The translations under genes were made by a program, and so were the position numbers. This document shows, piece after piece, positions 1-64,000 of a stretch of DNA of 64,000 nt. Below the pieces are notes generated by a model, which saw only the letters and a list, made by a program, of their open reading frames with translations, did not search any database and was not told the origin of the DNA. This stretch comes from a phage. The first letter of the stretch is position 1. Each line of letters begins with the position of its first letter. Where the stretch lies: assembly GCA_012441205.1 (NCBI GenBank), contig GCA_012441205.1_4705.1; one strand, written 5' to 3'.

Positions 1-820
1 GAACCGCGGTACAGGAAGGCTGGTTAGGCGACCCTAATACCTCCGTTGTGGGGTTAATTGCCGAAATAACGTTACGGGTTGAGTTCCAAACGCGACGTGA
101 ACCAAACTTACCTTGGAAGATCCCTTTCTTACCCTGGAACATATCCAACAGTAAAGCGTAGATATCGTTGAATGTTCTCTGTAAGCTCCAGCGCTGGCCG
201 TCGTAAACGGGATCGGAATAATCTTTTAATCCATCAGGGACGGTGTTAGAAATTGCAAGGAAACGACGATACAACTCCGTGATTTCTTGCTCGCTTTCAT
301 ACCCACCTTCTTTTACTTCTATTTCACGTAAGCCTGCAGGCAATACCAGTAAGTGACGGGTCATCGCTTTGAACATGTTCTCTTCGACAACTTTAATTCG
401 TAGCTCTCGTTGAGCTGAACCCGTTGAAACGAACTTGATATCCGCGACGTGTTGTGCAAAGAACCCGTATCCTGTTTGTCCTGTTAATGCATCAGACGCA
501 ACGAAGTCGCGTTGTTCGGGATCCCACCGAGCGTACGCCTTCCCCGACATGATATCGCCATAGAGGTGTTTTAATCGAATGAGACGGTCGTAAATGACAG
601 GATGCAGGATTTCAACCTTGCATTCAATCACCGCAAATCGACGGTCTCGATCTTCACTACCCGCACTACCAAAGATGGTGTAAGAATAGAAACCATCATC
701 GTGGAAATTACCGGTGCTTGGGTCACGAATGCTCATGCTCGTGATCTTGGGGAGAAAACGTAACTGCTGTTTATCGAGGTGTAAAATACTAATATTAAAC
801 GGCTCTCTGACTTTAGCCAT
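1..820 (-). CDS. multisubunit RNA polymerase beta-prime-like subunit, N-terminal part (gene continues past window start)
   Basis: ATG at 820-818 preceded by GAGGAG; frame stays open to position 1, so it is absent from the ORF track. Translation contains GKKGIFQGKFGSRRVWNSTRNVIS (cf. beta-prime [23 protein letters not shown]), ELYRRF (cf. DLYRRV) and LVLPAGLRE (cf. LPVLPPDLRP). Confidence 0.6.
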   Translation of the reverse strand, partial: MAKVREPFNISILHLDKQQLRFLPKITSMSIRDPSTGNFHDDGFYSYTIFGSAGSEDRDRRFAVIECKVEILHPVIYDRLIRLKHLYGDIMSGKAYARWDPEQRDFVASDALTGQTGYGFFAQHVADIKFVSTGSAQRELRIKVVEENMFKAMTRHLLVLPAGLREIEVKEGGYESEQEITELYRRFLAISNTVPDGLKDYSDPVYDGQRWSLQRTFNDIYALLLDMFQGKKGIFQGKFGSRRVWNSTRNVISAINPTTEVLGSPNQPSCTAV

Positions 821-1065
821 GGAGACACTCCTCTTTACCACCACCGGCTGCGGCGGTATCATCTGAACACACGAGAGACGTAATGGGTGATGGCGTCACC
901 CATCGCTTCCTTGCTTGAGGCGAGGAAGTTATTAGGTTACGTACCTGCCTGATTTTATCAGGTGGGCGATGTGTGAAGTTACGCTTCAACATTATCAATG
1001 CCGAAGGTAAACTTCGTGCATCACGTTCCAACGTAACATGGGAACGTATCGAACTGGAGGTATAC

Positions 1066-4000
1066 ATGGTAGATAAAACCCGTGTTGAGGGTGATGATAA
1101 TTGGGACAACTGGGATGAAGACTTCTCCCTGGATCTCGATTTTAACGAACCCAAAGACGATCGTAAACCGATAACACGCTTTGCGATAGGAGCGGTTAAA
1201 GGTGCTGCTGAGGATCTTACTTCCTACGAAAGAATGAAGGAGATCGCCAGAAACGCATTGCCTAAGGGCTACAGCGACGGTATGGATCTTATTGATTCCG
1301 CCGTCGGATCCACGAAGGAACTATACAATGAAGCCGTTCGTGACGTTCTTCCTAAGGTCCAAAGCTCAAAACGGTTAGCCGCACAACTGACCAAGAAATA
1401 CCGTGCGAGCATGCCCGATTTCTCGAAGAAAATTCTTGAACAATGGGAGCGAGAAGCCAAGGAAGAAGACGAACGTAAACAAGCTGAAGAAACCCTTCGT
1501 CAACGCATGGCGAGCGCGGGGGACGATGAGATCGCCCGCAAGGTTGCCGAGGCATTAGGCGAATCAGCAAACCAAAGCGCGGATCAGTTCGCTGAACAGC
1601 AAGCGAAAGAGAGTATCCGTGACGATATCGCTGACAAACGGTACGCTGTAACCAACAAACAAATGAGCGCGATGCAAGAAGGCGTCGCCAAGATGGTTGG
1701 TTTCAACAACGAATTCGCTGCACGCTACATGCGTAAAAGCCTGGAACTGAAATATCGTTCCTTAGCGATTCAACGTGCAAGTTTTGATCAGCATAAAAAG
1801 TTAGCCGAAGTCTATATCGGTTTATTACAAAACATCCAGAAGAATACGGCTTTACCTGATGCGGCTAAAGCAAAAATGTCGGAAGAATTCCGCCGTAGCG
1901 CGTACCAACGTTTCTTTGGTAATGCGTTAGATGCGATGAGTTCTTTCGAGAACCGTTTCTTTGCCGATGTTAAGAAGAACCTTGCCACCAACGCATTAGG
2001 CGCTTTAAAAGGTGTCGTGTCCGGCGCAAACGATGCGTTATACGGTTTAAACGAAGCGCGTGACTCGATGTCCATGATGGACGGGATGGGGTCAGAAGGC
2101 GATATTAAGGAAATGCAAGGAAAGATGTTGGGTCAGTTCATTGGCTCAACTGTCGCGCCGTGGATGGCTAATAAAGGCAGGATGGCGTTACGCGATTTAG
2201 CAAAACGTCACCCCAATGCTAAATTCGCTAGCGCATTAAAAGCCGTGGATCAAGGTGGTGAGGCTGCCGCTTACACGACGCGTAATCTCGGTAAACTGCT
2301 CCAGGAAGATATTCGTAAAAACGAATTCAATCTTAGCGATCCGTTTTACAAGCAATTGTTACGCGGTGCAGGGCGTTGGGCGTTCAACATGGACAGCGGA
2401 CGTAACTTCCGCGTGATGAACGACACCGCTGAAACACTGGCGGAGCAAACATCTTTCGACGGTTTAACTTACCGCAGTATCAATGAAGTTATTCCTGGTT
2501 TTCTTGCACGCATTCTGAAAAGCAGTGAAGGTATCCGCACCGGAAACAGCGATCCTGACTACGAGGTCTATGACGGCATCAGCGGACAATTCGTGTCTCA
2601 GCGCACGCGTGAACAAAGCGTCAATGACACGCTGTTTAACAAACGTACATTTGGTTATTACGCCAGCCGTTTCAACGAGGTTATCTCGGTCATCGATCCC
2701 GATAAGCAATTATCGGAAAAAGCCAGAAAGGCGCTGGCCAAGCAGTTGGCGCGAGATAGCGACGCGAACATCGCATTCGACCCGGCTCGTTTTACGGATG
2801 AAAGCAACTTCGATCGTAGTATTGACCGCGACGCTATTAAGGAACTTTCCACGTACTTTCGTGACCGTTACGGTATTCGTGATGATGTCAACGATAAGGG
2901 CGAACGTCATCAGGTCATTGGAAACCGCGGGCAATATTACACGGAACGTAACCGAGCCGATCTTCGTTACGGTCATCTGAAATCTTTACAACCGGATATC
3001 CAGCGTAACCTTAACCTGCTGAAACGTACTGGTGACGTCCAATATCTGGAACGGATTGGGATTGTAACGAGAAATAGCGACGGAAGCTACTCGGTTAATC
3101 ACGATCGGTATTTCTCTGAAATCGATCAATACATCGACCGACCGGAGTACGCTGACCGCGGCGATGTCAATACGCGATTAACCGCTCAGGAAACAAGAGC
3201 GCTGGCGCTGGGTTATCGTGACGCAAAACCATCAGCTGGTGACGTCCAAAATGTCGGCCTGCCGAACATCGGTCGTAAGGCTGCTGGAACAGTAACCGTT
3301 GATGAAAACATCGGCTACGATAAATGGTGGAACGACACAGGTGTTATCACCACATCGCTTGAAGAACAGAATCGAGCGTGGCAAGAGCTTTATCTCGAGG
3401 CGTTGTCCGAAGCATCCGAACAACGTGTTGAAATGCTTGCGCTGCTGAAAGCCATTTCTGAGAAAGACTGGTCTAATAACGTTTCGCTGGATGGTGAAGA
3501 TGTACCTGAAGGTACAGCACCCATTTCATTTATCGATCGTGCCAAACAAAAACTCGGCGGACGCAACCTGTTTAAAGGCGGCCGCAATCTCCTCTGGAAA
3601 GGAATTAAAAATACCGCACGTTTAGGTGTTAAAGGCGCACGCTGGGGTGCAGAACGCACGTTGGGTAGTTTGGTAAATTCTGGCCGACGCATTATCAATT
3701 TCAACCGCTTCGTGTTCGGCGCATTATCCAAGGTTGATCAGGTTCCGTTTGACATTTACGTTAAAGGGGAATCCCAACCACGCATACTGGCTGCCAAACT
3801 TCGTCAGGGGTTATACTTCGACGAAGCGACAGGAAAAGCCGTAAAACGGATGAAGGATATCAAAGGCCCACTCGTTGATGCGGATGGAAACATCGTAATC
3901 AGCAACGAGGATATCGAGAAAGGGTTGGTCACTCGCGCTGGTCGTGCCTTTGAGAATTCAGGACTTAAAGCATGGGCACGTGAAGGTCTTAATGGAATAA

Positions 4001-7000
4001 CGACGGCATTAAGTCTCCCACGGATGTTAAAACGCGGTGCGGTTGAGATCTACAAACAGCTTGACAAAACACCCGACGTTTACGTCAAGGGAGAATCAAC
4101 GCCTCGTCTGTTGTCCATGGTGTTAGCAGCGGGTGGGTATTTCCGTCGCTCGGATGGACAAGTCATCAAAAATCTTGAAGACATCGATGGTGATGTTGTT
4201 GATGCACAAGGTAACGTCGTACTTACGCTTGCCGACATGCAGAAAGGACTTGTCGATAAATACGGTAAAGCGATTCGTCGTTTAAAAGAAAAGCTCATCA
4301 ACTTCGGTGTAAAAGCTTTTACGTTACCGTTAACGTTGCTACGTAAGACAAAGGACATCCTTAAAGCCCTTCCAGGTAAAACCGTTAACGGTCTACGGCG
4401 GATGGGATTAAATTTCCAATCACCCGACGCATTACTGGTGGGAACAACGTCGAGCATGGTAGATCGCCTCGATGCTATTTACCAGCTTCTTGACCAGCGT
4501 ATGCCGGGAGGTGATAAGGATTACCGCGATTGGAATGGCGATGGTGTTCGAGAAGGATCGTTGGAAGACCTGAAACGTAAGCGTGAAGCCAAGGAAAACG
4601 GTAAGGATGACATCGGCAAAGATTCCAATAAAGGAGAAGAAAAGGAGAAGAAACGAGGGTTACTCGGAAGCCTTTTCGATATGCTCGGTGATACCGCAAT
4701 AGGTAAACGTCTCATGGCGAGTCCGCTTGGAAAAATTCTGGGTGGTCTTGGGGCGGTGTTAAGCGGCGGTGCGTCGTTAACTGGGTTGTTGGGCAAAGGT
4801 CTCATTAGAGGAACCGGCGCGCTGGTCAAGGGAGGACTAAGTGCGGCAGGATGGTTAGGACGTGGTGCGTTAATGGCGGGTGGGGCCGCGTTGAACGCCG
4901 TTGGTGGGTTATCGGGATTAGGTGCATTCCTCATCTCACCTGTTGGGCTTGCTATCGCTGGCGGTGCGTTGGCTGCTTATGCTGGATGGAAGATCTATCA
5001 GCATTTCGCCGAGAAGCCTGACCCGATGCAGAAGCTCCGTCTTATTGCATACGGTGCAAAAGGGGATGATAAAGACTTCAATAAGAAGCTGCTTGCGACA
5101 GAAACATACCTCACCGACCATGTGGTCATGACCGGGGATACCATCGGATTCGATCCGAAAGCCGATTCTGAAAAGATTCTCGAAATCTGGGAATTGTCTC
5201 TGGAAGATTCCGACCGAATGAACGAATGGAAACGCTGGTATCTGCATCGTTTTATTCCTGTTTTCGCTCGTGCGTACAAACTCTGGAAAGAGCATATGCC
5301 GGACGAGAAGAAATACATGGAAATGGATAAATATCCGAACGGTGAGAACAAAGTGAAATGGTCGGAAGCGTTTATCTGGCCTTCCGATAGTCCTGATGGT
5401 CCGTATTACGTCGAAGCTAACCCGTTGGGTTCTTCTGGTGCGACGCGTTATATTGCTGGTCAAGACGTCAAAACCTTGATGCTGAAACAGCTCGAAGCCA
5501 TCAAGAAAGAGTACCAGAATCAGATTAAGCAATACACTCATGATGAGGCTATTGCTGATTGGTCACGGATGTCTGACACACAACGTAAATCCGTTGCGCC
5601 TAACGCATTACGTGGTCAGAAAGCGTCATTACGTTTTAACGATAAACGTTACAACAGCGCTGGTGCTAAAGGACGACAGAAACTGGATGCAACCGCGGTT
5701 ATTGAAAGCGTAGACCGTCGTGGTAGAAAATGGGTTGCCGGTGGATACATCGATGAACTCACCAGTCTCCGTGTTCGTGCGTACGGTATTAAGGTTCCGT
5801 TGTTAAGTCAGATAAAAGTGCTGATGGAACTCGAAGACGCTGTAGAACCTGGCGTTGTCGCTGAAGGTAAAGGTGTTAAATACGGTGGCGATCTTGTCGC
5901 GCTCTACAAGAAATTCGCGACGAAGTTCGGAAGAGACGTTAACAGCAAGCATGATCAGGATATCTGGTTTGCTTGGATGAACAACCGTTTCCTGCCCGTC
6001 TTTTTAACCTATTACCAACAAGTTAGCGACATGGGCGGTCAAGGACTTCTGTCCGACGTGGTACAGAACCTGAAAGACAGCCAACGTTGGGAAATCGGTG
6101 AAGAACTTGTCGCAGCGCAATACCGTGATGAGAAAGGTACACTGCAGCCCGTATGGTCGTGGAACAGTTGTGGTTTCTCCGGTACTGAAGCTAACACCAC
6201 CAGCAGTTCAACAAAGAGTCAGCTCGATCTGTTAAAAGAATATGCGGATAAAGAGAAGGTTCGTGAGAAGAACGCGGAAGCATCGCAAGAGGATACCGAT
6301 AAATTATCGAAGATCCAAGAGCTGATGATGAAGCAGGCTGGGTACGAGAAGAAAGACGGTGTCTGGCAGAAGAAATCTCGCATTACCGGCGGGATGAGTA
6401 ACTCCGAAGCGAATTACAACCCCAATGGGAATAAGGTCGGTGCAAGCAGCTTTACTGCTTCAGCTACTTCCAGTGCGGGATTGGGGTCAACCGGCGATCT
6501 TACCGGATTGCCTAACATGGGCTTACAGAAACCTGCAACGGGGCCAGGTCCCGAAGCTGGACGTCGTGCGCTTGTTAAATCCGCTGTGAAACGCGGTATT
6601 ACCGATCCAATGGAAATGGCGATGTTCCTTGCAAACATCGAACATGAATCGGGGAACTACACTCACGTACGTGAGGGGAACTATAAGACACCAGAGCATC
6701 TTAAACAGGTCTTCCCTTACAAATTCCGTGACGTGCAGGATGCAGCGCAGACGATTAGCATGGGGCCGGAAGCGGTGTTCGAACGCGTGTACGGTAATCG
6801 TAAAGACTTAGGGAACACGCAGAAAGGAGACGGGGCGAAGTATTTAGGACGTGGCTTCATTCAGGTTACCGGTAAAGCTAACTACGCTCGTCTGTCCAAG
6901 ACCTTGAATAAAGATCTTGTCAGCGATCCATCATACCTGGAAACGCCGGAAGGTGCGGCGGAAGGTAGTGTCGCGTGGTGGCTCAACCGAGGCAATGTGT

Positions 7001-7731
7001 TACGCGATCCTGCGAAACGGGGTGATGTGCGCCAAGTTCGTTATCTGGTTAACGGTGGCTATAATGGATTACGTGACGTTGAACAGCGCTCTGCTTATTG
7101 GATTCAGGCGGCTAAGAATGGCACCCTGAAGAAAATGATGGATGAGTTATCGGGATCAACATCAGGCGATCAAGCTGAAGGACCGACTACCGCCGAGCAG
7201 GTGAAGAATGAAGCAGCCCAAGAGGCAAACGGAACGCCAACTGTAAGCAACGATCCGCAAGCCCCAGCACCTTCAACCACCCCTGAAGCTAAACCGTCTG
7301 CGGCTGCCGGTACGGCTCCAGCACCCGGAGAAGCATCACCAGCGCCTGGAAGTTTCGAAACAGCGAAAGCTGCGGCAGGACAACCGACATCAACGCCAGC
7401 ACTTAGCGATTTGCCGTCAAACCCTGGCGCAAATCGAGGGATATCGGTTCCGAATACGCCTGCACAGGTCGCGCAGTCTGCGACACAAACATCGGCCGCG
7501 AGTGAGAACTTCTACGGTAGCGCAGGTGAAATTCTCCGACAGCAGCTGACCACGCAGCAGAACATCGAGAAGAACACCGGTAGAACGAATGAACTTATTT
7601 CGGAATTAATCCAAGCCGTTAAGGGTTCTTCTATCGGTAAGGGTTCTGCAAGTCCTTCTCAACAACAGGCGATGTCGCTACCTAATCGTCCGCAAGGAAT
7701 CTCTCCAACACGGACAAGGTACGCGCAGTAG
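1066..7731 (+). CDS. giant virion-associated protein (~2220 aa) with Gly-rich hydrophobic segment and C-terminal GH19-like peptidoglycan hydrolase domain
   Basis: Single uninterrupted ORF (track 973..7731, GTG); preferred start ATG 1066 with GGAGG 5 nt upstream. Architecture resembles tape-measure or ejected cell-wall-degrading proteins of large phages. Confidence 0.8.
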   Translation: MVDKTRVEGDDNWDNWDEDFSLDLDFNEPKDDRKPITRFAIGAVKGAAEDLTSYERMKEIARNALPKGYSDGMDLIDSAVGSTKELYNEAVRDVLPKVQSSKRLAAQLTKKYRASMPDFSKKILEQWEREAKEEDERKQAEETLRQRMASAGDDEIARKVAEALGESANQSADQFAEQQAKESIRDDIADKRYAVTNKQMSAMQEGVAKMVGFNNEFAARYMRKSLELKYRSLAIQRASFDQHKKLAEVYIGLLQNIQKNTALPDAAKAKMSEEFRRSAYQRFFGNALDAMSSFENRFFADVKKNLATNALGALKGVVSGANDALYGLNEARDSMSMMDGMGSEGDIKEMQGKMLGQFIGSTVAPWMANKGRMALRDLAKRHPNAKFASALKAVDQGGEAAAYTTRNLGKLLQEDIRKNEFNLSDPFYKQLLRGAGRWAFNMDSGRNFRVMNDTAETLAEQTSFDGLTYRSINEVIPGFLARILKSSEGIRTGNSDPDYEVYDGISGQFVSQRTREQSVNDTLFNKRTFGYYASRFNEVISVIDPDKQLSEKARKALAKQLARDSDANIAFDPARFTDESNFDRSIDRDAIKELSTYFRDRYGIRDDVNDKGERHQVIGNRGQYYTERNRADLRYGHLKSLQPDIQRNLNLLKRTGDVQYLERIGIVTRNSDGSYSVNHDRYFSEIDQYIDRPEYADRGDVNTRLTAQETRALALGYRDAKPSAGDVQNVGLPNIGRKAAGTVTVDENIGYDKWWNDTGVITTSLEEQNRAWQELYLEALSEASEQRVEMLALLKAISEKDWSNNVSLDGEDVPEGTAPISFIDRAKQKLGGRNLFKGGRNLLWKGIKNTARLGVKGARWGAERTLGSLVNSGRRIINFNRFVFGALSKVDQVPFDIYVKGESQPRILAAKLRQGLYFDEATGKAVKRMKDIKGPLVDADGNIVISNEDIEKGLVTRAGRAFENSGLKAWAREGLNGITTALSLPRMLKRGAVEIYKQLDKTPDVYVKGESTPRLLSMVLAAGGYFRRSDGQVIKNLEDIDGDVVDAQGNVVLTLADMQKGLVDKYGKAIRRLKEKLINFGVKAFTLPLTLLRKTKDILKALPGKTVNGLRRMGLNFQSPDALLVGTTSSMVDRLDAIYQLLDQRMPGGDKDYRDWNGDGVREGSLEDLKRKREAKENGKDDIGKDSNKGEEKEKKRGLLGSLFDMLGDTAIGKRLMASPLGKILGGLGAVLSGGASLTGLLGKGLIRGTGALVKGGLSAAGWLGRGALMAGGAALNAVGGLSGLGAFLISPVGLAIAGGALAAYAGWKIYQHFAEKPDPMQKLRLIAYGAKGDDKDFNKKLLATETYLTDHVVMTGDTIGFDPKADSEKILEIWELSLEDSDRMNEWKRWYLHRFIPVFARAYKLWKEHMPDEKKYMEMDKYPNGENKVKWSEAFIWPSDSPDGPYYVEANPLGSSGATRYIAGQDVKTLMLKQLEAIKKEYQNQIKQYTHDEAIADWSRMSDTQRKSVAPNALRGQKASLRFNDKRYNSAGAKGRQKLDATAVIESVDRRGRKWVAGGYIDELTSLRVRAYGIKVPLLSQIKVLMELEDAVEPGVVAEGKGVKYGGDLVALYKKFATKFGRDVNSKHDQDIWFAWMNNRFLPVFLTYYQQVSDMGGQGLLSDVVQNLKDSQRWEIGEELVAAQYRDEKGTLQPVWSWNSCGFSGTEANTTSSSTKSQLDLLKEYADKEKVREKNAEASQEDTDKLSKIQELMMKQAGYEKKDGVWQKKSRITGGMSNSEANYNPNGNKVGASSFTASATSSAGLGSTGDLTGLPNMGLQKPATGPGPEAGRRALVKSAVKRGITDPMEMAMFLANIEHESGNYTHVREGNYKTPEHLKQVFPYKFRDVQDAAQTISMGPEAVFERVYGNRKDLGNTQKGDGAKYLGRGFIQVTGKANYARLSKTLNKDLVSDPSYLETPEGAAEGSVAWWLNRGNVLRDPAKRGDVRQVRYLVNGGYNGLRDVEQRSAYWIQAAKNGTLKKMMDELSGSTSGDQAEGPTTAEQVKNEAAQEANGTPTVSNDPQAPAPSTTPEAKPSAAAGTAPAPGEASPAPGSFETAKAAAGQPTSTPALSDLPSNPGANRGISVPNTPAQVAQSATQTSAASENFYGSAGEILRQQLTTQQNIEKNTGRTNELISELIQAVKGSSIGKGSASPSQQQAMSLPNRPQGISPTRTRYAQ
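4680..4990 (+). other. Gly/Ala/Leu-rich hydrophobic segment (GxxxG-like repeats) inside giant protein; probable membrane-inserting region
   Basis: Translation GLLGSLFDMLGDTAIGKRLMASPLGKILGGLGAVLSGGASLTGLLGKGLIRGTGALVKGGLSAAGWLGRGALMAGGAALNAVGGLSGLGAFLISPVGLAIAGGALAAYAGW. Confidence 0.5.
6560..7130 (+). other. GH19-like (chitinase/lysozyme family) catalytic domain within giant protein
   Basis: Motifs FLANIEHESGNY, YLGRGFIQVTGKANY, GSVAWWLNRG and YLVNGGYNGLRDVEQRSAYW match GH19 signatures (HET/HES catalytic region, GRGPIQLSWNYNY, AIWFWM). Confidence 0.65.
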
Positions 7732-7742
7732 TCATTAGTTAA

Positions 7743-7770
7743 GGGCGGGAATCTCCCGCCCTCTTCTTGA
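7743..7770 (+). terminator. putative intrinsic terminator after giant gene
   Basis: Stem GGGCGGGA / TCCCGCCC with short loop, followed by TCTTCTT. Confidence 0.4.
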
Positions 7771-7780
7771 GGAATGTTAC

Positions 7781-9922
7781 ATGGGTATTCTTGTTCAAAA
7801 CGCCCTAATCACCAAACAGGCGTTTTTATTACCGGGCGATAGCAGCACGCTTAGTGCTGACATGATTAAAGCGAGACATACACCGTATTCCTACGATAAC
7901 GTCGATGATACCACCTTAGGCGGGAACTGGGTGCTTAACCCACCACCGCAATATACCAAATTTGCCGACATCAAGGAACGCCGACGTGCGGTTATGCCTG
8001 GATCAACGGGCATGGGCCGAGGCTATAGTGAAAGCATTAACAGCTTTAAAGAGGTCGTTACGTTACGATTCGGTAAACCTCGCTTTACAGGCGCAAGTAT
8101 CTTCTTTACTGATTTCTACGATGCCGATGTTGCCGTAACGGTTAAAACCGGTCGCGATCCCGGTATTCTTTATTACGCAGCCAAAGCGTATACCACCGTT
8201 CTTTCTTACCTCACACCTCTACCCTACTTGTATATGGTTGGACGTATCGGTCGATATTTCCTGGGTAAGCCTACCAGTCAATATTACTATCAAGTACCAA
8301 CCATGCACGTGTATTGGGCGTCTTTCCAAACGCTGGTAAACCAAACAGCGATAAACATGGGTCTTATCGCCGGTGCCGGTAAAGATAAAGGCTATGTGGA
8401 AGAAGGGGGTACCGTACTCCACCAATATTCAATCGGTGGTCAGAACGTTGAAGAATTCATCAACTACGCCTCTAAGACGCTACCGGGGATTTATAAGAAA
8501 GGTGGTGGGATCGATATCTACCAGATCGCAACACGACGTCAGCGCATACAGAACGCATGGGTACGTCGTATTCAATCCATGATGGAAAACGATTACTCGT
8601 CTTACGAGGAGTTCTGGAACGATCTTGATAAACGACTTGATAGCGGAGCATTTCCATCGGATGTAACCGGCCGTACGTTAACGCAGTATCTCGCCGACAC
8701 GCAGAAGTCTGCTGTTTACAGTGCGACAGCTGGTGATAATAAACAAACGATGGACGACCTTTTATTTGGAAGAGCCTCGTACACCAATAAAGATGCCGAT
8801 GCTAACTTCAATGTCTCAGCGGCTACCTCCGACGGCGGTACGTCAACACAGAGTCAGGGTACAACAGCCAATGTCGGTAATTCGACGTCAGGGACAACGC
8901 AGGCTTCAACAACAGCATCAACGGCTGGAGGCGCGAACGTACAGAGCAAAGGAATCGGTCAAACGAACGCAGCCGAAGAAGCTACGTTTCTTGATCTGAT
9001 GGATGCTGAACTGGCCGATGGTGCTCAGTTTATCAGTTTTCGAGTCGACTCTGTCACCAGTGTAACCGAAACGTTTTCAAACAGCGCTTCAGAAAGTTCA
9101 ATCGCACAGACGATGAATAGCCGTGCACAAGCGAACATCGAACGTCGTTTCACCCTCTCCGGTGGTAATACAGGTTGGGCTGTACTAGACGAAGCCATCA
9201 AAGCCGGTTCCGATCTCGTTAATGGTGCTATTTCCGGGATGGGCCTGGATGGTATTTTTGGTGCCTTCATGGGTTCCGGCTTCGCCGACATTCCGAAATT
9301 CTATTCCGGATCATCGGTAAGTCTTCCGCGTGCAGATCTGACGATGGAATTGCGTTCCTGGAGCGGGGACCGCTGGTCGATCTTTACGAACCTCATGGTA
9401 CCTCTTTTAGCGATCCTTGCAGGTGGTTTACCTCAGGCTACCGGTAAATCGTCCTACGGGATGCCGTTCATGTGTGAGTGTTATATTCCAGGTAAAGTCC
9501 AGATTAAAATGGGCCTTATCGATAATATCACTGTGACGCGCCATGTTGGAAACGTACCATCAACACGCGAGCGATTACCGTTGGGGATCGACGTCAGCTT
9601 CAGCGTTTATGACCTGTCGTCTATCGTCGCCATGCCGATCACAACGACGGCCGCATCGATCGCAAAATTGGATCCTCGTGGCTTCTTAAGCGATCTTCTT
9701 GCTGACGATACGCCGCTCAACAACTATCTTGCTGTATTATCAGCATTGACACTTACGGAACAAGTTTACATGATTCCGGATTTAAGTCGTCGCATGCATA
9801 AAACCATGGCTGATATCGATAGTTTCTGGAGCAAAGGTAATTTTGCTAGCTGGTTGTCTGACACCATGCCTGGCAGGATAGCATCAGGGCTGTTATGGAA
9901 ACGTACAGAACGGCCGTTCTGA
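7781..9922 (+). CDS. hypothetical protein (713 aa), Ser/Thr/Gly-rich central region; possible virion protein
   Basis: Long ORF, ATG with GAGG upstream, immediately downstream of giant virion gene on same strand. Confidence 0.7.
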   Translation: MGILVQNALITKQAFLLPGDSSTLSADMIKARHTPYSYDNVDDTTLGGNWVLNPPPQYTKFADIKERRRAVMPGSTGMGRGYSESINSFKEVVTLRFGKPRFTGASIFFTDFYDADVAVTVKTGRDPGILYYAAKAYTTVLSYLTPLPYLYMVGRIGRYFLGKPTSQYYYQVPTMHVYWASFQTLVNQTAINMGLIAGAGKDKGYVEEGGTVLHQYSIGGQNVEEFINYASKTLPGIYKKGGGIDIYQIATRRQRIQNAWVRRIQSMMENDYSSYEEFWNDLDKRLDSGAFPSDVTGRTLTQYLADTQKSAVYSATAGDNKQTMDDLLFGRASYTNKDADANFNVSAATSDGGTSTQSQGTTANVGNSTSGTTQASTTASTAGGANVQSKGIGQTNAAEEATFLDLMDAELADGAQFISFRVDSVTSVTETFSNSASESSIAQTMNSRAQANIERRFTLSGGNTGWAVLDEAIKAGSDLVNGAISGMGLDGIFGAFMGSGFADIPKFYSGSSVSLPRADLTMELRSWSGDRWSIFTNLMVPLLAILAGGLPQATGKSSYGMPFMCECYIPGKVQIKMGLIDNITVTRHVGNVPSTRERLPLGIDVSFSVYDLSSIVAMPITTTAASIAKLDPRGFLSDLLADDTPLNNYLAVLSALTLTEQVYMIPDLSRRMHKTMADIDSFWSKGNFASWLSDTMPGRIASGLLWKRTERPF

Positions 9923-9931
9923 TATTCACTG

Positions 9932-9977
9932 CATAAACCCCCTCTCCCTTCCCTGCTGGGTTGGGAGAGGGATTATG
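9932..9977. repeat. GGAGG-stem palindromic hairpin element (family copy) at convergent gene junction
   Basis: CATAAA-CCCCCTCTCCC-ttCCCtgctGGGtt-GGGAGAGGG-ATTATG; lies between the stop of the + gene (9922) and the stop of the - gene (9978). Confidence 0.6.
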
Positions 9978-11045
9978 TTAACCTAACGTCACCGTCGGTA
10001 AATCAGGATAAAGTTTCTTCAAGCCTGCCATCGTGGTGGTAGTTGTATAATTCTTACCCATCGCAGCAAGAGATGCGTATTTCCTACTGCGAGAGAAAAG
10101 AGAATAGAACCCACTGGATGTTTCCATCCACATCGTGAGGAGTTCTGCATCGTTACCGTGATAGTTCGTTTTACCCCATCCAGGTTTAAACGCATCGGCA
10201 AAATCAATTAAACGCGAGGCTTCAGCGTCGTATTCTTTAAGGGTAAGGTACGATGGAATGCGGTAGTTACGAAACAGTAACGTAATGAGTTCAGGGACAA
10301 CGCTACGGGCACGTTCAGCCGTGATAAGTTCGGTGATCACAGCAGCTGTACGGAAATCGCCGTTAAGACCAACGCTGCTTAACGATTCCGCTAAAGTGGT
10401 CGCCATCGCCACTTTATCCTCCGCTGACCCAGAGTCATACAGACTACGCACATCGATGTAGTTGCCTGCTAATGCGGCTTGACGAATCAACGATGTGACA
10501 ACTGTCCGGTTCGTCTTATAGTCGTTGTAACTGAATTCGGTTCGCGTTTTCCCTTGATCGTCGAGATACCGATCGACAATCGTTGAAAGTTTATAATACT
10601 CATCGCCCGACATCAGACTATCGAGAAGCTTAACGTTTCCATCTTTATCAATAAGCTTCCCTAACGCACCATTGGATTGCTGGTTAATGGTACTGTAAAT
10701 CTGGTCTTTTACTTGCGATAGAATGTTATCGGTTGACGATATATTCAGGCCAGTAACATCTTTGATCTTATTCATCAACGCGTTTTCATTCAGGGAGATT
10801 TTGCCTCCGCTGATATCGATGAAAGAATTAAGATCGCTTATGGAAATCAGGTTTCCTGTTAACGCCGATAATGTACTATTGATACTGTTCGTAATACTGC
10901 TGCGAAAACTGGTTAACGCATCCGCCGCTGAAACAGCGGTACCGCTAACCGCTTTAAGGAGCGTATCACGCCCTGTCGAAAAATCGCTGGTGATGGTTTT
11001 GATCTTGGACGTATCTATACTCGGCAGTTTGTCGTAAAGACTCAT
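9978..11045 (-). CDS. hypothetical protein (355 aa)
   Basis: ORF track 9978..11096; preferred start ATG 11045 with AGGAGG 5 nt upstream (MSLYDKLPS...). Confidence 0.65.
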   Translation of the reverse strand: MSLYDKLPSIDTSKIKTITSDFSTGRDTLLKAVSGTAVSAADALTSFRSSITNSINSTLSALTGNLISISDLNSFIDISGGKISLNENALMNKIKDVTGLNISSTDNILSQVKDQIYSTINQQSNGALGKLIDKDGNVKLLDSLMSGDEYYKLSTIVDRYLDDQGKTRTEFSYNDYKTNRTVVTSLIRQAALAGNYIDVRSLYDSGSAEDKVAMATTLAESLSSVGLNGDFRTAAVITELITAERARSVVPELITLLFRNYRIPSYLTLKEYDAEASRLIDFADAFKPGWGKTNYHGNDAELLTMWMETSSGFYSLFSRSRKYASLAAMGKNYTTTTTMAGLKKLYPDLPTVTLG

Positions 11046-11084
11046 CACGTCCTCCTGAAAAAGAAAAAAGAAATACGGCATAAA

Positions 11085-11110
11085 GCCTACCCACACAATG
11101 GTGGGTAGGC
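11085..11110 (-). other. intra-operon stem-loop (GCCTACCCAC / GTGGGTAGGC)
   Basis: Perfect 10-bp inverted repeat between two co-directional minus-strand genes; possible attenuator or RNA-stability element. Confidence 0.35.
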
Positions 11111-11127
11111 TAAGATCAACATCGATG

Positions 11128-11640
11128 TTAAACTTCTTCGTTTTCTGAACCTAATGATTCAGCATCTGGATCGTCAACAGGAATGGTTGCATCAAAATAC
11201 CGTTTCGTATGCGTGGTTGTATATCCTACGCTATCTGTGATGGAAATCGTAAACGTGACTTCCCTTGCACGGATTAAGCGTAGTTTATTCATGAAGTTAC
11301 GGAACGGCATCGATCCCCGATTCAACTCCTTAATGACGTTTCCCCGAATACTGGAAATGTCTTTATTCGTTTTATCAGGGTGTCGTTTCTTCACATCACG
11401 CATATGTCGGGTAATATACGAATTGAGCTGATTTGCGCCGATCCCTCTCTCCGTATAAATCTGCAACAGGAACTCCGTAAGGAAATCCTGTCTACCCGTA
11501 GGCGTCCAGAAATTGTTACCGTGATTGTAGTTAGTCGCTCGTCCTCGATTGCTTTGAGGATTTTCATCATCGCTTTCATCACGACGCTTAAGCGGATTAA
11601 TGCGTGCGCGGAAAGAGACTTCATTATATTTATTTGTCAT
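11128..11640 (-). CDS. hypothetical protein (170 aa)
   Basis: ORF track 11128..11685; preferred start ATG 11640, which overlaps the upstream stop as ATGA. Confidence 0.6.
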   Translation of the reverse strand: MTNKYNEVSFRARINPLKRRDESDDENPQSNRGRATNYNHGNNFWTPTGRQDFLTEFLLQIYTERGIGANQLNSYITRHMRDVKKRHPDKTNKDISSIRGNVIKELNRGSMPFRNFMNKLRLIRAREVTFTISITDSVGYTTTHTKRYFDATIPVDDPDAESLGSENEEV

Positions 11641-12152
11641 AATACACCAGTGTACTGACTGAGTGCGAAGGTTAGGAGTTCGCAACAGTCTCTCGCTAGT
11701 TTCCTTGTTTTGCGTAATCCATAAGCCGCATCCAAATCGTCACGTTCCGCCAGCGCGTCTAACCACGTCGCAAGTATGCGTCCATACTCGATAACGTCAC
11801 GCATGAGAACGTCGAACCGGATAACACGACCATCGGCATCAGCAAGCCAACGATTGAACGTGATTTGTGGTGCTAGTATTGCATATGTTCTCTCCTCTAA
11901 TGCGATTATGTTTATGTTGCCTTCGTTATCGAACGCTTGATGCCAACGGCGAAGGTCAAGCATCAACGACTCAGCGTCCATATACCACAACGGTAAATAC
12001 GTTTTACGTGCAACGCGTATATCGTAGATGTTGTGAACCCAGGACGTTGTTTTGTAAAGCAACAAGAGTTCGTTTAACCGTTGCCTATCATCTTGAAACG
12101 TCTTCCTTTTATAACGTTGGAACGCACGCCTCAAGAAAAAGCGATGTAACAT
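11637..12152 (-). CDS. hypothetical protein (171 aa)
   Basis: ORF with ATG 12152 and AGGTGA upstream. Confidence 0.6.
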   Translation of the reverse strand: MLHRFFLRRAFQRYKRKTFQDDRQRLNELLLLYKTTSWVHNIYDIRVARKTYLPLWYMDAESLMLDLRRWHQAFDNEGNINIIALEERTYAILAPQITFNRWLADADGRVIRFDVLMRDVIEYGRILATWLDALAERDDLDAAYGLRKTRKLARDCCELLTFALSQYTGVL

Positions 12153-12202
12153 GGCATCACCTATGTATCATTCTTGCAGGCATCAATGAAGCCATCACAA
12201 GA

Positions 12203-12254
12203 AGGTAACGTTATACGTCGCCTTCATGACTGTCATCATGAAGGTAATATAGTC
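12203..12254 (+). promoter_or_regulatory. conserved intergenic element, copy A (candidate phage promoter or regulator site)
   Basis: AGGTAACGTTATACGTCGCCTTCATGACTGTCATCATGAAGGTAATATAGTCC; near-identical to 37921-37976; lies in a divergent intergenic region about 35 bp upstream of ATG 12286. Confidence 0.4.
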
Positions 12255-12285
12255 CTGTTATTTTTTTCAATACGGAGAATGTAAA

Positions 12286-12915
12286 ATGAGCGAATATGGT
12301 GTTGCCCCCGTAGATGATGAACCGCAAGAAGCACCTGATAAATTCGAGGTCCGTCTTGACGAAACCCGTAATATCCGCCAACGATTTATTCAACGCCTTG
12401 AAATGCTGTTAGATAGCGAATTCAAAGATTTCGAGCTTAATCCTGGCGCTGATAACAAAGCCATCGTCGACGTCGAAAACGTCGACCGAATAGGTAAGCT
12501 GTTGTTGAAATCGTTGGGCGATAACGACAAAGTCGACTTAACGTTGAAACGTATCAGTGCCGACCAGGCCATGAATGACAGCGCACTGAAAACAGCACAA
12601 GCCCTAACCGAAACCATGCTGCGCCGCTTAGGTCAGATGGATCAACATCCTCTCGCAGCAGGGGCTGTTTATGAAGGCGAAGTCGTGAAGCCAGTCACGC
12701 CTGAAGAACGTGATCGTCGACTTGGTTTTGCGTCATTGGAAGAGTTCGATAGCAAGGAGTTCTCACCAGGCGTTCTCATCCAGGGACGTGTCGAAGAAAC
12801 CAGCGATGCTTTCTATGCTAGAATGGCTCAACTGACGGCGTCGGTTCGTGAGGAGGTATCTCAGAAGATGGCTGCAGATCATCAGTCTTCGGAGGCGTCA
12901 CACGAGGAGGAATAA
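12286..12915 (+). CDS. acidic hypothetical protein (209 aa)
   Basis: ATG with GGAGA upstream; Asp/Glu-rich product. Confidence 0.6.
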   Translation: MSEYGVAPVDDEPQEAPDKFEVRLDETRNIRQRFIQRLEMLLDSEFKDFELNPGADNKAIVDVENVDRIGKLLLKSLGDNDKVDLTLKRISADQAMNDSALKTAQALTETMLRRLGQMDQHPLAAGAVYEGEVVKPVTPEERDRRLGFASLEEFDSKEFSPGVLIQGRVEETSDAFYARMAQLTASVREEVSQKMAADHQSSEASHEEE

Positions 12916-13606
12916 AATAACTGAACCATTTTATTCCAAAGAACCGCATGAACATCACAGGCGCGTTAGAAAGTTCGATTGCTTCGTAAAGTTTGTCATA
13001 AGCCAGATCGGAATCAGGGATGGTTTCACTGATTCGTCTGGCTACAACCAATACGTTACAAATCGGATTGTCTTCTAACAGCATCTGATTGGGGAGGTGC
13101 CAGCGTTTGAAATCGTAAAAGAACATCGCATTATACGTCTTACGGATTTCTGACGGATGCAGTGTGGCCGGATGACGGTAAATAATCTCAACGCTATCTT
13201 GCGCGCCGAGGTATTGCTGGATGCCTTCTTTTAACGCAATTGCAGCATCTCCCACAAATTCAAACGGGTACGTATTCACATGAACCGAAAAATCCGGTGC
13301 GGCAATCCCTGTCAAGCGGTCTTTCATGTAGTCCGCAACCACGTAACATAATCGCCACATCAACTCCGTCGGAATACATTTATCAAGAATGGTTTCATCG
13401 ATATTTGCCAACGCACCCTTAAACTCTTCGTAAGTGTAAGTAACACCCGCCTGCTTTTCCGGCTCCAGGTTATAGGGTCGGTAATGCCATTTCTTCCCCC
13501 ACTTTCTGATAGCCTCAGGATCCAACGTTGTTGCTACCGCCATTTCGATATCAAGCAGCGCCTCGAGTTCTACGTACACCGTCACTAACGCCGCATTTCC
13601 AGTCAT
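12818..13606 (-). CDS. hypothetical protein (262 aa)
   Basis: ORF; start ATG 13606 overlaps upstream stop as ATGA; 3' end overlaps convergent gene 12286..12915 by 98 bp. Confidence 0.55.
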   Translation of the reverse strand: MTGNAALVTVYVELEALLDIEMAVATTLDPEAIRKWGKKWHYRPYNLEPEKQAGVTYTYEEFKGALANIDETILDKCIPTELMWRLCYVVADYMKDRLTGIAAPDFSVHVNTYPFEFVGDAAIALKEGIQQYLGAQDSVEIIYRHPATLHPSEIRKTYNAMFFYDFKRWHLPNQMLLEDNPICNVLVVARRISETIPDSDLAYDKLYEAIELSNAPVMFMRFFGIKWFSYFIPPRVTPPKTDDLQPSSEIPPHEPTPSVEPF

Positions 13607-14310
13607 CGTTGCTCTCCAGCTTCACCGGTTAACATCTGCATATCGGGAGACGTTTTAATTTTCTTCTCGTACTCTTTTGTTTGTTTGAATACCAACTCAC
13701 CGATTTCTTCCAATTCTTCAACGGTGACGGTATGCAAATAAAGCAACGGAATAATCCAGGTATTCGCACGAAGCATATCCCGAATATCATCAATGGTGGG
13801 TAATTCCGTAAAGAACTGTTCGTCTACCGCGAATAAATCCCGGGCGATACCATCCACCAGTTTATGATTGCTTTCATGGATCCATGCAAAACTTCCAGCA
13901 AGATGATCGATAAGCATATCGATGTCATCGACAGTTGAGAACACTGTACGCCGAACGTGCGTTGTGAGGTCCATCGTAAAACCCATTAACGAAGGGGTTT
14001 CCTCAGAACGGAGTTCACGCCAAAGACGGATCATGTTTTCAGGGATAAACAAATCATGGATGAACGTCACACTGAATTTCGTAACCCAGTCACGAATTGT
14101 TGCCCCTTTGGAATATTGTTGCGGTGGGGAATACAAATACACCCAGCGTTTCGTGTACGCGATAACTTCCTTTCGCATCGCCGCATCTAAAACAAGCACG
14201 TAACGATCGGAAGCAAGCTCTTCTAATAAAAGCTCGAACGCAGTATCACTCTCTGGGGAGAACGATCGTTTTATTTCTGCGATACGTCGTGATAACCGAC
14301 CACGTAACAT
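13603..14310 (-). CDS. hypothetical protein (235 aa)
   Basis: ORF tightly packed in minus-strand operon. Confidence 0.6.
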   Translation of the reverse strand: MLRGRLSRRIAEIKRSFSPESDTAFELLLEELASDRYVLVLDAAMRKEVIAYTKRWVYLYSPPQQYSKGATIRDWVTKFSVTFIHDLFIPENMIRLWRELRSEETPSLMGFTMDLTTHVRRTVFSTVDDIDMLIDHLAGSFAWIHESNHKLVDGIARDLFAVDEQFFTELPTIDDIRDMLRANTWIIPLLYLHTVTVEELEEIGELVFKQTKEYEKKIKTSPDMQMLTGEAGEQR

Positions 14311-14312
14311 AA

Positions 14313-14987
14313 TTAGCCCTCATCAAGGTTATTCTGGAGATGCATCGCGGTGAGGATAACGCCAACCGCCGAAACCGATTTTGCCTTGCTGTCTTCAGGG
14401 AGCTGCTCCAAGCTTACGGTACCTGTTTCTAACAGCATGCGGTTCATCGCGTTGAACTTCTTATCGTCACCACCACGAGCCTGCATCAGCTCTCGGTTCA
14501 CGTTCGGCATCGACCGTCCTAACGTCGCTTGCATTTCCGGCTGGCTCCAAGTGGAACCTTTACTATCACCCGTCGGCTGATTGGTGAGCTGGTCCTTGGT
14601 GTTGTTGTTTTTCGGAATCGAAATTTTAGCACTCAACGTTTCGGCTTGTCGGCGGTTTGGAATCAGGTACAATCTGGTTGGGCGGTCACGAAGCACCAAT
14701 TGCCCTGTTTTCTGGTCGGTGAGATAAATGCGTTGGAAGAAAGGGAAACCGTATTTCTTACCGACTTCCAACGCACGTTTTATCGTCACCTCGTTTTTGT
14801 TCATGTTGGGTACCCAGATGGGTAGAATCTCTTTCTTATCCCGACATAAACGCATATAGGCATCAAACGTCTCATCATCGATTTCAGCAAAACGTTTTTT
14901 GTAAATAGCGTAAGTCGGGCTCGATTCACCCACCAGGTCTTTGATATACCCAAGAATGAATTTTTCTGCTGCAGCGCGGTTGGACAT
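14313..14987 (-). CDS. hypothetical protein (224 aa)
   Basis: ORF tightly packed in minus-strand operon. Confidence 0.6.
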   Translation of the reverse strand: MSNRAAAEKFILGYIKDLVGESSPTYAIYKKRFAEIDDETFDAYMRLCRDKKEILPIWVPNMNKNEVTIKRALEVGKKYGFPFFQRIYLTDQKTGQLVLRDRPTRLYLIPNRRQAETLSAKISIPKNNNTKDQLTNQPTGDSKGSTWSQPEMQATLGRSMPNVNRELMQARGGDDKKFNAMNRMLLETGTVSLEQLPEDSKAKSVSAVGVILTAMHLQNNLDEG

Positions 14988-14996
14988 AAACGTCTC

Positions 14997-15338
14997 CTAT
15001 TGTCGTGTCTGTTGCGGAAATACCCGAAACACCTGGACAATGATGTTCTTGTCCTCGCGGTTGGCGATGTCGATCATGTGTTTTGTTCCAGGACTTTTGA
15101 AATCCCAGAACGCAATTAAATGCGTAATGACATCGCCCATCCACTCATTGCGTCTGAATCCAGCACCTTTACGATAAGGACCATCCCAATCGGCAGGAAA
15201 CGTGGTGTATTTAAACCCGTAATCCTTCGCGTAGCGGCGCACATGCAAATCAGCGCCTGAATGCGCACCGCCAGCAATGAGATGAACTTTGTCGTGAGGA
15301 AGGTTGTGTAACATCTGGTTCATACGCTTTTCGAACAA
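14997..15338 (-). CDS. small protein, possible SLOG/DUF2493-like fold
   Basis: Translation LIAGGAHSGADLHVRRYAKDYG...FPADWDG...GAGFRRNEWMGD...LIAFWD..SPGTKHMI resembles the GG.x.GAD / ADW / RN..M / AFWD..S.GT pattern of that family; recalled from memory, not searched. Confidence 0.4.
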   Translation of the reverse strand: MFEKRMNQMLHNLPHDKVHLIAGGAHSGADLHVRRYAKDYGFKYTTFPADWDGPYRKGAGFRRNEWMGDVITHLIAFWDFKSPGTKHMIDIANREDKNIIVQVFRVFPQQTRQ

Positions 15339-15391
15339 GGGATAATCATCCCAGTAGCGTGATCCCGATACCCCTACACGATAGGGTTCGC

Positions 15392-15712
15392 TTATCTTCC
15401 ACCGCGCAATGACTTTACGTTGCGTGCGATAAAGGGTGCAACGTAATCACGGAAATTATGGATCCATCCTTTAATGGGTTGGTTGTCTAGTAAGCACTCA
15501 CGTACCGAAAACGTACTTACTTCTAATACACCAAACTGTAGTCGCCAATAGCGATTGATTTCAGCTTGGGTATGTTCTAATGTCATGTACTCAGGAACAC
15601 GAGCCAATAGGTCGTGTTTAAATTGCTCAGCAATCGCTGGTTGATGTGACGCAATTGTCTGCGTGATAACATCAATCAGTTCATGTGCATGCTTGATAGC
15701 AGGTGCGGTCAT
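15392..15712 (-). CDS. hypothetical protein (106 aa)
   Basis: ORF in operon context. Confidence 0.5.
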   Translation of the reverse strand: MTAPAIKHAHELIDVITQTIASHQPAIAEQFKHDLLARVPEYMTLEHTQAEINRYWRLQFGVLEVSTFSVRECLLDNQPIKGWIHNFRDYVAPFIARNVKSLRGGR

Positions 15713-15724
15713 TTATTTAGCCTT

Positions 15725-17215
15725 TTATTTTTTACTCGGACGATTCAATGCGGGTACCGGGTTCTTTGGTTGCTTTGTCTTTTCATCCATCCAGTACGGG
15801 AAGTACTCACCAGTACGCATACGCAATAAGTCCATTGTGGACAGGAACGGCAGCGGGTTAGGATCGTCCAGATACGTCCAGTAACCACGCGTGTTTAACA
15901 ATACATCCCAATCGAAACCTTTTGCTTTAAGATCGTCGTACAGTTCCTGTGGGGTGCAATACAGCTGTGGGTTTTCGTAAACCTCTTGACGCCAGAGATT
16001 ATGCATTTGACACAGCTCCGACGTAATTTCCAGAGCACGCTGTAAATACTCATCCTCTTCGCAGAGAGAACGAATGGTCGTACGCTGCAACGCAACATCC
16101 GGATAAATATCCAAATATACCGTTGAAGCACCATCAGCTGACTTACCACCTGACGCATGCATACCCCAACCACGCATCCAATCTTTATCACGCAGGTAGT
16201 GGTATTCCGTTAATGATGGTTTAACCCCTTCGCTCTGACTAACCACAATCGGGAACGGTAAGCCGGTGGGTCCGTTTTTAGCGCGCATGTTAAAGACTTG
16301 AATCAACTGCAGATCGGTATCCCCGATAAGGTTGTCACCAGGCCCACGCGGATAAAGGACGCGTTTATCCGCGTTCTGAAGAATCGTCAGTTTATCGATT
16401 TTCCAGAGGTTATTCGTATAAAACGTGAAGCGTTCCGGGACGTTCTTAAACTTCTCATCGCCCTTAAACCCTTTCAGTTTTCGTACCGGTTGCTGTCCCG
16501 GCATACCACCAACGTTTACACCGTCACCAAGGTGGGCGGTCATGGTAATGTAGATACCCGCCGACGCTGTGAGTACTGGCATCTGTGATAGAATCTGGCT
16601 TTTCGCAGCTGCTGAACGCATCGCTTCAGCATTCAGTTTTGCGCCACCCGCGGTTTCTTTATCGAACAGTGCATCAACGGCATCGATTGGTAATCCAGAG
16701 AAACTGTCGATGAGTACAACGGTCGGCAACCACCAGGTATAGTTCTCACCGTGTTTATTAATAAACGGAACGGCTTTGCGTTGAGATTTATCTTTGACCT
16801 TGTCGTCACGGAATTTCTTAATCGCATCAAACCAAATGTTACCGCTCATCTGAACAGCATCGGTGATAAACACACGTTCTTCTTCGAAAAGATCGACACC
16901 TGCGATATTAGACATGTTCATCGCAAGCGTTAAGATACGTGTTGTCGTTAACGACATTTCTGTGTCGTAAACGCTACTATTGCTGTTTGCGTAACGATCG
17001 ATAACGCGTAACAAGCGAAACATTATGAACGTGGTTTTGTTCATGTTGCCGCGAGCGCCTGCGCCCTCAACAAGCATCATGCCGCCGTTACAAATGCTTT
17101 CACCGTGTTTACCGACATAGTACCGACCACCAGATGTGGGAATATCCATTAAGCAACCAATGTTGAGATTAAAACGCATCTCTTCACCAGGAGAAAGGTA
17201 CTTATTAAGATTCAT
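15725..17215 (-). CDS. RecA-superfamily ATPase, possible UvsX/RecA-like recombinase (496 aa)
   Basis: Candidate Walker A EGAGARGNMNKTTF, Walker B-like TVVLIDSFSGL (cf. UvsX VVFIDSLGNL, RecA IVVDSVAAL), then AEAMRSAAAKSQIL...AGIYITMTAHL (cf. RecA ARMMSQAMRKLAG...LLIFINQ). Confidence 0.5.
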   Translation of the reverse strand: MNLNKYLSPGEEMRFNLNIGCLMDIPTSGGRYYVGKHGESICNGGMMLVEGAGARGNMNKTTFIMFRLLRVIDRYANSNSSVYDTEMSLTTTRILTLAMNMSNIAGVDLFEEERVFITDAVQMSGNIWFDAIKKFRDDKVKDKSQRKAVPFINKHGENYTWWLPTVVLIDSFSGLPIDAVDALFDKETAGGAKLNAEAMRSAAAKSQILSQMPVLTASAGIYITMTAHLGDGVNVGGMPGQQPVRKLKGFKGDEKFKNVPERFTFYTNNLWKIDKLTILQNADKRVLYPRGPGDNLIGDTDLQLIQVFNMRAKNGPTGLPFPIVVSQSEGVKPSLTEYHYLRDKDWMRGWGMHASGGKSADGASTVYLDIYPDVALQRTTIRSLCEEDEYLQRALEITSELCQMHNLWRQEVYENPQLYCTPQELYDDLKAKGFDWDVLLNTRGYWTYLDDPNPLPFLSTMDLLRMRTGEYFPYWMDEKTKQPKNPVPALNRPSKK

Positions 17216-17314
17216 TGGGTAAAGACTCCTTCGATTCTTCGACTAATTCTTAGTGTTCAGAGAATAACTATTTTTTAGTTAAGACTGACAACCGCTATTT
17301 CCACGAGGACAATC

Positions 17315-18157
17315 ATGCATAAATTTACCATTCCTGAAGACCCGATTACACTGCAGACCCTTTGGGATTCACATCGTGCTTTATCAATGGAAGGCTTTGC
17401 GCAAGACTTCGCTTCACTTACCGCAGTAACGAATCTTCGCAGTATGTTTACCAACGGTAAGAAGTTTGTTACCGATTGGCTTAAGAAACGTGATGTGACG
17501 GTTTATCCTAAAGTTTTCGATGACCTCGATACGATTTTTAGCAACAACGCTTACAGCGATCTCATTGGGTATCGTGCTTTTATTCCGAATGGTTTAAATG
17601 CGCCGATGTCAGATTATGTTGTTGCTTTAACTCAGAGCCTGGATAGCGTGATTGGCACCATCCTACCTGATTTGGATAAGCTGACCGTAACGTGCGCTAA
17701 AGCCGTCAACGACGTTAACTTCCGTCGTAGTAGTGGTATGGCTCAAACGCTACCTAAAAACGATCCAGAGAACGTTCTAGAGACGTTACGTGCGATGTTC
17801 AAACAAGGGACGGTAACACAGACCACTGTAGGCCGTGCATATAAGAACGAAGATGATATTCGTCAGATCGGAAAAGATCTGGATGCTTCCCGTATCCGTG
17901 CGCTTGACGTTAATCCTAAAGACGTGAAGAAGGCAATCGAACGTTTCATGGAGGTAGCTGACCGTTTAACCGAAATCCTGGTTCAAGACTACAATGAAGG
18001 TGCGGTGAGCAACGCGATGATTCGCGATATTAGTGACGCTATCTACCAAACAGCCAAGCAGGCTGAACTGTATGCGTTTCTCGTGAACGCTTTGGCTGAG
18101 GCGATCATCGCATATAACGACACTTGGGACGCCGTTAAAAAGAACGCGAAAAAATAA
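17315..18157 (+). CDS. hypothetical protein (280 aa)
   Basis: ATG with GAGGA upstream. Confidence 0.6.
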   Translation: MHKFTIPEDPITLQTLWDSHRALSMEGFAQDFASLTAVTNLRSMFTNGKKFVTDWLKKRDVTVYPKVFDDLDTIFSNNAYSDLIGYRAFIPNGLNAPMSDYVVALTQSLDSVIGTILPDLDKLTVTCAKAVNDVNFRRSSGMAQTLPKNDPENVLETLRAMFKQGTVTQTTVGRAYKNEDDIRQIGKDLDASRIRALDVNPKDVKKAIERFMEVADRLTEILVQDYNEGAVSNAMIRDISDAIYQTAKQAELYAFLVNALAEAIIAYNDTWDAVKKNAKK

Positions 18158-18165
18158 CATAATAA

Positions 18166-18201
18166 CCCACCCTACTACCCCGTTAAGGGCGGTAGGGTGG
18201 G
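18166..18201. repeat. palindromic hairpin (variant of the junction hairpin family)
   Basis: CCCACCCTAC / GTAGGGTGGG outer stem, inner CCC-gttaa-GGG apex; between convergent genes ending at 18157 and 18209. Confidence 0.5.
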
Positions 18202-18208
18202 ATAAGGT

Positions 18209-18640
18209 TTATTTGCCGTATAGTTGTACCACTCGTTGTGTCGTAGGAACGCAGACTCTTACCAGAAGCTTTTTAATCTCCTGACGAATCGTTGCTTTAT
18301 CATCATAATAAAGCCATGGCGGAACGCGTTGCATTATGCACTGCACGGCTTCATCGTAGTTCGTCGTCTCATTAAGTAACGTCTCACTATCCAGATCTTT
18401 CCATGCAGTAATACCAAGTCGCGCAGCAAACATCAACGCTGAAACCGACTCAGCTATCTCCAATCGCTCATTCATATCCGCAAGACCTTTTAGCATGATG
18501 TAATTATCGTCATGCTGGTGCAGGGTACCATACAAACTTCCGAAGAGAAGTATGCGTTTAGCTTTTGCGGTTAAGAGGAACGATAGGAGAGCGTGTTTCA
18601 ACGGTTGTTTCTCACGTTCTACCTGTTCGACCATCACCAT
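18209..18640 (-). CDS. hypothetical protein (143 aa)
   Basis: ORF. Confidence 0.55.
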   Translation of the reverse strand: MVMVEQVEREKQPLKHALLSFLLTAKAKRILLFGSLYGTLHQHDDNYIMLKGLADMNERLEIAESVSALMFAARLGITAWKDLDSETLLNETTNYDEAVQCIMQRVPPWLYYDDKATIRQEIKKLLVRVCVPTTQRVVQLYGK

Positions 18641-18643
18641 TGA

Positions 18644-20170
18644 TTACTCCAACACATAACGTGGGTTACTGTATATGTTAGCCCATATACCAACGTCGTC
18701 TCCCGACTCAATAATCACAGCGAAACGAAACGCAACATCAGACTCGCGATATGTTACCGCGTACGCTTTCGTTTCCGGTGATGCTAAATAGCTCAAGTTC
18801 AGACGTTGAGGCAGGTCTAACCCCAAGGACATGGTACAAGACGTAACGCCCTGCTTATCGGGGGTCAGTCTGTAATTCACGTCCACCTTCAAGCTTTTCG
18901 TAACCTGCGTAATCGCACTATGCACTTTGGTAACCGTTTTGCCTTTCTTATCCTTTTCTGTTTCGAAAAGAACGTCGGTAATTTCGGTTACGACTAGACG
19001 CGGTGTGGATTCGCGGTTAGCGTCAAGCCATTCATCCAGTAACGTCTTTAAGAAGTTCAAGGAATCAATCGCACGCCAAGCAAGGTTAGGCGGGTTGCAC
19101 GCTTCCATTAAAATGGCTGTGTTGGATCCACCTAGCGGAAGATGCACGCTCTTACCGAGGCCTGTCGGACGCATCGTAAGATCGCACTCACCCTCAAGAA
19201 TATCGCGATGATATTGACGATGATGAAGGTTATCCGTGTATGCGATATACACTGACTCCGTTGTCCCATGCTCTAATACCCGAGATGCATGCGTACGCAT
19301 AATCTCAACAGCATCATCCGGCTTGCTTAGATAGATAACACTGTACGCACTATCGCTAATCCTTTTCCCTAACTCAAGACGTCCCTTGTTGTCTTTATCG
19401 GTGTTACCACCGAAATAGATGTAGCGGCCATCTTTCGCACGCTCTTGCTGCTGGTTGGTGGTAAAGTAGCAGCGTGAGAACGTAAAGAACGGGCTTATTT
19501 CCGGTTCGGGGCTCCAATACCCCTTAGCCGGAAGTTCGCGGCGTATTTGGGTTCTTACAGCCCAGTCCTGGTTTTGTGATAGATATGTTCCACGCGTTGC
19601 CAACATATCCGCACGTTCGTTACCAACATTGCCCTCATGTCCAGGAACATAGCGCAGCGAAATATCGATAGCGTCGCGCTTCGCATCCCTTATCGCGCTA
19701 TCGAGTTTCCGCCACCGTTCCGCATTCATTAACGGTTTATTGTCGGATTTAACCCAGTTGTTCTCTCGCCAATTAGCAAGATGGTTGGTGGCACCTACAA
19801 CAACATATTGGCTGTCCGACAACAGCTGGATCCGTTTTGCCCCCTTTGCTTTTCCAAGTTCAATCGCACGTATTGCGGCATCCAACTCAGCCTGATTGTT
19901 CGTTACATTGAAACCCAAAGCCTCTAACTCATCCACGTATTCCTTGGGTTCGACCAGCACAGCGTCTTTAGGAAAGTCGAGTTTAGGGTCAACATAACCG
20001 TATTGCGTTGGTTTGGGCTTCCCACTTTTTGAAGGTTCCAAGGTGCCTTTTATTTCTTTCACCATATCGTAGGTGTAGCCATGCACGCCATAGCCACCAT
20101 ACCCACTCGATGTTGGACGGGATCCTCCATCACAGTAGAAAACGGCACCAAGCTCAGTATTTCCTGCCAT
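18644..20170 (-). CDS. RNase H (type 1, RnhA-like) domain protein with ~330-aa uncharacterised C-terminal extension
   Basis: CDGGS, TNNQAELDAAIRAIELG, LSDSQYVV, NWRENNWVKSDNKPLMNAERWRKL and VPGHEGNVGNERADMLA match the RnhA motifs TDGSC, TNNRMEL..AL, STDSQYV, W..W...KPVKN..LW and GHAG...NE.CD.LA. Preferred start ATG 20170 (GAGG upstream); ORF track starts at 20182. Confidence 0.8.
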   Translation of the reverse strand: MAGNTELGAVFYCDGGSRPTSSGYGGYGVHGYTYDMVKEIKGTLEPSKSGKPKPTQYGYVDPKLDFPKDAVLVEPKEYVDELEALGFNVTNNQAELDAAIRAIELGKAKGAKRIQLLSDSQYVVVGATNHLANWRENNWVKSDNKPLMNAERWRKLDSAIRDAKRDAIDISLRYVPGHEGNVGNERADMLATRGTYLSQNQDWAVRTQIRRELPAKGYWSPEPEISPFFTFSRCYFTTNQQQERAKDGRYIYFGGNTDKDNKGRLELGKRISDSAYSVIYLSKPDDAVEIMRTHASRVLEHGTTESVYIAYTDNLHHRQYHRDILEGECDLTMRPTGLGKSVHLPLGGSNTAILMEACNPPNLAWRAIDSLNFLKTLLDEWLDANRESTPRLVVTEITDVLFETEKDKKGKTVTKVHSAITQVTKSLKVDVNYRLTPDKQGVTSCTMSLGLDLPQRLNLSYLASPETKAYAVTYRESDVAFRFAVIIESGDDVGIWANIYSNPRYVLE

Positions 20171-20220
20171 TGTAAACCTCATTAATCATTGTCCGTATGA
20201 TAGCCCAAAGTTGTACGGTA

Positions 20221-20772
20221 TTACCGATTACCGTCAGTTGACGTTGGTTGATTGCGATCGATTTTCATTGACCGTAATTTTCCACCATTAGTTACACACT
20301 GATTGCGCTGTTCGACGGAGGCCAGACTGTTACAGACATAATAAGTATCGATAAAACGCTCAACGCGTTCTTGAAACTTCCTCCCGGCAACTTGCTCTTT
20401 TTCAAAAGTTCGTAATGCACGATCGACCTCACCTTGGAGAATCCGGTTCTGTTCAACCATACTGTCTATTAAACGGCCTCGCACTTCGTTCGATGTGTAG
20501 AGTTGATGAATCAGTTCTCGGTTGGTGTCTCGCGCATAACGCAATGTTGCATTTTCCTGACGTAAACTACTCACGTCAGCCATCAAGGTAATGATTTTTT
20601 CGCCAGCGAATAACGTCACGATACCCAATACGATGAAAAAGCCCGTAATCAAGAATATCGAGGACTGTCGAGCTCCATCTCGACGATAGCGTGTGGGCGG
20701 TCGCTTACTTCGCCGAAACAACTCGCGAAGAAAAGGGAAAAGCCAGGGCAACGCCTTGAGTGTAGTAAACAT
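20221..20772 (-). CDS. membrane-anchored coiled-coil protein (183 aa)
   Basis: N-terminal hydrophobic segment SSIFLITGFFIVLGIVTLFAG followed by a charged, heptad-like region; preferred start ATG 20772 (AAGGA upstream). Confidence 0.5.
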   Translation of the reverse strand: MFTTLKALPWLFPFLRELFRRSKRPPTRYRRDGARQSSIFLITGFFIVLGIVTLFAGEKIITLMADVSSLRQENATLRYARDTNRELIHQLYTSNEVRGRLIDSMVEQNRILQGEVDRALRTFEKEQVAGRKFQERVERFIDTYYVCNSLASVEQRNQCVTNGGKLRSMKIDRNQPTSTDGNR

Positions 20773-20826
20773 GCGTGTGTCCTTGATAGTATGAAATTTC
20801 CAATACAACTTAACCGAGGACGTCGA

Positions 20827-22167
20827 ATGATTAGTATTTTTGGTTTTTATACGTACAAAGGGTACGCTAATAACCACCCAAAAACCACGGCGAAATTCGG
20901 TGAGTTCAGTCAGCACAGTGCTACGTTCAGTCGCGAAATCGGCATCTATACCAACACGGCGTACGCACGTACGACCTTATTAGTGTTGAATGCCGAAAAC
21001 GAAGCTGGTGAAGCACAAACGCTGAATGACGACACCGCAGGCCGCATTCTTCAGGTTGGTCAATGGTTGCTGGAAAAAGCCTCATCAGGCGAAATCCAGG
21101 ATGACCGAGACCAGGTTATCGGCTACCTAAAAGACGACTTCACAACGTATCTGGATTCTATCGACATCCCAACACCCACCACCGATGGTACCGTCTATCT
21201 ACCGGCGTGGATCAGTTTCAAGATAACCGCCACCGGCGATGTCGTCAAGATTTGGTTGTCTGATAGCGTATTCCAAAGTCAATATCCAAAATACGAATAT
21301 GAAGTCGTTCCCCCTGTTCCTAAGGATCAGTTAGATACCTTCTTCGAAGATCTGGCAACATTGAAGAAACTGGTTGACAGTCGAAGCAGCGAGAAACTGA
21401 CCGAAGAAATCAACGAGGTGCGCGACCAATTCCCAGACACACAATTGTGGACGAAAACATATAAAGCGTACGATTACACCGACGATTCGAAATATATTAA
21501 TACCGATTGGACGGTGATTATCTACGGTGCAGCAGGTAACAACATTGATAATATCAAGGAGTTCCTGCAAAACTGGATTCTTAGCAATAGCACGCACGGA
21601 CGTCCAGACTGGGAAATCGTTCTGCCGGATCTTTTTATTCCGACGGAACACATCTTCATTCCAATCTGGAACCGCCACAGTGCGCCAGAAATGACCAATC
21701 AGGCACGTATCTATAGTCCTATATTCGATGATTCGTTGATGGATACCTACCTGAAAAACTTTGCTGATGGTTACGGCGAAACCGCCGAAGTCCGTAAATC
21801 GCTTCAAGCGGTGCCGACGTTGTGGCGCTCGATCGGTTTCTTAAGCGTTGGTAACTCACGTAACCGAGACGGTAAACTTAAGTTCTACGATCGTTGGCCG
21901 CAATACGCGCTCATCAGCACAACCAGCATCGATATTAACCGTATCGATGATGCGACACGTGAATTCATCACGTTCACTTACGAAATGCTGAAACTGGCAG
22001 AATCGCTGACCGAAGACGACCCGGTACCGTTGGGTTATAGTCGTGTTACGCGTGGTAGCAATAGCTTCTTAGCGAAAAGCCACAACGATGTTCAGTATCT
22101 CTTCTTAACAAAAGAAGCGTTCCTGAAGAAAATGCCGGATGAAGCCGACACGCCTGTTGGAGGTTGA
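20827..22167 (+). CDS. hypothetical protein (446 aa)
   Basis: ORF; preferred start ATG 20827 with GAGGA 6 nt upstream (track start 20791). Confidence 0.6.
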   Translation: MISIFGFYTYKGYANNHPKTTAKFGEFSQHSATFSREIGIYTNTAYARTTLLVLNAENEAGEAQTLNDDTAGRILQVGQWLLEKASSGEIQDDRDQVIGYLKDDFTTYLDSIDIPTPTTDGTVYLPAWISFKITATGDVVKIWLSDSVFQSQYPKYEYEVVPPVPKDQLDTFFEDLATLKKLVDSRSSEKLTEEINEVRDQFPDTQLWTKTYKAYDYTDDSKYINTDWTVIIYGAAGNNIDNIKEFLQNWILSNSTHGRPDWEIVLPDLFIPTEHIFIPIWNRHSAPEMTNQARIYSPIFDDSLMDTYLKNFADGYGETAEVRKSLQAVPTLWRSIGFLSVGNSRNRDGKLKFYDRWPQYALISTTSIDINRIDDATREFITFTYEMLKLAESLTEDDPVPLGYSRVTRGSNSFLAKSHNDVQYLFLTKEAFLKKMPDEADTPVGG

Positions 22168-22169
22168 TT

Positions 22170-22796
22170 ATGGCTGTAACACGCATGACGCCAAGTCCCG
22201 GTGCGGTCGGGGTATTCACAGTATCAGCGCCGTTTACCGTTGGTGCGTCAACGCTATATACCGTTACAGCGTTGCGAAGATTCAGCGAAGTCATCGGTAG
22301 TGGAATCGATCTATTTACGGAACTGTACGAACCGTTATCAATAGACAAATCCACATTCGAAGCGCATCTCGAAGCGAATGCTTATCTCGTCACGTTGCAA
22401 CCGGATTACGGTGCACCCGTACTGGTACCTGATACGTATATCACGTCGTACCCAAAGAACGATTCATTGCGGTATCGTCGCATTATTCTGGGTATCGATT
22501 TCGGGCCTCTTCCTCCCGGTCTTGACCTTTCGTATTTAACAACGATATTGAAAGGTAAGGCCAGTGATATTCTTGGTGTCGAACCTGAAGTTAAAACGAT
22601 GGAAATCACTCTCGATGATACCGTTACTCAGGAACAACATCAGATAAACGAAGCCCGTCGTCAGGCCGCGATAAAAGAGCGAGATACCATATACGCACGT
22701 TGTGAAACGCAAGAGAAGCAGATAACGGCTTTACTTGCAACCCAAAAGCAACTTATCAAATTGCTTCAAGACGCCGGTATCAATCCGACACCTTAA
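22170..22796 (+). CDS. hypothetical protein (208 aa) with C-terminal coiled-coil-like region
   Basis: ATG 22170 with GGAGG 6 nt upstream; overlaps the preceding stop. Confidence 0.6.
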   Translation: MAVTRMTPSPGAVGVFTVSAPFTVGASTLYTVTALRRFSEVIGSGIDLFTELYEPLSIDKSTFEAHLEANAYLVTLQPDYGAPVLVPDTYITSYPKNDSLRYRRIILGIDFGPLPPGLDLSYLTTILKGKASDILGVEPEVKTMEITLDDTVTQEQHQINEARRQAAIKERDTIYARCETQEKQITALLATQKQLIKLLQDAGINPTP

Positions 22797-22839
22797 CATA
22801 TTCCCTCCTCCTTCCCTGTTGGGTTGGAGGAGGGTTATG
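22797..22839. repeat. GGAGG-stem palindromic hairpin element (family copy)
   Basis: CATA-TTCCCTCCTCC-ttCCCtgttGGGtt-GGAGGAGGG-TTATG, immediately after stop 22796. Confidence 0.65.
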
Positions 22840-22848
22840 CTGTCAAGC

Positions 22849-22864
22849 AAAAAAAAAAAAAAAA
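22849..22864. repeat. A16 homopolymer tract
   Basis: 16 consecutive A, 10 nt downstream of the hairpin. Confidence 0.9.
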
Positions 22865-22909
22865 TGATAGTCACAGGCTCTCCAATGAAGGAGAGCCGTG
22901 ACCGTCAGT

Positions 22910-23611
22910 TTAAGATGCAGATAATCTCGCGTACTTCTGGCGAACATGGTTCTTACGGCGAACTTCGTCGTCCTCGTCGCGCCATTCGAGGTAAGCAACG
23001 AATCGACGTAACTGCGCCGCCGTCATCGTTGACGAGCGGTCTTCTACGTCTAGAACAACGTAACGAACATCACCAACGCCATCGCAATCAACGTAACTGA
23101 ATACCAAAAGGCCATCGCCGTACTCAACGATGGTAACTTCGAATCGTTTATCGAACAAATAAAACAGTTCCGATTCAATGATCATCGGAATGACGCATAA
23201 ATCAGCACGATTGAGGATTTCCATCATCACCCGTAACGCGCGAGGAGTATGGCGAGCGAACTGGTCGTTAAAACGTTGTTTCATCGCTTGTTCCACGCCA
23301 TCTGTTTTTGTTCCAAACCACGGACGTACTACAGATTTCGGTGGTGTAAGACGAAAGCGATATGCTTGTATAAACAACAGAATATCAGCGACGTTAGGAA
23401 ATTCTTCCTGGTCTTCGTATATCTTGCGGATAATATCCGGAATCGTAACCATCAAGTATTTCTTATCGCCTCCCACTTTCTCGAGATTAGCAATATGTCC
23501 TTCTACCACAGGCTGGTAAACGAAATTATACCAATGACGGTATCTTTCAGTACGTTGGTAGTTTGGGATAAAATTAAGAATAATACTCACTGCGCGTTTT
23601 AATGGGTTCAT
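22910..23611 (-). CDS. hypothetical protein (233 aa)
   Basis: ORF with AAGGA upstream of ATG 23611. Confidence 0.6.
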   Translation of the reverse strand: MNPLKRAVSIILNFIPNYQRTERYRHWYNFVYQPVVEGHIANLEKVGGDKKYLMVTIPDIIRKIYEDQEEFPNVADILLFIQAYRFRLTPPKSVVRPWFGTKTDGVEQAMKQRFNDQFARHTPRALRVMMEILNRADLCVIPMIIESELFYLFDKRFEVTIVEYGDGLLVFSYVDCDGVGDVRYVVLDVEDRSSTMTAAQLRRFVAYLEWRDEDDEVRRKNHVRQKYARLSAS

Positions 23612-23625
23612 CGGAAGGATCCTTC

Positions 23626-24039
23626 TTATGTTTTAATATGCACATCGTCAATCCCCTCGGTAATCCAGCCGATGGGAAGGACAATCGTTGTTATCCTGTT
23701 ATGGGTGTAGTGGTTGAGAAAATGGAAATAGTAATTTTTGTTAGACTGTTCGATCCGCAGGTCGAGATGCGCGTCTTCAGGTAACCGTAACCAAGCACCG
23801 TACAGTTCATTAAACTTACGCTGAATTTTACCGGGGTTCATTGGAACCCCACGACCACGACGATGTAGCTGACGTAATGATTCAATCAAACACTCAGAGA
23901 TACCCGTTGTCGTTCCGTTATCGCTTGTATCAATAACGATGAACTCTCGTGACCCACGACCGAGATAAAAGCCAGCGACAAAAGCTGCAGCAACAAAAAT
24001 TATCGTACCGATACCAATATACCAATAGTAAGTATCCAT
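23626..24039 (-). CDS. small membrane protein (N-terminal TM helix)
   Basis: Preferred start ATG 24039 (GAGG upstream); hydrophobic IGIGTIIFVAAAFVAGFYLG. Confidence 0.5.
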   Translation of the reverse strand: MDTYYWYIGIGTIIFVAAAFVAGFYLGRGSREFIVIDTSDNGTTTGISECLIESLRQLHRRGRGVPMNPGKIQRKFNELYGAWLRLPEDAHLDLRIEQSNKNYYFHFLNHYTHNRITTIVLPIGWITEGIDDVHIKT

Positions 24040-24050
24040 AACGACCTCAC

Positions 24051-24578
24051 TTATACCCAATAGTCGGCAAGCGGTTTTACCTTATTAATGGGCAACTGTA
24101 CTTTACCGATGTTCTCTACATCCGCATCAGCGTAGAGAACAATTTTATCACCGTCTCTTTCCCAACGAATAATGAATCGACCAGGAAGAAGATTACTCTG
24201 TTCAAGAGACGCAGTAACCTGTTGTGTTAAAACAGACAACCAAGCAGGCATCAGTGTTGCAACATCTAAGTCATTTGACCATTCAGCGCGTTGCTCCACT
24301 GGACGTAACATACGTTCGACGGTGCGTTGAACTGTTGCGGTGATATAGCCTTTATCTTCGTCACTGATTGGATCAGGACGAGACACAAAACGTTCAGCAG
24401 GCTTGTGGGTAATATATTCATGCAAATCGATGAGTGGTGTTGTCATAGTACTCGCTCCATCAGAATGTAATTGGGTAACCCGTAGGGTTGTCTGCATGCT
24501 ATTCAGCAGCGCAAAAGCGCCATAAACAACAACGATACCAAGTATAGCCAAAACAGAAATCATTAACGTGTATTGCAT
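24051..24578 (-). CDS. membrane protein (N-terminal TM helix)
   Basis: Preferred start ATG 24578 (GGGGAG upstream); hydrophobic LMISVLAILGIVVVYGAFALL. Confidence 0.5.
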   Translation of the reverse strand: MQYTLMISVLAILGIVVVYGAFALLNSMQTTLRVTQLHSDGASTMTTPLIDLHEYITHKPAERFVSRPDPISDEDKGYITATVQRTVERMLRPVEQRAEWSNDLDVATLMPAWLSVLTQQVTASLEQSNLLPGRFIIRWERDGDKIVLYADADVENIGKVQLPINKVKPLADYWV

Positions 24579-24679
24579 TGTCATCTCCCCTACATACGCA
24601 TCTTGAAGATCGGTTAAAAACAACAAAAGAAAAAACGATATAAAGCAAGGTCCTCTGATATCAGAGGACCTTGGATCAA

Positions 24680-25336
24680 TTAGCTTGCAGCTTCTTCATT
24701 TGTATCAGGTTTGCTTCCCCCTAACAAACCGTCAAACAGACCCGTATGTTTCAGGTAGAAGAGAGCGATAGCGCCCATTGCTGCTGCGCTCGTCGCCGTT
24801 AACGCAACCCCGGCACGATACTGCCATTTACGGTCAGGCTTTTGATCAAGAGCCATACGACGCATGTATTCAGCCTCTGCTTCATTCCGATGAATTTCGG
24901 ATTCAGCCAAGCGGGCTAAGGTATCGCGGTCAAGGTTATCATAACGTACGTTCATGGTGGTTTCCTCTTGTTTGGAAGTTGATTGCTTAGTGGATTCTTG
25001 GTCAACAGTCGTTTCAGATGGTTCAAACGGCTGGTTGTTCATTTTCTGATCTTTATTGGTCATGATAGACTCCTTCGATTTTTGAGACGAAATTGATTTA
25101 AACCATCGTGGATGGCGGTATTCAGTTTTACATGTGCAGTTAAGTTTCTCGTGCAGGAAAGCGTAAAAACGTTTTGCGCCTACACGTAAGGCTTTCAGCA
25201 TTACCCATCCACGAGCACTCAAACGGTGTAGCTGTTGCGGTATGTCGAGTTTCCTAGCCAAGCGAAAGTATCTTTCAATCACTTCGATAGGAAACCATTG
25301 TTGTTCCACATCGGTGAGACTGAAAGTCTTATCCAT
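24680..25336 (-). CDS. protein with C-terminal TM helix (218 aa)
   Basis: C-terminal AGVALTATSAAAMGAIALFYL. Confidence 0.5.
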   Translation of the reverse strand: MDKTFSLTDVEQQWFPIEVIERYFRLARKLDIPQQLHRLSARGWVMLKALRVGAKRFYAFLHEKLNCTCKTEYRHPRWFKSISSQKSKESIMTNKDQKMNNQPFEPSETTVDQESTKQSTSKQEETTMNVRYDNLDRDTLARLAESEIHRNEAEAEYMRRMALDQKPDRKWQYRAGVALTATSAAAMGAIALFYLKHTGLFDGLLGGSKPDTNEEAAS

Positions 25337-25365
25337 GATTGAAATCTCGCTGGCTTACTTCACTT

Positions 25366-25388
25366 AAGTAATATAGCCGTGAAAAATG
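25366..25388 (+). promoter_or_regulatory. partial copy of conserved intergenic element (copy C)
   Basis: TAAGTAATATAGCCGTGAAAAATG shares the 17-mer GTAATATAGCCGTGAAA with 37966-37982. Confidence 0.35.
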
Positions 25389-25486
25389 TTGGATTAAGTT
25401 AAATACCGCAACCGCAGCTAATTTTATAGGCTTTTAGCCTAAACCAATCATCTTCGGAATCATCATCTTTGAAACAGGAATCTATC

Positions 25487-26308
25487 ATGGAAAAAGTATT
25501 TGTTTGTAAGTTGTTTACCAACGGCAATAGCCAACCAATGTATCTGACCGATCCTGTTCTAGGTAATCGGAACAGTACCGTATTCAAAGAGGCTTTCGAA
25601 TACGCTAAAAATAAAGCCGTGAGAACACTGACGTCTGATGACTGTATCAACGGTATCACGTGGGCAGAGTTAATCGGTGATGCCGTTCGACACTTCGTTC
25701 GGGATGCGAGAAAACGGGAAATCTGTCTCACGACTATTGTTGTGCGTGAAAACGCAGAAATTTTATCAAACGTTTTGGTTGATTTTAATGACGTTTGTGT
25801 GTTTAATCCAGAGAACACGTTTGAACAATACCTTACTGCCCTGAACAACCAGCTCGGTAAAGATATTCATCCCGAATTCGCCAAGTTAACATATCAGTTA
25901 CTTTTTGACGACGTCGATCCAAATACGAAGATCGATACCAGCTTATCGCCCCTGGTAAAGAAATACGGATCGGTTCTCGCTACGGCAACACCCACCACCG
26001 ATGGTGGTTATGATATCGAATTGGATGATCCATTAAAAGAACAAGAGCCTACTGGGGTTAGGGCGGTACATCACAACCTCGTCGTTAAATCTGATGGATG
26101 CGATGAACATTACGCTATGATAAACGATGAAAACAATTACCGTTTAAGTCAAGCGATTGGTGTTCTACGCTATACCGAACCCACTGTTGTAGACGATTAT
26201 ACATCGACAACAACGCACACCACGTGTTTCATTTTCATCTATCCCAATGAAAGTGTGTACATTACCGACTGCTATGGCAATACCGTAGATAGCTTACGTC
26301 GTTATTGA
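25487..26308 (+). CDS. hypothetical protein (273 aa)
   Basis: Preferred start ATG 25487 with AGGAA upstream (track start 25469). Confidence 0.6.
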   Translation: MEKVFVCKLFTNGNSQPMYLTDPVLGNRNSTVFKEAFEYAKNKAVRTLTSDDCINGITWAELIGDAVRHFVRDARKREICLTTIVVRENAEILSNVLVDFNDVCVFNPENTFEQYLTALNNQLGKDIHPEFAKLTYQLLFDDVDPNTKIDTSLSPLVKKYGSVLATATPTTDGGYDIELDDPLKEQEPTGVRAVHHNLVVKSDGCDEHYAMINDENNYRLSQAIGVLRYTEPTVVDDYTSTTTHTTCFIFIYPNESVYITDCYGNTVDSLRRY

Positions 26309-26315
26309 TTATCGA

Positions 26316-26341
26316 GCCTGTCCTTCGGGGCAGGCTTTTTA
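26316..26341 (+). terminator. intrinsic terminator (UUCG-loop hairpin followed by T5)
   Basis: GCCTGTCC-ttcg-GGGCAGGC followed by TTTTT, directly after stop 26308. Confidence 0.7.
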
Positions 26342-26417
26342 TGCTGTTAAATATCAGGAATAAGAATTAACAAAATAGGAAAATGGTGTGTATATAACAC
26401 AAAGGAGGGAGATGATT

Positions 26418-26534
26418 ATGTTACTCATTCTAATGGAGAGAGCATTGCTGGCGGGTATCTGCGCATTCTCTGTTAAACACGCTGTTGCTATCATGGCTGA
26501 AGAAAGGCGTAATACGCATAATGTATTACGCTGA
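26418..26534 (+). CDS. candidate small hydrophobic peptide (38 aa)
   Basis: AAGGAGGGAG precedes the ATG; product MLLILMERALLAGICAFSVKHAVAIMAEERRNTHNVLR; below the ORF-track size cutoff. Confidence 0.3.
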   Translation: MLLILMERALLAGICAFSVKHAVAIMAEERRNTHNVLR

Positions 26535-26644
26535 AAACACTGTGTGCATTAGTGTATGACGAGAAATCGTCGAGGCCCCCGTCTTCACGAGGGCCAACAC
26601 CTATGCATGATTATTCATCGTCTGTTAAACAAAAGGTTATAAAC

Positions 26645-26953
26645 ATGAGCAATTTGAACGTTGAATTTACTTCAACAACGCCTGTCATGAATGGTGTTGG
26701 CACTGAAACCAAAATCGTATTAGAACCCATTCCAGGGTTACGCGATCTCGGTGATTTTTATCCACTGATGCCGCGTATACGGAAGGCCTTAAACAGTATC
26801 GATCTTGATTCCAATAAAGATTTCCAACACGATACAGAAAATACCGATCATGTATTGCTGCCATCAGGGATCGCAAAATTCACCTACACGCAAACATTGA
26901 AAGCCTCTGATGGTGAAATCCGTCGTTTTATCGTTGAAGTAGAAAGCGCATAA
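26645..26953 (+). CDS. hypothetical protein (start uncertain; ORF track starts at 26552)
   Basis: ORF; several candidate ATG starts, none with a strong RBS. Confidence 0.45.
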   Translation: MSNLNVEFTSTTPVMNGVGTETKIVLEPIPGLRDLGDFYPLMPRIRKALNSIDLDSNKDFQHDTENTDHVLLPSGIAKFTYTQTLKASDGEIRRFIVEVESA

Positions 26954-26955
26954 AA

Positions 26956-26996
26956 ACCATCCTCCCAACCCGTAAGGGAAGGGAGGATGAAATATG
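26956..26996. repeat. GGAGG-stem palindromic hairpin element (family copy)
   Basis: CCATCCTCCC-aaCCCgtaaGGGaa-GGGAGGATG then AAATATG; between convergent genes. Confidence 0.6.
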
Positions 26997-27006
26997 CCGT
27001 TAAACG

Positions 27007-27636
27007 TTATTCAACAAACCCTGCATTCAACAGATTGTCGTAAACACGATTAGCGACATCAACAGGAGAATGTGTGTTACTGGTATCTATACGCAGCGTT
27101 TTCGCGTCGCCGAGATAGTCCATAAAATCCATGTAACGATAACGTCGTTTATTGAATGTCGCTTCATCGATGTTATCAAACATCTGATGTTTAGCGTGAC
27201 GAACACGGAACCGCCTTAAATACGTAGGATAGTCGATATCCAGATAAACATAGTAAGACGGCATGATAATCGACGGTAGGTTCGGCAACAATGCGTCAAA
27301 CAACTTAACGTTGGCATCATTAACCTGATAAACATACGTCGAAGCAATCGAACGATCGCTAAGCACAGTCTTCCCTTCGTTAAGGGCTGGATGAATCACC
27401 TTGTTGAAGAGATGATTACGTTGCGACATCATCGCCAATAGTTCAGTTTCTGGATCGAATCTGTTCGTTGGTGTCTGATCTTCCAGGATAAGTTTACGAA
27501 TGGCTTCTCCGTAGAGCGTACCACCGGGTTCACGTACGACACAGACGTTGTTTAAACGACTGTGTAAAGACGAGATAACCGAACTCTTTCCTGAATAATC
27601 CAGACCTTCAATAACGATATATTTATTACGAGACAT
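27007..27636 (-). CDS. tmk: thymidylate (dTMP) kinase
   Basis: P-loop KYIVIEGLDYSGKSS, REPGGT and the DR motif, matching Tmk (KYIVIEGLEGAGKTT, REPGGT); preferred start ATG 27636. Confidence 0.8.
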   Translation of the reverse strand: MSRNKYIVIEGLDYSGKSSVISSLHSRLNNVCVVREPGGTLYGEAIRKLILEDQTPTNRFDPETELLAMMSQRNHLFNKVIHPALNEGKTVLSDRSIASTYVYQVNDANVKLFDALLPNLPSIIMPSYYVYLDIDYPTYLRRFRVRHAKHQMFDNIDEATFNKRRYRYMDFMDYLGDAKTLRIDTSNTHSPVDVANRVYDNLLNAGFVE

Positions 27637-27652
27637 TCCCCGCTCCAATTAA

Positions 27653-28906
27653 CTACTTCGTTTTCGCCGTTATCGGCTGCGATACTGTAATCTCGACCCG
27701 ATCGACATCGGTACGTTTAACGATGATAAGGCTGCGTTCATCACCGAATGGTTCTGAGATCTTACAAGCCTCTTTAAGATTTTCGAGAATCGTGCCATGG
27801 GGTTCAAACACCGCAAAACCGGAACTAGCGTCGATTCTTATTAAATATACACGCACATTGTTTACGGTAATGGTGTCATCCGTCTTGAACCCACAGCAGG
27901 AGGGTAGACAGAACTGACCATTAACGCAATTAGCTAAGTATGCCTCACCACCGAACATTTCTATTAACGTCACCGGTTTAAATGTTTTCTCTGGGAAAGC
28001 ATTATTAAGAATATCGTTTCCATTCACAAACCAGATCGTTACTTTATCTTCGGAATACGCTAGTCTGTATGGTTGGGTTGCGGACGCCTGCGCTTTATGC
28101 TGGTTAAATAACTTTGATTTTGTCGCAATCACAGCACGACCTTGGGCGTCAAAGTACAGAACTTCATACCCAACACATCCGATAAACACGCGACGGTTAT
28201 TAAGTTCCGGAATTCTGACTACTAACGCATTACCATCTTCCGTCGGTGTAATACCACGTAGGATGATAGATTCGTTGTTCAATGTTGAGTTGCTCACGAT
28301 GACGCTTCGCATTACCGCTGGCGACACTATTTCATCTGCTGCAGGTTCAAGTTGCTCCGCTGTTACAGTCACGGATCTGTCTTCCTTTTCAACTGGCCAG
28401 TTGAAAAGGATTGTTTTATTAAGACAAACAATTGGGGTAATTTCGCCGATACTCCGTATCTTGACTGAGGGGCAATTGCACACATACGGAACAAAAACAT
28501 CAATATCGTTGGTCGCTTCTTCAAGCATGCTAGCATACGCCATTGCTTCGGGACGATCGGTGAGATGAATAACAGCATAGACGATATCGTCTTTTAACCA
28601 CGCACGTTTCACTCGTCCTATAACACGATTGATGTCTACAATAACTCTCTGAGCTTTCATCTCCCATTTTACTGCATCAGTACCACCCGCAACCACGTTC
28701 GGTTTATCCGTGTTTACACGATGAAGGAAACTATTGATTATTTCCTCATCGATCTGGATATCCTTTCTCGCAAAATTCAACAACGGAATAACGAACTCAT
28801 TGTTACCGCACTTCTCTGCTCCGCGAATGATAGGAGTACACTTCTTGTTCTCATCTGATCCCCAGATAACTTTAGTCATTTTCTGTTTCCTTCTTGGGTT
28901 TTGCAC
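27653..28906 (-). CDS. hypothetical protein (417 aa), Cys-containing
   Basis: ORF in the recombination/nucleotide module; no recognised motifs. Confidence 0.55.
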   Translation of the reverse strand: MQNPRRKQKMTKVIWGSDENKKCTPIIRGAEKCGNNEFVIPLLNFARKDIQIDEEIINSFLHRVNTDKPNVVAGGTDAVKWEMKAQRVIVDINRVIGRVKRAWLKDDIVYAVIHLTDRPEAMAYASMLEEATNDIDVFVPYVCNCPSVKIRSIGEITPIVCLNKTILFNWPVEKEDRSVTVTAEQLEPAADEIVSPAVMRSVIVSNSTLNNESIILRGITPTEDGNALVVRIPELNNRRVFIGCVGYEVLYFDAQGRAVIATKSKLFNQHKAQASATQPYRLAYSEDKVTIWFVNGNDILNNAFPEKTFKPVTLIEMFGGEAYLANCVNGQFCLPSCCGFKTDDTITVNNVRVYLIRIDASSGFAVFEPHGTILENLKEACKISEPFGDERSLIIVKRTDVDRVEITVSQPITAKTK

Positions 28907-28912
28907 AAGTTT

Positions 28913-29527
28913 CTAACGGCGTTTTGTACCGACCTTCCCATTTCGATGGTCATCAAGAATACGCCATTCTTCGAACAGGAGTTCGGCTGCGAAATAACCT
29001 ACAGCGATGCTGTCTATCGCATGCTCATCAAGATTCGCTAACACAACACCGTTTCTGGGTGTGATGTTCATGAGGTTCAACACTTTCTGGCGAACATCGT
29101 CCTTACCAACACGGGACGTCATAATCCCAACAGCGCGTTTTGCGCTTCGGTTATCAACCCCTAAGAAAGATACCGTAGGATCAAAATCGATAACCGTTGT
29201 ATGAATCGCTGAAAACAGCTCGCTGAGCGCCATACCGCTTTGCTTGAAACGACCGATGAATGGCGTCTCACAAGCGACCGCTTGCGGCTGGTACTCTTGC
29301 AATAACGTTGTCAGTGAACGACGGTGTTCTTGGATACGTGCGGCACGATTACCGTATCCAAGCGCAATATCGCCATCGGGATCATATCGACGTGAAGCGT
29401 GCCATGTCCCTGCATACAGCAGTTCAATATCTTCGACACGCACGTCCAAACGTAGTAACGACGCACCGAGTGTATCGGTGCCAGGGTCGATTGCCAGAAT
29501 ATCGTAAGCGTATTCTGGTGGGATCAT
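28913..29527 (-). CDS. RuvC-like Holliday junction resolvase
   Basis: ILAIDPGTDTLGASL (cf. RuvC ILGIDPGSRVTGYGV), YQPQAVACETPFI (cf. FQPDYFAIEQVFM), DEHAIDSIAVGY (cf. DAADALAIAITH); start ATG 29527 overlaps upstream stop as ATGA. Confidence 0.75.
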   Translation of the reverse strand: MIPPEYAYDILAIDPGTDTLGASLLRLDVRVEDIELLYAGTWHASRRYDPDGDIALGYGNRAARIQEHRRSLTTLLQEYQPQAVACETPFIGRFKQSGMALSELFSAIHTTVIDFDPTVSFLGVDNRSAKRAVGIMTSRVGKDDVRQKVLNLMNITPRNGVVLANLDEHAIDSIAVGYFAAELLFEEWRILDDHRNGKVGTKRR

Positions 29528-30336
29528 GGTGTTACAACAGCCTCTACTGACCATGGGAAGGTTTTCGCAACAACACCTTCCAGGAAGCGTTCAACTTCCG
29601 ATTGCTCATACACCGAAAGCTTTTCGAACGGCGTTTGGTCTTCGGTTAAACCTATCGCGTGAATAGGACCCAGGTCTTTAACCAGAGTGACTTCGCCTTT
29701 AACGCCTTCGCGTTTAACGATGATCGCATGATCATTAACCTTGGGATCATACAGCACGCGCATCATGGTTACCGCGTCATCCGGTTCATGACCGAAATCG
29801 ATGGCAACACGAGCATTCGTCCCTTCATCATCCAGAAGCTTGCTCAGCGCTTTACAACGGTCTTCAATCCAATCCAACGCAACCACGGTTTCTTGGCGTA
29901 GCTGAACCTCAACTTCTTTTCCTTGTTCGTCGATACGTTTCACGGTAACAAAATCGTGTAATAGGCGGTCAGGAAGGAGGGAAGCAATAAGCTCAATGTT
30001 GGGTTCAGGTTTTTCGTTTTCCAGAATGATGGTCGCTTGTGCGTCCAGATGTTCTTTAAAACGGATGTAGCGCGTTAATCGCAGAACTTCATCTTGGGAT
30101 TTTGCGTCTTCGGGAATAATCTCCGTCATGACGTTATAAATCTTTTCAGCGAACGTCGGAATTACGGTGATTGTAATTCGTGCTGGTGTACCACGCTCCT
30201 GGTACTCATCGGCTAACTTCTTCGCCATCCCGTTAAAGTAGGTCTGGAGAAACGGTTGCTGCGTTAAAAACATTTTCTCCAGATCGGAATAGCGATGCTT
30301 GCGTGCATGGCCTAGCTTCTTCATGGGTTTTTTCAT
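29524..30336 (-). CDS. hypothetical protein (270 aa)
   Basis: ORF; preferred start ATG 30336 with AAGGA upstream. Confidence 0.55.
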   Translation of the reverse strand: MKKPMKKLGHARKHRYSDLEKMFLTQQPFLQTYFNGMAKKLADEYQERGTPARITITVIPTFAEKIYNVMTEIIPEDAKSQDEVLRLTRYIRFKEHLDAQATIILENEKPEPNIELIASLLPDRLLHDFVTVKRIDEQGKEVEVQLRQETVVALDWIEDRCKALSKLLDDEGTNARVAIDFGHEPDDAVTMMRVLYDPKVNDHAIIVKREGVKGEVTLVKDLGPIHAIGLTEDQTPFEKLSVYEQSEVERFLEGVVAKTFPWSVEAVVTP

Positions 30337-30357
30337 CAACAGAAATCCTTATTTGTC

Positions 30358-32814
30358 TTAAATAATCGTGACGTGTTCGTTATATGTTTCAGGGAGAATG
30401 ATGTTCGTTTTATCAAGAACCATACACTCGGCTTTACGGAATGATGCATGGTTGATCACATAGTGACTGATGAACCACACCTGGCTTACGCGGTGACCAT
30501 CAACCAGACGACGAACAAAATCCATGGCATTAGATTGGTGCTGCGGATCAAATGTTGATGCGAATTCATCTAACATCAACGGATAATCCGTAAACCCCTT
30601 GTAATGCATCATCGCGATGATGAACGCGATATTGATAATTTCCTTTTGTCCCTTACTCCCATAAACAATATCTTTTCGCGGTGTCGGATACTTCTCAGTT
30701 AAAAGCGGAAAACGATAGTTCAATCCTTGCGCGTCGATAGCACACGGGAGTATCTGAAGTTGGTATTCCCAAATACTCGCAATGATGCCGTTCATGTACT
30801 CAACGAACGCGTTGATGGGACCCGCAATTGTTTCGGCAATCAGTCCGTTGGATGGACTCAACTCATCCAGAACAAGTTGTGCGTAACTGAGCTGTTCTTC
30901 CACCTCTTTTTGTGTCGTTTCCAACTGAGCCAGAAGCTGCTGGTCGGTTTTAGCTTCCTGTAGTTGCTGTTCGACATGACTTATTCGGCGAACTGTATCA
31001 GACATCGCAGCACGTAACGATTTCGTGTAGAGGTGTTGCAGATACTCTAACCACAGTTGCGTTAACGCTTTATCGCTGTTATCAGAACGTACCTGATCTT
31101 CCATAATCGCCGTAATGGTTTCCAATCTACCTTCCGTAGCTGTGATGGCTTGTGTTAACCGCTCAACGGTTGTTAACAACTCTGTCCTGTTCTTATAAAG
31201 CAATTCTCGACGTTGCTGTAACGGTTCAACATCAACCGCTTGTACACGTTCGAGCATGCCTTGAAGATGTTTACGTTCTTGTTCGGCTTGTGTATAACGT
31301 GCGAGTTTCTCGAATGCAAGCAACCAATCATTAATGATTCCAATGCTGCGGAATCCTAATCCGTTTTTACGTCCTTCTTCCAGCAGATTGTCCCACATGG
31401 GTTTAATGGCGTAATAATCCTTCGTCCAACGTGTTAACTGACGATGTTGTTCCATCCAGAGCGTATAACGCTGAACCTTCTCGCTAAGCTCAGCTAACGA
31501 TTTCTCTTGTTCTTCAACCCAAGCACGGCCTTTCTGAATGCGTTGTTCAATACTCGCTTTGCTGGTCTTTTCCGTTTCACCAACATGAAAGCGATAATTG
31601 CATTTTGGACAGCTGGTCTGGGGTTGATGATTCAGATGGTCGAGATGCGCTTCCAAATCGGCTAACGCATGTTTCGCGTTACGCAAACGCATTCTTGCTG
31701 CCTCTTCCTCCTTGATGTAAGCTTCAGCATCGTAAACATGATAGGTGTTGTCGGTATCAATCCATTCTTGCAATAGTTCCGTTAACGGAGCCTGAACTTG
31801 TGTGAGCTGTTGTAAACAAACCGCAGCGTCCAGATTCATCGTTAAAAGCTCACCTGGATGATCTTGCTGAAGTTGTTCGTCCAAACATGCAATGCGGGCT
31901 TTAATTTGATCGATATCACCTTCGCCAGACTGTTTCAACTGGTCAAGGATATTATCGATACCCAACAGCTCGTCAACCTGACTTTCGAGTTTTGCATTCG
32001 CATTCGCGAGTTGCTCTCTTAGTTCAGCCAGATTCTGCTGTTCTTGTTGCGATGTTCCTCCTTGGTAACGAACAACCGCACGAAGAAGCTCGCGATTAAA
32101 ATGATGGGCACGTTGTGCGGATTCCAGAAGCTGTCGTTGATCAACATCGCTATCGAATAACGGCAATCCCATCATCGCTTCGAGCGCTGAGCGTTGCTGT
32201 TTTAACTCTGCTTCCAATCCCTGGTGGTCGGTGCCCGTGTATTTCGCTTCAATGCGCTGTGATGTTTCAACCAACTTATTCAGTGTATGCTCATTCACCG
32301 CTTTCAGTGAACGTACTTGTTGCTTAACAACCTGAAACAACTCGAGCGCATAATCGACGTTAACCGGACATATCTGTGTTAATCGTTCGCGGCGTTTCAT
32401 CGGTCCCATTTCGGTGAACTGATAAGCCGTTTCGTAACCTAGCAACAAACGAATGGTGTCATCATTAAGTTCGAAATGTTCTTCAATCAGTTTCCATTGG
32501 GCCGGTTGTGTGCCACCACCGTTCAGGTTCTCGCTGTCGTTAACGTAGAACTCATGCTTAAACCCTTTTTCTAAACGACTGATAAGACGGTATTGCTTAT
32601 TACGGTGTTCGCAGCGGTACTCGTAATACCCGTCTTTATCAAAATCAGCACGCTCAGGAACGGTCGGATACAGCAAAGGCAATAGACTACTCTTACCGGA
32701 ACCATTACTGCCTAAAATGAGTTGTACGGGATTATCTGGCCGGATGACCAGCTCCCGAATCATCCCGGTATCAAAACGATTGAATCCACGTAAGTGGAGA
32801 TAGGTGCATCGCAT
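30358..32814 (-). CDS. SbcC/Rad50-like (SMC-family) coiled-coil ATPase
   Basis: N-terminal Walker A LILGSNGSGKSSLL, long Q/E/L-rich coiled-coil middle, C-terminal Walker B/D-loop LMLDEFASTFD and H-loop-like WFISH. Preferred start ATG 32814 (MRCTYLHL), which puts the P-loop about 30 aa from the N-terminus; track start is 32877. Confidence 0.65.
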   Translation of the reverse strand: MRCTYLHLRGFNRFDTGMIRELVIRPDNPVQLILGSNGSGKSSLLPLLYPTVPERADFDKDGYYEYRCEHRNKQYRLISRLEKGFKHEFYVNDSENLNGGGTQPAQWKLIEEHFELNDDTIRLLLGYETAYQFTEMGPMKRRERLTQICPVNVDYALELFQVVKQQVRSLKAVNEHTLNKLVETSQRIEAKYTGTDHQGLEAELKQQRSALEAMMGLPLFDSDVDQRQLLESAQRAHHFNRELLRAVVRYQGGTSQQEQQNLAELREQLANANAKLESQVDELLGIDNILDQLKQSGEGDIDQIKARIACLDEQLQQDHPGELLTMNLDAAVCLQQLTQVQAPLTELLQEWIDTDNTYHVYDAEAYIKEEEAARMRLRNAKHALADLEAHLDHLNHQPQTSCPKCNYRFHVGETEKTSKASIEQRIQKGRAWVEEQEKSLAELSEKVQRYTLWMEQHRQLTRWTKDYYAIKPMWDNLLEEGRKNGLGFRSIGIINDWLLAFEKLARYTQAEQERKHLQGMLERVQAVDVEPLQQRRELLYKNRTELLTTVERLTQAITATEGRLETITAIMEDQVRSDNSDKALTQLWLEYLQHLYTKSLRAAMSDTVRRISHVEQQLQEAKTDQQLLAQLETTQKEVEEQLSYAQLVLDELSPSNGLIAETIAGPINAFVEYMNGIIASIWEYQLQILPCAIDAQGLNYRFPLLTEKYPTPRKDIVYGSKGQKEIINIAFIIAMMHYKGFTDYPLMLDEFASTFDPQHQSNAMDFVRRLVDGHRVSQVWFISHYVINHASFRKAECMVLDKTNIILPETYNEHVTII

Positions 32815-32928
32815 GCTATGATAATCCTTCTTCGATACCTTCTGAACCACGGGTTCAGAATGCGAAGCTGAAGCCATACTTCAGCGTTATTTTCTATATC
32901 GTTATTTAAATCAGTAGGAGATTACAGC

Positions 32929-34017
32929 ATGAGCGACCTGGCAACAGACAATCGCACAAAAGGGAGTCAGCTAGCTCCAGACAACAACGTAAGCGTTTTC
33001 CGTATCTATGCCTTGGGTACTGTTGCTGCCGACTTTTCCAATAAAAGTCTGGAGGAAGATCCTAACCAGACGCTGGAGGTCTTTCTTGATGAGATGATGT
33101 CAGGCGCTGATGGGAAAGTTGAAGCGGTGGGAAGCGTTAAAGAAGTCAGTGCAACAGACGCTCAAGGGAACAGCTATACGGCGAAAGCGGCAACAACAAC
33201 CAGCATACAGTGTTACTGGTTACCCTTCGGCAGTAACCGGATGACAGCACCTAACTTGAGGAAAGGTCAGCGTGTGGTGGTTTGGCGTACCGCGGATGAA
33301 GAACAACTCTATTGGCAACCCAAAGGAGGGGATAGCGAGCTGATGACCATGGAATCGGTTATCCTCACCGTCAGCGCACGTCCTAGCGCCAAGAAGGACC
33401 GTAAATCGATTTCAACGGAAGACTGCTATTACCTAATGGTTGATACCTTCCTCAAGAAAGCGGTTATCGGCACCAGCGCACAGCTTGGTGAAGTTACCCA
33501 AGTCTACATGGAACTTAATCTGGACGAGGGTTACCTACAGGTTGCGGACAGCGTTCATCAAAATCTGTTGTTACTCCATTTTGTCGAGCATATGCTGCGT
33601 TATCAAAACCAGGACGACAGCATCATCGACGTGACAAAAAAGAACATCACGTTCCAGTGCGAGGATACGCTCAAAGCAATCGCTAAGAACGATATCCGAA
33701 TGAAAGCAAAAAATATTTATACGGAATGTGAGAACTTTGAACGTACCAGCAAAACAGAAAGCGTTACGAGTCAGAATGTTTCTTTGAAGTGTGATCGTTA
33801 CACCGCGCAAGTATCAGGACAGACCACGTTTAAATGTCCTAATACGGTATTCACTGGAGCTGTAAGCTTCACAGGTGAAGACGGAAACACGATGACGTTG
33901 AATGGGAACTTCGTACACATCGCAGGCTCTTGGCGTTCACCAACCGGAACAAACGTATACACCCACGATCACGGTGGTGTAGATCGTGGTAGCGGTCGTA
34001 CAGACCCGTTCCAATAA
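32929..34017 (+). CDS. hypothetical protein (362 aa), possibly structural
   Basis: ATG with AGGAG upstream; Gly-rich C-terminus DHGGVDRGSGRTDPFQ; structural role is a guess. Confidence 0.45.
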   Translation: MSDLATDNRTKGSQLAPDNNVSVFRIYALGTVAADFSNKSLEEDPNQTLEVFLDEMMSGADGKVEAVGSVKEVSATDAQGNSYTAKAATTTSIQCYWLPFGSNRMTAPNLRKGQRVVVWRTADEEQLYWQPKGGDSELMTMESVILTVSARPSAKKDRKSISTEDCYYLMVDTFLKKAVIGTSAQLGEVTQVYMELNLDEGYLQVADSVHQNLLLLHFVEHMLRYQNQDDSIIDVTKKNITFQCEDTLKAIAKNDIRMKAKNIYTECENFERTSKTESVTSQNVSLKCDRYTAQVSGQTTFKCPNTVFTGAVSFTGEDGNTMTLNGNFVHIAGSWRSPTGTNVYTHDHGGVDRGSGRTDPFQ

Positions 34018-34048
34018 ACAGAAGAAAAAAAAAAGAAATGCAATACAA

Positions 34049-34088
34049 CCTCCTTCCCTAGCCGTCAAGGCCGGGGAAGGAGGATTAT
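34049..34088. repeat. GGAGG-stem palindromic hairpin element (family copy); A10 tract just upstream at 34025-34034
   Basis: CCTCCTTCC-ctaGCCgtcaaGGCcgg-GGAAGGAGG then ATTATAG; between convergent genes. Confidence 0.55.
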
Positions 34089-34098
34089 AGTTTATTTA

Positions 34099-34488
34099 TT
34101 AACGCGTTGCATTCTGGATGATTTCTTTTCCGATCTTAACCAAAGCGGGTATCTGTACAGCGGTTGCGCCTCGATGACGAAACGCGGTCGTTAACGCGGT
34201 ATCGATACTCACCGCACGTCCGTGAAGACGATCGAAATAGACTTGAGTGATTGCGGTAGCGTAATCCTTTCGCTGTTTCTTGGTTTGGCTCAACAGCGCC
34301 GCACTATGACTAACGATGAAGTAAGCGATTAAGAAGAACGCCGCTGACCGAGAACCAGGTAGAAAACCTTGTCGCTTAGGGAGCATCTCACAATCGCGAA
34401 CACTATTATCGTTCGCCAGCTCTTCCATATCAACACAGCATAATTTTGCATAGGTGTGGAGATAGTGGGTAAAAGTTGAATTTAACAT
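34099..34488 (-). CDS. hypothetical protein (129 aa)
   Basis: ORF in a block of small minus-strand genes. Confidence 0.5.
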   Translation of the reverse strand: MLNSTFTHYLHTYAKLCCVDMEELANDNSVRDCEMLPKRQGFLPGSRSAAFFLIAYFIVSHSAALLSQTKKQRKDYATAITQVYFDRLHGRAVSIDTALTTAFRHRGATAVQIPALVKIGKEIIQNATR

Positions 34489-34593
34489 TTTCTTTCCTCG
34501 ATTGCCATGAGTTCAATGTATAGCTTAAACGTCACAGAACGACGTATAACGGTTTGTTTTAATTTCTAAGGGGTTTCCTTATCTAAGATTGAT

Positions 34594-34956
34594 TTAAAGC
34601 GTTCTGAAGAGTTCTGTAGCGTTCTCGTCACGTAGGCAGGCTTCGTTCAACAATTCAGCTAACAGCTTCGACCGAACTTCAACAAATGTCCTGAGGCGAT
34701 GCTCCCATTCTAAACGGATAGTGTACGTATTATCCAGGTTTTTGTAATCAACGACAGATGTAGAACAACGGGCCTCGCGTTTGTTCACAGCACTCCAAAC
34801 ATCACGGATAACCGTCACGCCTTTCTTGGTACACGTAAACGTTAAAATAAAGCGATTATTCGCAGCTTCTTCACGGACGCCAACAAATTCACTTCGCAAC
34901 GATGAGACTTTGATCAGTCGGTCAATAGCTAACGATAAACCGATACGTTGTTGCAT
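34594..34956 (-). CDS. hypothetical protein (120 aa)
   Basis: ORF. Confidence 0.5.
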   Translation of the reverse strand: MQQRIGLSLAIDRLIKVSSLRSEFVGVREEAANNRFILTFTCTKKGVTVIRDVWSAVNKREARCSTSVVDYKNLDNTYTIRLEWEHRLRTFVEVRSKLLAELLNEACLRDENATELFRTL

Positions 34957-34957
34957 A

Positions 34958-35383
34958 TCAAATTCCTTCTTTCAGAATCTCATTAAGACCGTCAGTAATC
35001 CAGTCGAACTTCGTCTTAATCATGGCTGGGTTCAATCCATATACTTCCCACACAAGCTGGGGTTTATGTGTTCCATCGTCCAAACAAAGCACATCGATTG
35101 AGAGTACCATACCACCCGTCAATTTCATGTTCTCGCAACTACGAAGATATGCGGATTCTAGCAATACTTTCCCTAACGCAGTGCAAGCAAATGTTAACCG
35201 GGAAGAGTACAGGTACGATGACGTTTTACAGTAGGTTGCTGATATCGGTTGAATATGTTTGCGGAGTTTGGCGTCTTCACGTAAAAGCAATAACGTGTGA
35301 TGTAACCGCGTATGCTCGGTAACCGATGAGCTATACTCACCGATACACTCTTCGGCGACTGATTTAGGCCATTTAATTTTCAT
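34958..35383 (-). CDS. hypothetical protein (141 aa)
   Basis: ORF, adjacent to the upstream gene with a 1-nt gap. Confidence 0.5.
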   Translation of the reverse strand: MKIKWPKSVAEECIGEYSSSVTEHTRLHHTLLLLREDAKLRKHIQPISATYCKTSSYLYSSRLTFACTALGKVLLESAYLRSCENMKLTGGMVLSIDVLCLDDGTHKPQLVWEVYGLNPAMIKTKFDWITDGLNEILKEGI

Positions 35384-35398
35384 GTTCGATTCCTCGTA

Positions 35399-35842
35399 TT
35401 AACACTGTGTTCCATTCGATAAGCGGGTGGTATCAAAACGATCCAGTTGGTGTACAATGCTATCAGCAACACGATGCAAATAGTGTATTTTGTCCATTCG
35501 TGAAATCGCAGAAATCGTCCAGCAAGCCTCTGACGTCCAATAGGTGCCGTCTTCACTAAGGCTAACGTTATAAACTAACTTCGTCATCACATTTCTCGCC
35601 TTATGCTCAGCAGACCAGAATATGTTTTCTAACACATCCTTCCCCGTTTGTGAAAACACGAACCCAAGCTTCACGTCGAAGTCGGATGCTTCAAGATTAA
35701 CGCAGTGAAGATGATTCTCTAACGGCGCAAAAGAGGCTAAACGTTCCAGCGCATGTTGCAGTGTGGGATGATCGAGCTTTTCGAGATCATCCGCAGGTTG
35801 TTCAGGTACAATCGCGATCGATTTACAGAATTTAATTTCCAT
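35399..35842 (-). CDS. hypothetical protein (147 aa)
   Basis: ORF. Confidence 0.5.
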   Translation of the reverse strand: MEIKFCKSIAIVPEQPADDLEKLDHPTLQHALERLASFAPLENHLHCVNLEASDFDVKLGFVFSQTGKDVLENIFWSAEHKARNVMTKLVYNVSLSEDGTYWTSEACWTISAISRMDKIHYLHRVADSIVHQLDRFDTTRLSNGTQC

Positions 35843-35877
35843 GGTAGGTTCCTCTTGATAGTGGTTGATGATAGTAA

Positions 35878-35940
35878 CGGGGACGGCGATGTCCCCTTGG
35901 TTTCTTATTGCCCCGCCTGTACCCGATGGGGTACAGGCGG
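35878..35940 (-). other. two tandem stem-loops between co-directional genes
   Basis: GGGGAC-ggcgat-GTCCCC and CCCGCCTGTACCC-gatg-GGGTACAGGCGGG. Confidence 0.4.
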
Positions 35941-35954
35941 GTGATGTTGATGCG

Positions 35955-36362
35955 TTATAGCGGCATCAGACGTTCTTTAAGTTGGGTTAACTTATTTGCA
36001 ACGATGTTCTCAACGTCGATCATCTTGTTCATGTTGTCGAGGGTATCCTGCCAGATGAAAATATCCACGGAACCGGTTCCGACTAACGCGTTCTCAGGAC
36101 GATGGTCACGGGTCACGTAGCGTGGTCTCTGCGGGCAGGTTTGTAACTCGATCCAAAGCGCATCTAACGGACCACGGTCCGTGACACCTAAGGCGAAGAA
36201 TTCACCTCGTACGACCAGAACATCATCAGCCGTCCTGACACGGGTTGATCCTTCGTACACCAATTCCATCTTTGCTCGACAGGCTGGGTTCTCGTTCCAC
36301 GCCTGGACGGCATCGGCAAGGGCTATTGACGTTGCGGTGGTGTTCGTTTGATCATGTTGCAT
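35955..36362 (-). CDS. hypothetical protein (135 aa)
   Basis: ORF. Confidence 0.5.
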   Translation of the reverse strand: MQHDQTNTTATSIALADAVQAWNENPACRAKMELVYEGSTRVRTADDVLVVRGEFFALGVTDRGPLDALWIELQTCPQRPRYVTRDHRPENALVGTGSVDIFIWQDTLDNMNKMIDVENIVANKLTQLKERLMPL

Positions 36363-36439
36363 TCTAAGCTCCTGTAACGCTCTCTAAGCGTCGTTTTAAG
36401 TTAAGGTATAGTTTCCCTTCTTTGGATTCGTTTATTGCG

Positions 36440-36715
36440 TTATACGGCTTTTCTGTGCGCGTAGAACGCCTTCGTTCCGTTGTTGATTGCTTCAACCACA
36501 TCCCGGGTTAACACAACGGCGTTATCGCTTCGAGACGACGGTGCGTAATACCCTTCACCGTTCTCGGTAATCAGGCGATAACGGACTAAGCCTATGCTCG
36601 GTTCAACACGTAGCACCTTCTCAAGTTTGTATTTGATGATCTTCGTCAGGCTAACCGTGTCTGACGCGTAGATCGCTTTATAAACTTTGTTCTTTGCTGT
36701 GGGTTTCATCAACAT
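36440..36715 (-). CDS. hypothetical protein (91 aa)
   Basis: ORF. Confidence 0.45.
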   Translation of the reverse strand: MLMKPTAKNKVYKAIYASDTVSLTKIIKYKLEKVLRVEPSIGLVRYRLITENGEGYYAPSSRSDNAVVLTRDVVEAINNGTKAFYAHRKAV

Positions 36716-36755
36716 GATTTCTGTTGTATTTTCCTTTTCGCTTGTTGGTGTTGGA

Positions 36756-37055
36756 TTAATGTTTAGGTTCCGTTTTGTGTTGTGCGAGTAATGTGTTGAT
36801 CTGCTCCCGTTGTTCTTTTAAGCATGCAGGAAGCTGGTCTTCCCGTACCGTTCCGATTTCCAACGTGATGTACCAACGTTGTTCGGAAGCCTGCCATTGA
36901 AAACTGCTCTGTAACCTCAGGATGCTAGGATCACGTACCTTGCTTGCACTGTAACGGTTGAACCAATCCAGGTATGCTGCTTTCCCTTCCTCGTCAGCGA
37001 TGTAACGCTGCACGCTGTTCTTCCCTTTGTTCTCGTATCCCGTTGCACGTATCAT
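36756..37055 (-). CDS. hypothetical protein (99 aa)
   Basis: Preferred start ATG 37055 overlaps upstream stop as ATGA; ORF track extends to 37109. Confidence 0.45.
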   Translation of the reverse strand: MIRATGYENKGKNSVQRYIADEEGKAAYLDWFNRYSASKVRDPSILRLQSSFQWQASEQRWYITLEIGTVREDQLPACLKEQREQINTLLAQHKTEPKH

Positions 37056-37834
37056 GCGAACGTTTCTCCTGTAATGTGTTGCGGATGGCGTAGCATGGTA
37101 GCATCCCATTGTACGATCTGGCTTCGGCTTACCCGCATCATGATGGATTCGTCATCAAGCCCCTGTTGCGCAACCGGCAACCAACGTTCCCCAAGCACCT
37201 TCGCTTCAACACGTTTCTTGCGTGGGTTGTAACGCACCTCGCTAACCCAAGCGAATCCAAGCGGATGGACTACCCGTGGATAAAACATGCGAAGCAATTG
37301 ATGCATCCGATCCGTTGCCTCCAATTTGCCATCCACCATGTAAGGTTTCACCATGGTAAGCTTTTTGGTGTAATACGTTCCAACGGTATGGTTACGCCAA
37401 CTTGGCAAGGCATGATCCCCTTCTCTCAGTTTGCTATCCGAGTTCATTGACCAGACCTGCTGTTTACCGGCCAGCATCGCGTACTGCCGATCAACGCAAC
37501 GAACCCGATCGGCGAACAATGGATCCAGGACATCATCCACCGCGCCCTTATTGCGATAACCGTGATGTACCACCAACCTGCTTGCGCTCATCGATGCGGG
37601 ATGCTGGCTCTTATGCGCATACAGCCCTCCGTCACCGCGAGCGTCGTAAAGATAACCGCATGCGCCACGCCATATCACCTTGCCTACGGTTCTCTCGTCT
37701 TCAAGCAGCATCGTCGGCCCATCAAGCAAATTGGTGAACCACTGCACCTTCACGCATTCCGCTTGGACATGCTCAGGTAATGCCTGATACTCTTTTTGGG
37801 TGTATAAGGTATCAAAAATGATTTCTTCGTTCAT
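37052..37834 (-). CDS. hypothetical protein (260 aa)
   Basis: ORF; first gene downstream of the long non-coding region on the minus strand. Confidence 0.6.
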   Translation of the reverse strand: MNEEIIFDTLYTQKEYQALPEHVQAECVKVQWFTNLLDGPTMLLEDERTVGKVIWRGACGYLYDARGDGGLYAHKSQHPASMSASRLVVHHGYRNKGAVDDVLDPLFADRVRCVDRQYAMLAGKQQVWSMNSDSKLREGDHALPSWRNHTVGTYYTKKLTMVKPYMVDGKLEATDRMHQLLRMFYPRVVHPLGFAWVSEVRYNPRKKRVEAKVLGERWLPVAQQGLDDESIMMRVSRSQIVQWDATMLRHPQHITGETFA

Positions 37835-37920
37835 TTAAAAAGTTCCTCTGTTTCACGTTAATTAAACAACGTATTGATTTCTATTTGACAGAATACGAAC
37901 ATCGTACGTATCTATCACTT

Positions 37921-37976
37921 AGGTAACGCTTACGCGTCGCGTTCATGATACCATGCATCATGAAGGTAATATAGCC
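37921..37976 (+). promoter_or_regulatory. conserved intergenic element, copy B
   Basis: AGGTAACGCTTACGCGTCGCGTTCATGATACCATGCATCATGAAGGTAATATAGCC; near-identical to 12203-12254. Confidence 0.4.
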
Positions 37977-38085
37977 GTGAAAGGATTTGTGTTAACGCAA
38001 GGGTTTTGTTTGTTTTTTAAGAAGGGATGGATTTAGAAGAGGTGTTTCAAGGAAGGTAAACGAGAATAGGTATTTTGATTTAAGT

Positions 38086-38210
38086 AAGATGTTATCTGTA
38101 TCCGTTAGAAGTGTATTGTCTAAGTTATCTTGTTTATCTTAGGTTTAATCGTTTTTATCTTGGTATGTTTAAGTTGTTTTTATTTAACTGTTAAAATGCT
38201 TATCTTCAAA
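38086..38210. repeat. AT-rich tract with reiterated TTATCT/TTATC motifs (iteron-like)
   Basis: gTTATCTgta, gTTATCTtg, tTTATCTtag, tTTATCTtgg, cTTATCTtc within about 120 bp. Confidence 0.5.
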
Positions 38211-38220
38211 ACAATGGATA

Positions 38221-38269
38221 ACATGTGTTTACTACGCTCGTTGAGTTATAACTCAACGGTAACACATGT
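38221..38269. repeat. nested palindrome (cruciform-capable)
   Basis: Outer arms ACATGTGTT / AACACATGT enclosing inner arms CGTTGAGTT / AACTCAACG. Confidence 0.6.
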
Positions 38270-38428
38270 CATCTGTGCATTACACTACGTTACATGCTAG
38301 TTAAATCGGATAACTCAAAAAAACATTTGTGATACTCTTCTTCACGTTGTTCATCAGAGTATCTCGTCTATACTCATTGCATTCGTATACGACATAACCG
38401 TTACACGCTAACGCTACGCTTATAGCTT

Positions 38429-38495
38429 GATAACTCTAAGGATAAAAACATAAACTCGCTTCGCTCGTTTAGTTTTTCTTTTTCTTAGAGTTATC
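38429..38495. repeat. 12-bp perfect inverted repeat GATAACTCTAAG / CTTAGAGTTATC separated by 43 bp
   Basis: Read directly at 38429-38440 and 38484-38495; GATAACTC also recurs at 38308. Confidence 0.6.
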
Positions 38496-38661
38496 CTGTT
38501 GCTCGTCTCTAAAGGACTTCGCTCCTCCCCCGTCCCCCGAAGGGGCCGAGGTCGTGGAAATTTTACTTTCCAAATACATTTACAACATCTGTAAACTTTT
38601 ACTCCAGGTACTTAATCTTATCATTAGAAATTATAAAAGAGAAAATAAACACAAACATAAA

Positions 38662-38698
38662 CCTTCCCCCGACCCGTAAGGGAAGGAGGAAGGGAGAG
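38662..38698. repeat. hairpin related to the junction family (conserved apex CCCGTAAGGGAA)
   Basis: CCTTCC-cccgaCCCgtaag-GGAAGG then GAGGAAGGGAGAG; directly 3' of minus gene stop 38705. Confidence 0.45.
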
Positions 38699-38704
38699 AT
38701 TAAA

Positions 38705-39597
38705 TTATTCGGAAACGTTATAACCGAATACTGCTTTACCGTAGGTGTGAGTACCGTCAGCTAACGACAGCACCAACACATGGTTGTATGTAGCGTTAAC
38801 GCCTTTATCGGTAGACCCGGTGGTAGCACCGTTATAGACAAAGGTAGCTGTTTGCAGATTGGTTTTCAGTTCATTGATGATATCATCACTTACACCAGTC
38901 TGTTCTTTAATCAGGGTGGTCAGGTTACCCGCTAAGCCTGCATCGATCTTGGTATCGTTACTGGTAATAGCTTGTAAACCTGCGGTGTAAGTACTGAAGT
39001 CTAACGGATAGGTTAACAGACGTGCTGAGGTCTTGGTACCATCGCCTTCATCAACGTAGGTTAAGTTACCCAGATTGGTAACCTTGATGATGTTAGCCAG
39101 ATCCAGCGTGGTGTTATAAACTTTAACTTGAACAGAGCCATACCACGCCAACGAATCTTCTTTGGCTTCCAGGGTGATCGTCTGGATACCATGCTGGTCG
39201 AAGGTAACCGGCGTAGCTAACGTTTCGGCTTTGATGTCTTTCGCTTTATCCAGGAACTTCTCACCGGAAGGCGTGATCATACCGTAGCGTTGAGCTACAA
39301 GGTCAACCACATCACCGATGGTGGTGTTCGCCTCAACGTTAACACGTACAGCGATCTTCTGGAACCACTTAGCCAGATCCAGACGATGGTAGGTGACATC
39401 TCGGTTATTGAAGTAAGGGGTACCTTCACCAGGACTAAGTGTTAAAGTTGCTTCTGGAGCAGAAGGATTCTTTTCTTTAAGGACGTATTTAAGGTCGGTA
39501 TATTTAAAGCTGGCACCAGTGTCAGCGTTAAGCTGGTTGATCTCATCAACGATAAGTTGCCAAGGTGTTTTTAAAGTAAGCGATACTTGAGCAGTCA
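38705..39597 (-). CDS. paralogous-family protein (297 aa), putative virion structural protein
   Basis: Preferred start ATG 39597 (MTAQVSLTLK); shares Y.R.DL, DLVAQRYGM and LAWYGSV motifs with the family at 50658-54277. Confidence 0.6.
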
Positions 39598-39737
39598 TTT
39601 TCTTCCTCGATAGTTGGTACATCACTCTCAAAAGATGTAAGTGTTTACAGAAATTAATATATTTTATATTAAATGTGAATATTATGGAGAACGACTCCGA
39701 ATCTCCTTTTCGACCATCAAAATCAGAGGACACGAAC

Positions 39738-40283
39738 ATGTCTACTTTAGACTTTAACAAAGCAGCGAAATCCCTTCTGCTTGATCTTATTAACACCAAA
39801 GCGACCCGCACATTGGCTGAAGAAGAACTGCAGTTCGGTACTCCGCAGGAATCTTCCGAACATGAAAAGAACACCGTTATTCAGCTGGACGCGGCGGCTG
39901 AAGCAGCTAACCTGCAGGGTACTCAGCAGTTCTACTACGATCGTCTGGCTCTGTCTGACGTTTTCGCTGATGTAACTGGTGATGTTACTTTCGAACTGCC
40001 GCACGGTACTGACAGCATTCAGGCTTCTGAGCTGGTAAGCAAGCTGGTCACCAAATTCGGTCTGGCTTCCCTGAATGGTGAAATCAGAGAAGAAACCTTC
40101 CAGCTGTCTGCCGGTACTGTTGATGAGGTAATTCTGAATGCGATCGAGGGTGGCCTGGTATACACTGGTACTCTGCGAGTTGCCCTGACCTACGCACTGG
40201 CACCAAAAGACGAACTGGCAACCGTTCTGGCGAATAACGTAGCTGAAGGTTTCGAGAAACCGACCGTTAGCGTTGTTGGCTAA
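39738..40283 (+). CDS. paralogous-family protein (181 aa), strongly codon-optimised, probably highly expressed
   Basis: ATG 39738 with GAGGA upstream; near-exclusive use of CTG, GGT, CGT, CCG, GAA, GCT, ACT, TCT codons; architecture parallels the neighbouring 297-aa protein. Confidence 0.7.
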   Translation: MSTLDFNKAAKSLLLDLINTKATRTLAEEELQFGTPQESSEHEKNTVIQLDAAAEAANLQGTQQFYYDRLALSDVFADVTGDVTFELPHGTDSIQASELVSKLVTKFGLASLNGEIREETFQLSAGTVDEVILNAIEGGLVYTGTLRVALTYALAPKDELATVLANNVAEGFEKPTVSVVG

Positions 40284-40478
40284 TAAGCACATAGAGCAAT
40301 AGTATGGGTTTTGTACAGCTCGGCTATTGATCTTCTACAATTTGGTTGTAACAATCTGCGTGGTTGCACGCTTATCTTTCTCATTGAACGCTTCGTATGA
40401 AGCGTGGTGTTGAAAGGGTTGTGGATCTCCTCAAGCGGCCAGGGACCCAGACCAACCTGAATAAACACAAACACATGT

Positions 40479-40512
40479 TAAGCCCCTCCTCATCCGTTAT
40501 TGGGTGGGGGGG
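40479..40512. repeat. degenerate hairpin related to the junction family
   Basis: CCCCTCC-tcatccgttattgggt-GGGGGGG, between convergent genes ending at 40283 and 40577. Confidence 0.3.
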
Positions 40513-40576
40513 GTCTTATACGTCTTTATGCGTTCCGTTCGTTCTGGAGCGTTTTAGGACGGTTTATGATGGTGTT

Positions 40577-41212
40577 TTACTCAACACTGAACCCGTTCAA
40601 GATGATCGCTTCATAACGCTTACGTTCACGACGTTTGCGTGCCTGCCAACCGTAGATGAATTTCTCATCTTTCTCACGACGTTCCGCTAATTCGATGTAA
40701 TAGGTGCTCTGCATGTCCAGCATCGCATCGATGAGATAATCCTTACCGGTTGCACCACGCTTAGCGATGTAAGCGTCGAGCGCGCTTAACGTCGCAGGTC
40801 CCATCAAACCGTCGGCGTTGATATTCTTCCAGTACGTTTGTCGGTTGTTCATGACGTTCAGATAACGTTGGAGGTTCTTAACCGGGACGGTTTTGCCAGC
40901 ATTGATACCCAGGTCAAAGAGACGGTCAGCTAAGAACACAGAACGTTTCATGACTTCGTCAAGTTTCATCTTATCCCAGAAGTGGGTCTTGTAGATAAAG
41001 AACGCCATTTCCGTGGTAAGGTTACGCATGTTACCGTCCCAGCCGAATTTCGTTTTCAGCGTGGTTTTGTATTGATCGGCGAGTGTTTTCGTAATGCCGT
41101 GGTTCGTGATTCCACCCGAGTCATCGGGATCGTCGACGTAACCTGCTTCGATGCTGGTTTTATCGCGAATGATAAATTCGCACGTGAAATCTTTCTCAGT
41201 AATCTTAGCCAT
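40577..41212 (-). CDS. endolysin, GH108-type lysozyme domain plus peptidoglycan-binding domain
   Basis: AGYVDDPDDSGGITNHGIT matches the GH108 EGGY..DP.D.GG.T..GIT motif; GLMGPATLSAL matches a PG-binding motif; GAGGAG upstream of ATG 41212; no signal peptide or SAR-like N-terminus. Confidence 0.75.
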   Translation of the reverse strand: MAKITEKDFTCEFIIRDKTSIEAGYVDDPDDSGGITNHGITKTLADQYKTTLKTKFGWDGNMRNLTTEMAFFIYKTHFWDKMKLDEVMKRSVFLADRLFDLGINAGKTVPVKNLQRYLNVMNNRQTYWKNINADGLMGPATLSALDAYIAKRGATGKDYLIDAMLDMQSTYYIELAERREKDEKFIYGWQARKRRERKRYEAIILNGFSVE

Positions 41213-41338
41213 TAGAACTCCTCGTTTAAATAACGATTTAGAGGAACAGGAAGGGTCTAGAACGCGATAAACGATTTAACCCAGGCAAACCCTAGATTAA
41301 ACTTTTCGAAGCGTTACAACGCGTTCTAGAACGTTGAA

Positions 41339-41800
41339 TTAAATACCCTTGGTTCCCTTCACGTGATGTGCAATTTCTTCAACCATTGCACGCAGAGCAC
41401 GAAGTTGTTGGTCATGTTCGTACCAACCACCCAACAGAACCCCGCTATACACCATGGTGTCAAGACTTAACAGCCCTTTATCTGATACGTTGATCATTTC
41501 CGGGAACTGTTCTTGAACACGCTGTGCGATAACACCGATCTTCTCGACATCAGGATCGTAGTTGTGACGGAAACGGGCAAGTCCGGTATACGCCATTTCA
41601 CGTAAACGATCACTGAAAGATTCCGGATGATCTTTCAGATAACGAATGTCATGTTTACTACGTTCATCCGAGCGAATGTAAGCGTTAGGAACATCGATAT
41701 TGCTGTTGAAGTACAGCGCACTACCACCGCCTGCAGAGTTCCCCCAATAGAAGCGTGTGATCTCACCGCCACCATTCTCCGTGATGATGACATGTTTACC
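41339..41800 (-). other. S74-like intramolecular chaperone (auto-cleaving) domain region of tail fibre
   Basis: SDERSKHDI Ser-Lys dyad motif near the protein C-terminus. Confidence 0.55.
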
Positions 41801-43387
41801 TAAACGCGTACCGCCACTACCATCAACGAAGACCAGTTTGTTTCCGCTGTAAGAACCCCAGAACAAACGTGTATCGATGATGTGCGTTGCAGCGAGGCGG
41901 GCGTTACGTGGCGTAGAATACACGGTGTTAACATCTTGCTGCGCTTGCGCATCGGAAGCGATACCATAGTTCTGTACGTTACCTAACCCAACCTGCGCTT
42001 TCGTAACCGCGTGTGGGTTATCACGACGGTTAGCGTGAGCGTTAACCAGATCACCCGCTAATTTCTGAATTGCCCAGTTGGTAGACTGTGGTGTCATGTA
42101 ACGGTTAGTTGCAGAACCACCTTGCGCTTCAGCTTGGTTAGCGGTTGGATAGTTCTCAACGCTTCCCAAACCGACCTGCGCTTTGGTTACTCTGTGTGGG
42201 TTGTTCTTGTCAGCGATGTGCGCATTAAGCGGAACTAACGCAAAGGTCTCAATGGACGCTTTGGTTGTGTTCGGTGCCATTAATCGGTTAGCTGCAACAC
42301 CGGCACGCGCTTCTTCTTCAGAAGCCATCGGATAGTCTTGCACATTCCCTAACCCAACCTGCGCTTTGGTTACTCTGTGTGGGTTGTTGTAATCGGCTTT
42401 ATGTGCATTAAGTGGAATCAATGCGAACTGTTCAATCGCTGCAACAGTGCGTAGCGGCGTCATGAAACGGTTGTTCGCTGTTCCGGCTTTCGCCTCATCA
42501 TCCGAAGCGGTCGGGAAGTTATCAACGTTCCCAAGGTTAACCTGTGCTTTGGTGACGCTATGCGGGTTGTCTCGACGGTTAGCGTGAGCGTCGACTAGAT
42601 CGCCCGCCAGTTTAGCAATCGCCCATCCAACCGTTTGTGCTGTCATGTAACGGTCTGGTGCGGTACCGGCTTCTGCCTCCGCCTTGTTGGCAGTAGGATA
42701 GTTCTGTACATTACCTAGTCCGACTTGGGCTTTTGTGGTTTCGTGCGGGTTATCGGTACGGTTAGCATGTGCGTAATGCAGATCGGTCAGATCTTTATCC
42801 GCTGCTTGCATGTCTTTGCGTAACTGATCGATTGCCGCCCAGAGACGGTTATCGGATGCAGCATCACCGATAAGTATTGCGGCTTTCAGTGAATAGATCG
42901 CTAAGCAAAGATGTTCGGTACCGTAGATAGCACTAACGTGGTGGATGTGTGGTTCAGGCGGATAAAGTTCCGGTTTGTTCTTGATGTCGTCCCAGTTGAT
43001 CGGACGATCGTCAAGTTTGAGTTCTTCGATAGCCTGATACAACGCGTCAATAAGACTTACGTAAACACCACCGATGATACGATAGTCGTTAACTAACGTC
43101 CCCTCGATATCATCGTTGATGATGGCGATGGCTGCACAGATTTCTTTACCAGCGTAAAGCGTAGCGTCCTGATACAAGAAGATGGGTTTGTAATCCACGC
43201 CGCGTACCAGTGTCTTACCGGTAAGCTTTTCAGTGATGACCAGACTTTCGGTGAAGAACGGTCCGCCATCAAGAGCGTAACATTTGTTCTCGGTTCGTGG
43301 AACGGTATGCTCTTCACCAACGATGTGGTTGCTATCGAGCGTGCCGGTCCAGTCCTCGGGGTACTTCAGGGTAATTGGTGTTGACAT
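41339..43387 (-). CDS. tail fibre protein with tandem repeats and C-terminal S74-type intramolecular chaperone domain
   Basis: Five repeats of about 50 aa of type NPH.VTKAQVGLGNV.NY.....EA..G...NR.MTP; C-terminal YIRSDERSKHDIRYLK...GLLSLDTMVYSGVLLGGW typical of the autoproteolytic chaperone of fibres and tailspikes. Confidence 0.75.
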   Translation of the reverse strand: MSTPITLKYPEDWTGTLDSNHIVGEEHTVPRTENKCYALDGGPFFTESLVITEKLTGKTLVRGVDYKPIFLYQDATLYAGKEICAAIAIINDDIEGTLVNDYRIIGGVYVSLIDALYQAIEELKLDDRPINWDDIKNKPELYPPEPHIHHVSAIYGTEHLCLAIYSLKAAILIGDAASDNRLWAAIDQLRKDMQAADKDLTDLHYAHANRTDNPHETTKAQVGLGNVQNYPTANKAEAEAGTAPDRYMTAQTVGWAIAKLAGDLVDAHANRRDNPHSVTKAQVNLGNVDNFPTASDDEAKAGTANNRFMTPLRTVAAIEQFALIPLNAHKADYNNPHRVTKAQVGLGNVQDYPMASEEEARAGVAANRLMAPNTTKASIETFALVPLNAHIADKNNPHRVTKAQVGLGSVENYPTANQAEAQGGSATNRYMTPQSTNWAIQKLAGDLVNAHANRRDNPHAVTKAQVGLGNVQNYGIASDAQAQQDVNTVYSTPRNARLAATHIIDTRLFWGSYSGNKLVFVDGSGGTRLGKHVIITENGGGEITRFYWGNSAGGGSALYFNSNIDVPNAYIRSDERSKHDIRYLKDHPESFSDRLREMAYTGLARFRHNYDPDVEKIGVIAQRVQEQFPEMINVSDKGLLSLDTMVYSGVLLGGWYEHDQQLRALRAMVEEIAHHVKGTKGI
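41990..42820 (-). repeat. coding tandem repeat array (tail-fibre shaft repeats)
   Basis: Repeated DNA blocks; segment TTCTCAACGCTTCCCAAACCGACCTG at 42156-42181 recurs at 47836-47861 in the second fibre gene. Confidence 0.6.
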
Positions 43388-43400
43388 AACCTGGAGGTCC

Positions 43401-45998
43401 TTATAACGTGACTGTACCTAATTTGGTTGTCTTATTGAGATTAATGACTGAGATCTGGGTATCGCTGGTCGTGATGGTGCCGATATTAACGCGCTGTCCT
43501 TTATCATCCTCTTGCTTGTGGATGGTTAATTCCAGCTCTAACTGGTTACCATTAGGAACAACGGAAACGTACCATGTTTTATTACCTGGTGAGCTATTAT
43601 AGTCTTTTAGGTTATAATGGCCTTTAGGTAAGGTCATGGCCTTACCAGCAAACAAACATGAAATATCCTCGTTGATATAAACGTCGAAACCGGAAGAAGC
43701 GATGACTGTTGAGGCCATTATTCGAGACGCGACGATACCACGATTATAGTCGTCGATTGTGGTACCTATGACATTGAATACTTGCCCCCCGTTACCCATA
43801 ATGGTCGATTCGCTAGTGTTTACGTAGCCGATACCCCAAGTCGGATGAATGTTCCAGCGGTACCCACTGTTTTGTAAATATGTATACAAGTCTTCATAGG
43901 CCGCATTCACCCAACTACCATCACTTTTTCGTCCAGCCCTAAATTGGAATGTATTGCTATTTCCAGATGTTCCTCGGCCAAGAGGGACATGTCCCGCCAC
44001 TAACCAACCATCTGTACTTTGCATATACGCGAACGAACCGTACGCTCTGTTATCGGCCCAAATATTCACGGTATCAACACGTTCAACGTAGGCGATCACC
44101 TTTTGTACGCCGGTTATAGCGATCGAACCCTTGCGTGCCGACACACTAACTTCAGCAATTACGACACCCATTTTCCGCTGGCTGCTGTTAAATCCCAATA
44201 CAACCATTAAACACGGTGCGTTTGTTGTTTCTGGAGGAATCGTTATCGATTGTTTCCAGTCGGTGATTCCGCTGAGTTTTGTTCCAGTATATGCGTTCCA
44301 GACGGTTTGTCCAGCCGATTTCAGATTCTGTTCAGAAATAGAAATGGCCTCGCCCTCAGGGATTAACGTGTCGTAATTGAGACCAATGTTGCTGGATAGA
44401 CGAAGGTCGTTTAAGTAAGATCCGCTGAGTGTGACGTTACCGTTACGATAAATTGTCAAGAATGGCGCAGCCAGGGAGTTTAATACCGTAAAGTTACTCG
44501 ATGGCATGAAACCATAGACATCGATGCCATTACCGTGGTAATGGTAGTTTGTCCAACTACCTTGATAACTTACGGTACGTGCATCGTAGTGGCCTTGTCC
44601 AAGACCGCTGCTGGATAACGTGTATATCTTGGTTGCTGATAGAAATGCGAGATATCCATGCGCTGCCAGAGCTCCAACTACCCTGTCTTTTATCTTTAAC
44701 CAAGCTGAAGTATACAACGTACTGTCGGGATTCATTTTGGCTATTTCATCGTAAGCCGTGCCTGCGAAGTTTCCGATAGTGTACGTACGTATATCCGGCT
44801 GTCCGTTATTGTCGTTCTGTACAGCAATTACTTGCCCAGAATCATTGATATCGATATTACCGATACAGTTGTGAGCCCCCCACACCCAATATCCATCTTT
44901 ATAATTGGATTCTCCTTGTGTAAATGTCGACGGTCCTCGCCACGCGATGCCGTTCGATTCGGCGTAGTAGGTAGCTTGTCCCGATCCTGGATTCATGGCG
45001 TATCTGTTATTGGTCGGGTCAAAATCGATGTAAAAATGATGCATTCCTTGACGTTGACGGTTGTCCCGATCATTTGTCCACCACGACGAACCGACCAGAA
45101 TTCGCGCCTTACCATTTTTTACAGTGGACCATAAACGTATTGCGGCGCGCCAGACGATTTGACCGATCCCGTTGGACGGGAAACTATTCGTACTGATGCT
45201 GTTGCAGACAACGAGCTCGCTGCTGTTGTTTATTTGAGTCCCTTCAATTGTAACGCCGTTTATGTTAGTAATCAGTGTTGCCGATACACTACCCCCTGTA
45301 GGGGCGATAGAGGAACGTTGAACGGTGTAAATTTTTAGTGATAATTTATAGCCGCTCCGAATAGCTATACCAATGTAAATAGTTCCGTTAATTTCCCAAC
45401 AACAAACATCGGGCATTGTTTCTTTGAAATCGGATAAAGCACCGTCGATATACATCGCAACGTGTTTACTGGCGTCGAATGTGCCGTCCGTTAACGCGAT
45501 GAACATTTTGGCGTTATTGCCGTTGATATCAGCCGCTAATCCGAGTAGTATGTTGTTCTGATGACAGTAGATGGCTTTAGGTGCTAGATCCAACATAGCT
45601 GGTTGGTACTGTCGGCTTGTTGGTATTACGCTAGTAACTGCACCATTTTGATCCGTTTTACAAATAACGTAATATACACCGTGTATGATGCTGTTTGTCG
45701 CTGACCTCAGTAGGACGATCGTCCCGTCAGATTCACGACATATACCGTAATGGCGATAGTCGGTGATTAAACCGATAGCGCCATCGGCCGAACCTTCGAT
45801 TGCCAGAGGAAAATAACTTTGGTCCCCAACCTGTTCGATATCGGTTGCGCCGATATCGATGTATTTTTCCATCTCAGTGTTGAACTCAGCGGTACTGTAG
45901 GCACCGAGATCGCTCGCCTTTAGTCCCGTTGGGTTGTCACGACTGGCGATACGTGTAGTAACGCTACTCACCAGTTCGCTGAACTTTTTCATTGCCAT
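43401..45998 (-). CDS. large tail protein, putative tailspike or receptor-binding protein (865 aa)
   Basis: N-terminus MAMKKFSELVSSVTTRIASRDNPTGLKASDLGA shares an anchor-like motif with neighbouring tail proteins. Confidence 0.55.
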   Translation of the reverse strand: MAMKKFSELVSSVTTRIASRDNPTGLKASDLGAYSTAEFNTEMEKYIDIGATDIEQVGDQSYFPLAIEGSADGAIGLITDYRHYGICRESDGTIVLLRSATNSIIHGVYYVICKTDQNGAVTSVIPTSRQYQPAMLDLAPKAIYCHQNNILLGLAADINGNNAKMFIALTDGTFDASKHVAMYIDGALSDFKETMPDVCCWEINGTIYIGIAIRSGYKLSLKIYTVQRSSIAPTGGSVSATLITNINGVTIEGTQINNSSELVVCNSISTNSFPSNGIGQIVWRAAIRLWSTVKNGKARILVGSSWWTNDRDNRQRQGMHHFYIDFDPTNNRYAMNPGSGQATYYAESNGIAWRGPSTFTQGESNYKDGYWVWGAHNCIGNIDINDSGQVIAVQNDNNGQPDIRTYTIGNFAGTAYDEIAKMNPDSTLYTSAWLKIKDRVVGALAAHGYLAFLSATKIYTLSSSGLGQGHYDARTVSYQGSWTNYHYHGNGIDVYGFMPSSNFTVLNSLAAPFLTIYRNGNVTLSGSYLNDLRLSSNIGLNYDTLIPEGEAISISEQNLKSAGQTVWNAYTGTKLSGITDWKQSITIPPETTNAPCLMVVLGFNSSQRKMGVVIAEVSVSARKGSIAITGVQKVIAYVERVDTVNIWADNRAYGSFAYMQSTDGWLVAGHVPLGRGTSGNSNTFQFRAGRKSDGSWVNAAYEDLYTYLQNSGYRWNIHPTWGIGYVNTSESTIMGNGGQVFNVIGTTIDDYNRGIVASRIMASTVIASSGFDVYINEDISCLFAGKAMTLPKGHYNLKDYNSSPGNKTWYVSVVPNGNQLELELTIHKQEDDKGQRVNIGTITTSDTQISVINLNKTTKLGTVTL

Positions 45999-46010
45999 TA
46001 TTCACCTCGA

Positions 46011-46496
46011 TTAAATAGGCGAGTCGGGTAGCTGACCATCATCGATCTCGATGGTGGCCACCTTACGTGTTGCAGCAAGATGTGATGTACCCTGGATTTT
46101 GTTCCAGGTGCCGATACGCATGGCGTTTTTGTAGCTGCTATCGCTATCGTTCAGCGTGTAAACAAAACCGCTATCGGTTACGGCAAGATAGATCCAGCCT
46201 ACAGACTCACTGATGCCTGACACATCCAAAGTTGCTGCTGGCACCGTCCCTACCACCGTGTTGTATTCCGCTGTACCTTGACCAATGCTGATCCGGCCGT
46301 TGCTGTAAGTGGCTGCCGGAAGCGTTTTATTTCGACTGAAGAAAAGAAACGGAAGGTAACGCTGAGTAACAAGCGGTGCAAGTTTAGGAGCCACTTCGGT
46401 CTTAACGTAGACATTTGTTTGTGCTGGCGTTACCTCGTGAGGGTTCTTTTGGGTGAGATACGCTCCCCATTCAGAAAGCAATGTTGATAGCTTCAT
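46011..46496 (-). CDS. small tail-associated protein (161 aa)
   Basis: N-terminus LSEWGAYLTQKNPHEVTPAQTNV resembles the fibre N-terminal/repeat motif. Confidence 0.5.
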   Translation of the reverse strand: MKLSTLLSEWGAYLTQKNPHEVTPAQTNVYVKTEVAPKLAPLVTQRYLPFLFFSRNKTLPAATYSNGRISIGQGTAEYNTVVGTVPAATLDVSGISESVGWIYLAVTDSGFVYTLNDSDSSYKNAMRIGTWNKIQGTSHLAATRKVATIEIDDGQLPDSPI

Positions 46497-46500
46497 GCGG

Positions 46501-47016
46501 TTACCCCATGTAACGTTTTTGGCCGAGGATGAAGACTTTGTTGAATACCACCGAAGTGATTCCTGTTGCGTTACAGCTCACCTGCCCGACGCGAATTGCT
46601 GTTGATGTATCGACCCCAGCACTACTCTGCCAGATCCAATCGATCGATCCGTCTTTCTGACGAATGAAAAGATAACCGGTTTTGTTCGCCCAGTCGGAAG
46701 TAAGTTTTTTGATGTCTAGCGTTCCCTTCGCCAGAATATAGTCGGTACCGGCGATCATGACGGGTATTTCAGGATACGAGATTACCGTACCGCTGGCAGT
46801 AACGTTGCTGATGCGTTCGCTACGAATATCGGTACAGTCACCGAAATACGCTACGGGGAGTATCCCCTTAGGGAGCTTTTTGCCGATTCTCGTATCGATC
46901 GTGTTTTTATCGGGTGCGTCGATTTGCGCTGCGGTGACTTGGTTAGGGTTATCCTTCCTTGCGTACCATGTCGTCATGCGAGCACCCAATTCACTCATTT
47001 TTGTGCCCATTTTCAC
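46501..47016 (-). CDS. small tail-associated protein (171 aa)
   Basis: N-terminus MSELGARMTTWYARKDNPNQVTAAQI resembles the fibre N-terminal/repeat motif. Confidence 0.5.
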   Translation of the reverse strand: MKMGTKMSELGARMTTWYARKDNPNQVTAAQIDAPDKNTIDTRIGKKLPKGILPVAYFGDCTDIRSERISNVTASGTVISYPEIPVMIAGTDYILAKGTLDIKKLTSDWANKTGYLFIRQKDGSIDWIWQSSAGVDTSTAIRVGQVSCNATGITSVVFNKVFILGQKRYMG

Positions 47017-47067
47017 ATCCTATCGAAAAATAAAAAGAAGGAAAGGTGGGTAGAACCCACCCATCCG

Positions 47068-49221
47068 TTATAACGTTTCGAAGTCGGTTGCTTTGATAAC
47101 CGCGTTGAAGTTGGCAAGGAATTCCTTAAGCAGTGCTTGGAAGACATCACGAAACGCTGTGTTCGTCTGCAAGCTGGTTAAATAATCGTTCTTAAGGTAA
47201 TCGCTCAGCTTACCGATCTTCTGCATCTTCTCGCCGTCTTGGTTCTCTCCAGGTTCTTGGCTGTTGATGTTAACCCATTTGATCCCTTCGAGATCACCAT
47301 CGGCAAGGAAGTTGGCGGGTGTCTCATCGTCGTTCAGGATTTTAATCGTATCACTGGATTCAATGCCACCGTAAGCTTCCAGAAGCTGGTTGACTGTTAG
47401 CTTATTGGTGTTGATTGAACCATTGACACCATCGATACCGATGCCTGCACCTGTGATGGATGTCGCCGAAAGATCGATCGGTCCGGTTAACTTACCACCG
47501 TTGATCGGTAACGCACCAACTTGCTCAGCGGTGTGTGTATGGTCAGCTAACGCCGCAAACGCCACGATAGACTTATATGTCGAATACGGCGTCATATACG
47601 CTGATTGGTTGGTGTTGTCAGCCGCTTCAGTATCGGTAGCGACATTAAAGTTCTGCACGTTGCTGAGACCGACCTGCACCTTCGTTACTTCATGCGGGTT
47701 GTTCTTATTGACAACGTGTGCTGCAAAACCATCACCAGCTAAAGCAGTGATTGCCGCTTTTGTCGCAGCCGGTGTCATATAGCGGTTGGTTGCTTCACCC
47801 GTTTGCGCCTCTTCGTCGGAAGCAACAGGATAGTTCTCAACGCTTCCCAAACCGACCTGAGATTTTGTTACTTGGTGTGGGTTTTCGGTATTCGCAATAT
47901 GACTACTGAACCCTTGACCCGCCAGTTGCTCGATTGCGTAACGAACAAGTATTGGTGTCATGTACTTGTTGTTAACTTGACCATCGATAGCTTCTTGGGT
48001 GGTGGCAACCCCGAAGTTTTGCACGCTCCCCAACCCAACTTGAGATTTTGTTACCCCATGGGGGTTATTGGTGTTACCGATGTGTTCGGTTACAGTTGGG
48101 GTGATTAATGCTGCGATAGCGGCTGCTGTGGTCGCAGGTGTCATGTATTTATCGTTAGCAACACCCGCAGCAGCTTCTACGTTAGATGCTAAACCGTAGT
48201 TCAATACACTACCCAACCCAACCTGAGCCTTGGTTACCCCATGGGGGTTGTTCTTGTCTCCGGTATGGGTTGTCAACGAAGCATTAACGTTATCGATACG
48301 TGTACTTAAGCCATCGGTGATTGCTTTGATTGCGGCTCGTACACCCGCTGGAGTCGTGTACAGATTTGTGGCCGTACCGGTAATAGTTGTATTACTATCG
48401 GCTACACCGTAGTTCTCAACGTTTCCGAGTCCGATCTGTGCCTTGGTCACCTTGTGTGGGTTGTTGTAGTTGCTGATGTGCGCAGCGGCACTATCACCAC
48501 TCAGGTTAGCGATCATCTTACGTGTCATCGCCAACGTCATGTACAGATTTTCACCGATGGTTTCCAGATCGCTCTCGGTCGCCGTTGTGAAGTTCTGCAC
48601 ATTCCCTAACCCAACCTGAGCCTTGGTTACCCCGTGGGGGTTATCGCGACGATTCTCGTGCTGCAACAATGCGGTCATTGCTTTATTGAACCCTTCTTCA
48701 AGCGGTTCTTTCAATGATTCGATTGCAGCTACCACATCGTCCCACGTCATTGTGTCGGTTTCGACATTATGCTGGTGGTTAATTGGCGGGAATACGGAAG
48801 GAACGTCGGCAACCTTTTCCCAGAATGTAACGCGAGGGTCGTAAAGGTTGTTGGCTAAAACGTTAAGAATTTGCTGCTGATCGAGTGTAAACTCACCCCC
48901 CAGTGAATAGTAGTTCAGTTGCAACTGTCCACTGAATGCGGTGTCCAACAGCATGATGGAACCGTATAATTCCAGGCCGGTCAGCGCAGCCATGGCACGG
49001 AAGGGGTGAGTGCATAAAAAGTCAACGCCTTCTTCCAGATACGCGTTTGTTTCAGGGTTATAGATCTTTAACCCATTACGAAAATATGGCGCGTATTTAG
49101 GAACGAGAAAGTTAAATCCGGTCCCCGTGGAAGGACGGACAGTGACGAGTTCTTCTGGAACCCATGCGCCATCCAAATTCCCCTGCGGGTTATACGGAAG
49201 GCGTTTAATTTCATCTGTCAT
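47068..49221 (-). CDS. tail fibre protein with six tandem repeats (717 aa); no S74 domain
   Basis: Repeats NPHGVTKAQVGLGNVQNF..., NNPHKVTKAQIGLGNVENY..., NNPHGVTKSQVGLGSVQNF... and others; distinct C-terminal domain. Confidence 0.75.
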   Translation of the reverse strand: MTDEIKRLPYNPQGNLDGAWVPEELVTVRPSTGTGFNFLVPKYAPYFRNGLKIYNPETNAYLEEGVDFLCTHPFRAMAALTGLELYGSIMLLDTAFSGQLQLNYYSLGGEFTLDQQQILNVLANNLYDPRVTFWEKVADVPSVFPPINHQHNVETDTMTWDDVVAAIESLKEPLEEGFNKAMTALLQHENRRDNPHGVTKAQVGLGNVQNFTTATESDLETIGENLYMTLAMTRKMIANLSGDSAAAHISNYNNPHKVTKAQIGLGNVENYGVADSNTTITGTATNLYTTPAGVRAAIKAITDGLSTRIDNVNASLTTHTGDKNNPHGVTKAQVGLGSVLNYGLASNVEAAAGVANDKYMTPATTAAAIAALITPTVTEHIGNTNNPHGVTKSQVGLGSVQNFGVATTQEAIDGQVNNKYMTPILVRYAIEQLAGQGFSSHIANTENPHQVTKSQVGLGSVENYPVASDEEAQTGEATNRYMTPAATKAAITALAGDGFAAHVVNKNNPHEVTKVQVGLSNVQNFNVATDTEAADNTNQSAYMTPYSTYKSIVAFAALADHTHTAEQVGALPINGGKLTGPIDLSATSITGAGIGIDGVNGSINTNKLTVNQLLEAYGGIESSDTIKILNDDETPANFLADGDLEGIKWVNINSQEPGENQDGEKMQKIGKLSDYLKNDYLTSLQTNTAFRDVFQALLKEFLANFNAVIKATDFETL
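47640..48660 (-). repeat. coding tandem repeat array (tail-fibre shaft repeats), second fibre
   Basis: Six approximately 120-150-bp repeat units; shares near-identical stretches with 41990-42820. Confidence 0.6.
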
Positions 49222-49252
49222 GATGCGCCCTTTACAAGTTGTTAGTAAGAGT

Positions 49253-49272
49253 GGGATACCCTGGGGTATCCT
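49253..49272. promoter_or_regulatory. palindromic operator-like site in divergent intergenic region
   Basis: GGATACCC-tg-GGGTATCC, followed by AT-rich TATAAAATA and AAGGGGG before ATG 49326. Confidence 0.35.
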
Positions 49273-49325
49273 GTGTTAACAGCGGTAAAATATTACTGTA
49301 ACTATAAAATAAGGGGGCCTCTACC

Positions 49326-50606
49326 ATGTATACATTGGTAAAAACTTACGGATTACCCGTAGGTTCTGGCACGGCCTGGACAGCACTTGAGGCGGGTGAA
49401 AGTGTCCTGAGTACGTTGTTCTCAACGTATCAAAAACTCAAGATCCAGGTTCATGAAAGCTATGCTGACCAGCAACAAGTTATTGATCTGTACGCATTTC
49501 AATCCGAGCTTCAAAATAGTAGCGATACGCTTAATGCGTGGTTGAAAGCGAAATCGGATGCGCATACCAACCTTCGCGGACAGCCCGGCGAGCTGTCGAT
49601 TAAAACCCACAAGCTCTATTGCCATGACGCTATTACAGTAGGCTTTCTTCCCAAAGTCGGTAATAGCGGCTATCATCCGAGCAACGCGATCCCTGAGTCG
49701 GAACGCACTGATATCCTGTTGACGAAAGCAAATACGAATTACGAAAATATCGGCAAACATTGTCTATTCACCGTAGGCGGTTATGTTCACCCTCATGTCT
49801 ACGGTAAAGATGTTGGCGTCTATATCCAGGGTGGGTTCAAAACAGCACAGCGCAGCCAAGAAAACGATATCGGCATGATTGATTTTAGCCGTATCGGGAG
49901 TTTGGAAATTCATGCTATCACAGAAGAGATGATTGCTGATTCCACGAAGCTCTTGCCGTATAAGGACGAGATGTACTTACGGCTACCGCGCAAGGTCGCC
50001 GAAGATGAAACCGTTGCGCTGGTGTTCGGGGGATATTTACATCTTCTTGACGATTGTTACACGATCGTTAGTGACACGACAGCGAAAATAAACTGCATTA
50101 ATATGTTTCTGTATGAAAGATACTTCCGCTCCCGCAAATACCTTGATTTAACATCCCTTGGTATTCTGCTGAACGAAGAAGACCCGCAGTCCGACATTGT
50201 TGCCAATCGTTTACTGTCCGATAAAGCATTAAAAGCTTGGGTGACGCACCCCTGCAGTTTCTGGGTGTATATCAAAGCAACATCGATTCAGGTTACGCAA
50301 GAACCTTTACCACGAAGTGGCGTACCAGGACAATATTTCTTAGGTAAGAAACCGGAAGGACTGATTCGAGCCGATCTCGGCGAGTTACCGGCTTACGTGC
50401 AGACCTATGAAAAACCGTTATGGGTACTTCACTCGCGTTGGGGACTTCGTAAGAACATGTTGTTTGAAAATACATTGTACAAACATACCCGCGTTAAGAG
50501 ACTTAACGATACGCCTTATCTTCACCAGGTTTGGTTGGAAACGCATGCGACGTTACAGACAGTACACAAGCTCGAATTGATCGATTCCAGTCAGAAAAAC
50601 AAATAA
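49326..50606 (+). CDS. hypothetical protein (426 aa), plus-strand gene inside the tail module
   Basis: ATG with AAGGGGG upstream. Confidence 0.6.
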   Translation: MYTLVKTYGLPVGSGTAWTALEAGESVLSTLFSTYQKLKIQVHESYADQQQVIDLYAFQSELQNSSDTLNAWLKAKSDAHTNLRGQPGELSIKTHKLYCHDAITVGFLPKVGNSGYHPSNAIPESERTDILLTKANTNYENIGKHCLFTVGGYVHPHVYGKDVGVYIQGGFKTAQRSQENDIGMIDFSRIGSLEIHAITEEMIADSTKLLPYKDEMYLRLPRKVAEDETVALVFGGYLHLLDDCYTIVSDTTAKINCINMFLYERYFRSRKYLDLTSLGILLNEEDPQSDIVANRLLSDKALKAWVTHPCSFWVYIKATSIQVTQEPLPRSGVPGQYFLGKKPEGLIRADLGELPAYVQTYEKPLWVLHSRWGLRKNMLFENTLYKHTRVKRLNDTPYLHQVWLETHATLQTVHKLELIDSSQKNK

Positions 50607-50609
50607 CCA

Positions 50610-50652
50610 AACATAACCCTCCTCCAACCCGTAAGGGAAGGAGGAGGGAATA
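50610..50652. repeat. GGAGG-stem palindromic hairpin element (canonical family copy)
   Basis: CATAA-CCCTCCTCC-aaCCCgtaaGGGaa-GGAGGAGGG-AATATG; between convergent genes ending at 50606 and 50658. Confidence 0.65.
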
Positions 50653-50657
50653 TGCTG

Positions 50658-51563
50658 TTATGCTACATATAACGTCAGATAACCGTCGATGAGCGTATTC
50701 ATCACACTGAGTTGAAGTACGACAGCTTTACTACCATCTGTACGTACACCGAACGGTAGTGTTTTGAATTGCTCTGGATCGGCTATTACTTGCGCATTCT
50801 GCAAGTTGAGCGGTCCAGGCATTGCTGACAATACCCAGCGATCGTTGACCATAAGGCCGTCGATCTCTTCAGAGAGACCCAATTGCAGTGCGTTCATTTC
50901 TGCGATTAGTGCCTCCGATTGCGTATCGCCTGAGGTTAGCGTATACCCATCGGTAAGCGATGCCAGAACACCAGCAGATACGAACCAGTTGTACGAAACA
51001 ATAGCGCCTGGGAGTTTACTGCTATCTCGATCGATGATATAATTCAACCCAGCCAACATATTGTTGCGAACGAGGTTGTTGAGGTCATTATGTCCTGAGG
51101 TTAACTCAACAAGTAACTGACCAACCCATACTTGGTTACCGGGTTTAGGTGTTATCATAACCTGTATCGGTGACTTGGACTTATCCAGATCCGCGTCGAC
51201 AATCTCGGTTTTGTTGAGAAGGATACCGTACGTCGATGCTAAGACAGGTAGGATCTCAGAGACCTTGGTTAATGCATCTAAGGTTTCGATCTCGATGGGC
51301 CAGCGGTGCTGTCCGCCAGACCAGGTACCCAGTTTACCAAGATCGATGCGGTTATAATAGATGTCGACAGAGTTCACCAACCCTGAACCCGGTTGGGGAT
51401 GCACGGTTAACTTGCTGTTACGCTTGTACCATGTGCTTTCAGAAGCCTCACCGATAACCAGTTTATCCAGCGTTACGCCTCGAGCATCGAAATCGCTATG
51501 CTTTCGAATCAGCAGAAAGAGGATTTCTTTCGATTCTAACCCCAGGATTTCACTGTACTCCAT
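50658..51563 (-). CDS. paralogous-family protein (301 aa)
   Basis: Motifs YYNRIDLG, LASTYGIL; similar to the 283-aa and 311-aa neighbours. Confidence 0.6.
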   Translation of the reverse strand: MEYSEILGLESKEILFLLIRKHSDFDARGVTLDKLVIGEASESTWYKRNSKLTVHPQPGSGLVNSVDIYYNRIDLGKLGTWSGGQHRWPIEIETLDALTKVSEILPVLASTYGILLNKTEIVDADLDKSKSPIQVMITPKPGNQVWVGQLLVELTSGHNDLNNLVRNNMLAGLNYIIDRDSSKLPGAIVSYNWFVSAGVLASLTDGYTLTSGDTQSEALIAEMNALQLGLSEEIDGLMVNDRWVLSAMPGPLNLQNAQVIADPEQFKTLPFGVRTDGSKAVVLQLSVMNTLIDGYLTLYVA

Positions 51564-51578
51564 TTAACACCCCTTAGG

Positions 51579-52463
51579 TTACGGTAGGATTTCTGCGCCC
51601 GTCGGGCCTGCCTTACGAGCTTCCAACGCACCAAGGTCGTATTTCAACGTCAGCGTATCGTTGGTGGTAAATAGGTTGTGATAAGTCGAAATCAGATCGG
51701 TAACCTGTGCGCCTACGATTTCGTTCATGTCGAAGGCAGAACCTTGACCATCATCAGCACGAACGATTTTGTCGCCAGCAGAGACCATCCCAATTTCAGA
51801 AATAACCGCGTACTCTTCACCACCTTCGGTGAGTTTAGCCACATTGAGGTATTCGCTGATATCCCACGGCGTCCAGACCAAAGAGACTTTACAGCTATAA
51901 TCGTAGTACTCTCCGGTTGCCACCAGAATTCCTGTTGTTGGAATATCCGGTCGGGGTGGGTTGAGGTTCTTGTCGGTTGGATGCCATTCAATAGTCTGAG
52001 CAACACCATCGATGTACTTGGTATATCGCGTGGAGCGGACAACGTTATCGAAATCGATGCGACGGCCGTAATAACAGATGTACTTTTTACCGTTTTCCAG
52101 TGTCTCAATACGACGTAACCCAAATCTAGCACGTTCGTCCGTGGTTAAATCGTTACCAACTTCACGCATCACGAAAGGTTTGATTTTCCATGGTGAAAGA
52201 TCGCTTGCTTCGTGAGCGATCGGCATCGAGGAAGGGATGCCGTTAGCGTTGCGGATGAATTCGTGACCTTGGTTGCCGATACAGAAGTAACGTACAGCAG
52301 GATTACCCTCGGGGTAAACCTTTGATTGAATCTGAAGCTTTTCGTTCAAGGTGCTGTGTTCTTCCCATGCGTGAGGAAGACCGAGCGTAAGGTTAGTTTG
52401 TACTTGACCGCCGATAATCGTACGGACGATACGATCGGTAGCACGGATTTGTGTAGAAGCCAT
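51579..52463 (-). CDS. paralogous-family-related protein (294 aa)
   Basis: Contains YYGRRIDF, but in a different position from the other members; weaker family membership. Confidence 0.5.
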   Translation of the reverse strand: MASTQIRATDRIVRTIIGGQVQTNLTLGLPHAWEEHSTLNEKLQIQSKVYPEGNPAVRYFCIGNQGHEFIRNANGIPSSMPIAHEASDLSPWKIKPFVMREVGNDLTTDERARFGLRRIETLENGKKYICYYGRRIDFDNVVRSTRYTKYIDGVAQTIEWHPTDKNLNPPRPDIPTTGILVATGEYYDYSCKVSLVWTPWDISEYLNVAKLTEGGEEYAVISEIGMVSAGDKIVRADDGQGSAFDMNEIVGAQVTDLISTYHNLFTTNDTLTLKYDLGALEARKAGPTGAEILP

Positions 52464-52479
52464 GTCTTTTCCTATTTAA

Positions 52480-53331
52480 TCAGTTATATTGCATCAACAG
52501 GATACCGCCGTAGTTCGTGCAGTAATCTTGGCTAAGCGTAACGATAACAGCGTTAGCGAACGCAGGGTTAACAGGATAACCCTGTGCGATAAGTTCTGTT
52601 GTTTTACCGGTTGCAAGCACGGTGGCTCCGTAAAGGTTGTTTTCGTCTTCACGGCCGTTATAAACCCATGGGGTTGGCGCAACGTTGTTGAATAAGCTAA
52701 CCAATGCGCTTAAGTTACCACCAACTTTTAACCCGGCGAGATCGGAACGGATAGCTGTACAGTCTATAGCGTAACTGTAGACCAATGCCTGGATACGATT
52801 TGCGGTGTAGTACGGGAAATTGAGACCGGTCATCACCGAAGTCTTCATCATCCCCGCAATATCGTGGGCACTATCGAGGAGATAGAACGTAACACTTCCC
52901 GTCCAAGCCAATCCGGTTGTTTTCAATTCTACGGTGTGAGGGAACGGATACTCATCACCTCGTACGATCGGAGAATCGACGCAGCTATCCTGATCGATAA
53001 CGATTCCGTACGTTGATTGAATCAGAGGGATAAGATCGTGCGTTGTTTTAACCCCAGCATCGATAGCAAGCTTCGGTTCCATTCCCAAGAAGAAGTCTTG
53101 GATAGGGATACGATCGTACCACACGTAGCTGCTTTCGCGGTATTGTGCTGGTGTTACTGTTGCCGAAGGGGATACCTTAGCGCGAGTGTTTCGGCTATAC
53201 GCGTGGTTTCCGTTTTCAGCAACATCCGTGATATCAATTGCATCGAAGTTAAAGTCGAAGTCAGGATTGGCTGCCTGAATAAGTTCAGCGACCAGTACTT
53301 TAGGACTTTTGTTTAACAATTTCTGACTCAT
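52480..53331 (-). CDS. paralogous-family protein (283 aa)
   Basis: Motifs WYDRIPIQ, IQSTYGIV, LAWTGSV, DYCTNYGG. Confidence 0.6.
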   Translation of the reverse strand: MSQKLLNKSPKVLVAELIQAANPDFDFNFDAIDITDVAENGNHAYSRNTRAKVSPSATVTPAQYRESSYVWYDRIPIQDFFLGMEPKLAIDAGVKTTHDLIPLIQSTYGIVIDQDSCVDSPIVRGDEYPFPHTVELKTTGLAWTGSVTFYLLDSAHDIAGMMKTSVMTGLNFPYYTANRIQALVYSYAIDCTAIRSDLAGLKVGGNLSALVSLFNNVAPTPWVYNGREDENNLYGATVLATGKTTELIAQGYPVNPAFANAVIVTLSQDYCTNYGGILLMQYN

Positions 53332-53341
53332 TGTTTATTCC

Positions 53342-54277
53342 TTAGCCTTGTTCTTCTGGAGAACGACCCTGGAGGCTTGCGGTATGTCCGTCGACGTTGT
53401 AATAGAAAATCAATGGACCGCCGACAGCAGTACAGTAGTTTTCATCCAGACTGATCTCGATACCGTATTGGTAACCTGCTCGTGCTGGAATACGTCCACC
53501 TAACTCGCCGTTGAAAGCCACTTTAGCGTTATACAGGTTATACGGTGCGATGTTGTCGTCTAATACCCAACGATCGGTAGTCATTTCAGCCAGAAGATCG
53601 GCAACCACCACATCGCTAATAACGGTACCTGTTACCAGCGAAGCCAGCAGTTCACCGTAATCAGAGGTATCACGACTGTAACTGTAAATCTCACCGCTAG
53701 CGCGTACGCCTTGACCAAAGAACTTAAGACCATCCAGCTCCTTGATCGCGATAATATCATCAAGATTCGGTACACGCGACTTCATCAAGATACGAACGCT
53801 CCCCGTCCAAGCCAGGCAGTTAGATGCGACACGAAGCAATTGTCCGTTAACAGTATCCCAGTTAAGTTCGTCGTTGACGATTTCTTCCGCGGTAAGACCA
53901 AGACCGAAACGTTCTTTGATGATAGGCCAGATATCACGCATCTTGGCGGCGTCTGGCGCATCGATAAGAATAGGCGCTACGTTACGCAGATACGCACCGA
54001 TATTGATACGATCGTAATACAGCGTCGTCGAACCTTCATAATCGTCTAACTCGGTAAGCTTAGCGGTTGCTGTCGCCGTAATCTGGGTGTCGCGCTCATA
54101 GGCGCTTTGGTTGGTGGTTGGTGTTCCTAAAACCAATAATTCAGGGGTTAGGATATGCTCTCCGTTCTGAGGTGGGTTATCGTGGTTGATAAGACCATAC
54201 ACGAGATCGGATGAGGGTAAAGAGACGTCGACCGGGTAAAGTTCGGTGTCGTCAATAGTTGTTACCGTATCACTCAC
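53342..54277 (-). CDS. paralogous-family protein (311 aa), GTG start
   Basis: Motifs YYDRINIG, LAWTGSV, NYCTAVGG; GTG 54277 with GGAGG 5 nt upstream. Confidence 0.6.
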   Translation of the reverse strand: MSDTVTTIDDTELYPVDVSLPSSDLVYGLINHDNPPQNGEHILTPELLVLGTPTTNQSAYERDTQITATATAKLTELDDYEGSTTLYYDRINIGAYLRNVAPILIDAPDAAKMRDIWPIIKERFGLGLTAEEIVNDELNWDTVNGQLLRVASNCLAWTGSVRILMKSRVPNLDDIIAIKELDGLKFFGQGVRASGEIYSYSRDTSDYGELLASLVTGTVISDVVVADLLAEMTTDRWVLDDNIAPYNLYNAKVAFNGELGGRIPARAGYQYGIEISLDENYCTAVGGPLIFYYNVDGHTASLQGRSPEEQG

Positions 54278-54336
54278 GGTGACCTCCTCGCCAGGAATTA
54301 GATAAAAAAGACTTTACGATTTGCTGCGCTATCACG

Positions 54337-56748
54337 TTAAACGTCCTCGATAGGCAAAGGTTTAACAATCAAACGATTGAGCGGATTCGATAGACGCATA
54401 CTGATAGGCTTATACGCAGCATGATTCGTCTCACTTAGAGCCACTGATCTGAAACGACCGTTCAACTGTTTGTAAATCGGTTCTATCCAGAGACCTCGAA
54501 GATCACGTTTACGGAAACGTTGTTCGAACGGTTTGATTGGGGTTACGGTTAACCCACGCAACGACTCTGATGGCAGACGCTCACGAAGGTCGCGTGGTGC
54601 CCGACCTGGGAACGGTGCAAGCCACAAACCATCGAGCGGATTTTTACGGAAACGCAACGAGACAGGATCGCTAATGACTTGTGCCCAATATTGCGTACTG
54701 AATCGAACGGTTTGGGTGTTCTCGTAACCACTACAATCACACCAGGTTGGTTTCGGAGGCGCTTCCAAACTTTCAACCGCTGATTCACGCCAGTTCGTCA
54801 TCGGGTTGTTATCATGCACGAATTTGATAACTTCCGTAGCCTGGTTATCCGTATCATGAACGTTTGCCTGTGCCCAGTCTTCCCACAGTTCTTCACTACC
54901 ACTTACTAAACTCGAACCGAGACGAACGGCGATTTTATTTAGTGGTTTGATTGGGTCACTGTTGATTGTCTGGATAAAATGGATGGTGTAACTGCTCAAT
55001 GTCTTAAGCAGCTGCAGCATTCCGTATTGAATATCCTTAAGACTGGTGACATCTTCCAAATCCTGGCCGGTGGCCTTTGTGAAGATATCGAGAGCCAGAA
55101 TACCCGCCTCTTCTTGACTGATTGCGTCAAGCTCCCAATCCATCGATAAGAACCATTCCTTGTAAAGCTGTCCAATACCGAAGTCGACACCAACATCCAT
55201 GTAGAAGTTTTCAACGATTGCTTCAGCCATGCCTCGAGCTTGATAATGTTCTTGGAGCTGATACATGAACTGATGGCGACGCCAGCCCTGGTAAATCTCG
55301 GTAACGGCGCTCAGAAACTCTTCAGTACTGACGACAGCACGCAGCGTCACTTGCTTATCCAAACACCACCAGATCAGTTTATCGGGAATGATAGCAGGAT
55401 CGGTAATGCTACGGAGATGGTCGAATGTCGGTAGCGTTAACACCCTGACGTGGTTAGCATGGATCTTAGGTACTTCAATCAGCGTCATGCCCATCGAATA
55501 GTTCAGCAAATACAAGAACAGCTTGTATGCATCTTTCATCGACATCGTCATGGTATCACCCGTCACCGGGTTGGTTGTCGTTAACCGTGACTGATACATG
55601 CCTATCGCGCTAAGATGAATCCATTCGTTCAGCAGGAAATCATACTTAGGATACAGTTCACTGTCTGTAAGGTCTTCGGCTTCACTTTCCAACACCTTGG
55701 TCGTTAAGGTATTGTTGTCATGCATCGACATCTTCTCTATCGTGCGGTTAAGCTCGGTATAATACTCCGCTTCGTTATCCCGCGCTAAAGGGAACTGTTG
55801 CTGCATCACGGTGGTGACCTTACGTCTTACCGTGCCATTACCGACGATCTCTTGAAGGTTAAGCGGTTTACGCTCCATGTAAACAGCAGGTTTTAACGTC
55901 TGGGGTATCTCGGAAGCGTCTTGTTTGATCGAGAACGCACCGATTGGAATTCCACGATCGGTTAATACCTTTTGAATGAGCTTATCGTAGTTTTCCGTTC
56001 TGCCCATGTTTCTTTCAACGTAAGCGATGTTACGATAGAACCAGAGCATTTGGGATTCGGTCATGTATCGCTTGAATCGATCGAGACCTTGATGGCTTGC
56101 CAGATAACTCCAGATATGGAAGCTATGGGCATAATGGGTATGACAGTTTTCCCAACGAATACCTTTTATCATCTCAGGTATTTGTGTGAATAGGATGGCG
56201 TATAGCGCAGGCCAATGAAGCATATCGACGCTCTCGTATGCCGGATGTTCCCAGCGTCTGAAGTAATCGTCGATTTCTTGCTGTAAACGTGGAATAAGAT
56301 TGGCCTCGCGTGACTCAACCTCTTGTGTATCGTACCAGAGAATCTCATGATTGCGTGCCGCAATTGCTTTCTCGATATCGATGGGGTTAAGGATACCCAA
56401 GATCAACATACGTTGTTCCGGGTACCGCGCAATTAAACGATTGAAATAATCTCCACCATACGCGTACTCCCTTGCCGTCATGCGATGCCGTAACATGTTT
56501 TCCTTAGTGAACTCGATCTCTTCGAGCGTATCCAGGGAATTTACGGTCATCATTGTCTGACAAGGATGATACTCGCCAGCGAGATTCATGTAGTATAACC
56601 ACGTGCGTGGGTCGTCCCCGACGGCCATCTGGTAGACTTCGGAAACCTTGAGGTTTAACCGTTCTGCCGTGATGTCGCTTTTAATAATCAGGGTGTCCGT
56701 TAGACGCTGCACGCTTTCCGAATAAAGCTGATAGTCAGTGTTGGACAC
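54337..56748 (-). CDS. hypothetical large protein (~804 aa)
   Basis: Preferred start GTG 56748 with GGAGG 7 nt upstream; track start 56817 would overlap the divergent gene. Confidence 0.55.
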   Translation of the reverse strand: MSNTDYQLYSESVQRLTDTLIIKSDITAERLNLKVSEVYQMAVGDDPRTWLYYMNLAGEYHPCQTMMTVNSLDTLEEIEFTKENMLRHRMTAREYAYGGDYFNRLIARYPEQRMLILGILNPIDIEKAIAARNHEILWYDTQEVESREANLIPRLQQEIDDYFRRWEHPAYESVDMLHWPALYAILFTQIPEMIKGIRWENCHTHYAHSFHIWSYLASHQGLDRFKRYMTESQMLWFYRNIAYVERNMGRTENYDKLIQKVLTDRGIPIGAFSIKQDASEIPQTLKPAVYMERKPLNLQEIVGNGTVRRKVTTVMQQQFPLARDNEAEYYTELNRTIEKMSMHDNNTLTTKVLESEAEDLTDSELYPKYDFLLNEWIHLSAIGMYQSRLTTTNPVTGDTMTMSMKDAYKLFLYLLNYSMGMTLIEVPKIHANHVRVLTLPTFDHLRSITDPAIIPDKLIWWCLDKQVTLRAVVSTEEFLSAVTEIYQGWRRHQFMYQLQEHYQARGMAEAIVENFYMDVGVDFGIGQLYKEWFLSMDWELDAISQEEAGILALDIFTKATGQDLEDVTSLKDIQYGMLQLLKTLSSYTIHFIQTINSDPIKPLNKIAVRLGSSLVSGSEELWEDWAQANVHDTDNQATEVIKFVHDNNPMTNWRESAVESLEAPPKPTWCDCSGYENTQTVRFSTQYWAQVISDPVSLRFRKNPLDGLWLAPFPGRAPRDLRERLPSESLRGLTVTPIKPFEQRFRKRDLRGLWIEPIYKQLNGRFRSVALSETNHAAYKPISMRLSNPLNRLIVKPLPIEDV

Positions 56749-56775
56749 GATCGGTCCTCCAAGGAGCCAGTGTAA

Positions 56776-59685
56776 ATGAACGATATAAATAAAGGGCGCG
56801 TCGCCCTCGAACGTCAAATGAGCAATAATGACGTTGCGAAGGCACTCATGAACAAATTTGTCGCTCCTGCTCCGCAGTCACGTCTTTATAATACACGTGA
56901 TGCGGAAGGAGCGAACGGTCGTTTCGGGTTAGTTGTTCCCGACCAAATGACGATGAACACGGTTACGCGTGCTACCGCGACAAACATCGAGGATAATAAA
57001 AACATCCTCGAGCTGTTCCCTGAACTTAAACGCGTGATGCAGATCTATGTTGCCGCGTTGACGAACCCTAACGATCTTAAGACGGTCGAGATGTTTATCG
57101 ACAGCGAAGATTTCCCCGGCAGAGTCGCAGAAATCGTTCAGCCGATGATCGATACCATCGACACGCATTTTAAGAATATCTATAAAATAAAGACGCTTAT
57201 CCCTCGTATCATCGAAGACGTCTTCTTTATCAAGGGCAGTTATAACTTCGTTGTTCTGCCGGAAAGCACGCTCGACCGCGCCATTAATGGTAACGGTCAA
57301 CTGAAACTTGAAGAATACGGATTTAAAGACAACCATTTTGCAAGTTGGGGGCTTCTAGGTAACGACAGTCGCAAACGCCACGAAAATCAATTACCTGCGA
57401 CGGTTTCGATGGAAGATTATTTCTCGGGTGTTAATGAAACCATACCGTACGATCCTGTTGTTCGCATAGACAGCATCAAGTTTACCAATACCCTGCTTCG
57501 CGATAAGGACGGTAAATTCATTGAAGCGAAGATCGATATTCCGGATATGGTTACGGTTGTCGATAACCCAGACATCCTCCGCATGCCTATTCTGCATCAA
57601 CGTCGAGCAGCGACAGCAGTGCAGCGTGCGTTACGCGCAAACACGTTAGGAGGTAGTGGTTTGGTAACGCTGTCAGGCGATCCGACCCTAACCGCTAACC
57701 GACGTGAGCTGTCGCAAGAACAGGTTAACGAGATCTGGAATAAGCTCAACATCCAGCGCCACACCAAGGTATCGCCCGTTTACGCGCTGGCAACCCCAGA
57801 TACGCTTGATCGTCAAAGCGTTGGCCATCCTGGCGTGATGCATGTACCACCTGAGGCATTAGAACCCGTACATGCGCCCGGTGATCCTGAGAACCATATC
57901 GGGTATTTGGTTCAGTTGGATGAGTTTGGTTATCCAGTACGTTTGGTTGAAGATGCGGCGTATTACAAGCAGTTGGAAGGTCGGTTGTCGAAGATCACCG
58001 CAGATATCGCAGGTACGTCAAGCAACGGCATGGCGAGCGAGATGATTGGTGCAGCCAAGAACATGATCCAAGGTACGTCATGTAATCAGGTAGACATGTC
58101 GGCCTTCGTATCATCGTACGAATCGCTGATGCAACGTTACATTGTCGAACGTATCGTTAACGGTTATCTTGGCAGTGCGGTGGAGATCGGTGCGACATCA
58201 TCGTTTTATCTGTCGATGCTTGCTCGTAGCCTCGCTCACAAGCAGACCCGTGTTTTGTTTATTCCTCGAGAGATGGTGACTTACATCGCCTATGAATACA
58301 ACAAATACGGTATCGGTCGTTCGCTGCTTGAAAGTACGAAGATGATCTCATCGCAACGAGCCATGCTCATGGTTCAAGAACTGATGGCGAAAATCAAAAG
58401 TTCGTTGAACTATACGACGCTAAGCGTAATGCTTGAAGACACCGACAGAAACCCGGTCGATACCGTCGAACAAGCACTGCATAGTTTCGCTCGTGTCTAC
58501 CAGTCTGGTTTCCCGTTGGGTGAAACTAACCCGATGGATATCATCAACGCGTACGAACGAAGCTCGATTAGATTGAAGGTTGAGGGGAATAACCCACGCT
58601 TCCCGAAATTGAATACAGACGTCAGTGTTGAGCAGCGTAACTATCAGTCTCCTGATAATGAGCTGATGGATCGTTACCGTCGTGACCATTTCATGGGCTT
58701 GGGTGTGTCTCCGGAGATTATCGATACTTCCTACCAATCTGAATTCGCAGCTTCTGTGATTACAGCTAACGCGATGCAAGAGAAACAGTTCACGGTTTGT
58801 CGTGAGGTGATCACGAATGGGTTATCGGACCACATCAAGAAATATACGGCATACAGTCCCGTGTTGTTGACGTCGTTACGAAACACGGTTCGTGCGAACA
58901 TGTCTAAGCTTTCCCAGGCACAATTGAAGCAGCTTTTTGGTAGCGATTTCGAAAACGGTGTTATCCGTAACGTTAACGCCTATCAGGAGATTGACGACCA
59001 ATCAGCAACAATGGATCTGGATTACACTAAACCAGAAGTCCAGGAAGTTATTGCCGATGCTTATGTGTCCATGTTCTTAAACAGCCTGCGTGTGCGTTTA
59101 CCGGATAGCAATGCCCGTCGCCTTGAAGATCAGGTACGTGAATATAATCAGTACAAGGAAGCGATTACTGCGCAACTTGATGATTATTTAACGCCTGATT
59201 ACGTCATGGGTCTGGGTGGGGTTGATGAAACAACGCTGCAGATGATCCGCGCATGCATTATTGGTACCGCGATGCGTACGTGGGCAAAAGAGAACAACTT
59301 CAATCAGGAGCTGGCTGATCTCTTCAGTCTTGACGATAAGAAGAATGCCGTGCAAGATTGGAAACGTATGTCCATGGAACATATTGAAGTCATGGGTAAA
59401 TGCATGGGTGATTTTGCATTGTATATTCAGAATCTGACGAAGAAGATTGAAGAGAAGATGGGAGCTCAAGCACAGGACGGTAGCGTTTCATCTGATGGTT
59501 CGTGGTCATCCGATTCAAGTAGCGATACCGGTTCTTCTGATGACTTCGGTGGCGGTGACGATTTCGGAGATACCGATTTCGATACCGAAACGATGGAGGA
59601 AACCTCAACAGAAGAAACAACCACATCTGAGGAAACGACGACCGACACAACGTCAGAAGACGACACTTCAGGTGACATTGTCTAA
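56776..59685 (+). CDS. hypothetical large protein (969 aa) with acidic Ser/Thr/Asp/Glu-rich C-terminal tail
   Basis: ATG 56776 with AAGGAG upstream; C-terminus SSDSSSDTGSSDDFGGGDDFGDTDFDTETMEETSTEETTTSEETTTDTTSEDDTSGDIV. Confidence 0.65.
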   Translation: MNDINKGRVALERQMSNNDVAKALMNKFVAPAPQSRLYNTRDAEGANGRFGLVVPDQMTMNTVTRATATNIEDNKNILELFPELKRVMQIYVAALTNPNDLKTVEMFIDSEDFPGRVAEIVQPMIDTIDTHFKNIYKIKTLIPRIIEDVFFIKGSYNFVVLPESTLDRAINGNGQLKLEEYGFKDNHFASWGLLGNDSRKRHENQLPATVSMEDYFSGVNETIPYDPVVRIDSIKFTNTLLRDKDGKFIEAKIDIPDMVTVVDNPDILRMPILHQRRAATAVQRALRANTLGGSGLVTLSGDPTLTANRRELSQEQVNEIWNKLNIQRHTKVSPVYALATPDTLDRQSVGHPGVMHVPPEALEPVHAPGDPENHIGYLVQLDEFGYPVRLVEDAAYYKQLEGRLSKITADIAGTSSNGMASEMIGAAKNMIQGTSCNQVDMSAFVSSYESLMQRYIVERIVNGYLGSAVEIGATSSFYLSMLARSLAHKQTRVLFIPREMVTYIAYEYNKYGIGRSLLESTKMISSQRAMLMVQELMAKIKSSLNYTTLSVMLEDTDRNPVDTVEQALHSFARVYQSGFPLGETNPMDIINAYERSSIRLKVEGNNPRFPKLNTDVSVEQRNYQSPDNELMDRYRRDHFMGLGVSPEIIDTSYQSEFAASVITANAMQEKQFTVCREVITNGLSDHIKKYTAYSPVLLTSLRNTVRANMSKLSQAQLKQLFGSDFENGVIRNVNAYQEIDDQSATMDLDYTKPEVQEVIADAYVSMFLNSLRVRLPDSNARRLEDQVREYNQYKEAITAQLDDYLTPDYVMGLGGVDETTLQMIRACIIGTAMRTWAKENNFNQELADLFSLDDKKNAVQDWKRMSMEHIEVMGKCMGDFALYIQNLTKKIEEKMGAQAQDGSVSSDGSWSSDSSSDTGSSDDFGGGDDFGDTDFDTETMEETSTEETTTSEETTTDTTSEDDTSGDIV

Positions 59686-59706
59686 ACGGATGTAAAAAAA
59701 ATAACA

Positions 59707-59756
59707 CATAGTTAACCTTCTCCCCAACCCGATGAGGGAAGGGGAGAAGGGCTATG
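59707..59756. repeat. GGAGG-stem palindromic hairpin element (family copy)
   Basis: CATAG-ttaa-CCTTCTCCCC-aaCCCgatgaGGGaa-GGGGAGAAGG-GCTATG; between convergent genes. Confidence 0.6.
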
Positions 59757-59770
59757 CGCTATTTAATTTA

Positions 59771-60043
59771 TTACGAGGTTAACCACGATTCAATTGTGGT
59801 GAGTTTGCTTCTCAGTACGCGCCAACTAGGGTGTGGTGGGATCACAGCGCCTTTGTCGATTACGGTTAACTGAACCTGGTACTTCTGCTGCATACGCGCT
59901 ACCGTGTCGCTTATCGAGAGGAAAAGCTGGTAACGTTCATATGCCGTCAGTTCACTGTCCTGTTGAACTGCGTTGGCCGCTAACGTAATTTCGCGTAAGT
60001 CCTTTGCATCCACAGAGACGGTAATGAGTTTATATTGACTCAT
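59771..60043 (-). CDS. hypothetical protein (90 aa)
   Basis: ORF. Confidence 0.5.
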   Translation of the reverse strand: MSQYKLITVSVDAKDLREITLAANAVQQDSELTAYERYQLFLSISDTVARMQQKYQVQLTVIDKGAVIPPHPSWRVLRSKLTTIESWLTS

Positions 60044-60104
60044 ACGGTTTCCTTATCAACTAGGGTATTGCAAATACAATACCCACCGTCGGACGATAAG
60101 TTAA

Positions 60105-62663
60105 TTACTGCTCTTCACGTTCCAGCAGATACTCGGAAGCGGTAATACCGTTTACCGTACGTACTGCTTTCAGACGAGTATCATCGCTCAGAATTACAGT
60201 AACAGATTGCAGACCTTTTACTTTGGTTTCGAAGGTCTTGAACACCTGATCCAGCATACGAGCAATGCTTGGGTTGGTTGCAGCCGATGCGTGGGTGTAA
60301 CCGCTTTGGTTCAGCTTCAGAATCTTGGCGTTGGTCGGTACGCGAACAACAACATGCGGACGCATCGCGAACACGCTATGATTAAACCAGTAAGCATCGT
60401 TGCTATCTTCGTCGGTAACGATGTCTGGATTAACACGCATATCCTCGACAGCCGCATCCGCCAAACGACGTTCGATTTCATCGGCGTCCAGAGAGCCATC
60501 TTTCTCCAGTTCTGCACGATACTCACTCATGGCAACCAGATGACGTTCACGATTCGCTGCGGATTTTTCGTGAGCGGCTTTCAGGTAGTCATGCATGTTG
60601 TACAGTTCTGCCATGGAAAGACGAATGTTCCACTGACCTTCGCCGTCACGATTGCAGTAGAGACACTTCAGCATGTTGACCCAGGTATAGTAGCAATTGG
60701 AGAATTCATCTTCAATGAACTTCTGGTCCATTTTAAGATCGTGAATCAGCCAACCGGACAGTTCTCCGATATCATCAACGAAGCTAGAGATGGTGGTTTC
60801 AGAGAAGTTCTTCGGTACGATACGTTTGATCAGCTTATTGACGTCTTTGGTCATGCTATCGTTCAGGAAATGCCAGATACGCAGAGGAATAACATCTCGA
60901 TACTGTTGCATGATCTGACGATAAGCTTTGATATCGTCGCTACGACCTTTATCAATAGACAACGCATCCAGGAATTCATGGATTGCATCCAGCTCTTTGT
61001 CGGTATAGGTTCCCAGATAGGAATTGACGGTGGCAAGGAATGCTAATGCGTCGTTTTGGTTGACGTCGGTGTTGGTCTGCTGAATGATTGCCACTGAAGC
61101 TTTGGTTTCAGCATCCTCAACGCTTGACGCTGCGATTGCGTCGGTGACGGTAAACAGTTTCATTTCGCGCTGCTCACCGACAACGATTGGCTCACGTTGA
61201 ACCGGTTTGTTAAGACTAACACGAACAACTTCTGCTTGCGCGATACGATCCAGTTTTGCCATTTCCTGCTCTGCCATACGACGAGCGGTTGGATCTGATT
61301 CAAGTTCGATGTATTCCACTTCTTCCTCCGTGAGGGATGTAATGTCAACAATGGTTTCATGAAGAATTCCGTTTTCGTCGATACGTGCTCGACGAGCGAA
61401 GTGCCTGAAGTCATACAACGTCGGCCAACGACTATTAGGTGCAAAGTCTTTGGCTTTCAGACGCATCTGCATAAATTCTTCATGTTGAACAACACGACCG
61501 TAACGCTTAGCATCTTCGGTCGCATCAATTGGATTAACGGTCTTTGTTACCGTAGCAGAACGAGCCGTACGAACGGGTTCCGGTTTCACCTGCGCAGGTT
61601 CAGGTTGAACGGGTTTCTGCTGCCCAGCCTTAACATGCCATTCTGGCTCTTCGTACTGTTCAGCAAACTGTTCAGCCGCTGCAAAGATATCGTTGATACC
61701 ACCAATATCTCCTTCAGGATTTGTCGAGTAAATCCGTGGTTGTGGTGCCTCGTAACGCGGCGCTGTAGTAGCAGGCACCTCATCAACGATAGGATCGTCA
61801 TCACCAACATCATACAAACGGTTGAACGCACAATCCTTCGAATCAATGTACGATGGCGCTTGTGGTTGGACAACCGTCGGCCGAGGTTGTGCACCGTATC
61901 CTGGTGTTGTTGGAGCCATGCCGCGCATAACTGCCGGACTAGGTTGGTATTGCGGTTGCGGATAGGTTCCACCATACATAGCGTACGCAGGCTGTTGTGG
62001 TTGACCATACCCGTTGCTAACCATCGCGCTTGCTTGCGGCCCACGATAAGTCATCCCCATCTGCATCACCTGCTGCTTCAAACCACGTGACTTCTGAGCG
62101 ATTTGCGCTAGGCTTCCGCTTTTATTCAGCTGCGTGTACTTATTCGCGGCTTCCGGGTTAATGCGTGATAATTCGATCGCGCGATAATATTCCGGGTACT
62201 GATTCGGTTCAAAGAGCCACGTTACAAGGTGATACAGCGCAACTGTGCTCACAGCAGCAGAGACGATCTGGTCGTCGGACGCGTTCTGCGGCATCGGGTT
62301 GATGTAAGAGAATACGTTCCAACAACAGTCTTCAACAAGCGATTCCATCATCATATCGTTATTGGTATAACGTGCGACGAACTCGGTTTGTATTTTGTCT
62401 TGCTGAGCGAAGTCTTTCAGGACATTAAAGATGGCTTGACGGATTTTGACGATCGTCGCTTCTTGGGTGATGAAGTTATAGTTCTGCTGATATGAGGGTT
62501 GTTGGTATTGTGGTGGTTGATAGGCGTTATTCGGGTATGCGCCGTACGGAGATTGCTGATACTGTTGCTGACGAACCTGTTCAGCCGCATAATTAACCGT
62601 GCTCGTATAAGGGTTTTCGCTATAACCCATTTGTTGATACATGTTGTTACTGCCATTATACAT
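60105..62663 (-). CDS. hypothetical protein (852 aa) with Gln/Tyr/Pro-rich low-complexity N-terminal region
   Basis: ATG 62663 with AAGGA upstream; N-terminus YQQMGYSENPY...QQQYQQSPYGAYPNNAYQPPQYQQPSYQQNYN plus further PQ/Y-rich stretches. Confidence 0.65.
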   Translation of the reverse strand: MYNGSNNMYQQMGYSENPYTSTVNYAAEQVRQQQYQQSPYGAYPNNAYQPPQYQQPSYQQNYNFITQEATIVKIRQAIFNVLKDFAQQDKIQTEFVARYTNNDMMMESLVEDCCWNVFSYINPMPQNASDDQIVSAAVSTVALYHLVTWLFEPNQYPEYYRAIELSRINPEAANKYTQLNKSGSLAQIAQKSRGLKQQVMQMGMTYRGPQASAMVSNGYGQPQQPAYAMYGGTYPQPQYQPSPAVMRGMAPTTPGYGAQPRPTVVQPQAPSYIDSKDCAFNRLYDVGDDDPIVDEVPATTAPRYEAPQPRIYSTNPEGDIGGINDIFAAAEQFAEQYEEPEWHVKAGQQKPVQPEPAQVKPEPVRTARSATVTKTVNPIDATEDAKRYGRVVQHEEFMQMRLKAKDFAPNSRWPTLYDFRHFARRARIDENGILHETIVDITSLTEEEVEYIELESDPTARRMAEQEMAKLDRIAQAEVVRVSLNKPVQREPIVVGEQREMKLFTVTDAIAASSVEDAETKASVAIIQQTNTDVNQNDALAFLATVNSYLGTYTDKELDAIHEFLDALSIDKGRSDDIKAYRQIMQQYRDVIPLRIWHFLNDSMTKDVNKLIKRIVPKNFSETTISSFVDDIGELSGWLIHDLKMDQKFIEDEFSNCYYTWVNMLKCLYCNRDGEGQWNIRLSMAELYNMHDYLKAAHEKSAANRERHLVAMSEYRAELEKDGSLDADEIERRLADAAVEDMRVNPDIVTDEDSNDAYWFNHSVFAMRPHVVVRVPTNAKILKLNQSGYTHASAATNPSIARMLDQVFKTFETKVKGLQSVTVILSDDTRLKAVRTVNGITASEYLLEREEQ

Positions 62664-62697
62664 TTCTTACGATCCTTTTTATTTATTCGGTTATGTG

Positions 62698-64000
62698 TCA
62701 ATCGATTATGTCGTGATCGTTAATTTCTACAATTTCTTCATCGAATCGACCGACGTCTTTCTTCAAGCCTGCATTGGTTGCTGCAACGTCATTTGCAATT
62801 TGTGGGGTAATGATTAACCGACCGCGCTCATCGATAGGTGCGTACATACTGAACTTCTGACGTCCGGTTGGTTCGGAGTGTGGAAGATTCAGATAGCTTG
62901 CACAGAACGGGATGGAACCACTAACCAAACGACTCTCGTCAGCCAATGCAGCACCGCCTGCGTTTTGGCTCTGGAGAACAACATGCGTGCTCACTTTGAA
63001 CAGCATGCAATCACCCGGTGACTGAATCGATGTTGCCACTTTCTCACGTTTATCACGATTGCTCTGGATATTGAGAATCGCTTCCGTTGCAACTTGATTT
63101 CGCAACGCCTTCTGTACATCACGATTGGTCATCTCTTTACGGTTGTTCTGTCGTTTACCACGTTCTGTGGTTTTAAGATGGAACCCCAGTTTAAAGATGC
63201 TCTTACGCACATCCTCCATGACATATTCCAACACCATCAATTCCTTACCGAACATCGTCGTGGTATCAACACGACTCATTTCGATAGTGACATTGTCAAT
63301 CAGATACGCCATAAATTCGTAGAAGTCGTCGCAAGGAATATTTTCCTGTTTGAACTTCTTCTGTTGAATTTCATCAACGTAAAGATCGAGACTGTCGATG
63401 TGGTGGTTTACATCACGCAACAAACGCGCATCCGCGTTGTTGTTATTAAAGATAATCAAACCGAGTAATGTACGCCAATGGTCTGGCGCATTCGCGAACT
63501 CTTCAACCGGATAGTCTTCCGGAAAACGATCGTAATAACGGTCGATGAGATACAAGAATGCACCGACAAGGCCAAGAACAATACGTTCCGTGCCTCCACG
63601 TCTTACTGCAATTTGAATATCAGGATGTTTGTAACGTACAGCGCTAGCGCTACGGCTTTTACCGCTTTTGCTGATACTAAAACCTTTAGGAATAACCCCC
63701 ATGGTGCGATAGATTACCCATTGGTCACGCGGAAAATCACGTTCAGCAAGGTTCCGTCCGGTTACGGCTTCGACACCTGCAAAACGTCGGAAACACTCAC
63801 CCACCCCGTACTTCGCAAAGAGATAGTGACCCAGTGTGGTTACGCTGGTGTGGTTGATGTTGTCACCGTTCACTTTACTTTGTTTGGTAAGATGATAGAT
63901 TTGTGACCAGGGTAATGACAGGTAATGACGATAATCGATACCGGTCGGTGTATCATTGCTCAGGAACTGATACGGTGTACGTTTAACCGTGATTTTGTCA
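62698..64000 (-). CDS. multisubunit RNA polymerase beta-like subunit, C-terminal part (gene begins beyond window end)
   Basis: Frame stays open upstream of track start 63873 to position 64000. [20 protein letters not shown] resembles beta [37 protein letters not shown] resembles GGQRFGEMEVWALEAYGA; about 300 aa of extra C-terminal sequence. Confidence 0.5.
   Translation of the reverse strand, partial: [433 protein letters not shown]

Follow-up and report, generated by a model that had tools for sequence, protein, structure and literature searches.

Genes of the locus

The window, by which we mean the whole 64,000-nucleotide stretch of phage DNA that was analysed, holds three genes for pieces of multisubunit RNA polymerases (RNAPs), all on the minus strand. 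Two are cut by the window edges, at 1-820 and 62698-64000, and the third, at 14313-14987, is complete. A giant virion gene on the plus strand (973-7731) stands back to back with the left-edge gene. An earlier sequence-only reading of this DNA had placed RNAP subunit genes at both edges, and this has held, as both open reading frames (ORFs) lie where it placed them and their products match PHROG 2986 (left, E=3e-93) and PHROG 2943 (right, E=1.5e-81).

The window is 96-98% identical in nucleotide sequence, across its full length, to Escherichia phage vB_EcoM_Goslar (NC_048170.1), and Goslar was the sole megablast match of both window ends (96.9% and 98.1% identity). Goslar infects E. coli and is a chimallivirus, one of the nucleus-forming jumbo phages related to phiKZ. 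At this level of identity, the window can be taken as another isolate of the same species-level group. In the full-length comparison it is collinear with Goslar 214445-237307 joined to 1-41130, with gene order, strands and coordinates in agreement, so that the arbitrarily chosen start of the Goslar record falls inside the window. The linear Goslar record both begins and ends with a match to the 55 nucleotides at 22810-22864, and must then carry a terminal duplicate. This duplicate is probably a circular-assembly overlap, with the window crossing the record origin unbroken. Searches with single proteins also found three Goslar-like IMG/VR contigs that are 90-98.6% identical to the window. As none of the three matches it exactly, the DNA past either edge is described here by extrapolation from related phages.

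Within this close relationship there are three mosaic patches, each a single gene on the minus strand flanked by genes 98-100% identical to those of Goslar. The genes at 43401-45998, 27653-28906 and 37052-37834 have 65%, 62% and 60% protein identity to Goslar gp026, gp009 and gp021, respectively. Since the gp026-like gene adjoins a Peptidase_S74 tail-fibre-like gene (gp025), this patch may reflect the exchange of a host-range module. An Rfam search of the whole 64-kb window at the gathering threshold found no family, tRNA included.

The left-edge gene and its giant neighbour

The left-edge gene (1-820, minus strand) is the 5' part, codons 1-273, of an ortholog of phiKZ gp180, Goslar gp205 and SPN3US gp240. 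Its ATG lies at 820-818 with a GAGGAG Shine-Dalgarno sequence upstream, and the frame runs off the start of the window after 273 aa; the catalytic DFDGD segment and the remainder of the gene lie past the left edge. The ribosome-binding site falls within a 152-bp intergenic region (821-972) from which this gene and the giant gene diverge, a layout common to phiKZ and Goslar. The product is 100% identical to Goslar gp205 over 273 aa and 40% identical to phiKZ gp180 (E=3e-62), and relatives are found in 314 phage records. It covers positions 3-271 of the PHROG 2986 profile, named 'RNA polymerase beta subunit', and has a faint second match to PHROG 2987 (E=0.0067). The RefSeq annotation is imprecise here, labelling what is a piece of beta' as 'beta subunit'.

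Structural databases point the same way. The family profile, which is thin because a homologue search with the 273-aa fragment gave 7 proteins, matched 75 distinct PDB sequences when the cutoff was set at E<=1; the 60 of these that were listed are without exception beta' or gamma chains, headed by 7s01_d, the beta'-N chain of AR9 (E=2e-12). In E. coli beta' the profile matches residues 211-356. With blastp against a 16-sequence reference set, the product itself aligned to E. coli RpoC 242-356 (E=1e-5). Two beta' motifs, VLPAGLREIE (aa 159-168) and GSRRVWNSTRNVIS (aa 240-253), align with conserved regions in this part of RpoC, the former with E. coli VLPPDLRP in the lid/rudder region. A profile search of both edge products had been proposed as a check on the earlier reading, and it found RNAP homology on either side, through 7s01_d and other beta' chains at the left and through phiKZ gp123 (E=2e-137) at the right.

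The same reading described the left product as an N-terminal piece of beta' without the zinc-finger cysteines, a description that the beta'/gamma matches and the cysteine content both bear out. There are two cysteines in the 273 aa (67 and 270), and a search for the zinc ribbon (CxC...CxxC) found no counterpart of E. coli C70, C72, C85 or C88. The AR9 enzyme likewise has no zinc-binding domain (PMC7618050). The absence of the ribbon is a lineage trait and no ground to reject homology to beta'.

The gene's surroundings and published work on its relatives place it in the virion RNAP (vRNAP). It diverges from a gp181-like giant gene, as in phiKZ (gp181|gp180-gp179-gp178). In the stretch that corresponds to DNA beyond the window edge, Goslar has an HNH ORF downstream of gp205 and then a gp178-like beta-N gene, and phiKZ is arranged alike. 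In phiKZ, gp180 is one of the virion RNAP subunits; gp178, gp80 and gp149 co-precipitate with it, and it enters virions (PMC10612078). Purified Goslar virions contained gp205 along with gp78, gp196, gp207 and gp210, described as 'all five vRNAP subunits' (bioRxiv 10.64898/2026.04.21.720040), and a homologous 519-aa protein is beta'N in the SPN3US scheme (PMC5105663). Judged by its sequence, the left-edge gene is that of the phiKZ-like virion RNAP beta'-N subunit (gp180/PHROG 2986 family).

The giant gene (973-7731, plus strand; 2252 aa) is an ortholog of phiKZ gp181, a tail-associated endolysin, and of Goslar gp204, to which its product is 98.3% identical; it is not part of a polymerase. It matches PHROG 3201 (E=1e-295) and PHROG 181 (E=3e-52), and an endolysin/GH19 chitinase-like domain lies at about aa 1867-2091 (nt about 6571-7245), where the match to Glyco_hydro_19 itself falls below the cutoff. 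Its C-terminal region has no significant alignment to the C-terminus of phiKZ gp181, a region that presumably carries a lytic transglycosylase domain. That the beta' gene adjoins a giant hydrolase-bearing virion gene is thus correct, as the earlier reading had it, but the further suggestion of a co-packaged arrangement was overstated, since one product is a tail lysin and the other a polymerase subunit of the head. The phiKZ RefSeq notes give gp181 as a tail-associated endolysin and gp180 as a head protein, so their adjacency is not evidence for joint packaging. It is an old conserved synteny of two virion proteins from different compartments. Other vRNAP genes are dispersed, with beta-C about 13.5 kb away and beta'-M (Goslar gp78) without a counterpart in the window.

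A complete gene for the virion RNAP beta-C subunit

The gene at 14313-14987 (minus strand, 224 aa) went unflagged in the sequence-only reading. It is an ortholog of phiKZ gp149, Goslar gp196 and SPN3US gp218. Its product matches PHROG 3233 (E=1e-65), shows 100% identity to Goslar gp196 and 39% to phiKZ gp149 (E=8e-46), and has relatives in 290 phage records. The gene lies in a block, gp147-gp157, that is conserved in synteny with phiKZ. In published work on Goslar, gp196 tagged with sfGFP served to follow the vRNAP after injection (PMC10541120). This is the phiKZ-like vRNAP beta-C subunit (gp149/PHROG 3233).

By itself, the link from beta-C to cellular beta is weak. In hhalign, the family (consensus ...KGSxISxPE...GL...ELMKxRGGD...) aligned to E. 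coli RpoB 1160-1312 with E=0.007 and low probability; among the three RNAP genes, it alone aligns, if weakly, to the C-terminal region of beta. The AlphaFold model is of low confidence (pLDDT 67) and all of its Foldseek matches are weak, with RNAP beta chains making up 47 of the 50 listed. An HMM-versus-sequence search of the PDB with the family profile returned nothing relevant and did not reach bacterial beta. For beta-C, as for the beta-N family discussed below, assignment to beta draws on weak profile-profile and fold matches together with published structures.

Two other genes of the gp147-gp157 block lie near beta-C, both on the minus strand. The one at 15725-17215 encodes a UvsX-like recombinase (PHROG 97, E=2e-32) in the position of phiKZ gp152, and the ORF at 18644-20182, in the position of phiKZ gp155, is collinear with the annotated RNase H gene of Goslar (gp190).

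The right-edge gene and the non-virion RNAP

The right-edge gene (62698-64000, minus strand) is the 3' part, the last 433 of 598 codons, of an ortholog of phiKZ gp123 and Goslar gp039, with its stop codon at 62698-62700. The 433-aa fragment is 99.8% identical to Goslar gp039 and about 23% identical to phiKZ gp123, which phmmer found with E=3e-27 (PDB 7OGP chain E, 7ogp_E). A 26-member family profile spans gp123 from end to end (E=2e-137). The family of its PHROG match, 2943, is named simply 'polymerase', and RefSeq is no more precise, giving this subunit of the non-virion RNAP (nvRNAP) the same bare label.

Structure prediction was done on a full-length beta-N homologue (AlphaFold, pLDDT 79.6). 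In Foldseek, the model matched phiKZ gp123 (9rjs_E) with E=1e-32 and a TM score of 0.86 normalised to the target, followed by AR9 chain 7s00_c (E=1e-16) and then by bacterial beta chains (E about 1e-7 to 1e-5). From the AR9 structure paper (PMC9209446), we infer that 7s00_c, which has 484 aa and is distinct from the 640-aa chain C, is the beta-N subunit gp105. Published work on phiKZ identifies gp123 as a subunit of the non-virion RNAP, with the beta2 lobe as its middle domain and the beta double-psi beta-barrel located in gp71-73 (PMC7618050). It follows that the right-edge gene encodes an N-terminal module of beta and belongs to another polymerase than the left-edge gene does.

This settles one claim of the sequence-only reading in part. 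That the right product is beta-like was right, given gp123 and the fold matches to bacterial beta, but the C-terminal motifs assigned to it were not found: hhalign gave no match to double-psi beta-barrel B or the C-terminal conserved regions (E. coli beta about 1050-1320), and gp123 provides the beta2 lobe. The product is the N-terminal module of beta, from the beta2-lobe region. Of the whole beta-N polypeptide, the window encodes the C-terminal part, including the beta2-lobe region.

Sequence comparison with bacterial beta stops short of placing this module. Against whole E. coli RpoB, hhalign matched the family at residues 416-451 only, which was not significant (E=0.07, probability 0.8%), and against RpoB residues 440-700 alone the result was not significant either (E=0.1). 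Because of this, the exact site at which beta is split is unmappable by sequence, and the placement rests on published structures. In an HMM-versus-sequence search of the PDB, the family profile reached phiKZ gp123 but not bacterial beta.

Directly downstream of the beta-N gene, on the same strand and after a 34-nt gap, lies an 852-aa ORF (60105-62663, minus strand) that is 99% identical to Goslar gp038 and has no PHROG family match at E<=0.001.

Searches across the window

Queries run against the whole window comprised ten proteins of phiKZ and four of Goslar, E. coli RpoB and RpoC, and the profiles of the three families. They revealed no RNAP piece beyond the three genes described; the gp181-like neighbour was also matched. 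Pfam found no RNAP family in the two edge fragments, in beta-C or in full-length beta'-N. All three subunit families are present in large numbers of jumbo phage genomes (246-314), and the Pfam blank is read as divergence and not as absent homology. It fits the view, put forward in the sequence-only reading and upheld by the phiKZ orthologs, of a phiKZ-like jumbo phage whose beta and beta' genes are split and highly divergent.

A group I intron in the beta'-N catalytic motif of related phages

Relatives of the left-edge gene can be followed past the point at which the window ends. In Goslar (L001, 5127-7350), a group I intron recognised by Rfam splits the beta'-N gene inside its catalytic motif, ...LGGD | FDGDTVS.... 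The annotated gp205 has ...LGGD at the end of its exon, after which the frame continues as far as a stop codon, and a short exon, FDGDTVSVN, lies about 2 kb downstream; the HNH ORF gp206 and the Rfam group I intron lie between the two. The same site is occupied in phiKZ (L011, 10474-12100), where gp179 is the HNH protein. In contig L009 the intron at this site measures about 510 nt and has no endonuclease ORF, and contig L010 has no intron, so that LGGDFDGD is contiguous at aa 486-493 of a 548-aa protein.

Three allelic states can therefore be seen in Goslar-like phages, namely a longer intron (about 2.0 kb) that contains an HNH homing-endonuclease ORF, a shorter one (about 0.5 kb) that does not, and no intron at all. 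The intron-less allele establishes where the two exons meet and that the catalytic aspartate triad is present in this family. It also exposes an annotation problem, as RefSeq gp205 (502 aa) reads through the exon-intron boundary, and splicing at the L010 junction would give a protein of about 548 aa that includes DFDGD. Introns in vRNAP genes were already drawn in PMC5105663 (Fig. 7). While the RNAP genes themselves are known, the intron polymorphism at the beta'-N catalytic motif is the least-documented aspect that we found. Somewhat speculatively, and with a low probability in our estimation, the genome from which the window comes could carry any of the three states or a fourth. If it did, it would add a data point to a natural series showing how introns are gained and lost, and their endonucleases lost, in the gene of an essential enzyme that is packaged.

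Two host-independent polymerases

Taken together, it is nearly certain that the window comes from a Goslar-like chimallivirus and that three of the window's genes belong to two multisubunit RNA polymerases of this phage, both host-independent. What the sequence itself shows is homology, orthology, synteny and motif content; what is said here of packaging, timing and enzymatic role is drawn from published work on Goslar, phiKZ, SPN3US and AR9 and would apply by extension. In this scheme, the vRNAP would consist of five polypeptides (beta-N, beta-C, beta'-N, beta'-M and beta'-C; PMC7598289, PMC5105663), of which 1-820 starts beta'-N and 14313-14987 is beta-C. It would be produced late, loaded into the head and delivered together with the DNA, after which it would transcribe early genes, those for the nvRNAP subunits among them. 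The nvRNAP would comprise four beta/beta' pieces and a sigma-like fifth subunit and would be made early; 62698-64000 ends its beta-N gene. This second enzyme is expected to transcribe middle and late genes inside the chimallin (phage) nucleus, and host RNAP should not be required (PMC7598289, PMC13282480, PMC10541120).

Could the left-edge gene instead be the nvRNAP beta'-N, of the phiKZ gp55 family? Both beta'-N families are split at the same site (PMC7598289), the faint second PHROG match is to 2987, and the best PDB match is an nvRNAP subunit, AR9 gp270, with vRNAP chains absent among the PDB matches. We consider this very improbable. The PHROG 2986 match (E=3e-93) dwarfs that to 2987 (E=7e-3), the reciprocal best match is phiKZ gp180, accompanied by gp181/gp179/gp178 synteny, and both the identical Goslar gp205 (bioRxiv 10.64898/2026.04.21.720040) and phiKZ gp180 (PMC10612078) are found in virions. 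The PHROG scores, the reciprocal match and the virion data effectively refute an nvRNAP assignment, and the gene is best read as vRNAP beta'-N.

An equally slim chance attaches to the right-edge gene being the C-terminal catalytic part of beta, or some other 'polymerase'. That word is all that RefSeq and PHROG offer as a name, and sequence searches alone, ending short of bacterial beta, leave the module unplaceable. Against this, the family is collinear throughout with gp123, whose beta2 lobe is separate from the barrel in gp71-73 (PMC7618050); the fold match of the beta-N model is to AR9 7s00_c, the 484-aa chain inferred to be gp105, and not to the 640-aa chain C (PMC9209446); and the family's sole hhalign match in RpoB, non-significant as it is, falls at 416-451, while RpoB 1160-1312 aligns with the separate gene at 14313-14987. 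Least credible of all, with a probability close to nil, is that the motif resemblances are fortuitous and neither edge ORF encodes an RNAP subunit. The blank Pfam result for the edge ORFs would agree with this, but the edge families match experimentally solved phage RNAP subunits with E-values of 1e-12 to 1e-137, recur across the 246-314 jumbo phage genomes noted above, and are covered by published proteomic and structural data; the PHROG, phmmer, profile and Foldseek matches refute it.

The sequence-only reading was right in outline and so is partly supported. It needs correction in that the edge genes belong to two enzymes, the left to the virion RNAP and the right to the non-virion RNAP, that the right gene is beta-N, and that the beta-C gene between them was missed. 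The RNAP system was already known and in Goslar itself has been experimentally characterised. The main value of the analysis is correct annotation, namely the recognition of a Goslar-type chimallivirus and the assignment of three genes to two host-independent RNAPs. These two enzymes underlie a life cycle built on an early-infection vesicle and a phage nucleus, and for the window itself there is no new biology.

Comparison with known RNA polymerases

Goslar is the closest known system, with gp205, gp196, gp039 and gp204 having counterparts in the window that are 100%, 100%, 99.8% and 98.3% identical in protein sequence; the difference lies in the nucleotide identity of 96-98%. In phiKZ, the vRNAP is made of gp178, gp149, gp180, gp80 and gp176, and the nvRNAP of gp55, gp68, gp71-73, gp74 and gp123 (PDB 7OGP/8QUE/9RJS). 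The window has orthologs of gp180, gp149 and gp123 and keeps local synteny at gp181|gp180 and gp147-gp157, but the sequences are very divergent, and the window's giant gene matches endolysin/GH19 chitinase-like families.

For SPN3US, the vRNAP has been assigned as gp240 (beta'N), gp241 (betaN), gp42 (beta'M), gp218 (betaC) and gp244 (beta'C) (PMC5105663). The five-piece architecture is shared and subunit sizes are close (about 520-550 aa for beta'N and about 222-224 aa for betaC), and both vRNAP proteins of the window match SPN3US-like Salmonella phages. Identity is about 30-34%, and genetic evidence, in the form of amber mutants, exists for SPN3US alone. The AR9 nvRNAP (PDB 7S00/7S01), made of gp105 (betaN), gp089 (betaC), gp270 (beta'N), gp154 (beta'C) and gp226, provides the closest solved structure to the left-edge family (chain d, profile E=2e-12) and also has no zinc-binding domain. 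It differs in that gp270 belongs to the non-virion enzyme of a uracil-DNA Bacillus phage, with similarity confined to conserved beta' regions.

Cellular enzymes stand further away. The phage polymerases have no zinc ribbon, divide beta and beta' each into two to three polypeptides, and lie beyond Pfam models; no homologues of alpha or omega have been reported for them in the literature. With bacterial, cyanobacterial and plastid RNAPs they nonetheless share the conserved beta' regions (E. coli beta' 211-356), and relatives carry the DFDGD motif. The nvRNAP beta-N has the fold of the N-terminal half of bacterial beta in common with the cellular enzymes, and beta' is divided in these phages at the same place as in cyanobacteria, after its double-psi beta-barrel (PMC7598289).

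What the first reader, a model, noticed from the sequence alone, without database searches (positions are those of the whole stretch)
1066..7731. Giant multidomain protein combining a Gly-zipper hydrophobic segment with a GH19-like cell-wall hydrolase
A ~2220-aa ORF with coiled-coil/charged N-terminal regions, a roughly 100-aa Gly/Ala/Leu-rich hydrophobic segment (4680-4990), a GH19-like catalytic domain (6560-7130) and a Pro/Ala/Ser/Thr-rich tail. The layout suggests an ejected or tail-lumen protein that spans or digests the envelope during DNA delivery. GH19 (rather than a lytic transglycosylase) in this role is less commonly noted.
Basis: partly seen in the sequence, partly recalled or inferred. 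Interest (0 to 1): 0.55.

Follow-up and report, generated by a model that had tools for sequence, protein, structure and literature searches.

The report
Jumbo-phage tail giant protein with lysin
This 2,221-residue gene is the Goslar-type version of the well-known phiKZ gp181 / SPN3US gp239 giant tail protein, which carries a cell-wall-cutting enzyme into the host at infection; here the enzyme module is a GH19 muramidase instead of the usual lytic transglycosylase, so the finding is real but largely already known.

Summary
The window comes from a close relative of Escherichia jumbo phage Goslar (96% nt). The protein is 98% identical to Goslar gp204, annotated 'putative chitinase' or 'tail fiber protein'. 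It is colinear with phiKZ gp181, SPN3US gp239 and EL gp183, and lies in the same gene order: virion RNA polymerase subunits (-), giant protein (+), tail-tube spacer ring (+). The C-terminal domain (aa 1829-2030) is a GH19 endolysin-type fold. Both catalytic Glu and 8 of 9 active-site residues of PaGH19Lys (9EOI) are conserved.

Published work shows the Goslar ortholog at about 5 copies per virion, loss of SPN3US gp239 with the tail, and muralytic activity of phiKZ gp181. The best reading is a tape-measure-like tail-lumen protein that delivers an entry lysin and a membrane-active hydrophobic block.

Three corrections apply:
- 'Gly-zipper' is not supported, because GxxxG is depleted in the block.
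- N-terminal coiled coil is not shown; the region is helical but has no heptad signal.
- GH19 is a minority module in this family, but not unique to this protein.

Both 2026 virion structures leave the protein unplaced. Novelty is low.

The parts
1066..7731 (+). Whole gene, 2,221 aa plus stop. Ortholog of Goslar gp204 (YP_009820915.1), phiKZ gp181, SPN3US gp239 and EL gp183.
1056..1060 (+). GGAGG ribosome-binding site, 5 nt upstream of the ATG at 1066. This start is preferred over the GTG at 973 used in the GenBank Goslar record.
   Evidence: first Met nearly invariant in homologs
1168..2400 (+). aa 35-445: charged region of very long predicted helices, one of 142 residues. Model confidence is low and there is no heptad signal.
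2461..3207 (+). aa 466-714: compact alpha/beta domain and the best-conserved part of the family (motif EVIPGFLARI...IRTG). pLDDT is 80-93. No relative among solved structures.
3730..4371 (+). aa 889-1102: tandem duplication (repeat A, 889-999 / 998-1102). Each copy is a small beta-rich domain followed by a helix.
   Evidence: (Smith-Waterman score 185 against shuffles 45 +/- 10), (both copies aligned in phiKZ gp181)
4654..4995 (+). aa 1197-1310: Gly/Ala/Leu-rich hydrophobic block with 2-3 membrane-helix-length stretches. It is preceded by a highly charged K/E-rich stretch.
5017..5523 (+). aa 1318-1486: domain B1, function unknown (motifs LRxxxYG and WxxRFxPVF).
5749..6375 (+). aa 1562-1770: domain B2, a paralog of B1, followed by a long helix.
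   Evidence: (hhalign probability 99.4%, E 1e-21)
6550..7155 (+). aa 1829-2030: GH19 endolysin-type muramidase domain. The catalytic pair is E1861 (nt 6646-6648) and E1870 (nt 6673-6675).
7159..7458 (+). aa 2032-2131: Pro/Ala/Thr/Ser-rich linker, predicted disordered.
   Evidence: Goslar virion peptide from aa 2102-2124
7459..7623 (+). aa 2132-2186: C-terminal amphipathic helix, and the only helix with significant heptad periodicity.
   Evidence: conservation outside the Goslar clade is not significant
7781..9922 (+). Downstream gene, 713 aa. Homolog of phiKZ gp182 / Goslar gp203, the ring between tail tube and baseplate hub.
1..820 (-). Upstream divergent gene, 5' part only. It is 100% identical to the first 273 aa of Goslar gp205, a virion RNA polymerase subunit.

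Best explanation
The gene encodes the Goslar-type member of the phiKZ gp181 / SPN3US gp239 family. This is a low-copy, tail-associated giant virion protein that carries the phage's entry lysin.

Proposed mechanism, with the status of each step:
1. A few copies (3-6) are built into the tail during assembly, most probably inside the tube lumen as a tape-measure-like protein. The gene sits next to the gene for the tube/hub spacer ring. Virion presence and tail dependence are shown for orthologs; the lumen position is inferred.
2. After sheath contraction and loss of the spike, the protein leaves through the tube tip ahead of the DNA. This is inferred by analogy with T5 Pb2 and other tape measure proteins.
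3. The C-terminal GH19 domain hydrolyses the MurNAc-GlcNAc bond of peptidoglycan locally. The intact catalytic site is shown here. Activity is shown only for phiKZ gp181, which has a different (SLT) module, and for free GH19 endolysins.
4. The central Gly/Ala/Leu hydrophobic block inserts into a host membrane and helps form or line the DNA conduit. This is inferred from hydrophobicity and its conserved position only.

Lysis from within at the end of infection is left to a separate GH108 endolysin, encoded at 40577-41212.

My confidence by claim: gp181-family virion entry lysin about 0.95; tail-lumen or tape-measure role about 0.6; membrane insertion of the hydrophobic block about 0.4.
For: Identity:
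- 96% nt and 98% aa identity to Goslar gp204.
- PHROG 3201 at E 2e-295.
- Colinear BLASTP to phiKZ gp181: E 5e-45 over aa 35-683 and E 6e-37 from aa 887 into the B2 domain (printed alignment cut at about aa 1636). tblastn places the phiKZ-type match at aa 35-1730.
- Colinear BLASTP to SPN3US-type gp239: E 2e-19 and 6e-9.
- The same synteny in Goslar, phiKZ, EL, SPN3US and JM-2012. The downstream gene matches phiKZ gp182 at E 3e-59.

Virion and tail location:
- Goslar LFQ-MS gives 34 peptides and about 5.1 copies (range 3.4-8.0), labelled 'Tail protein'. Known 6-copy baseplate proteins in the same table score 3.4-16.7.
- Peptides come from both ends of the protein.
- SPN3US gp239 is called the tail tape measure protein and is lost with the tail.
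- The neighbouring gene product gp203/gp182 is the ring joining tube and hub.

Tape-measure likeness:
- 63% predicted helix in aa 1-1200 and 91% in aa 35-445, including a 142-residue helix.
- After family members, BFVD fold hits are mostly tape measure or minor tail proteins, but these are weak.
- Three to six copies would fill only 14-28% of a 68 Å lumen (using the phiKZ lumen).
- Neither the Goslar nor the phiKZ structural paper mentions a tape measure protein or models this protein.

Lysin:
- PDB sequence hits at E 5e-24 and matching fold hits.
- H1860, E1861, E1870, Y1909, Q1932, T1934, N1996 and R2008 are identical to the PaGH19Lys active site.
- PaGH19Lys is a proven muramidase, and phiKZ gp181 is muralytic.
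- The spike ortholog in this window has no lysozyme domain, and a separate GH108 endolysin exists.

Hydrophobic block: a Gly-rich hydrophobic block lies centrally, mostly between aa 1100 and 1800, in most of the 106 homologs.
Against: - No structure places the protein. The Goslar paper states that all density of the hub/spike and inner baseplate was assigned. An ordered C-terminus docked in the hub, as in many tape measure proteins, is therefore not seen.
- No Pfam or PHROG tape-measure family matches.
- The protein is a mosaic of helices and at least six globular domains, not a plain helical ruler.
- The ruler arithmetic works for Goslar: 46 rings x 39.16 Å = 1801 Å, or 1,201 residues at 1.5 Å each, against 1,196 residues before the hydrophobic block. 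It fails for phiKZ: 1,622 Å, or 1,082 residues, against about 1,296.
- The hydrophobic block is much weaker in phiKZ gp181, with a maximum of 1.22.
- A phiKZ review statement says the contracted tube itself crosses both membranes. That would reduce the need for a protein channel.
- Muralytic activity of this GH19 module has never been measured.
Confidence: 0.65

Rival explanations
1. It is a component of the still-unmodelled peripheral baseplate or fibre network (the database label is 'tail fiber protein'). In that position it would present the lysin at the cell surface from outside the tube.
For: RefSeq and PHROG 3201 call it 'tail fiber protein'. Large parts of the peripheral baseplate are unmodelled in both Goslar and phiKZ. 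Tail dependence in SPN3US fits equally well.
Against: There is no beta-helix, collagen-like or fibre-type repeat. The fold is predicted helical plus small globular domains. A 114-residue hydrophobic block would be exposed to solvent. A peptidoglycan hydrolase outside the outer membrane cannot reach its substrate. About 5 copies is low for six trimeric fibres. The 'tail fiber' label has no experimental basis that I could find.
Confidence: 0.15
2. It is packaged in the head and ejected through the tail. In this reading it resembles T7 gp16, an internal core protein with a lytic transglycosylase domain and membrane segments.
For: The gene is flanked by virion RNA polymerase genes, whose products are head-packaged and injected. 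Its size, lysin domain and hydrophobic segment resemble T7 gp16 (my own knowledge; T7 gp16 is listed as an internal head lysin).
Against: SPN3US gp239 is absent or depleted more than 10-fold in DNA-filled tailless heads. The phiKZ record calls gp181 a 'tail-associated endolysin'. The Goslar authors label it 'Tail protein'. Its downstream partner is a tube/hub ring protein.
Confidence: 0.07
3. It forms the central needle-like cell-puncturing spike of the baseplate, as in the 2008 model for phiKZ gp181 (analogous to T4 gp5).
For: Reviews still list gp181 as a 'needle-like cell-puncturing device, putative trimer'.
Against: The spike and hub are now built atomically from other proteins: Goslar gp13/gp48 and phiKZ gp164/gp163.1/gp101. 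All density there was assigned without this protein.
Confidence: 0.03
4. It is mainly an endolysin that acts from within at the end of infection, and its presence in virions is incidental.
For: Several homologs are annotated 'putative endolysin'. The GH19 domain is most similar to free endolysins.
Against: A 245-kDa structural protein with only a few copies per virion is an implausible bulk endolysin. The window encodes a standard GH108 + PG_binding_3 endolysin at 40577-41212. The scaffold is conserved while the lytic module is swapped, which fits a delivery vehicle.
Confidence: 0.03

Closest known systems
Pseudomonas phage phiKZ gp181 (2,237 aa 'structural peptidoglycan hydrolase', Briers et al. 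2008)
   Same: Homologous and colinear from aa 35 to about 1730. The alignment covers the tandem repeat A, the central Gly-rich block and both B domains. The flanking genes are the same. A muralytic domain sits at the same position, aa about 1830-2030 here and 1885-1978 in gp181. It is a virion protein with measured muralytic activity.
   Different: The catalytic module is an SLT lytic transglycosylase (PF01464) in gp181 and a GH19 hydrolase here. Overall identity is only about 24-25%. The hydrophobic block is much stronger here, peaking at 1.91 against 1.22.
Salmonella phage SPN3US gp239 (259 kDa, 'tail tape measure protein')
   Same: Homolog with the same synteny. It is the largest virion protein and is lost with the tail. 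It has a strong central hydrophobic block at aa 1342-1441.
   Different: It carries an SLT module. Detectable similarity is limited to aa 29-572 and 1321-1724. The tape-measure label in those papers is an assignment, not a demonstrated ruler function.
Pseudomonas phage EL gp183 (2,543 aa), the Ralstonia phage RSL2 homolog, and other GH19-bearing family members
   Same: Same family, and also a GH19 module: Pfam PF00182 at 32 bits in EL gp183 and a GH19 annotation for the RSL2 homolog. In metagenomic family members the GH19 domain is 33-45% identical to this one.
   Different: These are longer proteins. Their GH19 domains are no closer to this one than free endolysins are (33-40%). A single acquisition cannot be distinguished from repeated acquisitions.
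Phage T5 Pb2 and mycobacteriophage tape measure proteins with embedded lysin motifs
   Same: The same functional logic applies: a long tail-lumen protein that measures the tail, is expelled at infection, and carries both a hydrophobic/fusogenic segment and a muralytic domain. T5 Pb2 is listed; the rest is my own knowledge (Boulanger 2008; Piuri and Hatfull 2006).
   Different: There is no detectable sequence or fold relationship. Those are non-contractile tails, and Pb2's lysin is a peptidase. Lumen location and expulsion are demonstrated for Pb2 but not here.
GH19 endolysins PaGH19Lys (9EOI), SPN1S endolysin (4OK7), KTN6 gp46 (8P8E)
   Same: Same fold and active site. E-values run from 5e-24 to 1e-17, and both catalytic Glu plus Y, Q, T, N and R are conserved.
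   Different: Those are free proteins of about 200 aa that act from within. Here the domain is residues 1829-2030 of a 2,221-aa virion protein. The Pfam GH19 score is below the gathering cut-off, 18.5 against 25.5.
T4 gp5 (spike lysozyme) and gp29 (tape measure)
   Same: The Goslar and phiKZ hub, spike and two-ring tube initiator mirror T4. The entry lysin and the ruler are both needed functions.
   Different: T4 puts the lysozyme on the spike, gp5. Here the spike ortholog has no lysozyme domain, and the lysin sits on the giant protein, which would combine the roles of gp29 and gp5.

Membership tests
phiKZ gp181-like giant virion peptidoglycan hydrolases (PHROG 3201) | Sequence homology over the large non-catalytic scaffold | tested here: met
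   PHROG 3201 at E 2e-295. BLASTP to phiKZ gp181 at E 5e-45 and 6e-37, colinear. BLASTP to SPN3US-type gp239 at E 2e-19. 275 jumbo-phage records hit by tblastn.
phiKZ gp181-like giant virion peptidoglycan hydrolases (PHROG 3201) | Conserved gene order: virion RNAP subunit genes (-), giant gene (+), gp182-like spacer-ring gene | tested here: met
phiKZ gp181-like giant virion peptidoglycan hydrolases (PHROG 3201) | A muralytic module near residue 1,850-2,100 | tested here: met
   GH19 at aa 1829-2030. The module type differs from the SLT of gp181 and gp239.
phiKZ gp181-like giant virion peptidoglycan hydrolases (PHROG 3201) | Physical presence in the virion, dependent on the tail | not testable with these tools
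   Literature only. The Goslar ortholog is detected at about 5 copies per virion. SPN3US gp239 is lost in tailless particles.
Glycoside hydrolase family 19, endolysin subfamily | GH19 lysozyme-like alpha-helical fold | tested here: met
   The AF2 model matches 7R6S, 4OK7, 9MS7, 8XCL, 9EOI and 8P8E (probability 1.00, target TM-score 0.50-0.65), then GH19 chitinases.
Glycoside hydrolase family 19, endolysin subfamily | Catalytic Glu pair (E-x8-E) and the surrounding active-site residues | tested here: met
   E1861 and E1870 align with E51 and E60 of PaGH19Lys. H, Y, Q, T, N and R are identical, and I187 becomes V.
Glycoside hydrolase family 19, endolysin subfamily | Score above the curated Pfam PF00182 cut-off | tested here: not met
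   18.5 bits against a cut-off of 25.5. The model is chitinase-centred. phrog_181 'endolysin' at E 2e-52 and PDB hits at E 5e-24 outweigh this result.
Glycoside hydrolase family 19, endolysin subfamily | Hydrolysis of the MurNAc-GlcNAc bond of peptidoglycan | not testable with these tools
   Shown for PaGH19Lys, not for this protein.
Tail tape measure proteins | Located in the tail-tube lumen of the assembled virion | not testable with these tools
   Neither 2026 structure models or mentions the protein.
Tail tape measure proteins | Length of the protein (or of its extended part) proportional to tail length | tested here: inconclusive
   Goslar: the 1,801 Å tube needs 1,201 residues, and 1,196 residues precede the hydrophobic block. 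phiKZ: 1,082 residues are needed, against about 1,296. Only two tails are known.
Tail tape measure proteins | Predominantly long alpha-helices | tested here: inconclusive
   aa 35-445 is 91% helix and aa 1-1200 is 63% helix, at low pLDDT. At least six globular domains interrupt the helices.
Tail tape measure proteins | Match to a described tape-measure sequence or structure family | tested here: not met
   No tape-measure family in Pfam or PHROGs. No PDB fold hit for aa 1-1200. The BFVD tape-measure hits are weak (best E 2.7e-4, TM-score below 0.1).
Tail tape measure proteins | Gene adjacent to tube-initiator or hub genes; 3 or 6 copies per virion | tested here: met
   Adjacency to the gp203/gp182 gene was tested here. 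The copy number of about 5 (range 3.4-8) comes from the literature.
Transmembrane glycine zipper (GxxxG-type motif) | Enrichment of GxxxG / (G,A,S)xxxGxxxG spacing in the hydrophobic segment | tested here: not met
   3 GxxxG against 7.5 +/- 2.0 in shuffles, with 99.75% of shuffles at or above the observed count. The i+4 Gly-Gly spacing has z = -2.1.

The most novel reading that the evidence does not exclude
The conserved central hydrophobic block, perhaps with the duplicated B domains, may do more than line a channel. [quoted passage not shown] In that case the tape-measure-like protein would seed the phage's first membrane compartment.

The evidence does not exclude this reading:
- Every listed phage record carrying the family is a phiKZ-related jumbo phage of 167-322 kb. 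The virion RNAP synteny was confirmed in each of the seven that I inspected.
- A Gly-rich hydrophobic block lies centrally in most of the 106 homologs.
- The EPI vesicle is thought to derive from the inner membrane, and the EPI-vesicle paper I read does not mention the tail tube or a tape measure protein.
- No structure or function has been assigned to this part of the protein.
Probability: 0.08. Interest if true: 0.75.

Novelty: already known. Interest (0 to 1): 0.28.

Why it matters
As a discovery it matters little. The gene is a 98% ortholog of an annotated Goslar gene. Its family (phiKZ gp181) was shown to be a virion muralytic protein in 2008, and the tape-measure label is already used for SPN3US gp239.

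It is useful as a reminder of an open point. The largest tail protein of chimalliviruses is absent from both 2026 whole-virion atomic models, so where it sits and what its roughly 1,800 non-catalytic residues do remain untested.

The analysis here gives a domain map for such experiments:
- a long-helix N-terminal region;
- a conserved alpha/beta domain;
- two internal duplications;
- a hydrophobic block;
- an interchangeable lysin slot (SLT, GH19, M23, CHAP and others).

The isolated GH19 module (aa about 1820-2040) is also a candidate enzybiotic against E. coli.

Tried and rejected
- Self-BLASTP found no internal repeats. Smith-Waterman window scanning and hhalign did find them.
- Pfam on the whole protein gave only a sub-threshold GH19 hit and a spurious Talin_R4 hit.
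- Foldseek of the N-terminal 1,200 aa against PDB found nothing (best E 0.43). Against BFVD it found family members and only weak tape-measure look-alikes.
- Foldseek of the C-terminal model found no relatives for the B domains.
- I suspected a family-wide conserved C-terminal helix from the MAFFT consensus. Pairwise tests against phiKZ, EL and SPN3US are at shuffle level, so I dropped the claim.
- The ruler test fits Goslar but not phiKZ, so it is not used as support.
- The heptad test is negative for the N-terminal helices.
- The Gly-zipper motif test is negative.
- Distant homologs in Bacillus phage AgentSmith and Halocynthia phage JM-2012 were inspected for a classical tail-module context that would independently tie the family to tape measure proteins. 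Both are phiKZ-like, with the same RNAP synteny, so they add nothing independent.
- The main texts of the Goslar and phiKZ structure papers never mention gp204, gp181 or a tape measure. Only the MS supplement does.
- Three tryptic peptides from the GH19 and B2 regions were not found in the stored part of that supplement. The file is truncated, so this is uninformative.
- Sigma-70 promoter and terminator scans were at chance level.
- There were no Rfam hits in the window.

Full report

Yes. The longest ORF in the region runs 973..7731 on the + strand from a GTG. An ATG at 1066 lies 5 nt after a GGAGG. That Met aligns with the nearly invariant first Met of 39 homologs. The GenBank record of the related phage uses the upstream GTG.

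The hydrophobic block is aa 1197-1310 (nt 4654-4995). In aa 1201-1300 it is G 28%, A 15%, L 20%. It is the only part of the protein with a 19-residue Kyte-Doolittle mean above 1.0, peaking at 1.91.

The GH19-like domain is aa 1829-2030 (nt 6550-7155). The P/A/T/S-rich stretch is aa 2032-2131. An ORF of this length is far beyond chance.

**2. Where the window comes from**

Megablast gives 96% identity over the whole gene to Escherichia phage vB_EcoM_Goslar, a nucleus-forming jumbo phage (Chimalliviridae), at 215510-222175. The protein is 98.2% identical to Goslar_00232 / HOV27_gp204 (YP_009820915.1). GenBank annotates that protein 'putative chitinase' (COG3179) and RefSeq annotates it 'tail fiber protein'.

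The window continues across the ends of the linear Goslar record, so the genome is permuted relative to it.

**3. What family it belongs to**

PHROG 3201 matches aa 11-1178 at E 2e-295, and phrog_181 ('endolysin') matches aa 1836-2060 at E 2e-52.

BLASTP to phiKZ gp181 (2,237 aa) gives two colinear segments: E 5e-45 over aa 35-683, and E 6e-37 from aa 887 into the second B domain, where the printed alignment is cut at about aa 1636. tblastn places the phiKZ-type match at aa 35-1730. The second segment covers the tandem repeat, the Gly-rich block and the two downstream domains.

The SPN3US-type protein is also homologous (E 2e-19 and 6e-9). I used SPFM16_00225, which is 2,373 aa and 259.1 kDa. 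Its gene is 96.4% identical in nucleotide sequence to SPN3US_0239. EL gp183 is a further member.

Gene order is the same in Goslar, phiKZ, EL, SPN3US and even Halocynthia phage JM-2012. Virion RNA polymerase subunit genes lie on the minus strand, then the giant gene, then a gp182-like gene. In this window:
- the upstream fragment 1-820 (-) is 100% identical to Goslar gp205, a vRNAP subunit;
- the downstream 713-aa ORF (7781-9922) matches phiKZ gp182 at E 3e-59.

tblastn with the non-catalytic 1,830 aa finds 275 phage records. All listed records are jumbo phages of 167-322 kb.

**4. The lysin module**

Pfam gives only a sub-threshold GH19 hit, 18.5 bits against a cut-off of 25.5. Other evidence is much stronger:
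- phmmer against PDB sequences gives E 5e-24 to 9EOI (PaGH19Lys), 7e-23 to 7R6S and 2e-19 to 4OK7 (SPN1S endolysin).
- Foldseek of the AF2 model returns the same GH19 endolysins first, then GH19 chitinases.

The paper on 9EOI lists the active site as H50, E51, E60, Y103, Q127, T129, I187, N188 and R197. It shows the enzyme is a muramidase and that E60Q is nearly inactive. In the HMMER alignment these residues correspond to H1860, E1861, E1870, Y1909, Q1932, T1934, V1995, N1996 and R2008. The catalytic machinery therefore appears intact.

**5. The lysin slot is interchangeable**

phiKZ gp181 carries SLT (PF01464) at aa 1885-1978. SPN3US-type gp239 carries SLT at aa 1984-2072. EL gp183 carries GH19 at about aa 2099-2151.

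Among 106 homologs from genomes and metagenomes, the precomputed Pfam domains are as follows (family names are from my knowledge of the accessions):

| Pfam family | Homologs |
|---|---|
| PF01464 (SLT) | 56 |
| PF00182 (GH19) | 4 |
| PF01551 (M23 peptidase) | 4 |
| PF05257 (CHAP) | 6 |
| PF18013 (phage tail lysozyme) | 4 |
| PF21277 | 7 |
| PF02557 (VanY-type) | 4 |
| no Pfam hit | 28 |

Five of the 28 without a Pfam hit are the Goslar clade, which carries the GH19 motifs. GH19 is therefore a minority module (9 of 106), but it is not unique.

GH19 domains of other family members are 33-45% identical to this one. Free endolysins are about equally close. I cannot tell whether the module was acquired once or several times.

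**6. Architecture of the rest**

AF2 with family alignments gives the following map:

| Residues | Feature |
|---|---|
| aa 35-445 | Almost continuous long helices (91% helix, one helix of 142 residues), low confidence |
| aa 466-714 | Compact alpha/beta domain, pLDDT 80-93, holding the most conserved motifs (EVIPGFLARI...IRTG) |
| aa 765-890 | Long helices |
| aa 889-999 / 998-1102 | Tandem duplication of a small beta-rich domain plus helix |
| aa 1197-1310 | Hydrophobic block |
| aa 1318-1486 | Domain B1 |
| aa 1562-1770 | Domain B2 |
| aa 1829-2030 | GH19 |
| aa 2032-2131 | Disordered linker |
| aa 2132-2186 | C-terminal helix |

The tandem duplication scores 185 by Smith-Waterman, against shuffles of 45 +/- 10. 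B1 and B2 share a secondary-structure order and are paralogs by profile-profile comparison (hhalign probability 99.4%, E 1e-21).

None of the non-catalytic parts has a relative among solved structures.

A Gly-rich hydrophobic block lies centrally, mostly between aa 1100 and 1800, in most of the 106 homologs. Its strength varies: the peak is 1.91 here and in SPN3US gp239, 1.53 in EL gp183 and 1.22 in phiKZ gp181.

**7.

- 'Gly-zipper' implies GxxxG spacing. That motif is depleted in the block: 3 occurrences against 7.5 +/- 2.0 in shuffles, and the i+4 spacing has z = -2.1.
- 'Coiled-coil' is unproven. The N-terminal helices show no 3.5-residue periodicity. Only the C-terminal helix does (p = 0.005).
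- I first thought that C-terminal helix was conserved family-wide, but pairwise tests are at shuffle level.

**8. Experimental knowledge on orthologs (literature)**

- phiKZ gp181 is a structural protein with high muralytic activity. It was proposed in 2008 to be the cell-puncturing needle.
- The 2026 atomic models build the spike, hub and two-ring initiator from other proteins. Goslar uses gp13, gp48, gp203 and gp62. phiKZ uses gp164, gp163.1, gp101, gp182 and gp88. This rules out the needle model.
- Neither paper mentions gp204, gp181 or a tape measure protein.
- The Goslar MS supplement detects YP_009820915.1 with 34 peptides and 24% coverage. The estimate is 5.1 copies per virion (range 3.4-8.0), and the protein is labelled 'Tail protein'. 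Known six-copy proteins in the same table score 3.4-16.7.
- Peptides from aa 393-406, 771-787 and 2102-2124 are listed, so both ends are present in virions.
- In SPN3US, gp239 is called the tail tape measure protein. It is missing or depleted more than 10-fold in DNA-filled tailless particles.

**9. Most likely mechanism**

A few copies are built into the tail, most probably in the tube lumen as a tape-measure-like protein. They leave through the tube tip after contraction. The GH19 domain then cuts peptidoglycan locally, and the hydrophobic block engages a membrane.

What is shown:
- homology, synteny and an intact active site (here);
- virion presence, tail dependence and muralytic activity (orthologs).

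What is inferred: lumen position, ejection and membrane insertion.

Supporting arithmetic: three to six copies would occupy 14-28% of a 68 Å lumen. The 1,801 Å Goslar tube (46 rings x 39.16 Å) corresponds to 1,201 residues at 1.5 Å per residue, close to the 1,196 residues before the hydrophobic block. The same calculation fails for phiKZ (1,082 residues against about 1,296), so I treat the Goslar fit as possibly coincidental.

Division of labour also fits. The spike ortholog in the window (32929-34017) has no lysozyme domain. A standard GH108 + PG_binding_3 endolysin is encoded at 40577-41212.

**10. Rivals**

- A peripheral baseplate or fibre component is possible, because that region is unmodelled. 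It fits poorly with a hydrophobic block, a periplasmic substrate and a helical fold.
- A head-packaged ejection protein like T7 gp16 is contradicted by the SPN3US tailless data.
- The spike model is contradicted by the 2026 structures.
- A bulk endolysin is implausible given the size, the copy number and the separate GH108 enzyme.

**11. Novelty and verdict**

However, the gene, its family, its virion association and the tape-measure assignment are already in the databases and the literature. GH19 in this slot also already exists in EL gp183 and others.

This analysis adds a domain map, two internal duplications and a count of lysin-module swapping. It also shows that the protein is still unplaced in both whole-virion structures.

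Interest is low to moderate. The most novel reading not excluded is a role of the hydrophobic block in forming the EPI vesicle, which I rate as unlikely on present evidence.

Noticed in passing
window 40577-41212 (-): A separate 210-aa endolysin candidate, GH108 + PG_binding_3 (Pfam E 1e-20 and 1e-18), the ortholog of Goslar gp024. The phage therefore carries two unrelated muralytic folds, presumably one for entry and one for exit.
   Followed up: partly
window 32929-34017 (+): Ortholog of Goslar gp13, the baseplate central spike. It has no Pfam domain and no lysozyme module, unlike T4 gp5.
   Followed up: partly
window ~22810 onward: The window runs across the ends of the linear Goslar GenBank record. 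Window 22810-43700 matches Goslar nt 1-20823 at 95% identity, with 83% coverage in 4 pieces. The genome is therefore permuted relative to the record, and there are indels or divergent stretches.
   Followed up: no
window 3730-4371 and 5017-6375: Two internal duplications lie inside the giant protein. Repeat A is tandem, at aa 889-999 / 998-1102. Domain B has copies at aa 1318-1440 and 1562-1685 (hhalign probability 99.4%). Both are conserved in phiKZ gp181. Their function is unknown and no solved-structure relative was found.
   Followed up: yes
L008 (Bacillus phage vB_BspM_AgentSmith) 11893-21281: In this Gram-positive-host relative the gene appears split into two adjacent ORFs. AGENTSMITH_81 (1,044 aa) is annotated 'lytic murein transglycosylase' and AGENTSMITH_82 (2,081 aa) 'endolysin'. 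They again sit next to a virion RNAP subunit gene.
   Followed up: no
proteins P0021, P0050, P0051, P0060: Family members of 2,230-2,390 aa sit on large contigs (143-493 kb) deposited as Paraburkholderia or Caballeronia genomes. NCBI names one of them 'cell pole-organizing protein PopZ'. These are probably jumbo-phage sequence in bacterial assemblies, plus one misannotation.
   Followed up: no
protein cluster P0001: The 90%-identity cluster of the Goslar protein holds 615 member sequences from Logan assemblies of public sequencing runs. Goslar-like phages therefore seem common in sequenced samples.
   Followed up: no
window 7732-7780: Only 49 nt separate the giant gene from the downstream spacer-ring gene, and no terminator-like hairpin lies between them. 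The two are probably co-transcribed. Sigma-70-type promoter matches in the region are at chance level, as expected for a phage that uses its own RNA polymerases.
   Followed up: partly
L001 8308-8736 (Goslar 211817-212245; just outside the window): The Goslar record annotates a group I intron RNA between the virion RNAP genes upstream of this locus. No Rfam family reaches its gathering score inside the window itself.
   Followed up: no

Follow-up and report, generated by a model that had tools for sequence, protein, structure and literature searches.

The closest described systems are those of the phages phiKZ and 201phi2-1, in which RNA ends have been mapped by ONT-cappable-seq (Putzeys et al. 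2024, PMC10914365; Poppeliers et al. 2024, PMC11512511). The mapped 3' ends of phiKZ define a terminator motif, BCCYCCCCHWWDGGGRRGGBYTTATKYYGT, and six two-way terminator regions lie between convergent genes (PMC10914365). The same motif is present in 201phi2-1, where 15 sites are two-way and eight terminators function in vivo (PMC11512511). Others have demonstrated, in these two phages, RNA 3' ends at elements of this type as well as termination in reporter assays. Here we describe the structure, the genomic placement, a strand rule for the TATG box and the phiKZ family match of a set of hairpins found in a 64,000-nucleotide stretch of phage DNA (the window). The hairpins belong to the kind already mapped experimentally in phiKZ and do not represent a new kind of element. 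We infer from phiKZ and 201phi2-1 that they terminate transcription in the source phage as well; our analysis indicates that they are very probably factor-independent transcription terminators of the phiKZ/201phi2-1 type, acting two-way at convergent junctions.

The window shares 95.7% identity with Escherichia phage Goslar, and its end corresponds to Goslar 39828-41624, where a protein homologous to the polymerase subunit GP123 of phiKZ is encoded. Judged by this identity and this homolog, the source is a nucleus-forming jumbo phage with multisubunit RNA polymerases of its own and a close relative of E. coli phage Goslar. A search of the whole window on either strand against Rfam 15 at the gathering score yielded no matches. 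Nine hairpins had been listed in the initial annotation as one family, and all nine sequences are present where it placed them. They are given below together with two further hairpins; z values refer to dinucleotide shuffles and E values to R1, a covariance model trained on six phiKZ terminators with mapped ends, the junction at the gp130 homolog being left out.

9932..9977, both strands: predicted two-way terminator; CATAA, stem CCCTCTCCC/GGGAGAGGG, TT/TT loop, apex CCC-TGCT-GGG, then TTATG; TATG boxes 9974-9977 (+) and 9932-9935 (-); flanking stops 9922 (+) and 9978 (-); fold -28.3 and -26.5 kcal/mol, z -5.5 and -5.1; E 1.4e-4 (+), 5.5e-4 (-).
11075..11111 (narrower bounds 11084-11111), minus strand: predicted one-way terminator 3' of minus-strand gene 11128..11685; stem AGCCTACCCAC/GTGGGTAGGCT, then minus-strand TTATGCCGT; fold -20.7 kcal/mol, z -5.3; E 0.022 (-), 1.5 (+).
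18158..18201, both strands: convergent-junction hairpin; stem CCCACCCTAC/GTAGGGTGGG, TA/CG internal loop, CCC..GGG apex; TATG on the minus strand only (18158-18161), plus strand reads ATAAGGTTTATTTG; fold -26.2 kcal/mol, z -4.1; Goslar counterpart annotated 'putative transcriptional terminator'.
22797..22839, both strands: predicted two-way terminator; stem CCCTCCTCC/GGAGGAGGG, TT/TT loop, apex CCC-TGTT-GGG; TATG boxes 22836-22839 (+, TTATGCTGT) and 22797-22800 (-); z -6.2 and -5.8; E 6e-4 (+), 2.6e-3 (-).
26316..26347, plus strand: predicted one-way terminator 3' of plus-strand gene 25469..26308; stem GCCTGTCC-TTCG-GGGCAGGC, then TTTTTATGCTGT, combining a U-run and a TATGCTGT box; fold -15.7 kcal/mol, z -4.7; best match of the phiKZ-trained model, E 3.3e-5; Goslar counterpart annotated as a terminator.
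26949..26996, both strands: predicted two-way terminator; stem CATCCTCCC/GGGAGGATG, AA/AA loop, apex CCC-GTAA-GGG; TATG boxes 26993-26996 (+, ATATGCCGT) and 26949-26952 (-); the TAA stop of gene 26552..26953 falls inside its CATAA box; fold -23.5 kcal/mol, z -5.6.
34049..34088, both strands: convergent-junction hairpin; stem CCTCCTTCCC/GGGAAGGAGG, TA/CG loop, apex GCC-GTCAA-GGC; flanks ATTATAG (+) and TTGTATTG (-), hence a variant box without exact TATG; fold -28.4 kcal/mol, z -5.8; E 0.029 (+); Goslar counterpart annotated as a terminator.
38656..38698, minus strand: predicted one-way terminator 3' of minus-strand gene 38705..39598, at a same-direction junction; minus-strand RNA CCUUCCUCC-UU-CCC-UUAC-GGG-UC-GGGGGAAGG with one G-U pair, then UUUAUGUUUG; perfect fold only as minus-strand RNA, TATG on the minus strand only; fold -21.2 kcal/mol (-); E 0.025 (-), 6.8 (+).
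40479..40512, both strands: degenerate copy between convergent genes, 196 nt past the plus-strand stop and 65 nt short of that on the minus strand; without TATG, flank TCTTATACG; fold -19.2 kcal/mol, z -2.7; E 2.5; Goslar counterpart a better hairpin (CCCCTCC..GGAGGGG), annotated as a terminator.
50610..50656, both strands: predicted two-way terminator 3' of the phiKZ gp130 homolog; CATAA, stem CCCTCCTCC/GGAGGAGGG, AA/AA loop, apex CCC-GTAA-GGG, then AATATGCTGT; TATG boxes 50651-50654 (+) and 50612-50615 (-); z -5.8 and -5.5; E 5.6e-4 (+), 3.6e-4 (-).
59707..59756, both strands: predicted two-way terminator; CATAG, stem CCTTCTCCCC/GGGGAGAAGG, AA/AA loop, apex CCC-GATGA-GGG, then GCTATG; TATG boxes 59753-59756 (+) and 59707-59710 (-); fold -30.4 kcal/mol, z -6.1.

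The nine listed elements, folded as RNA, form single hairpins of -19 to -30 kcal/mol that are far stabler than shuffled sequence (z -2.7 to -6.2), and when both strands of the window are folded in a 50-nt sliding scan they top the stability ranking of hairpins that form on both strands and are all intergenic. The window has 8 perfect G+C-rich stems of 7 bp or more whose 5' arm is pyrimidine-rich, 10 stems of 9 bp or more and 5 hairpins flanked by TATG on both sides; 100 dinucleotide shuffles of it gave means of 0.26, 0.9 and 0.02, respectively. A pyrimidine-rich (CCYCCCC) 5' arm paired with a purine-rich (GGGRRGG) 3' arm in perfect stems of at least 9 bp is found in seven of the nine, 38662 and 40479 being imperfect copies in this respect. 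The same polarity extends across the Goslar genome, where intergenic G+C-rich perfect stems are pyrimidine-first in 33 cases and purine-first in 6 (p = 1.4e-5), compared with 2 and 3 inside genes. The initial annotation had described the elements as occurring in both orientations; this is true of the apex (AA..GTAA..AA versus TT..TGYT..TT), whereas the outer stem, because of its symmetry, is pyrimidine-arm-first on either strand. The single architecture it had proposed likewise needs qualification, given that 18166, 34049 and 40479 depart from the consensus, the first with TATG on the minus strand only and the other two with TATAG or TTATAC in its place.

Eight of the nine convergent junctions of the window carry a hairpin in the gap, and at the ninth the two genes overlap (12286..12915 + / 12818..13606 -). 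The claim that the hairpins sit between convergent stops stands for these eight junctions and fails for 38662, which lies between genes of the same direction. In the whole Goslar genome a hairpin is present in 17 of 17 convergent junctions with a gap (16 internal and one across the record ends) and, of three convergent pairs that overlap, two have one within the annotated overlap; one-way relatives of the hairpin lie after genes whose neighbour runs in the same direction. Enrichment at gene junctions, whose absence across the genome had been named at the outset as grounds for refutation, is evident: intergenic sequence makes up 6.7% of the Goslar genome, yet it holds 40 of 42 matches of the phiKZ-trained model and 55 of 89 G+C-rich perfect stems. 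In the window, the 11 top matches of the model (E <= 0.03) all correspond to the elements described here or to 26308 (+) or 11071 (-).

The elements resemble the phiKZ and 201phi2-1 terminators in having a C-rich 5' arm, a G-rich 3' arm and CATAA on the 5' side, in the TTAT(G/T)YYGT that follows the stem directly and replaces the U-run, in their location after genes, with both strands served between convergent genes, and in belonging to a phage with two multisubunit polymerases of its own. They differ in that phiKZ stems are plain 8-9 bp helices with loops of 4-5 nt (UUCG, CGAA, GUAAU) and about -15 to -18 kcal/mol, whereas most window elements are two-tiered, with an outer stem of 9-10 bp, a 2x2 internal loop (AA/AA or UU/UU) and a CCC/GGG apex with a 4-5 nt loop, reaching -24 to -30 kcal/mol. 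The two-tier stem with the AA/AA internal loop and the CCC-GNRA-GGG apex is a lineage-specific trait. At the phiKZ junction 3' of the gp130 homolog the sequence reads CATAA-GCCCTCCC-GTAAT-GGGAGGGC-ATTATGTTGT, and the transcription units of PHIKZ130 and PHIKZ129 end there at the mapped positions T059 (-) and T060 (+). A strong hairpin with a differing stem sequence occupies the junction of this same gene in nine of nine nucleus-forming jumbo phages examined, with CATA..TATG flanks in most of them.

The U-run of classical terminators, of about 6-8 residues after the hairpin, is missing from the listed hairpins, as had been noted: their tails are UUAUG or AUAUG, with a maximum of 2-3 consecutive U. 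Among the hairpins of the window a U-run is confined to 26316 (+) and 47045 (-). The former had been set apart as the one textbook terminator; it has the U-run, but it also ends in TTTTTATGCTGT and therefore belongs to the same signal class as the listed hairpins. Bacterial two-way intrinsic terminators likewise serve two transcription units with a single palindromic G+C-rich hairpin, whose mutually complementary flanks lengthen the stem, but in their classical form these flanks pair an A-run with a U-run of 6-8, in contrast to the CATA(A) and (T)TATG flanks of the window elements. In the Goslar consensus a TATG-Y-Y-G-T box begins 1-3 nt past the hairpin on the strands transcribed into it, and hence on both strands at convergent junctions. 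On strands transcribed into a hairpin, TATG lies 0-8 nt from the stem in 41 of 71 cases, against 3 of 39 for non-transcribed strands (Fisher p = 1.4e-7); for strands of coding-region hairpins the count is 5 of 68. The spacing of TATG from the stem is mostly 1-3 nt, and the consensus that follows is [C/T][T/C]G[T]. The window elements have TATG on both strands in five cases and on one strand in four, and lack it at 34049 and 40479; among the nine listed elements the exact TATG is thus missing in three, at 18166 on the plus strand only. In phiKZ, 12 mapped ends lie 3-9 nt past the stem, most of them 5-9, and where a TATG box exists they fall inside it or at most 2 nt after it. Two-way termination for the phage polymerase, one of the roles first suggested, is supported by the phiKZ motif, the homologous mapped junction and the TATG strand rule.

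By analogy with phiKZ, termination may proceed as follows. The RNA would form a very stable hairpin with a C/U-rich 5' arm and a G/A-rich 3' arm; TATG, 1-3 nt past the stem and usually extended to TATG-Y-Y-G-T, would complete the signal in place of a long U-run, and the RNA would end in UUAUG or immediately beyond it, at a distance of 5-9 nt from the stem. The UUAU could stand in for the U-run because its RNA-DNA hybrid is weak, and multisubunit polymerases could pause where a G follows a pyrimidine. The enzyme that is stopped may be the virion polymerase, the non-virion polymerase or that of the host. Because a palindrome of a pyrimidine and a purine arm is identical on both strands and is flanked by CATA(A) and (T)TATG, polymerases would meet the complete signal whichever side they came from. 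Between convergent genes both transcription units would be halted and antisense read-through into the facing gene prevented, and at same-direction junctions, with TATG on the transcribed strand only, the action would be one-way.

It is improbable that the hairpins serve mainly in RNA 3'-end processing or stabilisation, with read-through, ends made by nucleases or trimmed by exonucleases, and mRNA protected outside the phage nucleus. Such a role would fit the missing U-run and the unusual stability of the stems (-19 to -30 kcal/mol, often with a GNRA-type loop cap), and trimming would equally give mapped 3' ends a few nucleotides past the stem; indeed, the nanopore-mapped ends could in part reflect trimming back to a stable hairpin instead of true termination. 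A stabiliser, however, has no need of a strand-specific TATG-Y-Y-G-T box at or beyond its 3' end, helices of about 12 bp with a few additional A-U pairs are short for RNase III, and motif-bearing terminators of 201phi2-1 block downstream reporter expression in uninfected cells (PMC11512511). The processing and protein-binding roles first suggested gained no support here, although protection of the RNA following termination could coexist with terminator function. A comparable case is the 'hairpin rule' of Mimivirus, a large virus with its own transcription enzymes inside a compartment, in which palindromes and not U-runs mark gene ends, including convergent pairs. The Mimivirus hairpins are rich in A+T and mark where an RNase III-type enzyme cuts for processing and polyadenylation, whereas the window elements have G+C-rich stems followed by a conserved box, and the evidence favours termination.

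Even less likely, the hairpins are extragenic palindromes of the REP or MITE type, selfish or copy-pasted, that have multiplied through recombination and fill the only free space, the gaps between genes. About 14 Goslar copies have a near-identical 32-nt core, two Goslar sites share about 50 identical nucleotides, flanks included, and the apex at the 9932 junction varies between close strains, matching other copies; some of the similarity therefore comes from copying and not from selection at each site. Such exchange is better explained as upkeep of a uniform functional cassette, given that the TATG box tracks transcription direction, that phages with about 25% protein identity carry the element at the same junction with unrelated stem sequences, and that no target-site duplications or associated transposase were found. 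The REP elements of E. coli are similar in being repeated imperfect palindromes, near-identical, in either orientation and limited to post-gene gaps, but the window elements lack the REP consensus and a RAYT-type transposase, and have a direction-dependent downstream box and a position conserved across distant phages.

The least probable reading is translation control, in which the hairpin would mask or expose a ribosome-binding site (the GGAGG arm) together with a start codon (the ATG of TATG): the mimicry is real as sequence, with GGAGG 4-9 nt upstream of ATG in most copies and the annotated starts of Goslar G47, G111, G167 and G183 at the hairpin-adjacent ATG, but at convergent junctions this cannot be the function, since the ATG points into the 3' end of the opposing gene and no gene follows in that direction; moreover, the mapped phiKZ RNA ends fall at or before the ATG, and some of the annotated starts may be artefacts, since gene callers prefer an ATG after GGAGG. 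TATG is also the core of the phiKZ late promoter, read by phage polymerase, and whether it marks start sites here had been left undecided; a partial answer is that it belongs to a conserved terminator box and that, within rows P067-P126 of the phiKZ promoter table, no start site lies on a hairpin-adjacent TATG.

Published Goslar RNA-seq has gene-level resolution, and four of the nine listed elements, along with 26316, have counterparts that the Goslar record calls putative terminators. The hairpin at 11075..11111 is an extra one-way member outside the original list.

All nine hairpins listed in the initial annotation are present in the sequence as described, and the interpretation it favoured, termination in both directions, is supported. 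The elements belong to a known terminator type, already annotated in part in the closest public genome, and they fit the description of the terminators of phages phiKZ and 201phi2-1. Each of the nine, named here by its start coordinate, folds into one dominant RNA hairpin (-19 to -30 kcal/mol; z-scores against dinucleotide shuffles, -2.7 to -6.2), and all lie in gaps between genes. An inverted-repeat search gave mostly short coding-region palindromes and missed interrupted stems; a sliding RNA fold (50 nt, whole window) and a stem scan of our own were therefore used, and the nine elements top the ranking of hairpins stable on both strands. Against 100 dinucleotide shuffles, the window holds 8 versus 0.26 G+C-rich stems with a pyrimidine-rich 5' arm, 10 versus 0.9 stems of at least 9 bp, and 5 versus 0.02 hairpins with TATG on both sides. 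Curated RNA families had no match anywhere in the window. The placement of the listed hairpins between convergent genes stands except for 38662, which follows a minus-strand gene and is a one-way element, since its TATG box is on the minus strand only; a base change that it has in this phage yields a G-U pair in the minus-strand RNA and a C-A mismatch in the plus-strand RNA.

Features of the window: hairpin elements by TATG box, and a polymerase gene
9932, 22797, 26956, 50610, 59707: TATG box on both strands
18166, 38662 and an extra element, 11084: TATG box on the minus strand only
26316: TATG box on the plus strand only
34049, 40479: exact TATG absent
62698-64000, minus strand: 3' part of the phiKZ GP123 homolog, cut by the window end

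In phiKZ, 133 termination sites were mapped by ONT-cappable-seq; a stem-loop with TTAT behind it, of consensus BCCYCCCCHWWDGGGRRGGBYTTATKYYGT, is common to most of the predicted intrinsic sites, and two-way regions occur between convergent genes in six places (PMC10914365). The 132 sites of 201phi2-1, 15 of them two-way, have the same main motif, combined motifs yield elongated hairpins, and in Pseudomonas chlororaphis without infection eight of the terminators were shown to stop transcription in vivo (PMC11512511). The window elements match these terminators in arm composition, TATGYYGT box and placement. The gene preceding element 50610 is a homolog of phiKZ gp130, and the phiKZ junction after gp130, which is convergent too, reads CATAA-GCCCTCCC-GTAAT-GGGAGGGC-ATTATGTTGT. 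Two sites mapped in the phiKZ study (supplementary table, PMC10914365) coincide with this one hairpin: the PHIKZ130 unit closes at T059 (minus strand, 133067) and the PHIKZ129 unit at T060 (plus strand, 133099). Given that a hairpin with a pyrimidine arm and a purine arm is its own reverse complement in kind, such a palindrome works from both sides. Twelve mapped phiKZ ends, placed on the phiKZ sequence, lie 3-9 nt past the stem, most of them 5-9 nt, and where a TATG box is present they are in the box or at most 2 nt after it.

A covariance model was built from six mapped phiKZ terminators, leaving out the gp130 junction; several stems were out of register in the first two MAFFT alignments, so only six sequences of the same geometry were kept. 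With filters off, the model finds 11 matches in the window at E <= 0.03, all of which are initially annotated elements or the one-way matches 26308 (plus strand) and 11071 (minus strand), which correspond to 26316 and 11084; one-way elements score well on the transcribed strand only. The genome-wide scan that the initial annotation had proposed was run on Escherichia phage vB_EcoM_Goslar, the nearest public genome, and copies are indeed concentrated at gene junctions: 40 of 42 matches at E <= 1 are intergenic, and the other two fall within an ORF of 75 codons where convergent genes overlap.

Goslar, a 237-kb nucleus-forming jumbo phage, is 95.7% identical to the window, which spans the ends of its circularly permuted record. 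That record, annotated with ARNold, labels 18 'putative transcriptional terminators', covering the counterparts of 18166, 34049, 40479, 50610 and 26316 and leaving those of 9932, 22797, 26956, 38662 and 59707 unlabelled. We assembled the whole genome together with its gene table and found that all 16 internal convergent junctions with a gap, as well as the junction across the record ends, have a hairpin whose C-rich arm comes before its G-rich arm; among overlapping convergent pairs, two of three have a hairpin inside the annotated overlap. Perfect G+C-rich stems of 7 bp or more number 89, of which 55 fall in the intergenic 6.7% of the genome. Intergenic stems are pyrimidine-first in 33 cases versus purine-first in 6 (p = 1.4e-5), and stems inside genes in 2 versus 3. 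Many copies stand behind minus-strand genes within long same-direction runs, and the family is therefore not limited to convergent junctions. About 14 copies share the near-identical core CCYTCYCC-AA-CCC-GTAA-GGG-AA-GGRGARGG. The result is a map from which the predicted ends of transcription units can be read off directly in the Goslar lineage, the E. coli model for nucleus-forming phages, and the sites it adds to the labels of the public record include, in the window, 9932, 22797, 26956, 38662 and 59707.

The TATG box follows a strict strand rule. In Goslar, 41 of 71 strands transcribed into a hairpin have TATG 0-8 nt from the stem, most often at 1-3 nt, versus 3 of 39 non-transcribed strands (Fisher p = 1.4e-7) and 5 of 68 strands of hairpins inside genes; the bases after TATG are [C/T][T/C]G[T]. 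Convergent junctions carry the box on both strands, hence the CATAA to the left and TTATG to the right of the initial description. Free-standing TATG boxes of the late-promoter kind were sought in Goslar intergenic DNA and rejected: sense-strand TATG is only mildly enriched there (64 versus 42), most occurrences being start codons or lying behind imperfect hairpins. For the Goslar genes G47, G111, G167 and G183 the annotated start is the ATG of a terminator TATG box, and the G-rich arm sits where the ribosome-binding site would be; these starts may be artefacts of gene calling, or else the stop signal may be coupled to the start of the next gene.

It is structure and TATG box that are conserved, not the GGAGG sequence. 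We compared the junction after the gp130-homolog gene in nine phages, with hosts Escherichia, Pseudomonas (two), Erwinia, Salmonella, Xanthomonas, Ralstonia, Vibrio and Klebsiella. A strong hairpin is found in all nine, with stem sequences that are unrelated among them, purine-first in Klebsiella phage Eowyn, and most flanks keep CATA..TATG. Covariation had to be taken from this one homologous junction across genera because the phage collection contains no relatives between ~96% DNA identity and <60% protein identity, and IMG/VR adds only three further, near-identical genomes. A stop signal made of a hairpin plus TATGYYGT is thus common to jumbo phages of Escherichia, Pseudomonas, Klebsiella, Xanthomonas and Ralstonia, a range wider than the two Pseudomonas phages where it was mapped; at the Erwinia and Salmonella loci, too, a hairpin-plus-TATG site is present.

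How would these elements stop the polymerase? Our analysis best supports termination that is driven by the hairpin and independent of factors, the RNA ending within UUAUG or directly behind it. The four-base box would act in place of a U-run: UUAU would form a weak RNA-DNA hybrid, and CATAA, where present, could pair with UUAUG and lengthen the stem toward the 3' end. The elemental pause of multisubunit polymerases has at its core a 3'-terminal pyrimidine with G as the following base. There is a more specific reading of the box. TATG is also the core of phiKZ late promoters, with the G as start site (PMC4666361), and in a 2026 structure it occupies, as single-stranded DNA of the non-template strand, a pocket of GP123, the beta-like subunit of the phiKZ non-virion polymerase (PMC12809450). 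An elongating phage polymerase might re-read TATG in the transcription bubble, in the same register as at a promoter, with the RNA 3' end at U and G as the next base, and the sequence-specific pause would let the upstream hairpin release the transcript; we consider this doubtful. If true, start and stop would share one recognition pocket, with the box taking the place of the U-run. The strand rule for TATG is consistent with such re-reading, as are the retention of the box in six or more other genera whose stems are otherwise unrelated and the position of phiKZ 3' ends, no more than 2 nt from the U-G step. In Goslar, the GP123 homolog also keeps 8 of the 14 published pocket residues, at 27% overall identity, together with the backbone contact Arg156. 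However, the pocket is reported to be incomplete in the transcribing complex, and the 201phi2-1 terminators work with the host polymerase too (PMC11512511), so that specific recognition of TATG during termination is possible but unlikely; a generic weak hybrid and pyrimidine-G pause account for the box without it. No paper in the literature searched ties the terminator box to the GP123 pocket. Among promoters P067-P126 of the phiKZ table, no late start site falls on a hairpin-adjacent TATG, the nearest, P075, lying 9-10 nt after termination site T064. ChmC, a nucleus-associated RNA-binding protein, was rejected as hairpin binder, its published binding peaks being near start codons and having no motif. 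The stop signal includes the four bases that these polymerases use to start, which offers a concrete test of their termination. Being compact and two-way, the elements may serve as insulators in E. coli constructs.

Whereas phiKZ stems are plain and 8-9 bp long, most elements of this lineage are two-tier: the outer stem has 9-10 bp and leads through a 2x2 internal loop to a CCC/GGG apex, which a 4-5 nt loop closes. The apex has mostly one orientation on the plus DNA strand, regardless of the direction of transcription. At the 9932 junction (window 9940-9971) Goslar has an AA-CCC-GTGA-GGG-AA apex (224384-224415), and this phage and two IMG/VR genomes (loci L041 and L042) have TT-CCC-TGYT-GGG-TT (TGCT/TGTT). 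The difference is limited to the central 14 nt and leaves the outer stem unchanged; because other copies in the genome have exactly this variant apex, the difference suggests exchange between copies rather than point mutation. An IMG/VR contig unrelated to Goslar by BLAST (3300020577_003345, locus L018, 1925-2022) carries a hairpin resembling a terminator, CCCCC-AA-CCC-GTAA-GGG-AA-GGGGG, with a U-rich tail behind it and the same apex; the apex module is therefore not unique to the Goslar lineage.

Several further structures were noted. After element 22797 there is a run of 16 A (22849-22897 region) and then a second hairpin at 22876-22897; read on the minus strand, the order is hairpin, 11 nt and U16, giving the minus-strand gene two tandem stop signals. 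The Goslar record starts and ends at the counterpart of 22849-22897, repeating part of the hairpin. A hairpin of -23 kcal/mol with TTATG behind it lies at 13000-13043 on the minus strand, inside the ORF 12818..13606 (minus strand), ~180 nt before its stop, and adjoins the only convergent pair of the window that overlaps without a gap. The 195-nt stretch before element 40479 (40284-40478) was rejected as a structured RNA, its z-score being only -1.25. Strong hairpins of another kind occur at 35912-35941, a perfect 13-bp stem without TATG or U-run between two minus-strand genes, and at 883-929, where two stand adjacent in the divergent gap 863-972.

Between two minus-strand genes, 37835-38661 (~830 nt) contains no ORF of more than 56 codons, is unannotated in Goslar too, and holds one promoter-like box. 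The exact 9-mer CTATATTAC occurs three times in the window, at 12244-12252, 25368-25376 and 37966-37974, always on the minus strand, in a gap upstream of a minus-strand gene and within the longer shared box TTTCACGGCTATATTACyT. In Goslar the 9-mer is found six times, always between genes and on the minus strand. The early promoters of phiKZ (virion polymerase) listed in its promoter table have the same core, TATATTAC, so these boxes probably serve this lineage as early promoters.

Follow-up and report, generated by a model that had tools for sequence, protein, structure and literature searches.

The intergenic sequences that recur at three places in the window (the whole 64,000-nucleotide stretch of phage DNA analysed here) are, we conclude with high confidence, minus-strand early promoters of a Goslar-like chimallivirus, most likely read by the injected virion RNA polymerase (vRNAP), and two of them, A and B, additionally carry an inserted cassette. 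One 32-nt motif, TTTCAcGnc-TAyATTAC-N5-T-G(+1)-A, fits all three on the minus strand. Transcription most likely starts, by analogy with known early promoters, at the G at 12237, 25361 and 37959 (Goslar coordinates 226681 for A, 2553 for C and 15053 for B). The sites and the genes that they would serve are as follows.

12234–12265, minus strand: predicted early promoter A, AAAAATAACAGGAC-TATATTAC-CTTCAT-G-ATG, weight-matrix score 35.1 bits; -10-like element 12244–12251, predicted start G 12237; orthologous to Goslar site 226709, upstream of early genes 00236 and 00235.
11637–12152 (minus) and 12286–12915 (plus): divergent neighbours of copy A.
11128–12152, minus strand: predicted operon of promoter A, ORFs 11637–12152 and 11128–11640, corresponding to Goslar_00236 and 00235.
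25358–25389, minus strand: predicted early promoter C, ACATTTTTCACGGC-TATATTAC-TTAAGT-G-AAG, 40.6 bits; -10-like element 25368–25375, predicted start 25361, without a cassette; orthologous to Goslar site 2581, upstream of early block 00004–00001.
24680–25336 (minus) and 25469–26308 (plus): divergent neighbours of copy C.
22910–25336, minus strand: predicted operon of promoter C, corresponding to Goslar_00004 to 00001.
37956–37987, minus strand: predicted early promoter B, AATCCTTTCACGGC-TATATTAC-CTTCAT-G-ATG, 39.8 bits; -10-like element 37966–37973, predicted start 37959; orthologous to Goslar site 15081, upstream of early block 00021–00014.
37052–37834 (minus): gene downstream of copy B, which on its other side borders an ORF-free gap.
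34099–37834, minus strand: predicted operon of promoter B, eight small genes corresponding to Goslar_00021 to 00014.

Over 3 kb around copy A, the window shares 98.7% identity with Escherichia phage vB_EcoM_Goslar. This E. coli phage, a nucleus-forming member of the Chimalliviridae and a jumbo phage, has a genome of 237 kb in which split homologues of RNA polymerase beta/beta' are annotated (00078, 00165, 00171, 00188 and 00231). Site A falls in Goslar between Goslar_00236 (minus) and 00237 (plus), site C between 00004 (minus) and 00005 (plus), and site B between 00021 and 00022 (both minus). Window position 12001 corresponds to Goslar 226445 and 25301 to Goslar 2493, and at about 22800–22900 the window passes without a break over the point where the linear Goslar GenBank record begins and ends. 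The termini of that record are thus arbitrary, as would be expected if the genome is circularly permuted or terminally redundant.

An earlier note on this DNA had described a single conserved element of about 50 bp in two near-identical copies and a partial third, all in divergent or upstream intergenic regions, and much of that description holds. The 19-mer CATCATGAAGGTAATATAG is present exactly at 12234–12252 (copy A) and 37956–37974 (copy B), with a chance expectation of about 0.015 for exact 19-mer repeats in 64 kb, and TCATGAAGGTAATATAG, allowing up to 3 mismatches, matches only at A and B, two matches being reached in 0 of 100 shuffles. An alignment of A (12199–12254) with B (37917–37976) gives 48 identities in 61 columns, its indels including a 3-nt loop difference that accounts for the insertion reported between the two full copies. 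Copy C does share sequence with B (GTAATATAGCCGTGAAA is common to both, and 33 of 44 positions agree over a wider stretch), and all three copies are indeed intergenic. The sequence GGTAATATAG, with up to 1 mismatch, has 9 matches where 2.4 are expected, a count found in none of 100 shuffles, and the exact GTAATATA occurs at six sites in the window, all six on the plus strand. A search of the whole window against Rfam returned no family.

What the comparison does not support is the unity of the element, because the cassette has no counterpart at the orthologous B promoter of Goslar. There are two parts, a promoter motif at A, B and C and a cassette at A and B only, and the resemblance of A and B extends over about 55 nt because both carry the cassette besides the promoter. 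Nor is there support for the two AGGTAA half-sites that had been noted, the second being part of a degenerate promoter-like end of the cassette (GTTAC).

The genome-wide motif search that the note had proposed was run on the whole Goslar genome, assembled from five record segments, and yielded 14 minus-strand sites. A weight matrix (PWM) finds exactly three strong sites in the window, all on the minus strand at 35–41 bits (the next best match scores 10.7 bits and the best of 50 shuffles 20.9 bits), and in Goslar it finds 12 strong sites, again all on the minus strand, before a large gap in score. The core expression TA[TC]AT[TA]AC-N5-[TG]G has 14 minus-strand matches in Goslar and one plus-strand match, the latter within the DNA polymerase gene; all 14 lie 25–205 nt upstream of a minus-strand start codon, and two of them are weak (14–17 bits). 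The 32-nt consensus, aaannTTTCAcGncTAtATTACcTangTGAtn, holds about 42 bits of information. Within it, TAyATTAC does not vary among the 12 strong sites of Goslar and the 3 of the window, nor does the T-G at positions 6–7 after the core, which is equally constant in 7 phiKZ sites. The TAC variant (TACATTAC) is found at 5 of the 14 Goslar sites, and a sixth has TACATAAC.

Strand, which the earlier note had left ambiguous, is settled by the same genome. All 10 Goslar occurrences of GTAATATA are on the plus strand, 8 of them intergenic and with a much longer consensus in common, and four of these eight exact-core sites are flanked by minus-strand genes on both sides, so that a minus-strand reading is the only consistent one. 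The functional reading is thus the reverse complement of the sequence first noted.

Indirect information on early transcription comes from Goslar infections in which chimallin synthesis was blocked (Armbruster et al., bioRxiv 10.1101/2023.09.20.558163). The block arrests the phage in an injection vesicle that contains the vRNAP, presumably the sole polymerase active at this stage, and the knockdown transcriptome matches the wild-type transcriptome at 5–20 min (Armbruster et al., 10.1101/2023.09.20.558163). We used their Supplementary Table 2, all genes taken in genome order, with the 30-min ChmA knockdown/control ratio as the measure; the strandedness of the library is unconfirmed. In these data 146 genes are non-depleted and form nine contiguous blocks, and the others fall by 3–8 log2 units. 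A motif site lies directly upstream of the first-transcribed gene in all nine blocks (genes 4, 21, 40, 47, 75, 159, 210, 221 and 236), and the chance that nine block boundaries would all fall among 14 of 249 genes is small (hypergeometric P = 2.3e-13). The other five sites, including the one upstream of chimallin, lie within early blocks, and all 14 motif-adjacent genes belong to the non-depleted class. A few plus-strand genes embedded in early blocks also appear non-depleted.

The three sites of the window follow this pattern. Genes 00236 and 00235, downstream of A, have log2 fold changes of about +0.5 and the next gene, 00234, about -3.5. Values for 00004–00001, downstream of C, are +0.2 to +1.3, and those for the divergent 00005 are -5 to -7.5 (three replicates). 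All eight genes of the B operon stand at about +0.8 to +1.4, with flanking 00013 and 00022 at -4 to -6.6, and the operon ends at a terminator-like hairpin at 34047–34074. The predicted 5' UTR is 85 nt for the A operon and 25 nt for C, to the ATG at 25336. The neighbours on the plus side, 00237, 00005 and 00022, are nucleus-dependent late genes and strongly depleted, which rules out early promoter activity in the plus orientation. As for the gene products, the A-operon ORFs have no Pfam match and only function-unknown PHROG matches, and Pfam and PHROGs searches of the genes flanking A, B and C gave nothing informative and no candidate regulator.

On sequence grounds, the identical core in phiKZ and Goslar makes the Goslar element a member of the known phiKZ-like class of early promoters, with an upstream half of its own. 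Ceyssens et al. are said to have described early (virion RNA polymerase) promoters of phiKZ in 2014. In the first 50 kb of phiKZ, TATATTAC occurs seven times, always intergenic, on the sense strand and followed by N5-TG. The two phages therefore share an identical 8-nt core, an invariant T-G 6–7 nt downstream, a T/A-rich upstream part and a position on the sense strand ahead of early operons, with a copy before chimallin in each: gaaaaaaatttgagattTATATTACtaaattGaat upstream of PHIKZ054 (chimallin) and gaaaaaaatttcagggtTATATTACctaggtGaat in Goslar, the predicted chimallin leader being 66 nt in both. The early motif of phiKZ has been described as an extended -10 box with a T-rich element upstream of -19, and a primary start with this motif was mapped at PHIKZ054 (Wicke et al. 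2020, PMC8244752). In a figure on the Goslar chmA start site the sequence shown starts, according to the legend, 91 nt ahead of the start codon; we set this remark aside as evidence for a start, since the next gene is also given 91 nt, which there begins right after the chmA stop codon and spans roughly the whole intergenic region. The two phages differ in the upstream half, which in the Goslar type is TTTCACGGC preceded by AATCCAA or an A-run and in phiKZ ATTTAAACAG or similar, and in number, with 28–32 sites in phiKZ and about 14 in Goslar; moreover, the Goslar-type starts given here are predictions from sequence.

The resemblance extends to other phages that inject a polymerase. According to a review, all jumbo phages that encode RNAPs of their own have at their early operons a conserved AT-rich motif, some 10 nt long and close to -10, that the virion polymerase reads, and the start in phiKZ and phiR1-37 is reported 6 nt downstream of the AT-rich element. 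Early promoters of AR9, AAATATATATTAT-(6N)-G+1 (Lavysh et al. 2017, PMC5312081), resemble the Goslar type in TATATTA(T/C) and a six-nucleotide spacer, in a G start, which for Goslar is predicted, and most likely in being read by an injected multisubunit RNA polymerase. AR9 differs in being a uracil-DNA Bacillus phage outside the Chimalliviridae, and its AT-rich element is longer and ends in T rather than C.

In our view, an injected multisubunit vRNAP most likely recognises TAyATTAC, centred on -10, together with TTTCAcGnc upstream and, further up, AATCCAA or an A-run, and most likely initiates at the invariant G seven nucleotides downstream of TAyATTAC. Each promoter would then drive a leftward operon of small early genes. 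The earlier suggestion of a phage-specific promoter was right. The data establish the motif with its strand and positions, its exact match to the gene blocks still transcribed without a phage nucleus, and a core identical to the sequence ahead of phiKZ early genes.

Other accounts of the three copies fare much worse. If they were host sigma-70 promoters, with TATATT as the -10 element, E. coli RNA polymerase would read them right after injection; TATATT matches TATAAT at 5 of 6 positions, and the minus strand of copy B has TTAACA-16-TATATT, with 10 of 12 matches. However, the misfit to sigma-70 that had been noted is borne out, as B alone has, on the minus strand, the pair of -35 and -10 hexamers 16–18 nt apart, which neither A nor C shows, and the conserved TTAC, N5, TG and CAcG are not sigma-70 determinants. 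The identical core stands ahead of early genes in phiKZ, a phage reported to transcribe its genes without the host polymerase, and the DNA from which the A, B and C operons are expressed is enclosed with vRNAP in an injection vesicle; we regard host promoters as very unlikely. The plus orientation, in which GGTAATATAG would drive the rightward genes 12286–12915 and 25469–26308 and GTAATATAG would serve as the element upstream of plus-strand starts, is suggested by the plus-strand gene that follows both A and C in their divergent regions. Yet four of the eight exact-core Goslar sites would face only the 3' end of a minus-strand gene, about 720 bp after B are gene-free, and under the nucleus block the plus-side neighbours are depleted by -4 to -7 whereas the minus-strand neighbours are not, making this orientation extremely improbable. 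Just as implausible is the view that the copies are chance similarities or functionless leftovers of duplicated gene ends. The cassette does resemble a decayed tandem duplication of the promoter, as GTTAC followed by CTTCATGAT recurs 43 nt downstream, but the shuffle and repeat statistics rule out chance, and the sites are intergenic, on one strand and coincident with every early-block boundary, with a core conserved as far as phiKZ. For the promoter core a functionless reading is already refuted, and an origin of the copies as remnants of a duplicated gene end, which the earlier note had kept in view, is excluded.

The second part of the repeat, the cassette, is found within the window at the following places.

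12205–12243, minus strand: cassette at promoter A, 39 nt, CTTCAT-G-ATGACAGTCATGAAGG-CGACGTATAACGTTAC; palindrome arms 12221–12229 and 12236–12244, spanning -7 to +17.
37923–37965, minus strand: cassette at promoter B, 43 nt, CTTCAT-G-ATGCATGGTATCATGAA-CGCGACGCGTAAGCGTTAC; palindrome arms 37942–37949 and 37957–37964, followed by the resident CTAAGT-G-ATAGATACG.

The orthologous B promoter of Goslar reads TACATTAC-CTTCAT-G-ATAGATACG, without the cassette, and relative to it the window has 43 extra nt, inserted precisely where the -10 element meets the resident spacer and start. All copies are built alike: a spacer and start G of its own, a short loop, an inverted copy of spacer and start, a conserved CGACG-yrTAA box and a promoter-like end, GTTAC, after which the resident spacer and start follow. 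At A, a small second hairpin (ACGT-ATA-ACGT) comes after the palindrome, and the pseudo -10 GTTAC at the end is followed by the resident CTTCTT-G at 12198–12204. Folded as single-stranded DNA, the A element reaches -10.8 kcal/mol (z = -4.5) and the B element -9.6 kcal/mol (z = -2.1).

We compared six genomes, namely the window, Goslar, UViG_3300011560 and UViG_3300045988_173921 (both from IMG/VR), and OGZS01000006 and ERZ1643250 NODE-25 (both from metagenomes and covered in pieces). At site A the cassette is present in all six. At B it is absent from Goslar and UViG_3300045988_173921, single in the window and UViG_3300011560, and doubled in OGZS01000006, and at the gene-75 promoter it is present in OGZS01000006 and absent from Goslar. 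Six near-identical genomes thus carry 0–2 copies per promoter at three different promoters. Searches with cassette patterns gave matches only in Goslar-like genomes, where a stricter pattern misses known copies; an IMG/VR match to the palindrome pattern (L086) was an unrelated chance match. With at most 4 copies per genome, all at the same position inside an early promoter, we rejected a MITE- or REP-like element, for which numerous scattered copies at varied sites, with terminal inverted repeats and target-site duplications, would be expected.

The A and B cassettes of four genomes were aligned. Palindrome arms measure 8–12 bp in all copies but one, with 3 to 7 nt between them, and they vary between copies yet stay complementary (CCTTCATGA/TCATGAAGG, CGTTCATGATGC/GCATCATGAACG, CCTGTTTGAC/GTCAAACAGG); the 3-nt loop reads CAT or ATG, its two orientations, depending on the genome. 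Most of the 5' arm precedes the predicted start, so that only the DNA contains the whole palindrome, and we discarded an RNA hairpin formed from it, although the RNA retains a 3–5-bp stem at its 5' end. Judged by eye, the variant cassette of OGZS01000006 does not retain an alternative RNA pairing in which the 3' arm would bind the resident start region. Three points argue against strong selection for the palindrome: an uncompensated arm mutation at A in one genome, a G.T mismatch in the B arm of the window, and the dispensability of the cassette at B.

In our reading, the cassette originated by tandem duplication of promoter and leader. In UViG_3300011560 the 13-nt ATCATGAAGGTAA is repeated exactly 43 nt apart. 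A cassette that supplies its own spacer and start G would preserve promoter function and would be tolerated because it brings a working start site, and because both of its ends resemble the promoter we infer that it spreads, or is lost, through recombination between early promoters. Its effect is most likely a longer, more structured 5' leader, and it may modulate initiation.

Whether the cassette does more than this can be argued in two ways. It could be a functional mobile promoter-proximal module that tunes when or how strongly particular early operons are expressed by the injected polymerase within the injection vesicle, through a start-site hairpin or cruciform or through leader structure, an idea that we hold only tentatively and think rather unlikely, as the cassette variation and the arm defects fit neutrality as well as function. 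Were it true, moving the cassette from one early promoter to another would let phages vary the dosage of early genes. A second idea, less probable again, is that the A/B palindrome is an operator through which a dimeric DNA-binding protein of phage or host switches two early operons. An inverted repeat of 9–12 bp over -7 to +17 occupies a classic repressor position, and the palindrome is present at only a subset of early promoters, as an operator might be. However, cassette arms differ (TTCATGA versus CTGTTTGA) yet remain complementary, which points to a structure or a copying mechanism rather than to the site of one protein; the variable arm spacing of 3 to 7 nt, the lack of obvious consequence for the Goslar B promoter without a cassette, and the absence of a recognisable DNA-binding domain (Pfam, PHROGs) from the proteins downstream of A, B and C also count against it.

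Hairpins at early promoters have a precedent. In phage N4 the polymerase has a single subunit, and all early promoters need a hairpin, which is located upstream of the start. In both cases a short DNA hairpin accompanies promoters that serve an injected phage polymerase (PMC4496689), but the palindrome here spans the start, is found at only 1–3 of about 14 promoters and can be dispensed with at the same promoter, as sister phages show, and the polymerase is multisubunit. Since the palindrome extends from -7 to +17, is confined to some promoters and is absent at B in two sister genomes, we rejected an N4-type hairpin promoter.

Goslar serves as an E. coli model for nucleus-forming phages, and a structure paper on it from 2026 lists early gene transcription among the open questions. 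The promoter class is already known; for the Goslar-type member we found no earlier description in the literature searched, where a text search for TATATTAC returned unrelated papers only. A defined consensus with predicted starts and 14 located sites accounts for every early gene block, and shows an early promoter core conserved between the phiKZ and Goslar genera. We envision that these 14 sites could supply templates for vRNAP biochemistry, early operon boundaries and engineering parts. The variable cassette, in turn, offers a small natural experiment, with sister phages that differ only in the cassette at the same promoter.

Several further features of these genomes deserve mention. An inverted repeat whose first base lies at -2 to +1 opens about half of the 14 predicted Goslar early transcripts, with examples such as GATAAGA-N8-TCTTATC and GATAACAG-N6-CTGTTATC; loci with such leader repeats have predicted starts at 86691, 49718, 166055, 113783 and 15053. 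In 6 of 14 transcripts a stem from +1 is 5 bp or longer, versus a background of 14.6% (P about 0.01), and the B leader of OGZS01000006 has a hairpin GATAACA...TGTTATC where Goslar has GATAGA...TCTGTC. Judged by their sequences, these repeats may form 5'-terminal stem-loops on early mRNAs. Stem-loops at the 5' terminus can stabilise E. coli mRNAs, as in the ompA leader. The likeness lies in the stem from +1 or +2 in about half of the predicted early transcripts and in cassette RNAs that also begin with a stem (GAUGC-CAU-GCAUC), but the enrichment is modest (P about 0.01) and the 5' arm of the cassette lies mostly upstream of the start. In Goslar_00047 (49584–49772, outside the window), the annotated start codon is upstream of the predicted early start at 49718; its true beginning is likelier an ATG that lies about 57 nt downstream of 49718 and has a GAGGA ribosome-binding site.

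Upstream of promoter B, the gap of about 720 bp at 37988–38704 contains no ORF above 56 aa and no Rfam match, and it holds the densest GATAAC/GTTATC cluster of the window (6 in about 400 bp versus 0.66 expected per 500 bp); the gap could have a role in regulation or replication. A G+C-rich hairpin of consensus about AACCnTCCTCCCAACCCGTAAGGGAAGG recurs in six copies (18165–18192, 26955–26982, 34047–34074, 38659–38686, 50614–50641 and 59714–59741), most of them between convergent genes. These copies look like shared transcription terminators, probably bidirectional, and putative terminators are annotated in the Goslar record at several matching positions. Finally, diverged tandem repeats with a 183-nt period (61 codons) occupy 41950–42808 and 47631–48664, within two large minus-strand ORFs at 41339–43387 and 47068–49221. 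These correspond to Goslar_00025 and 00029, both annotated as YomR-like and the former with a Peptidase_S74 domain, and the repeats are probably repeated domains of tail-fibre-like proteins.
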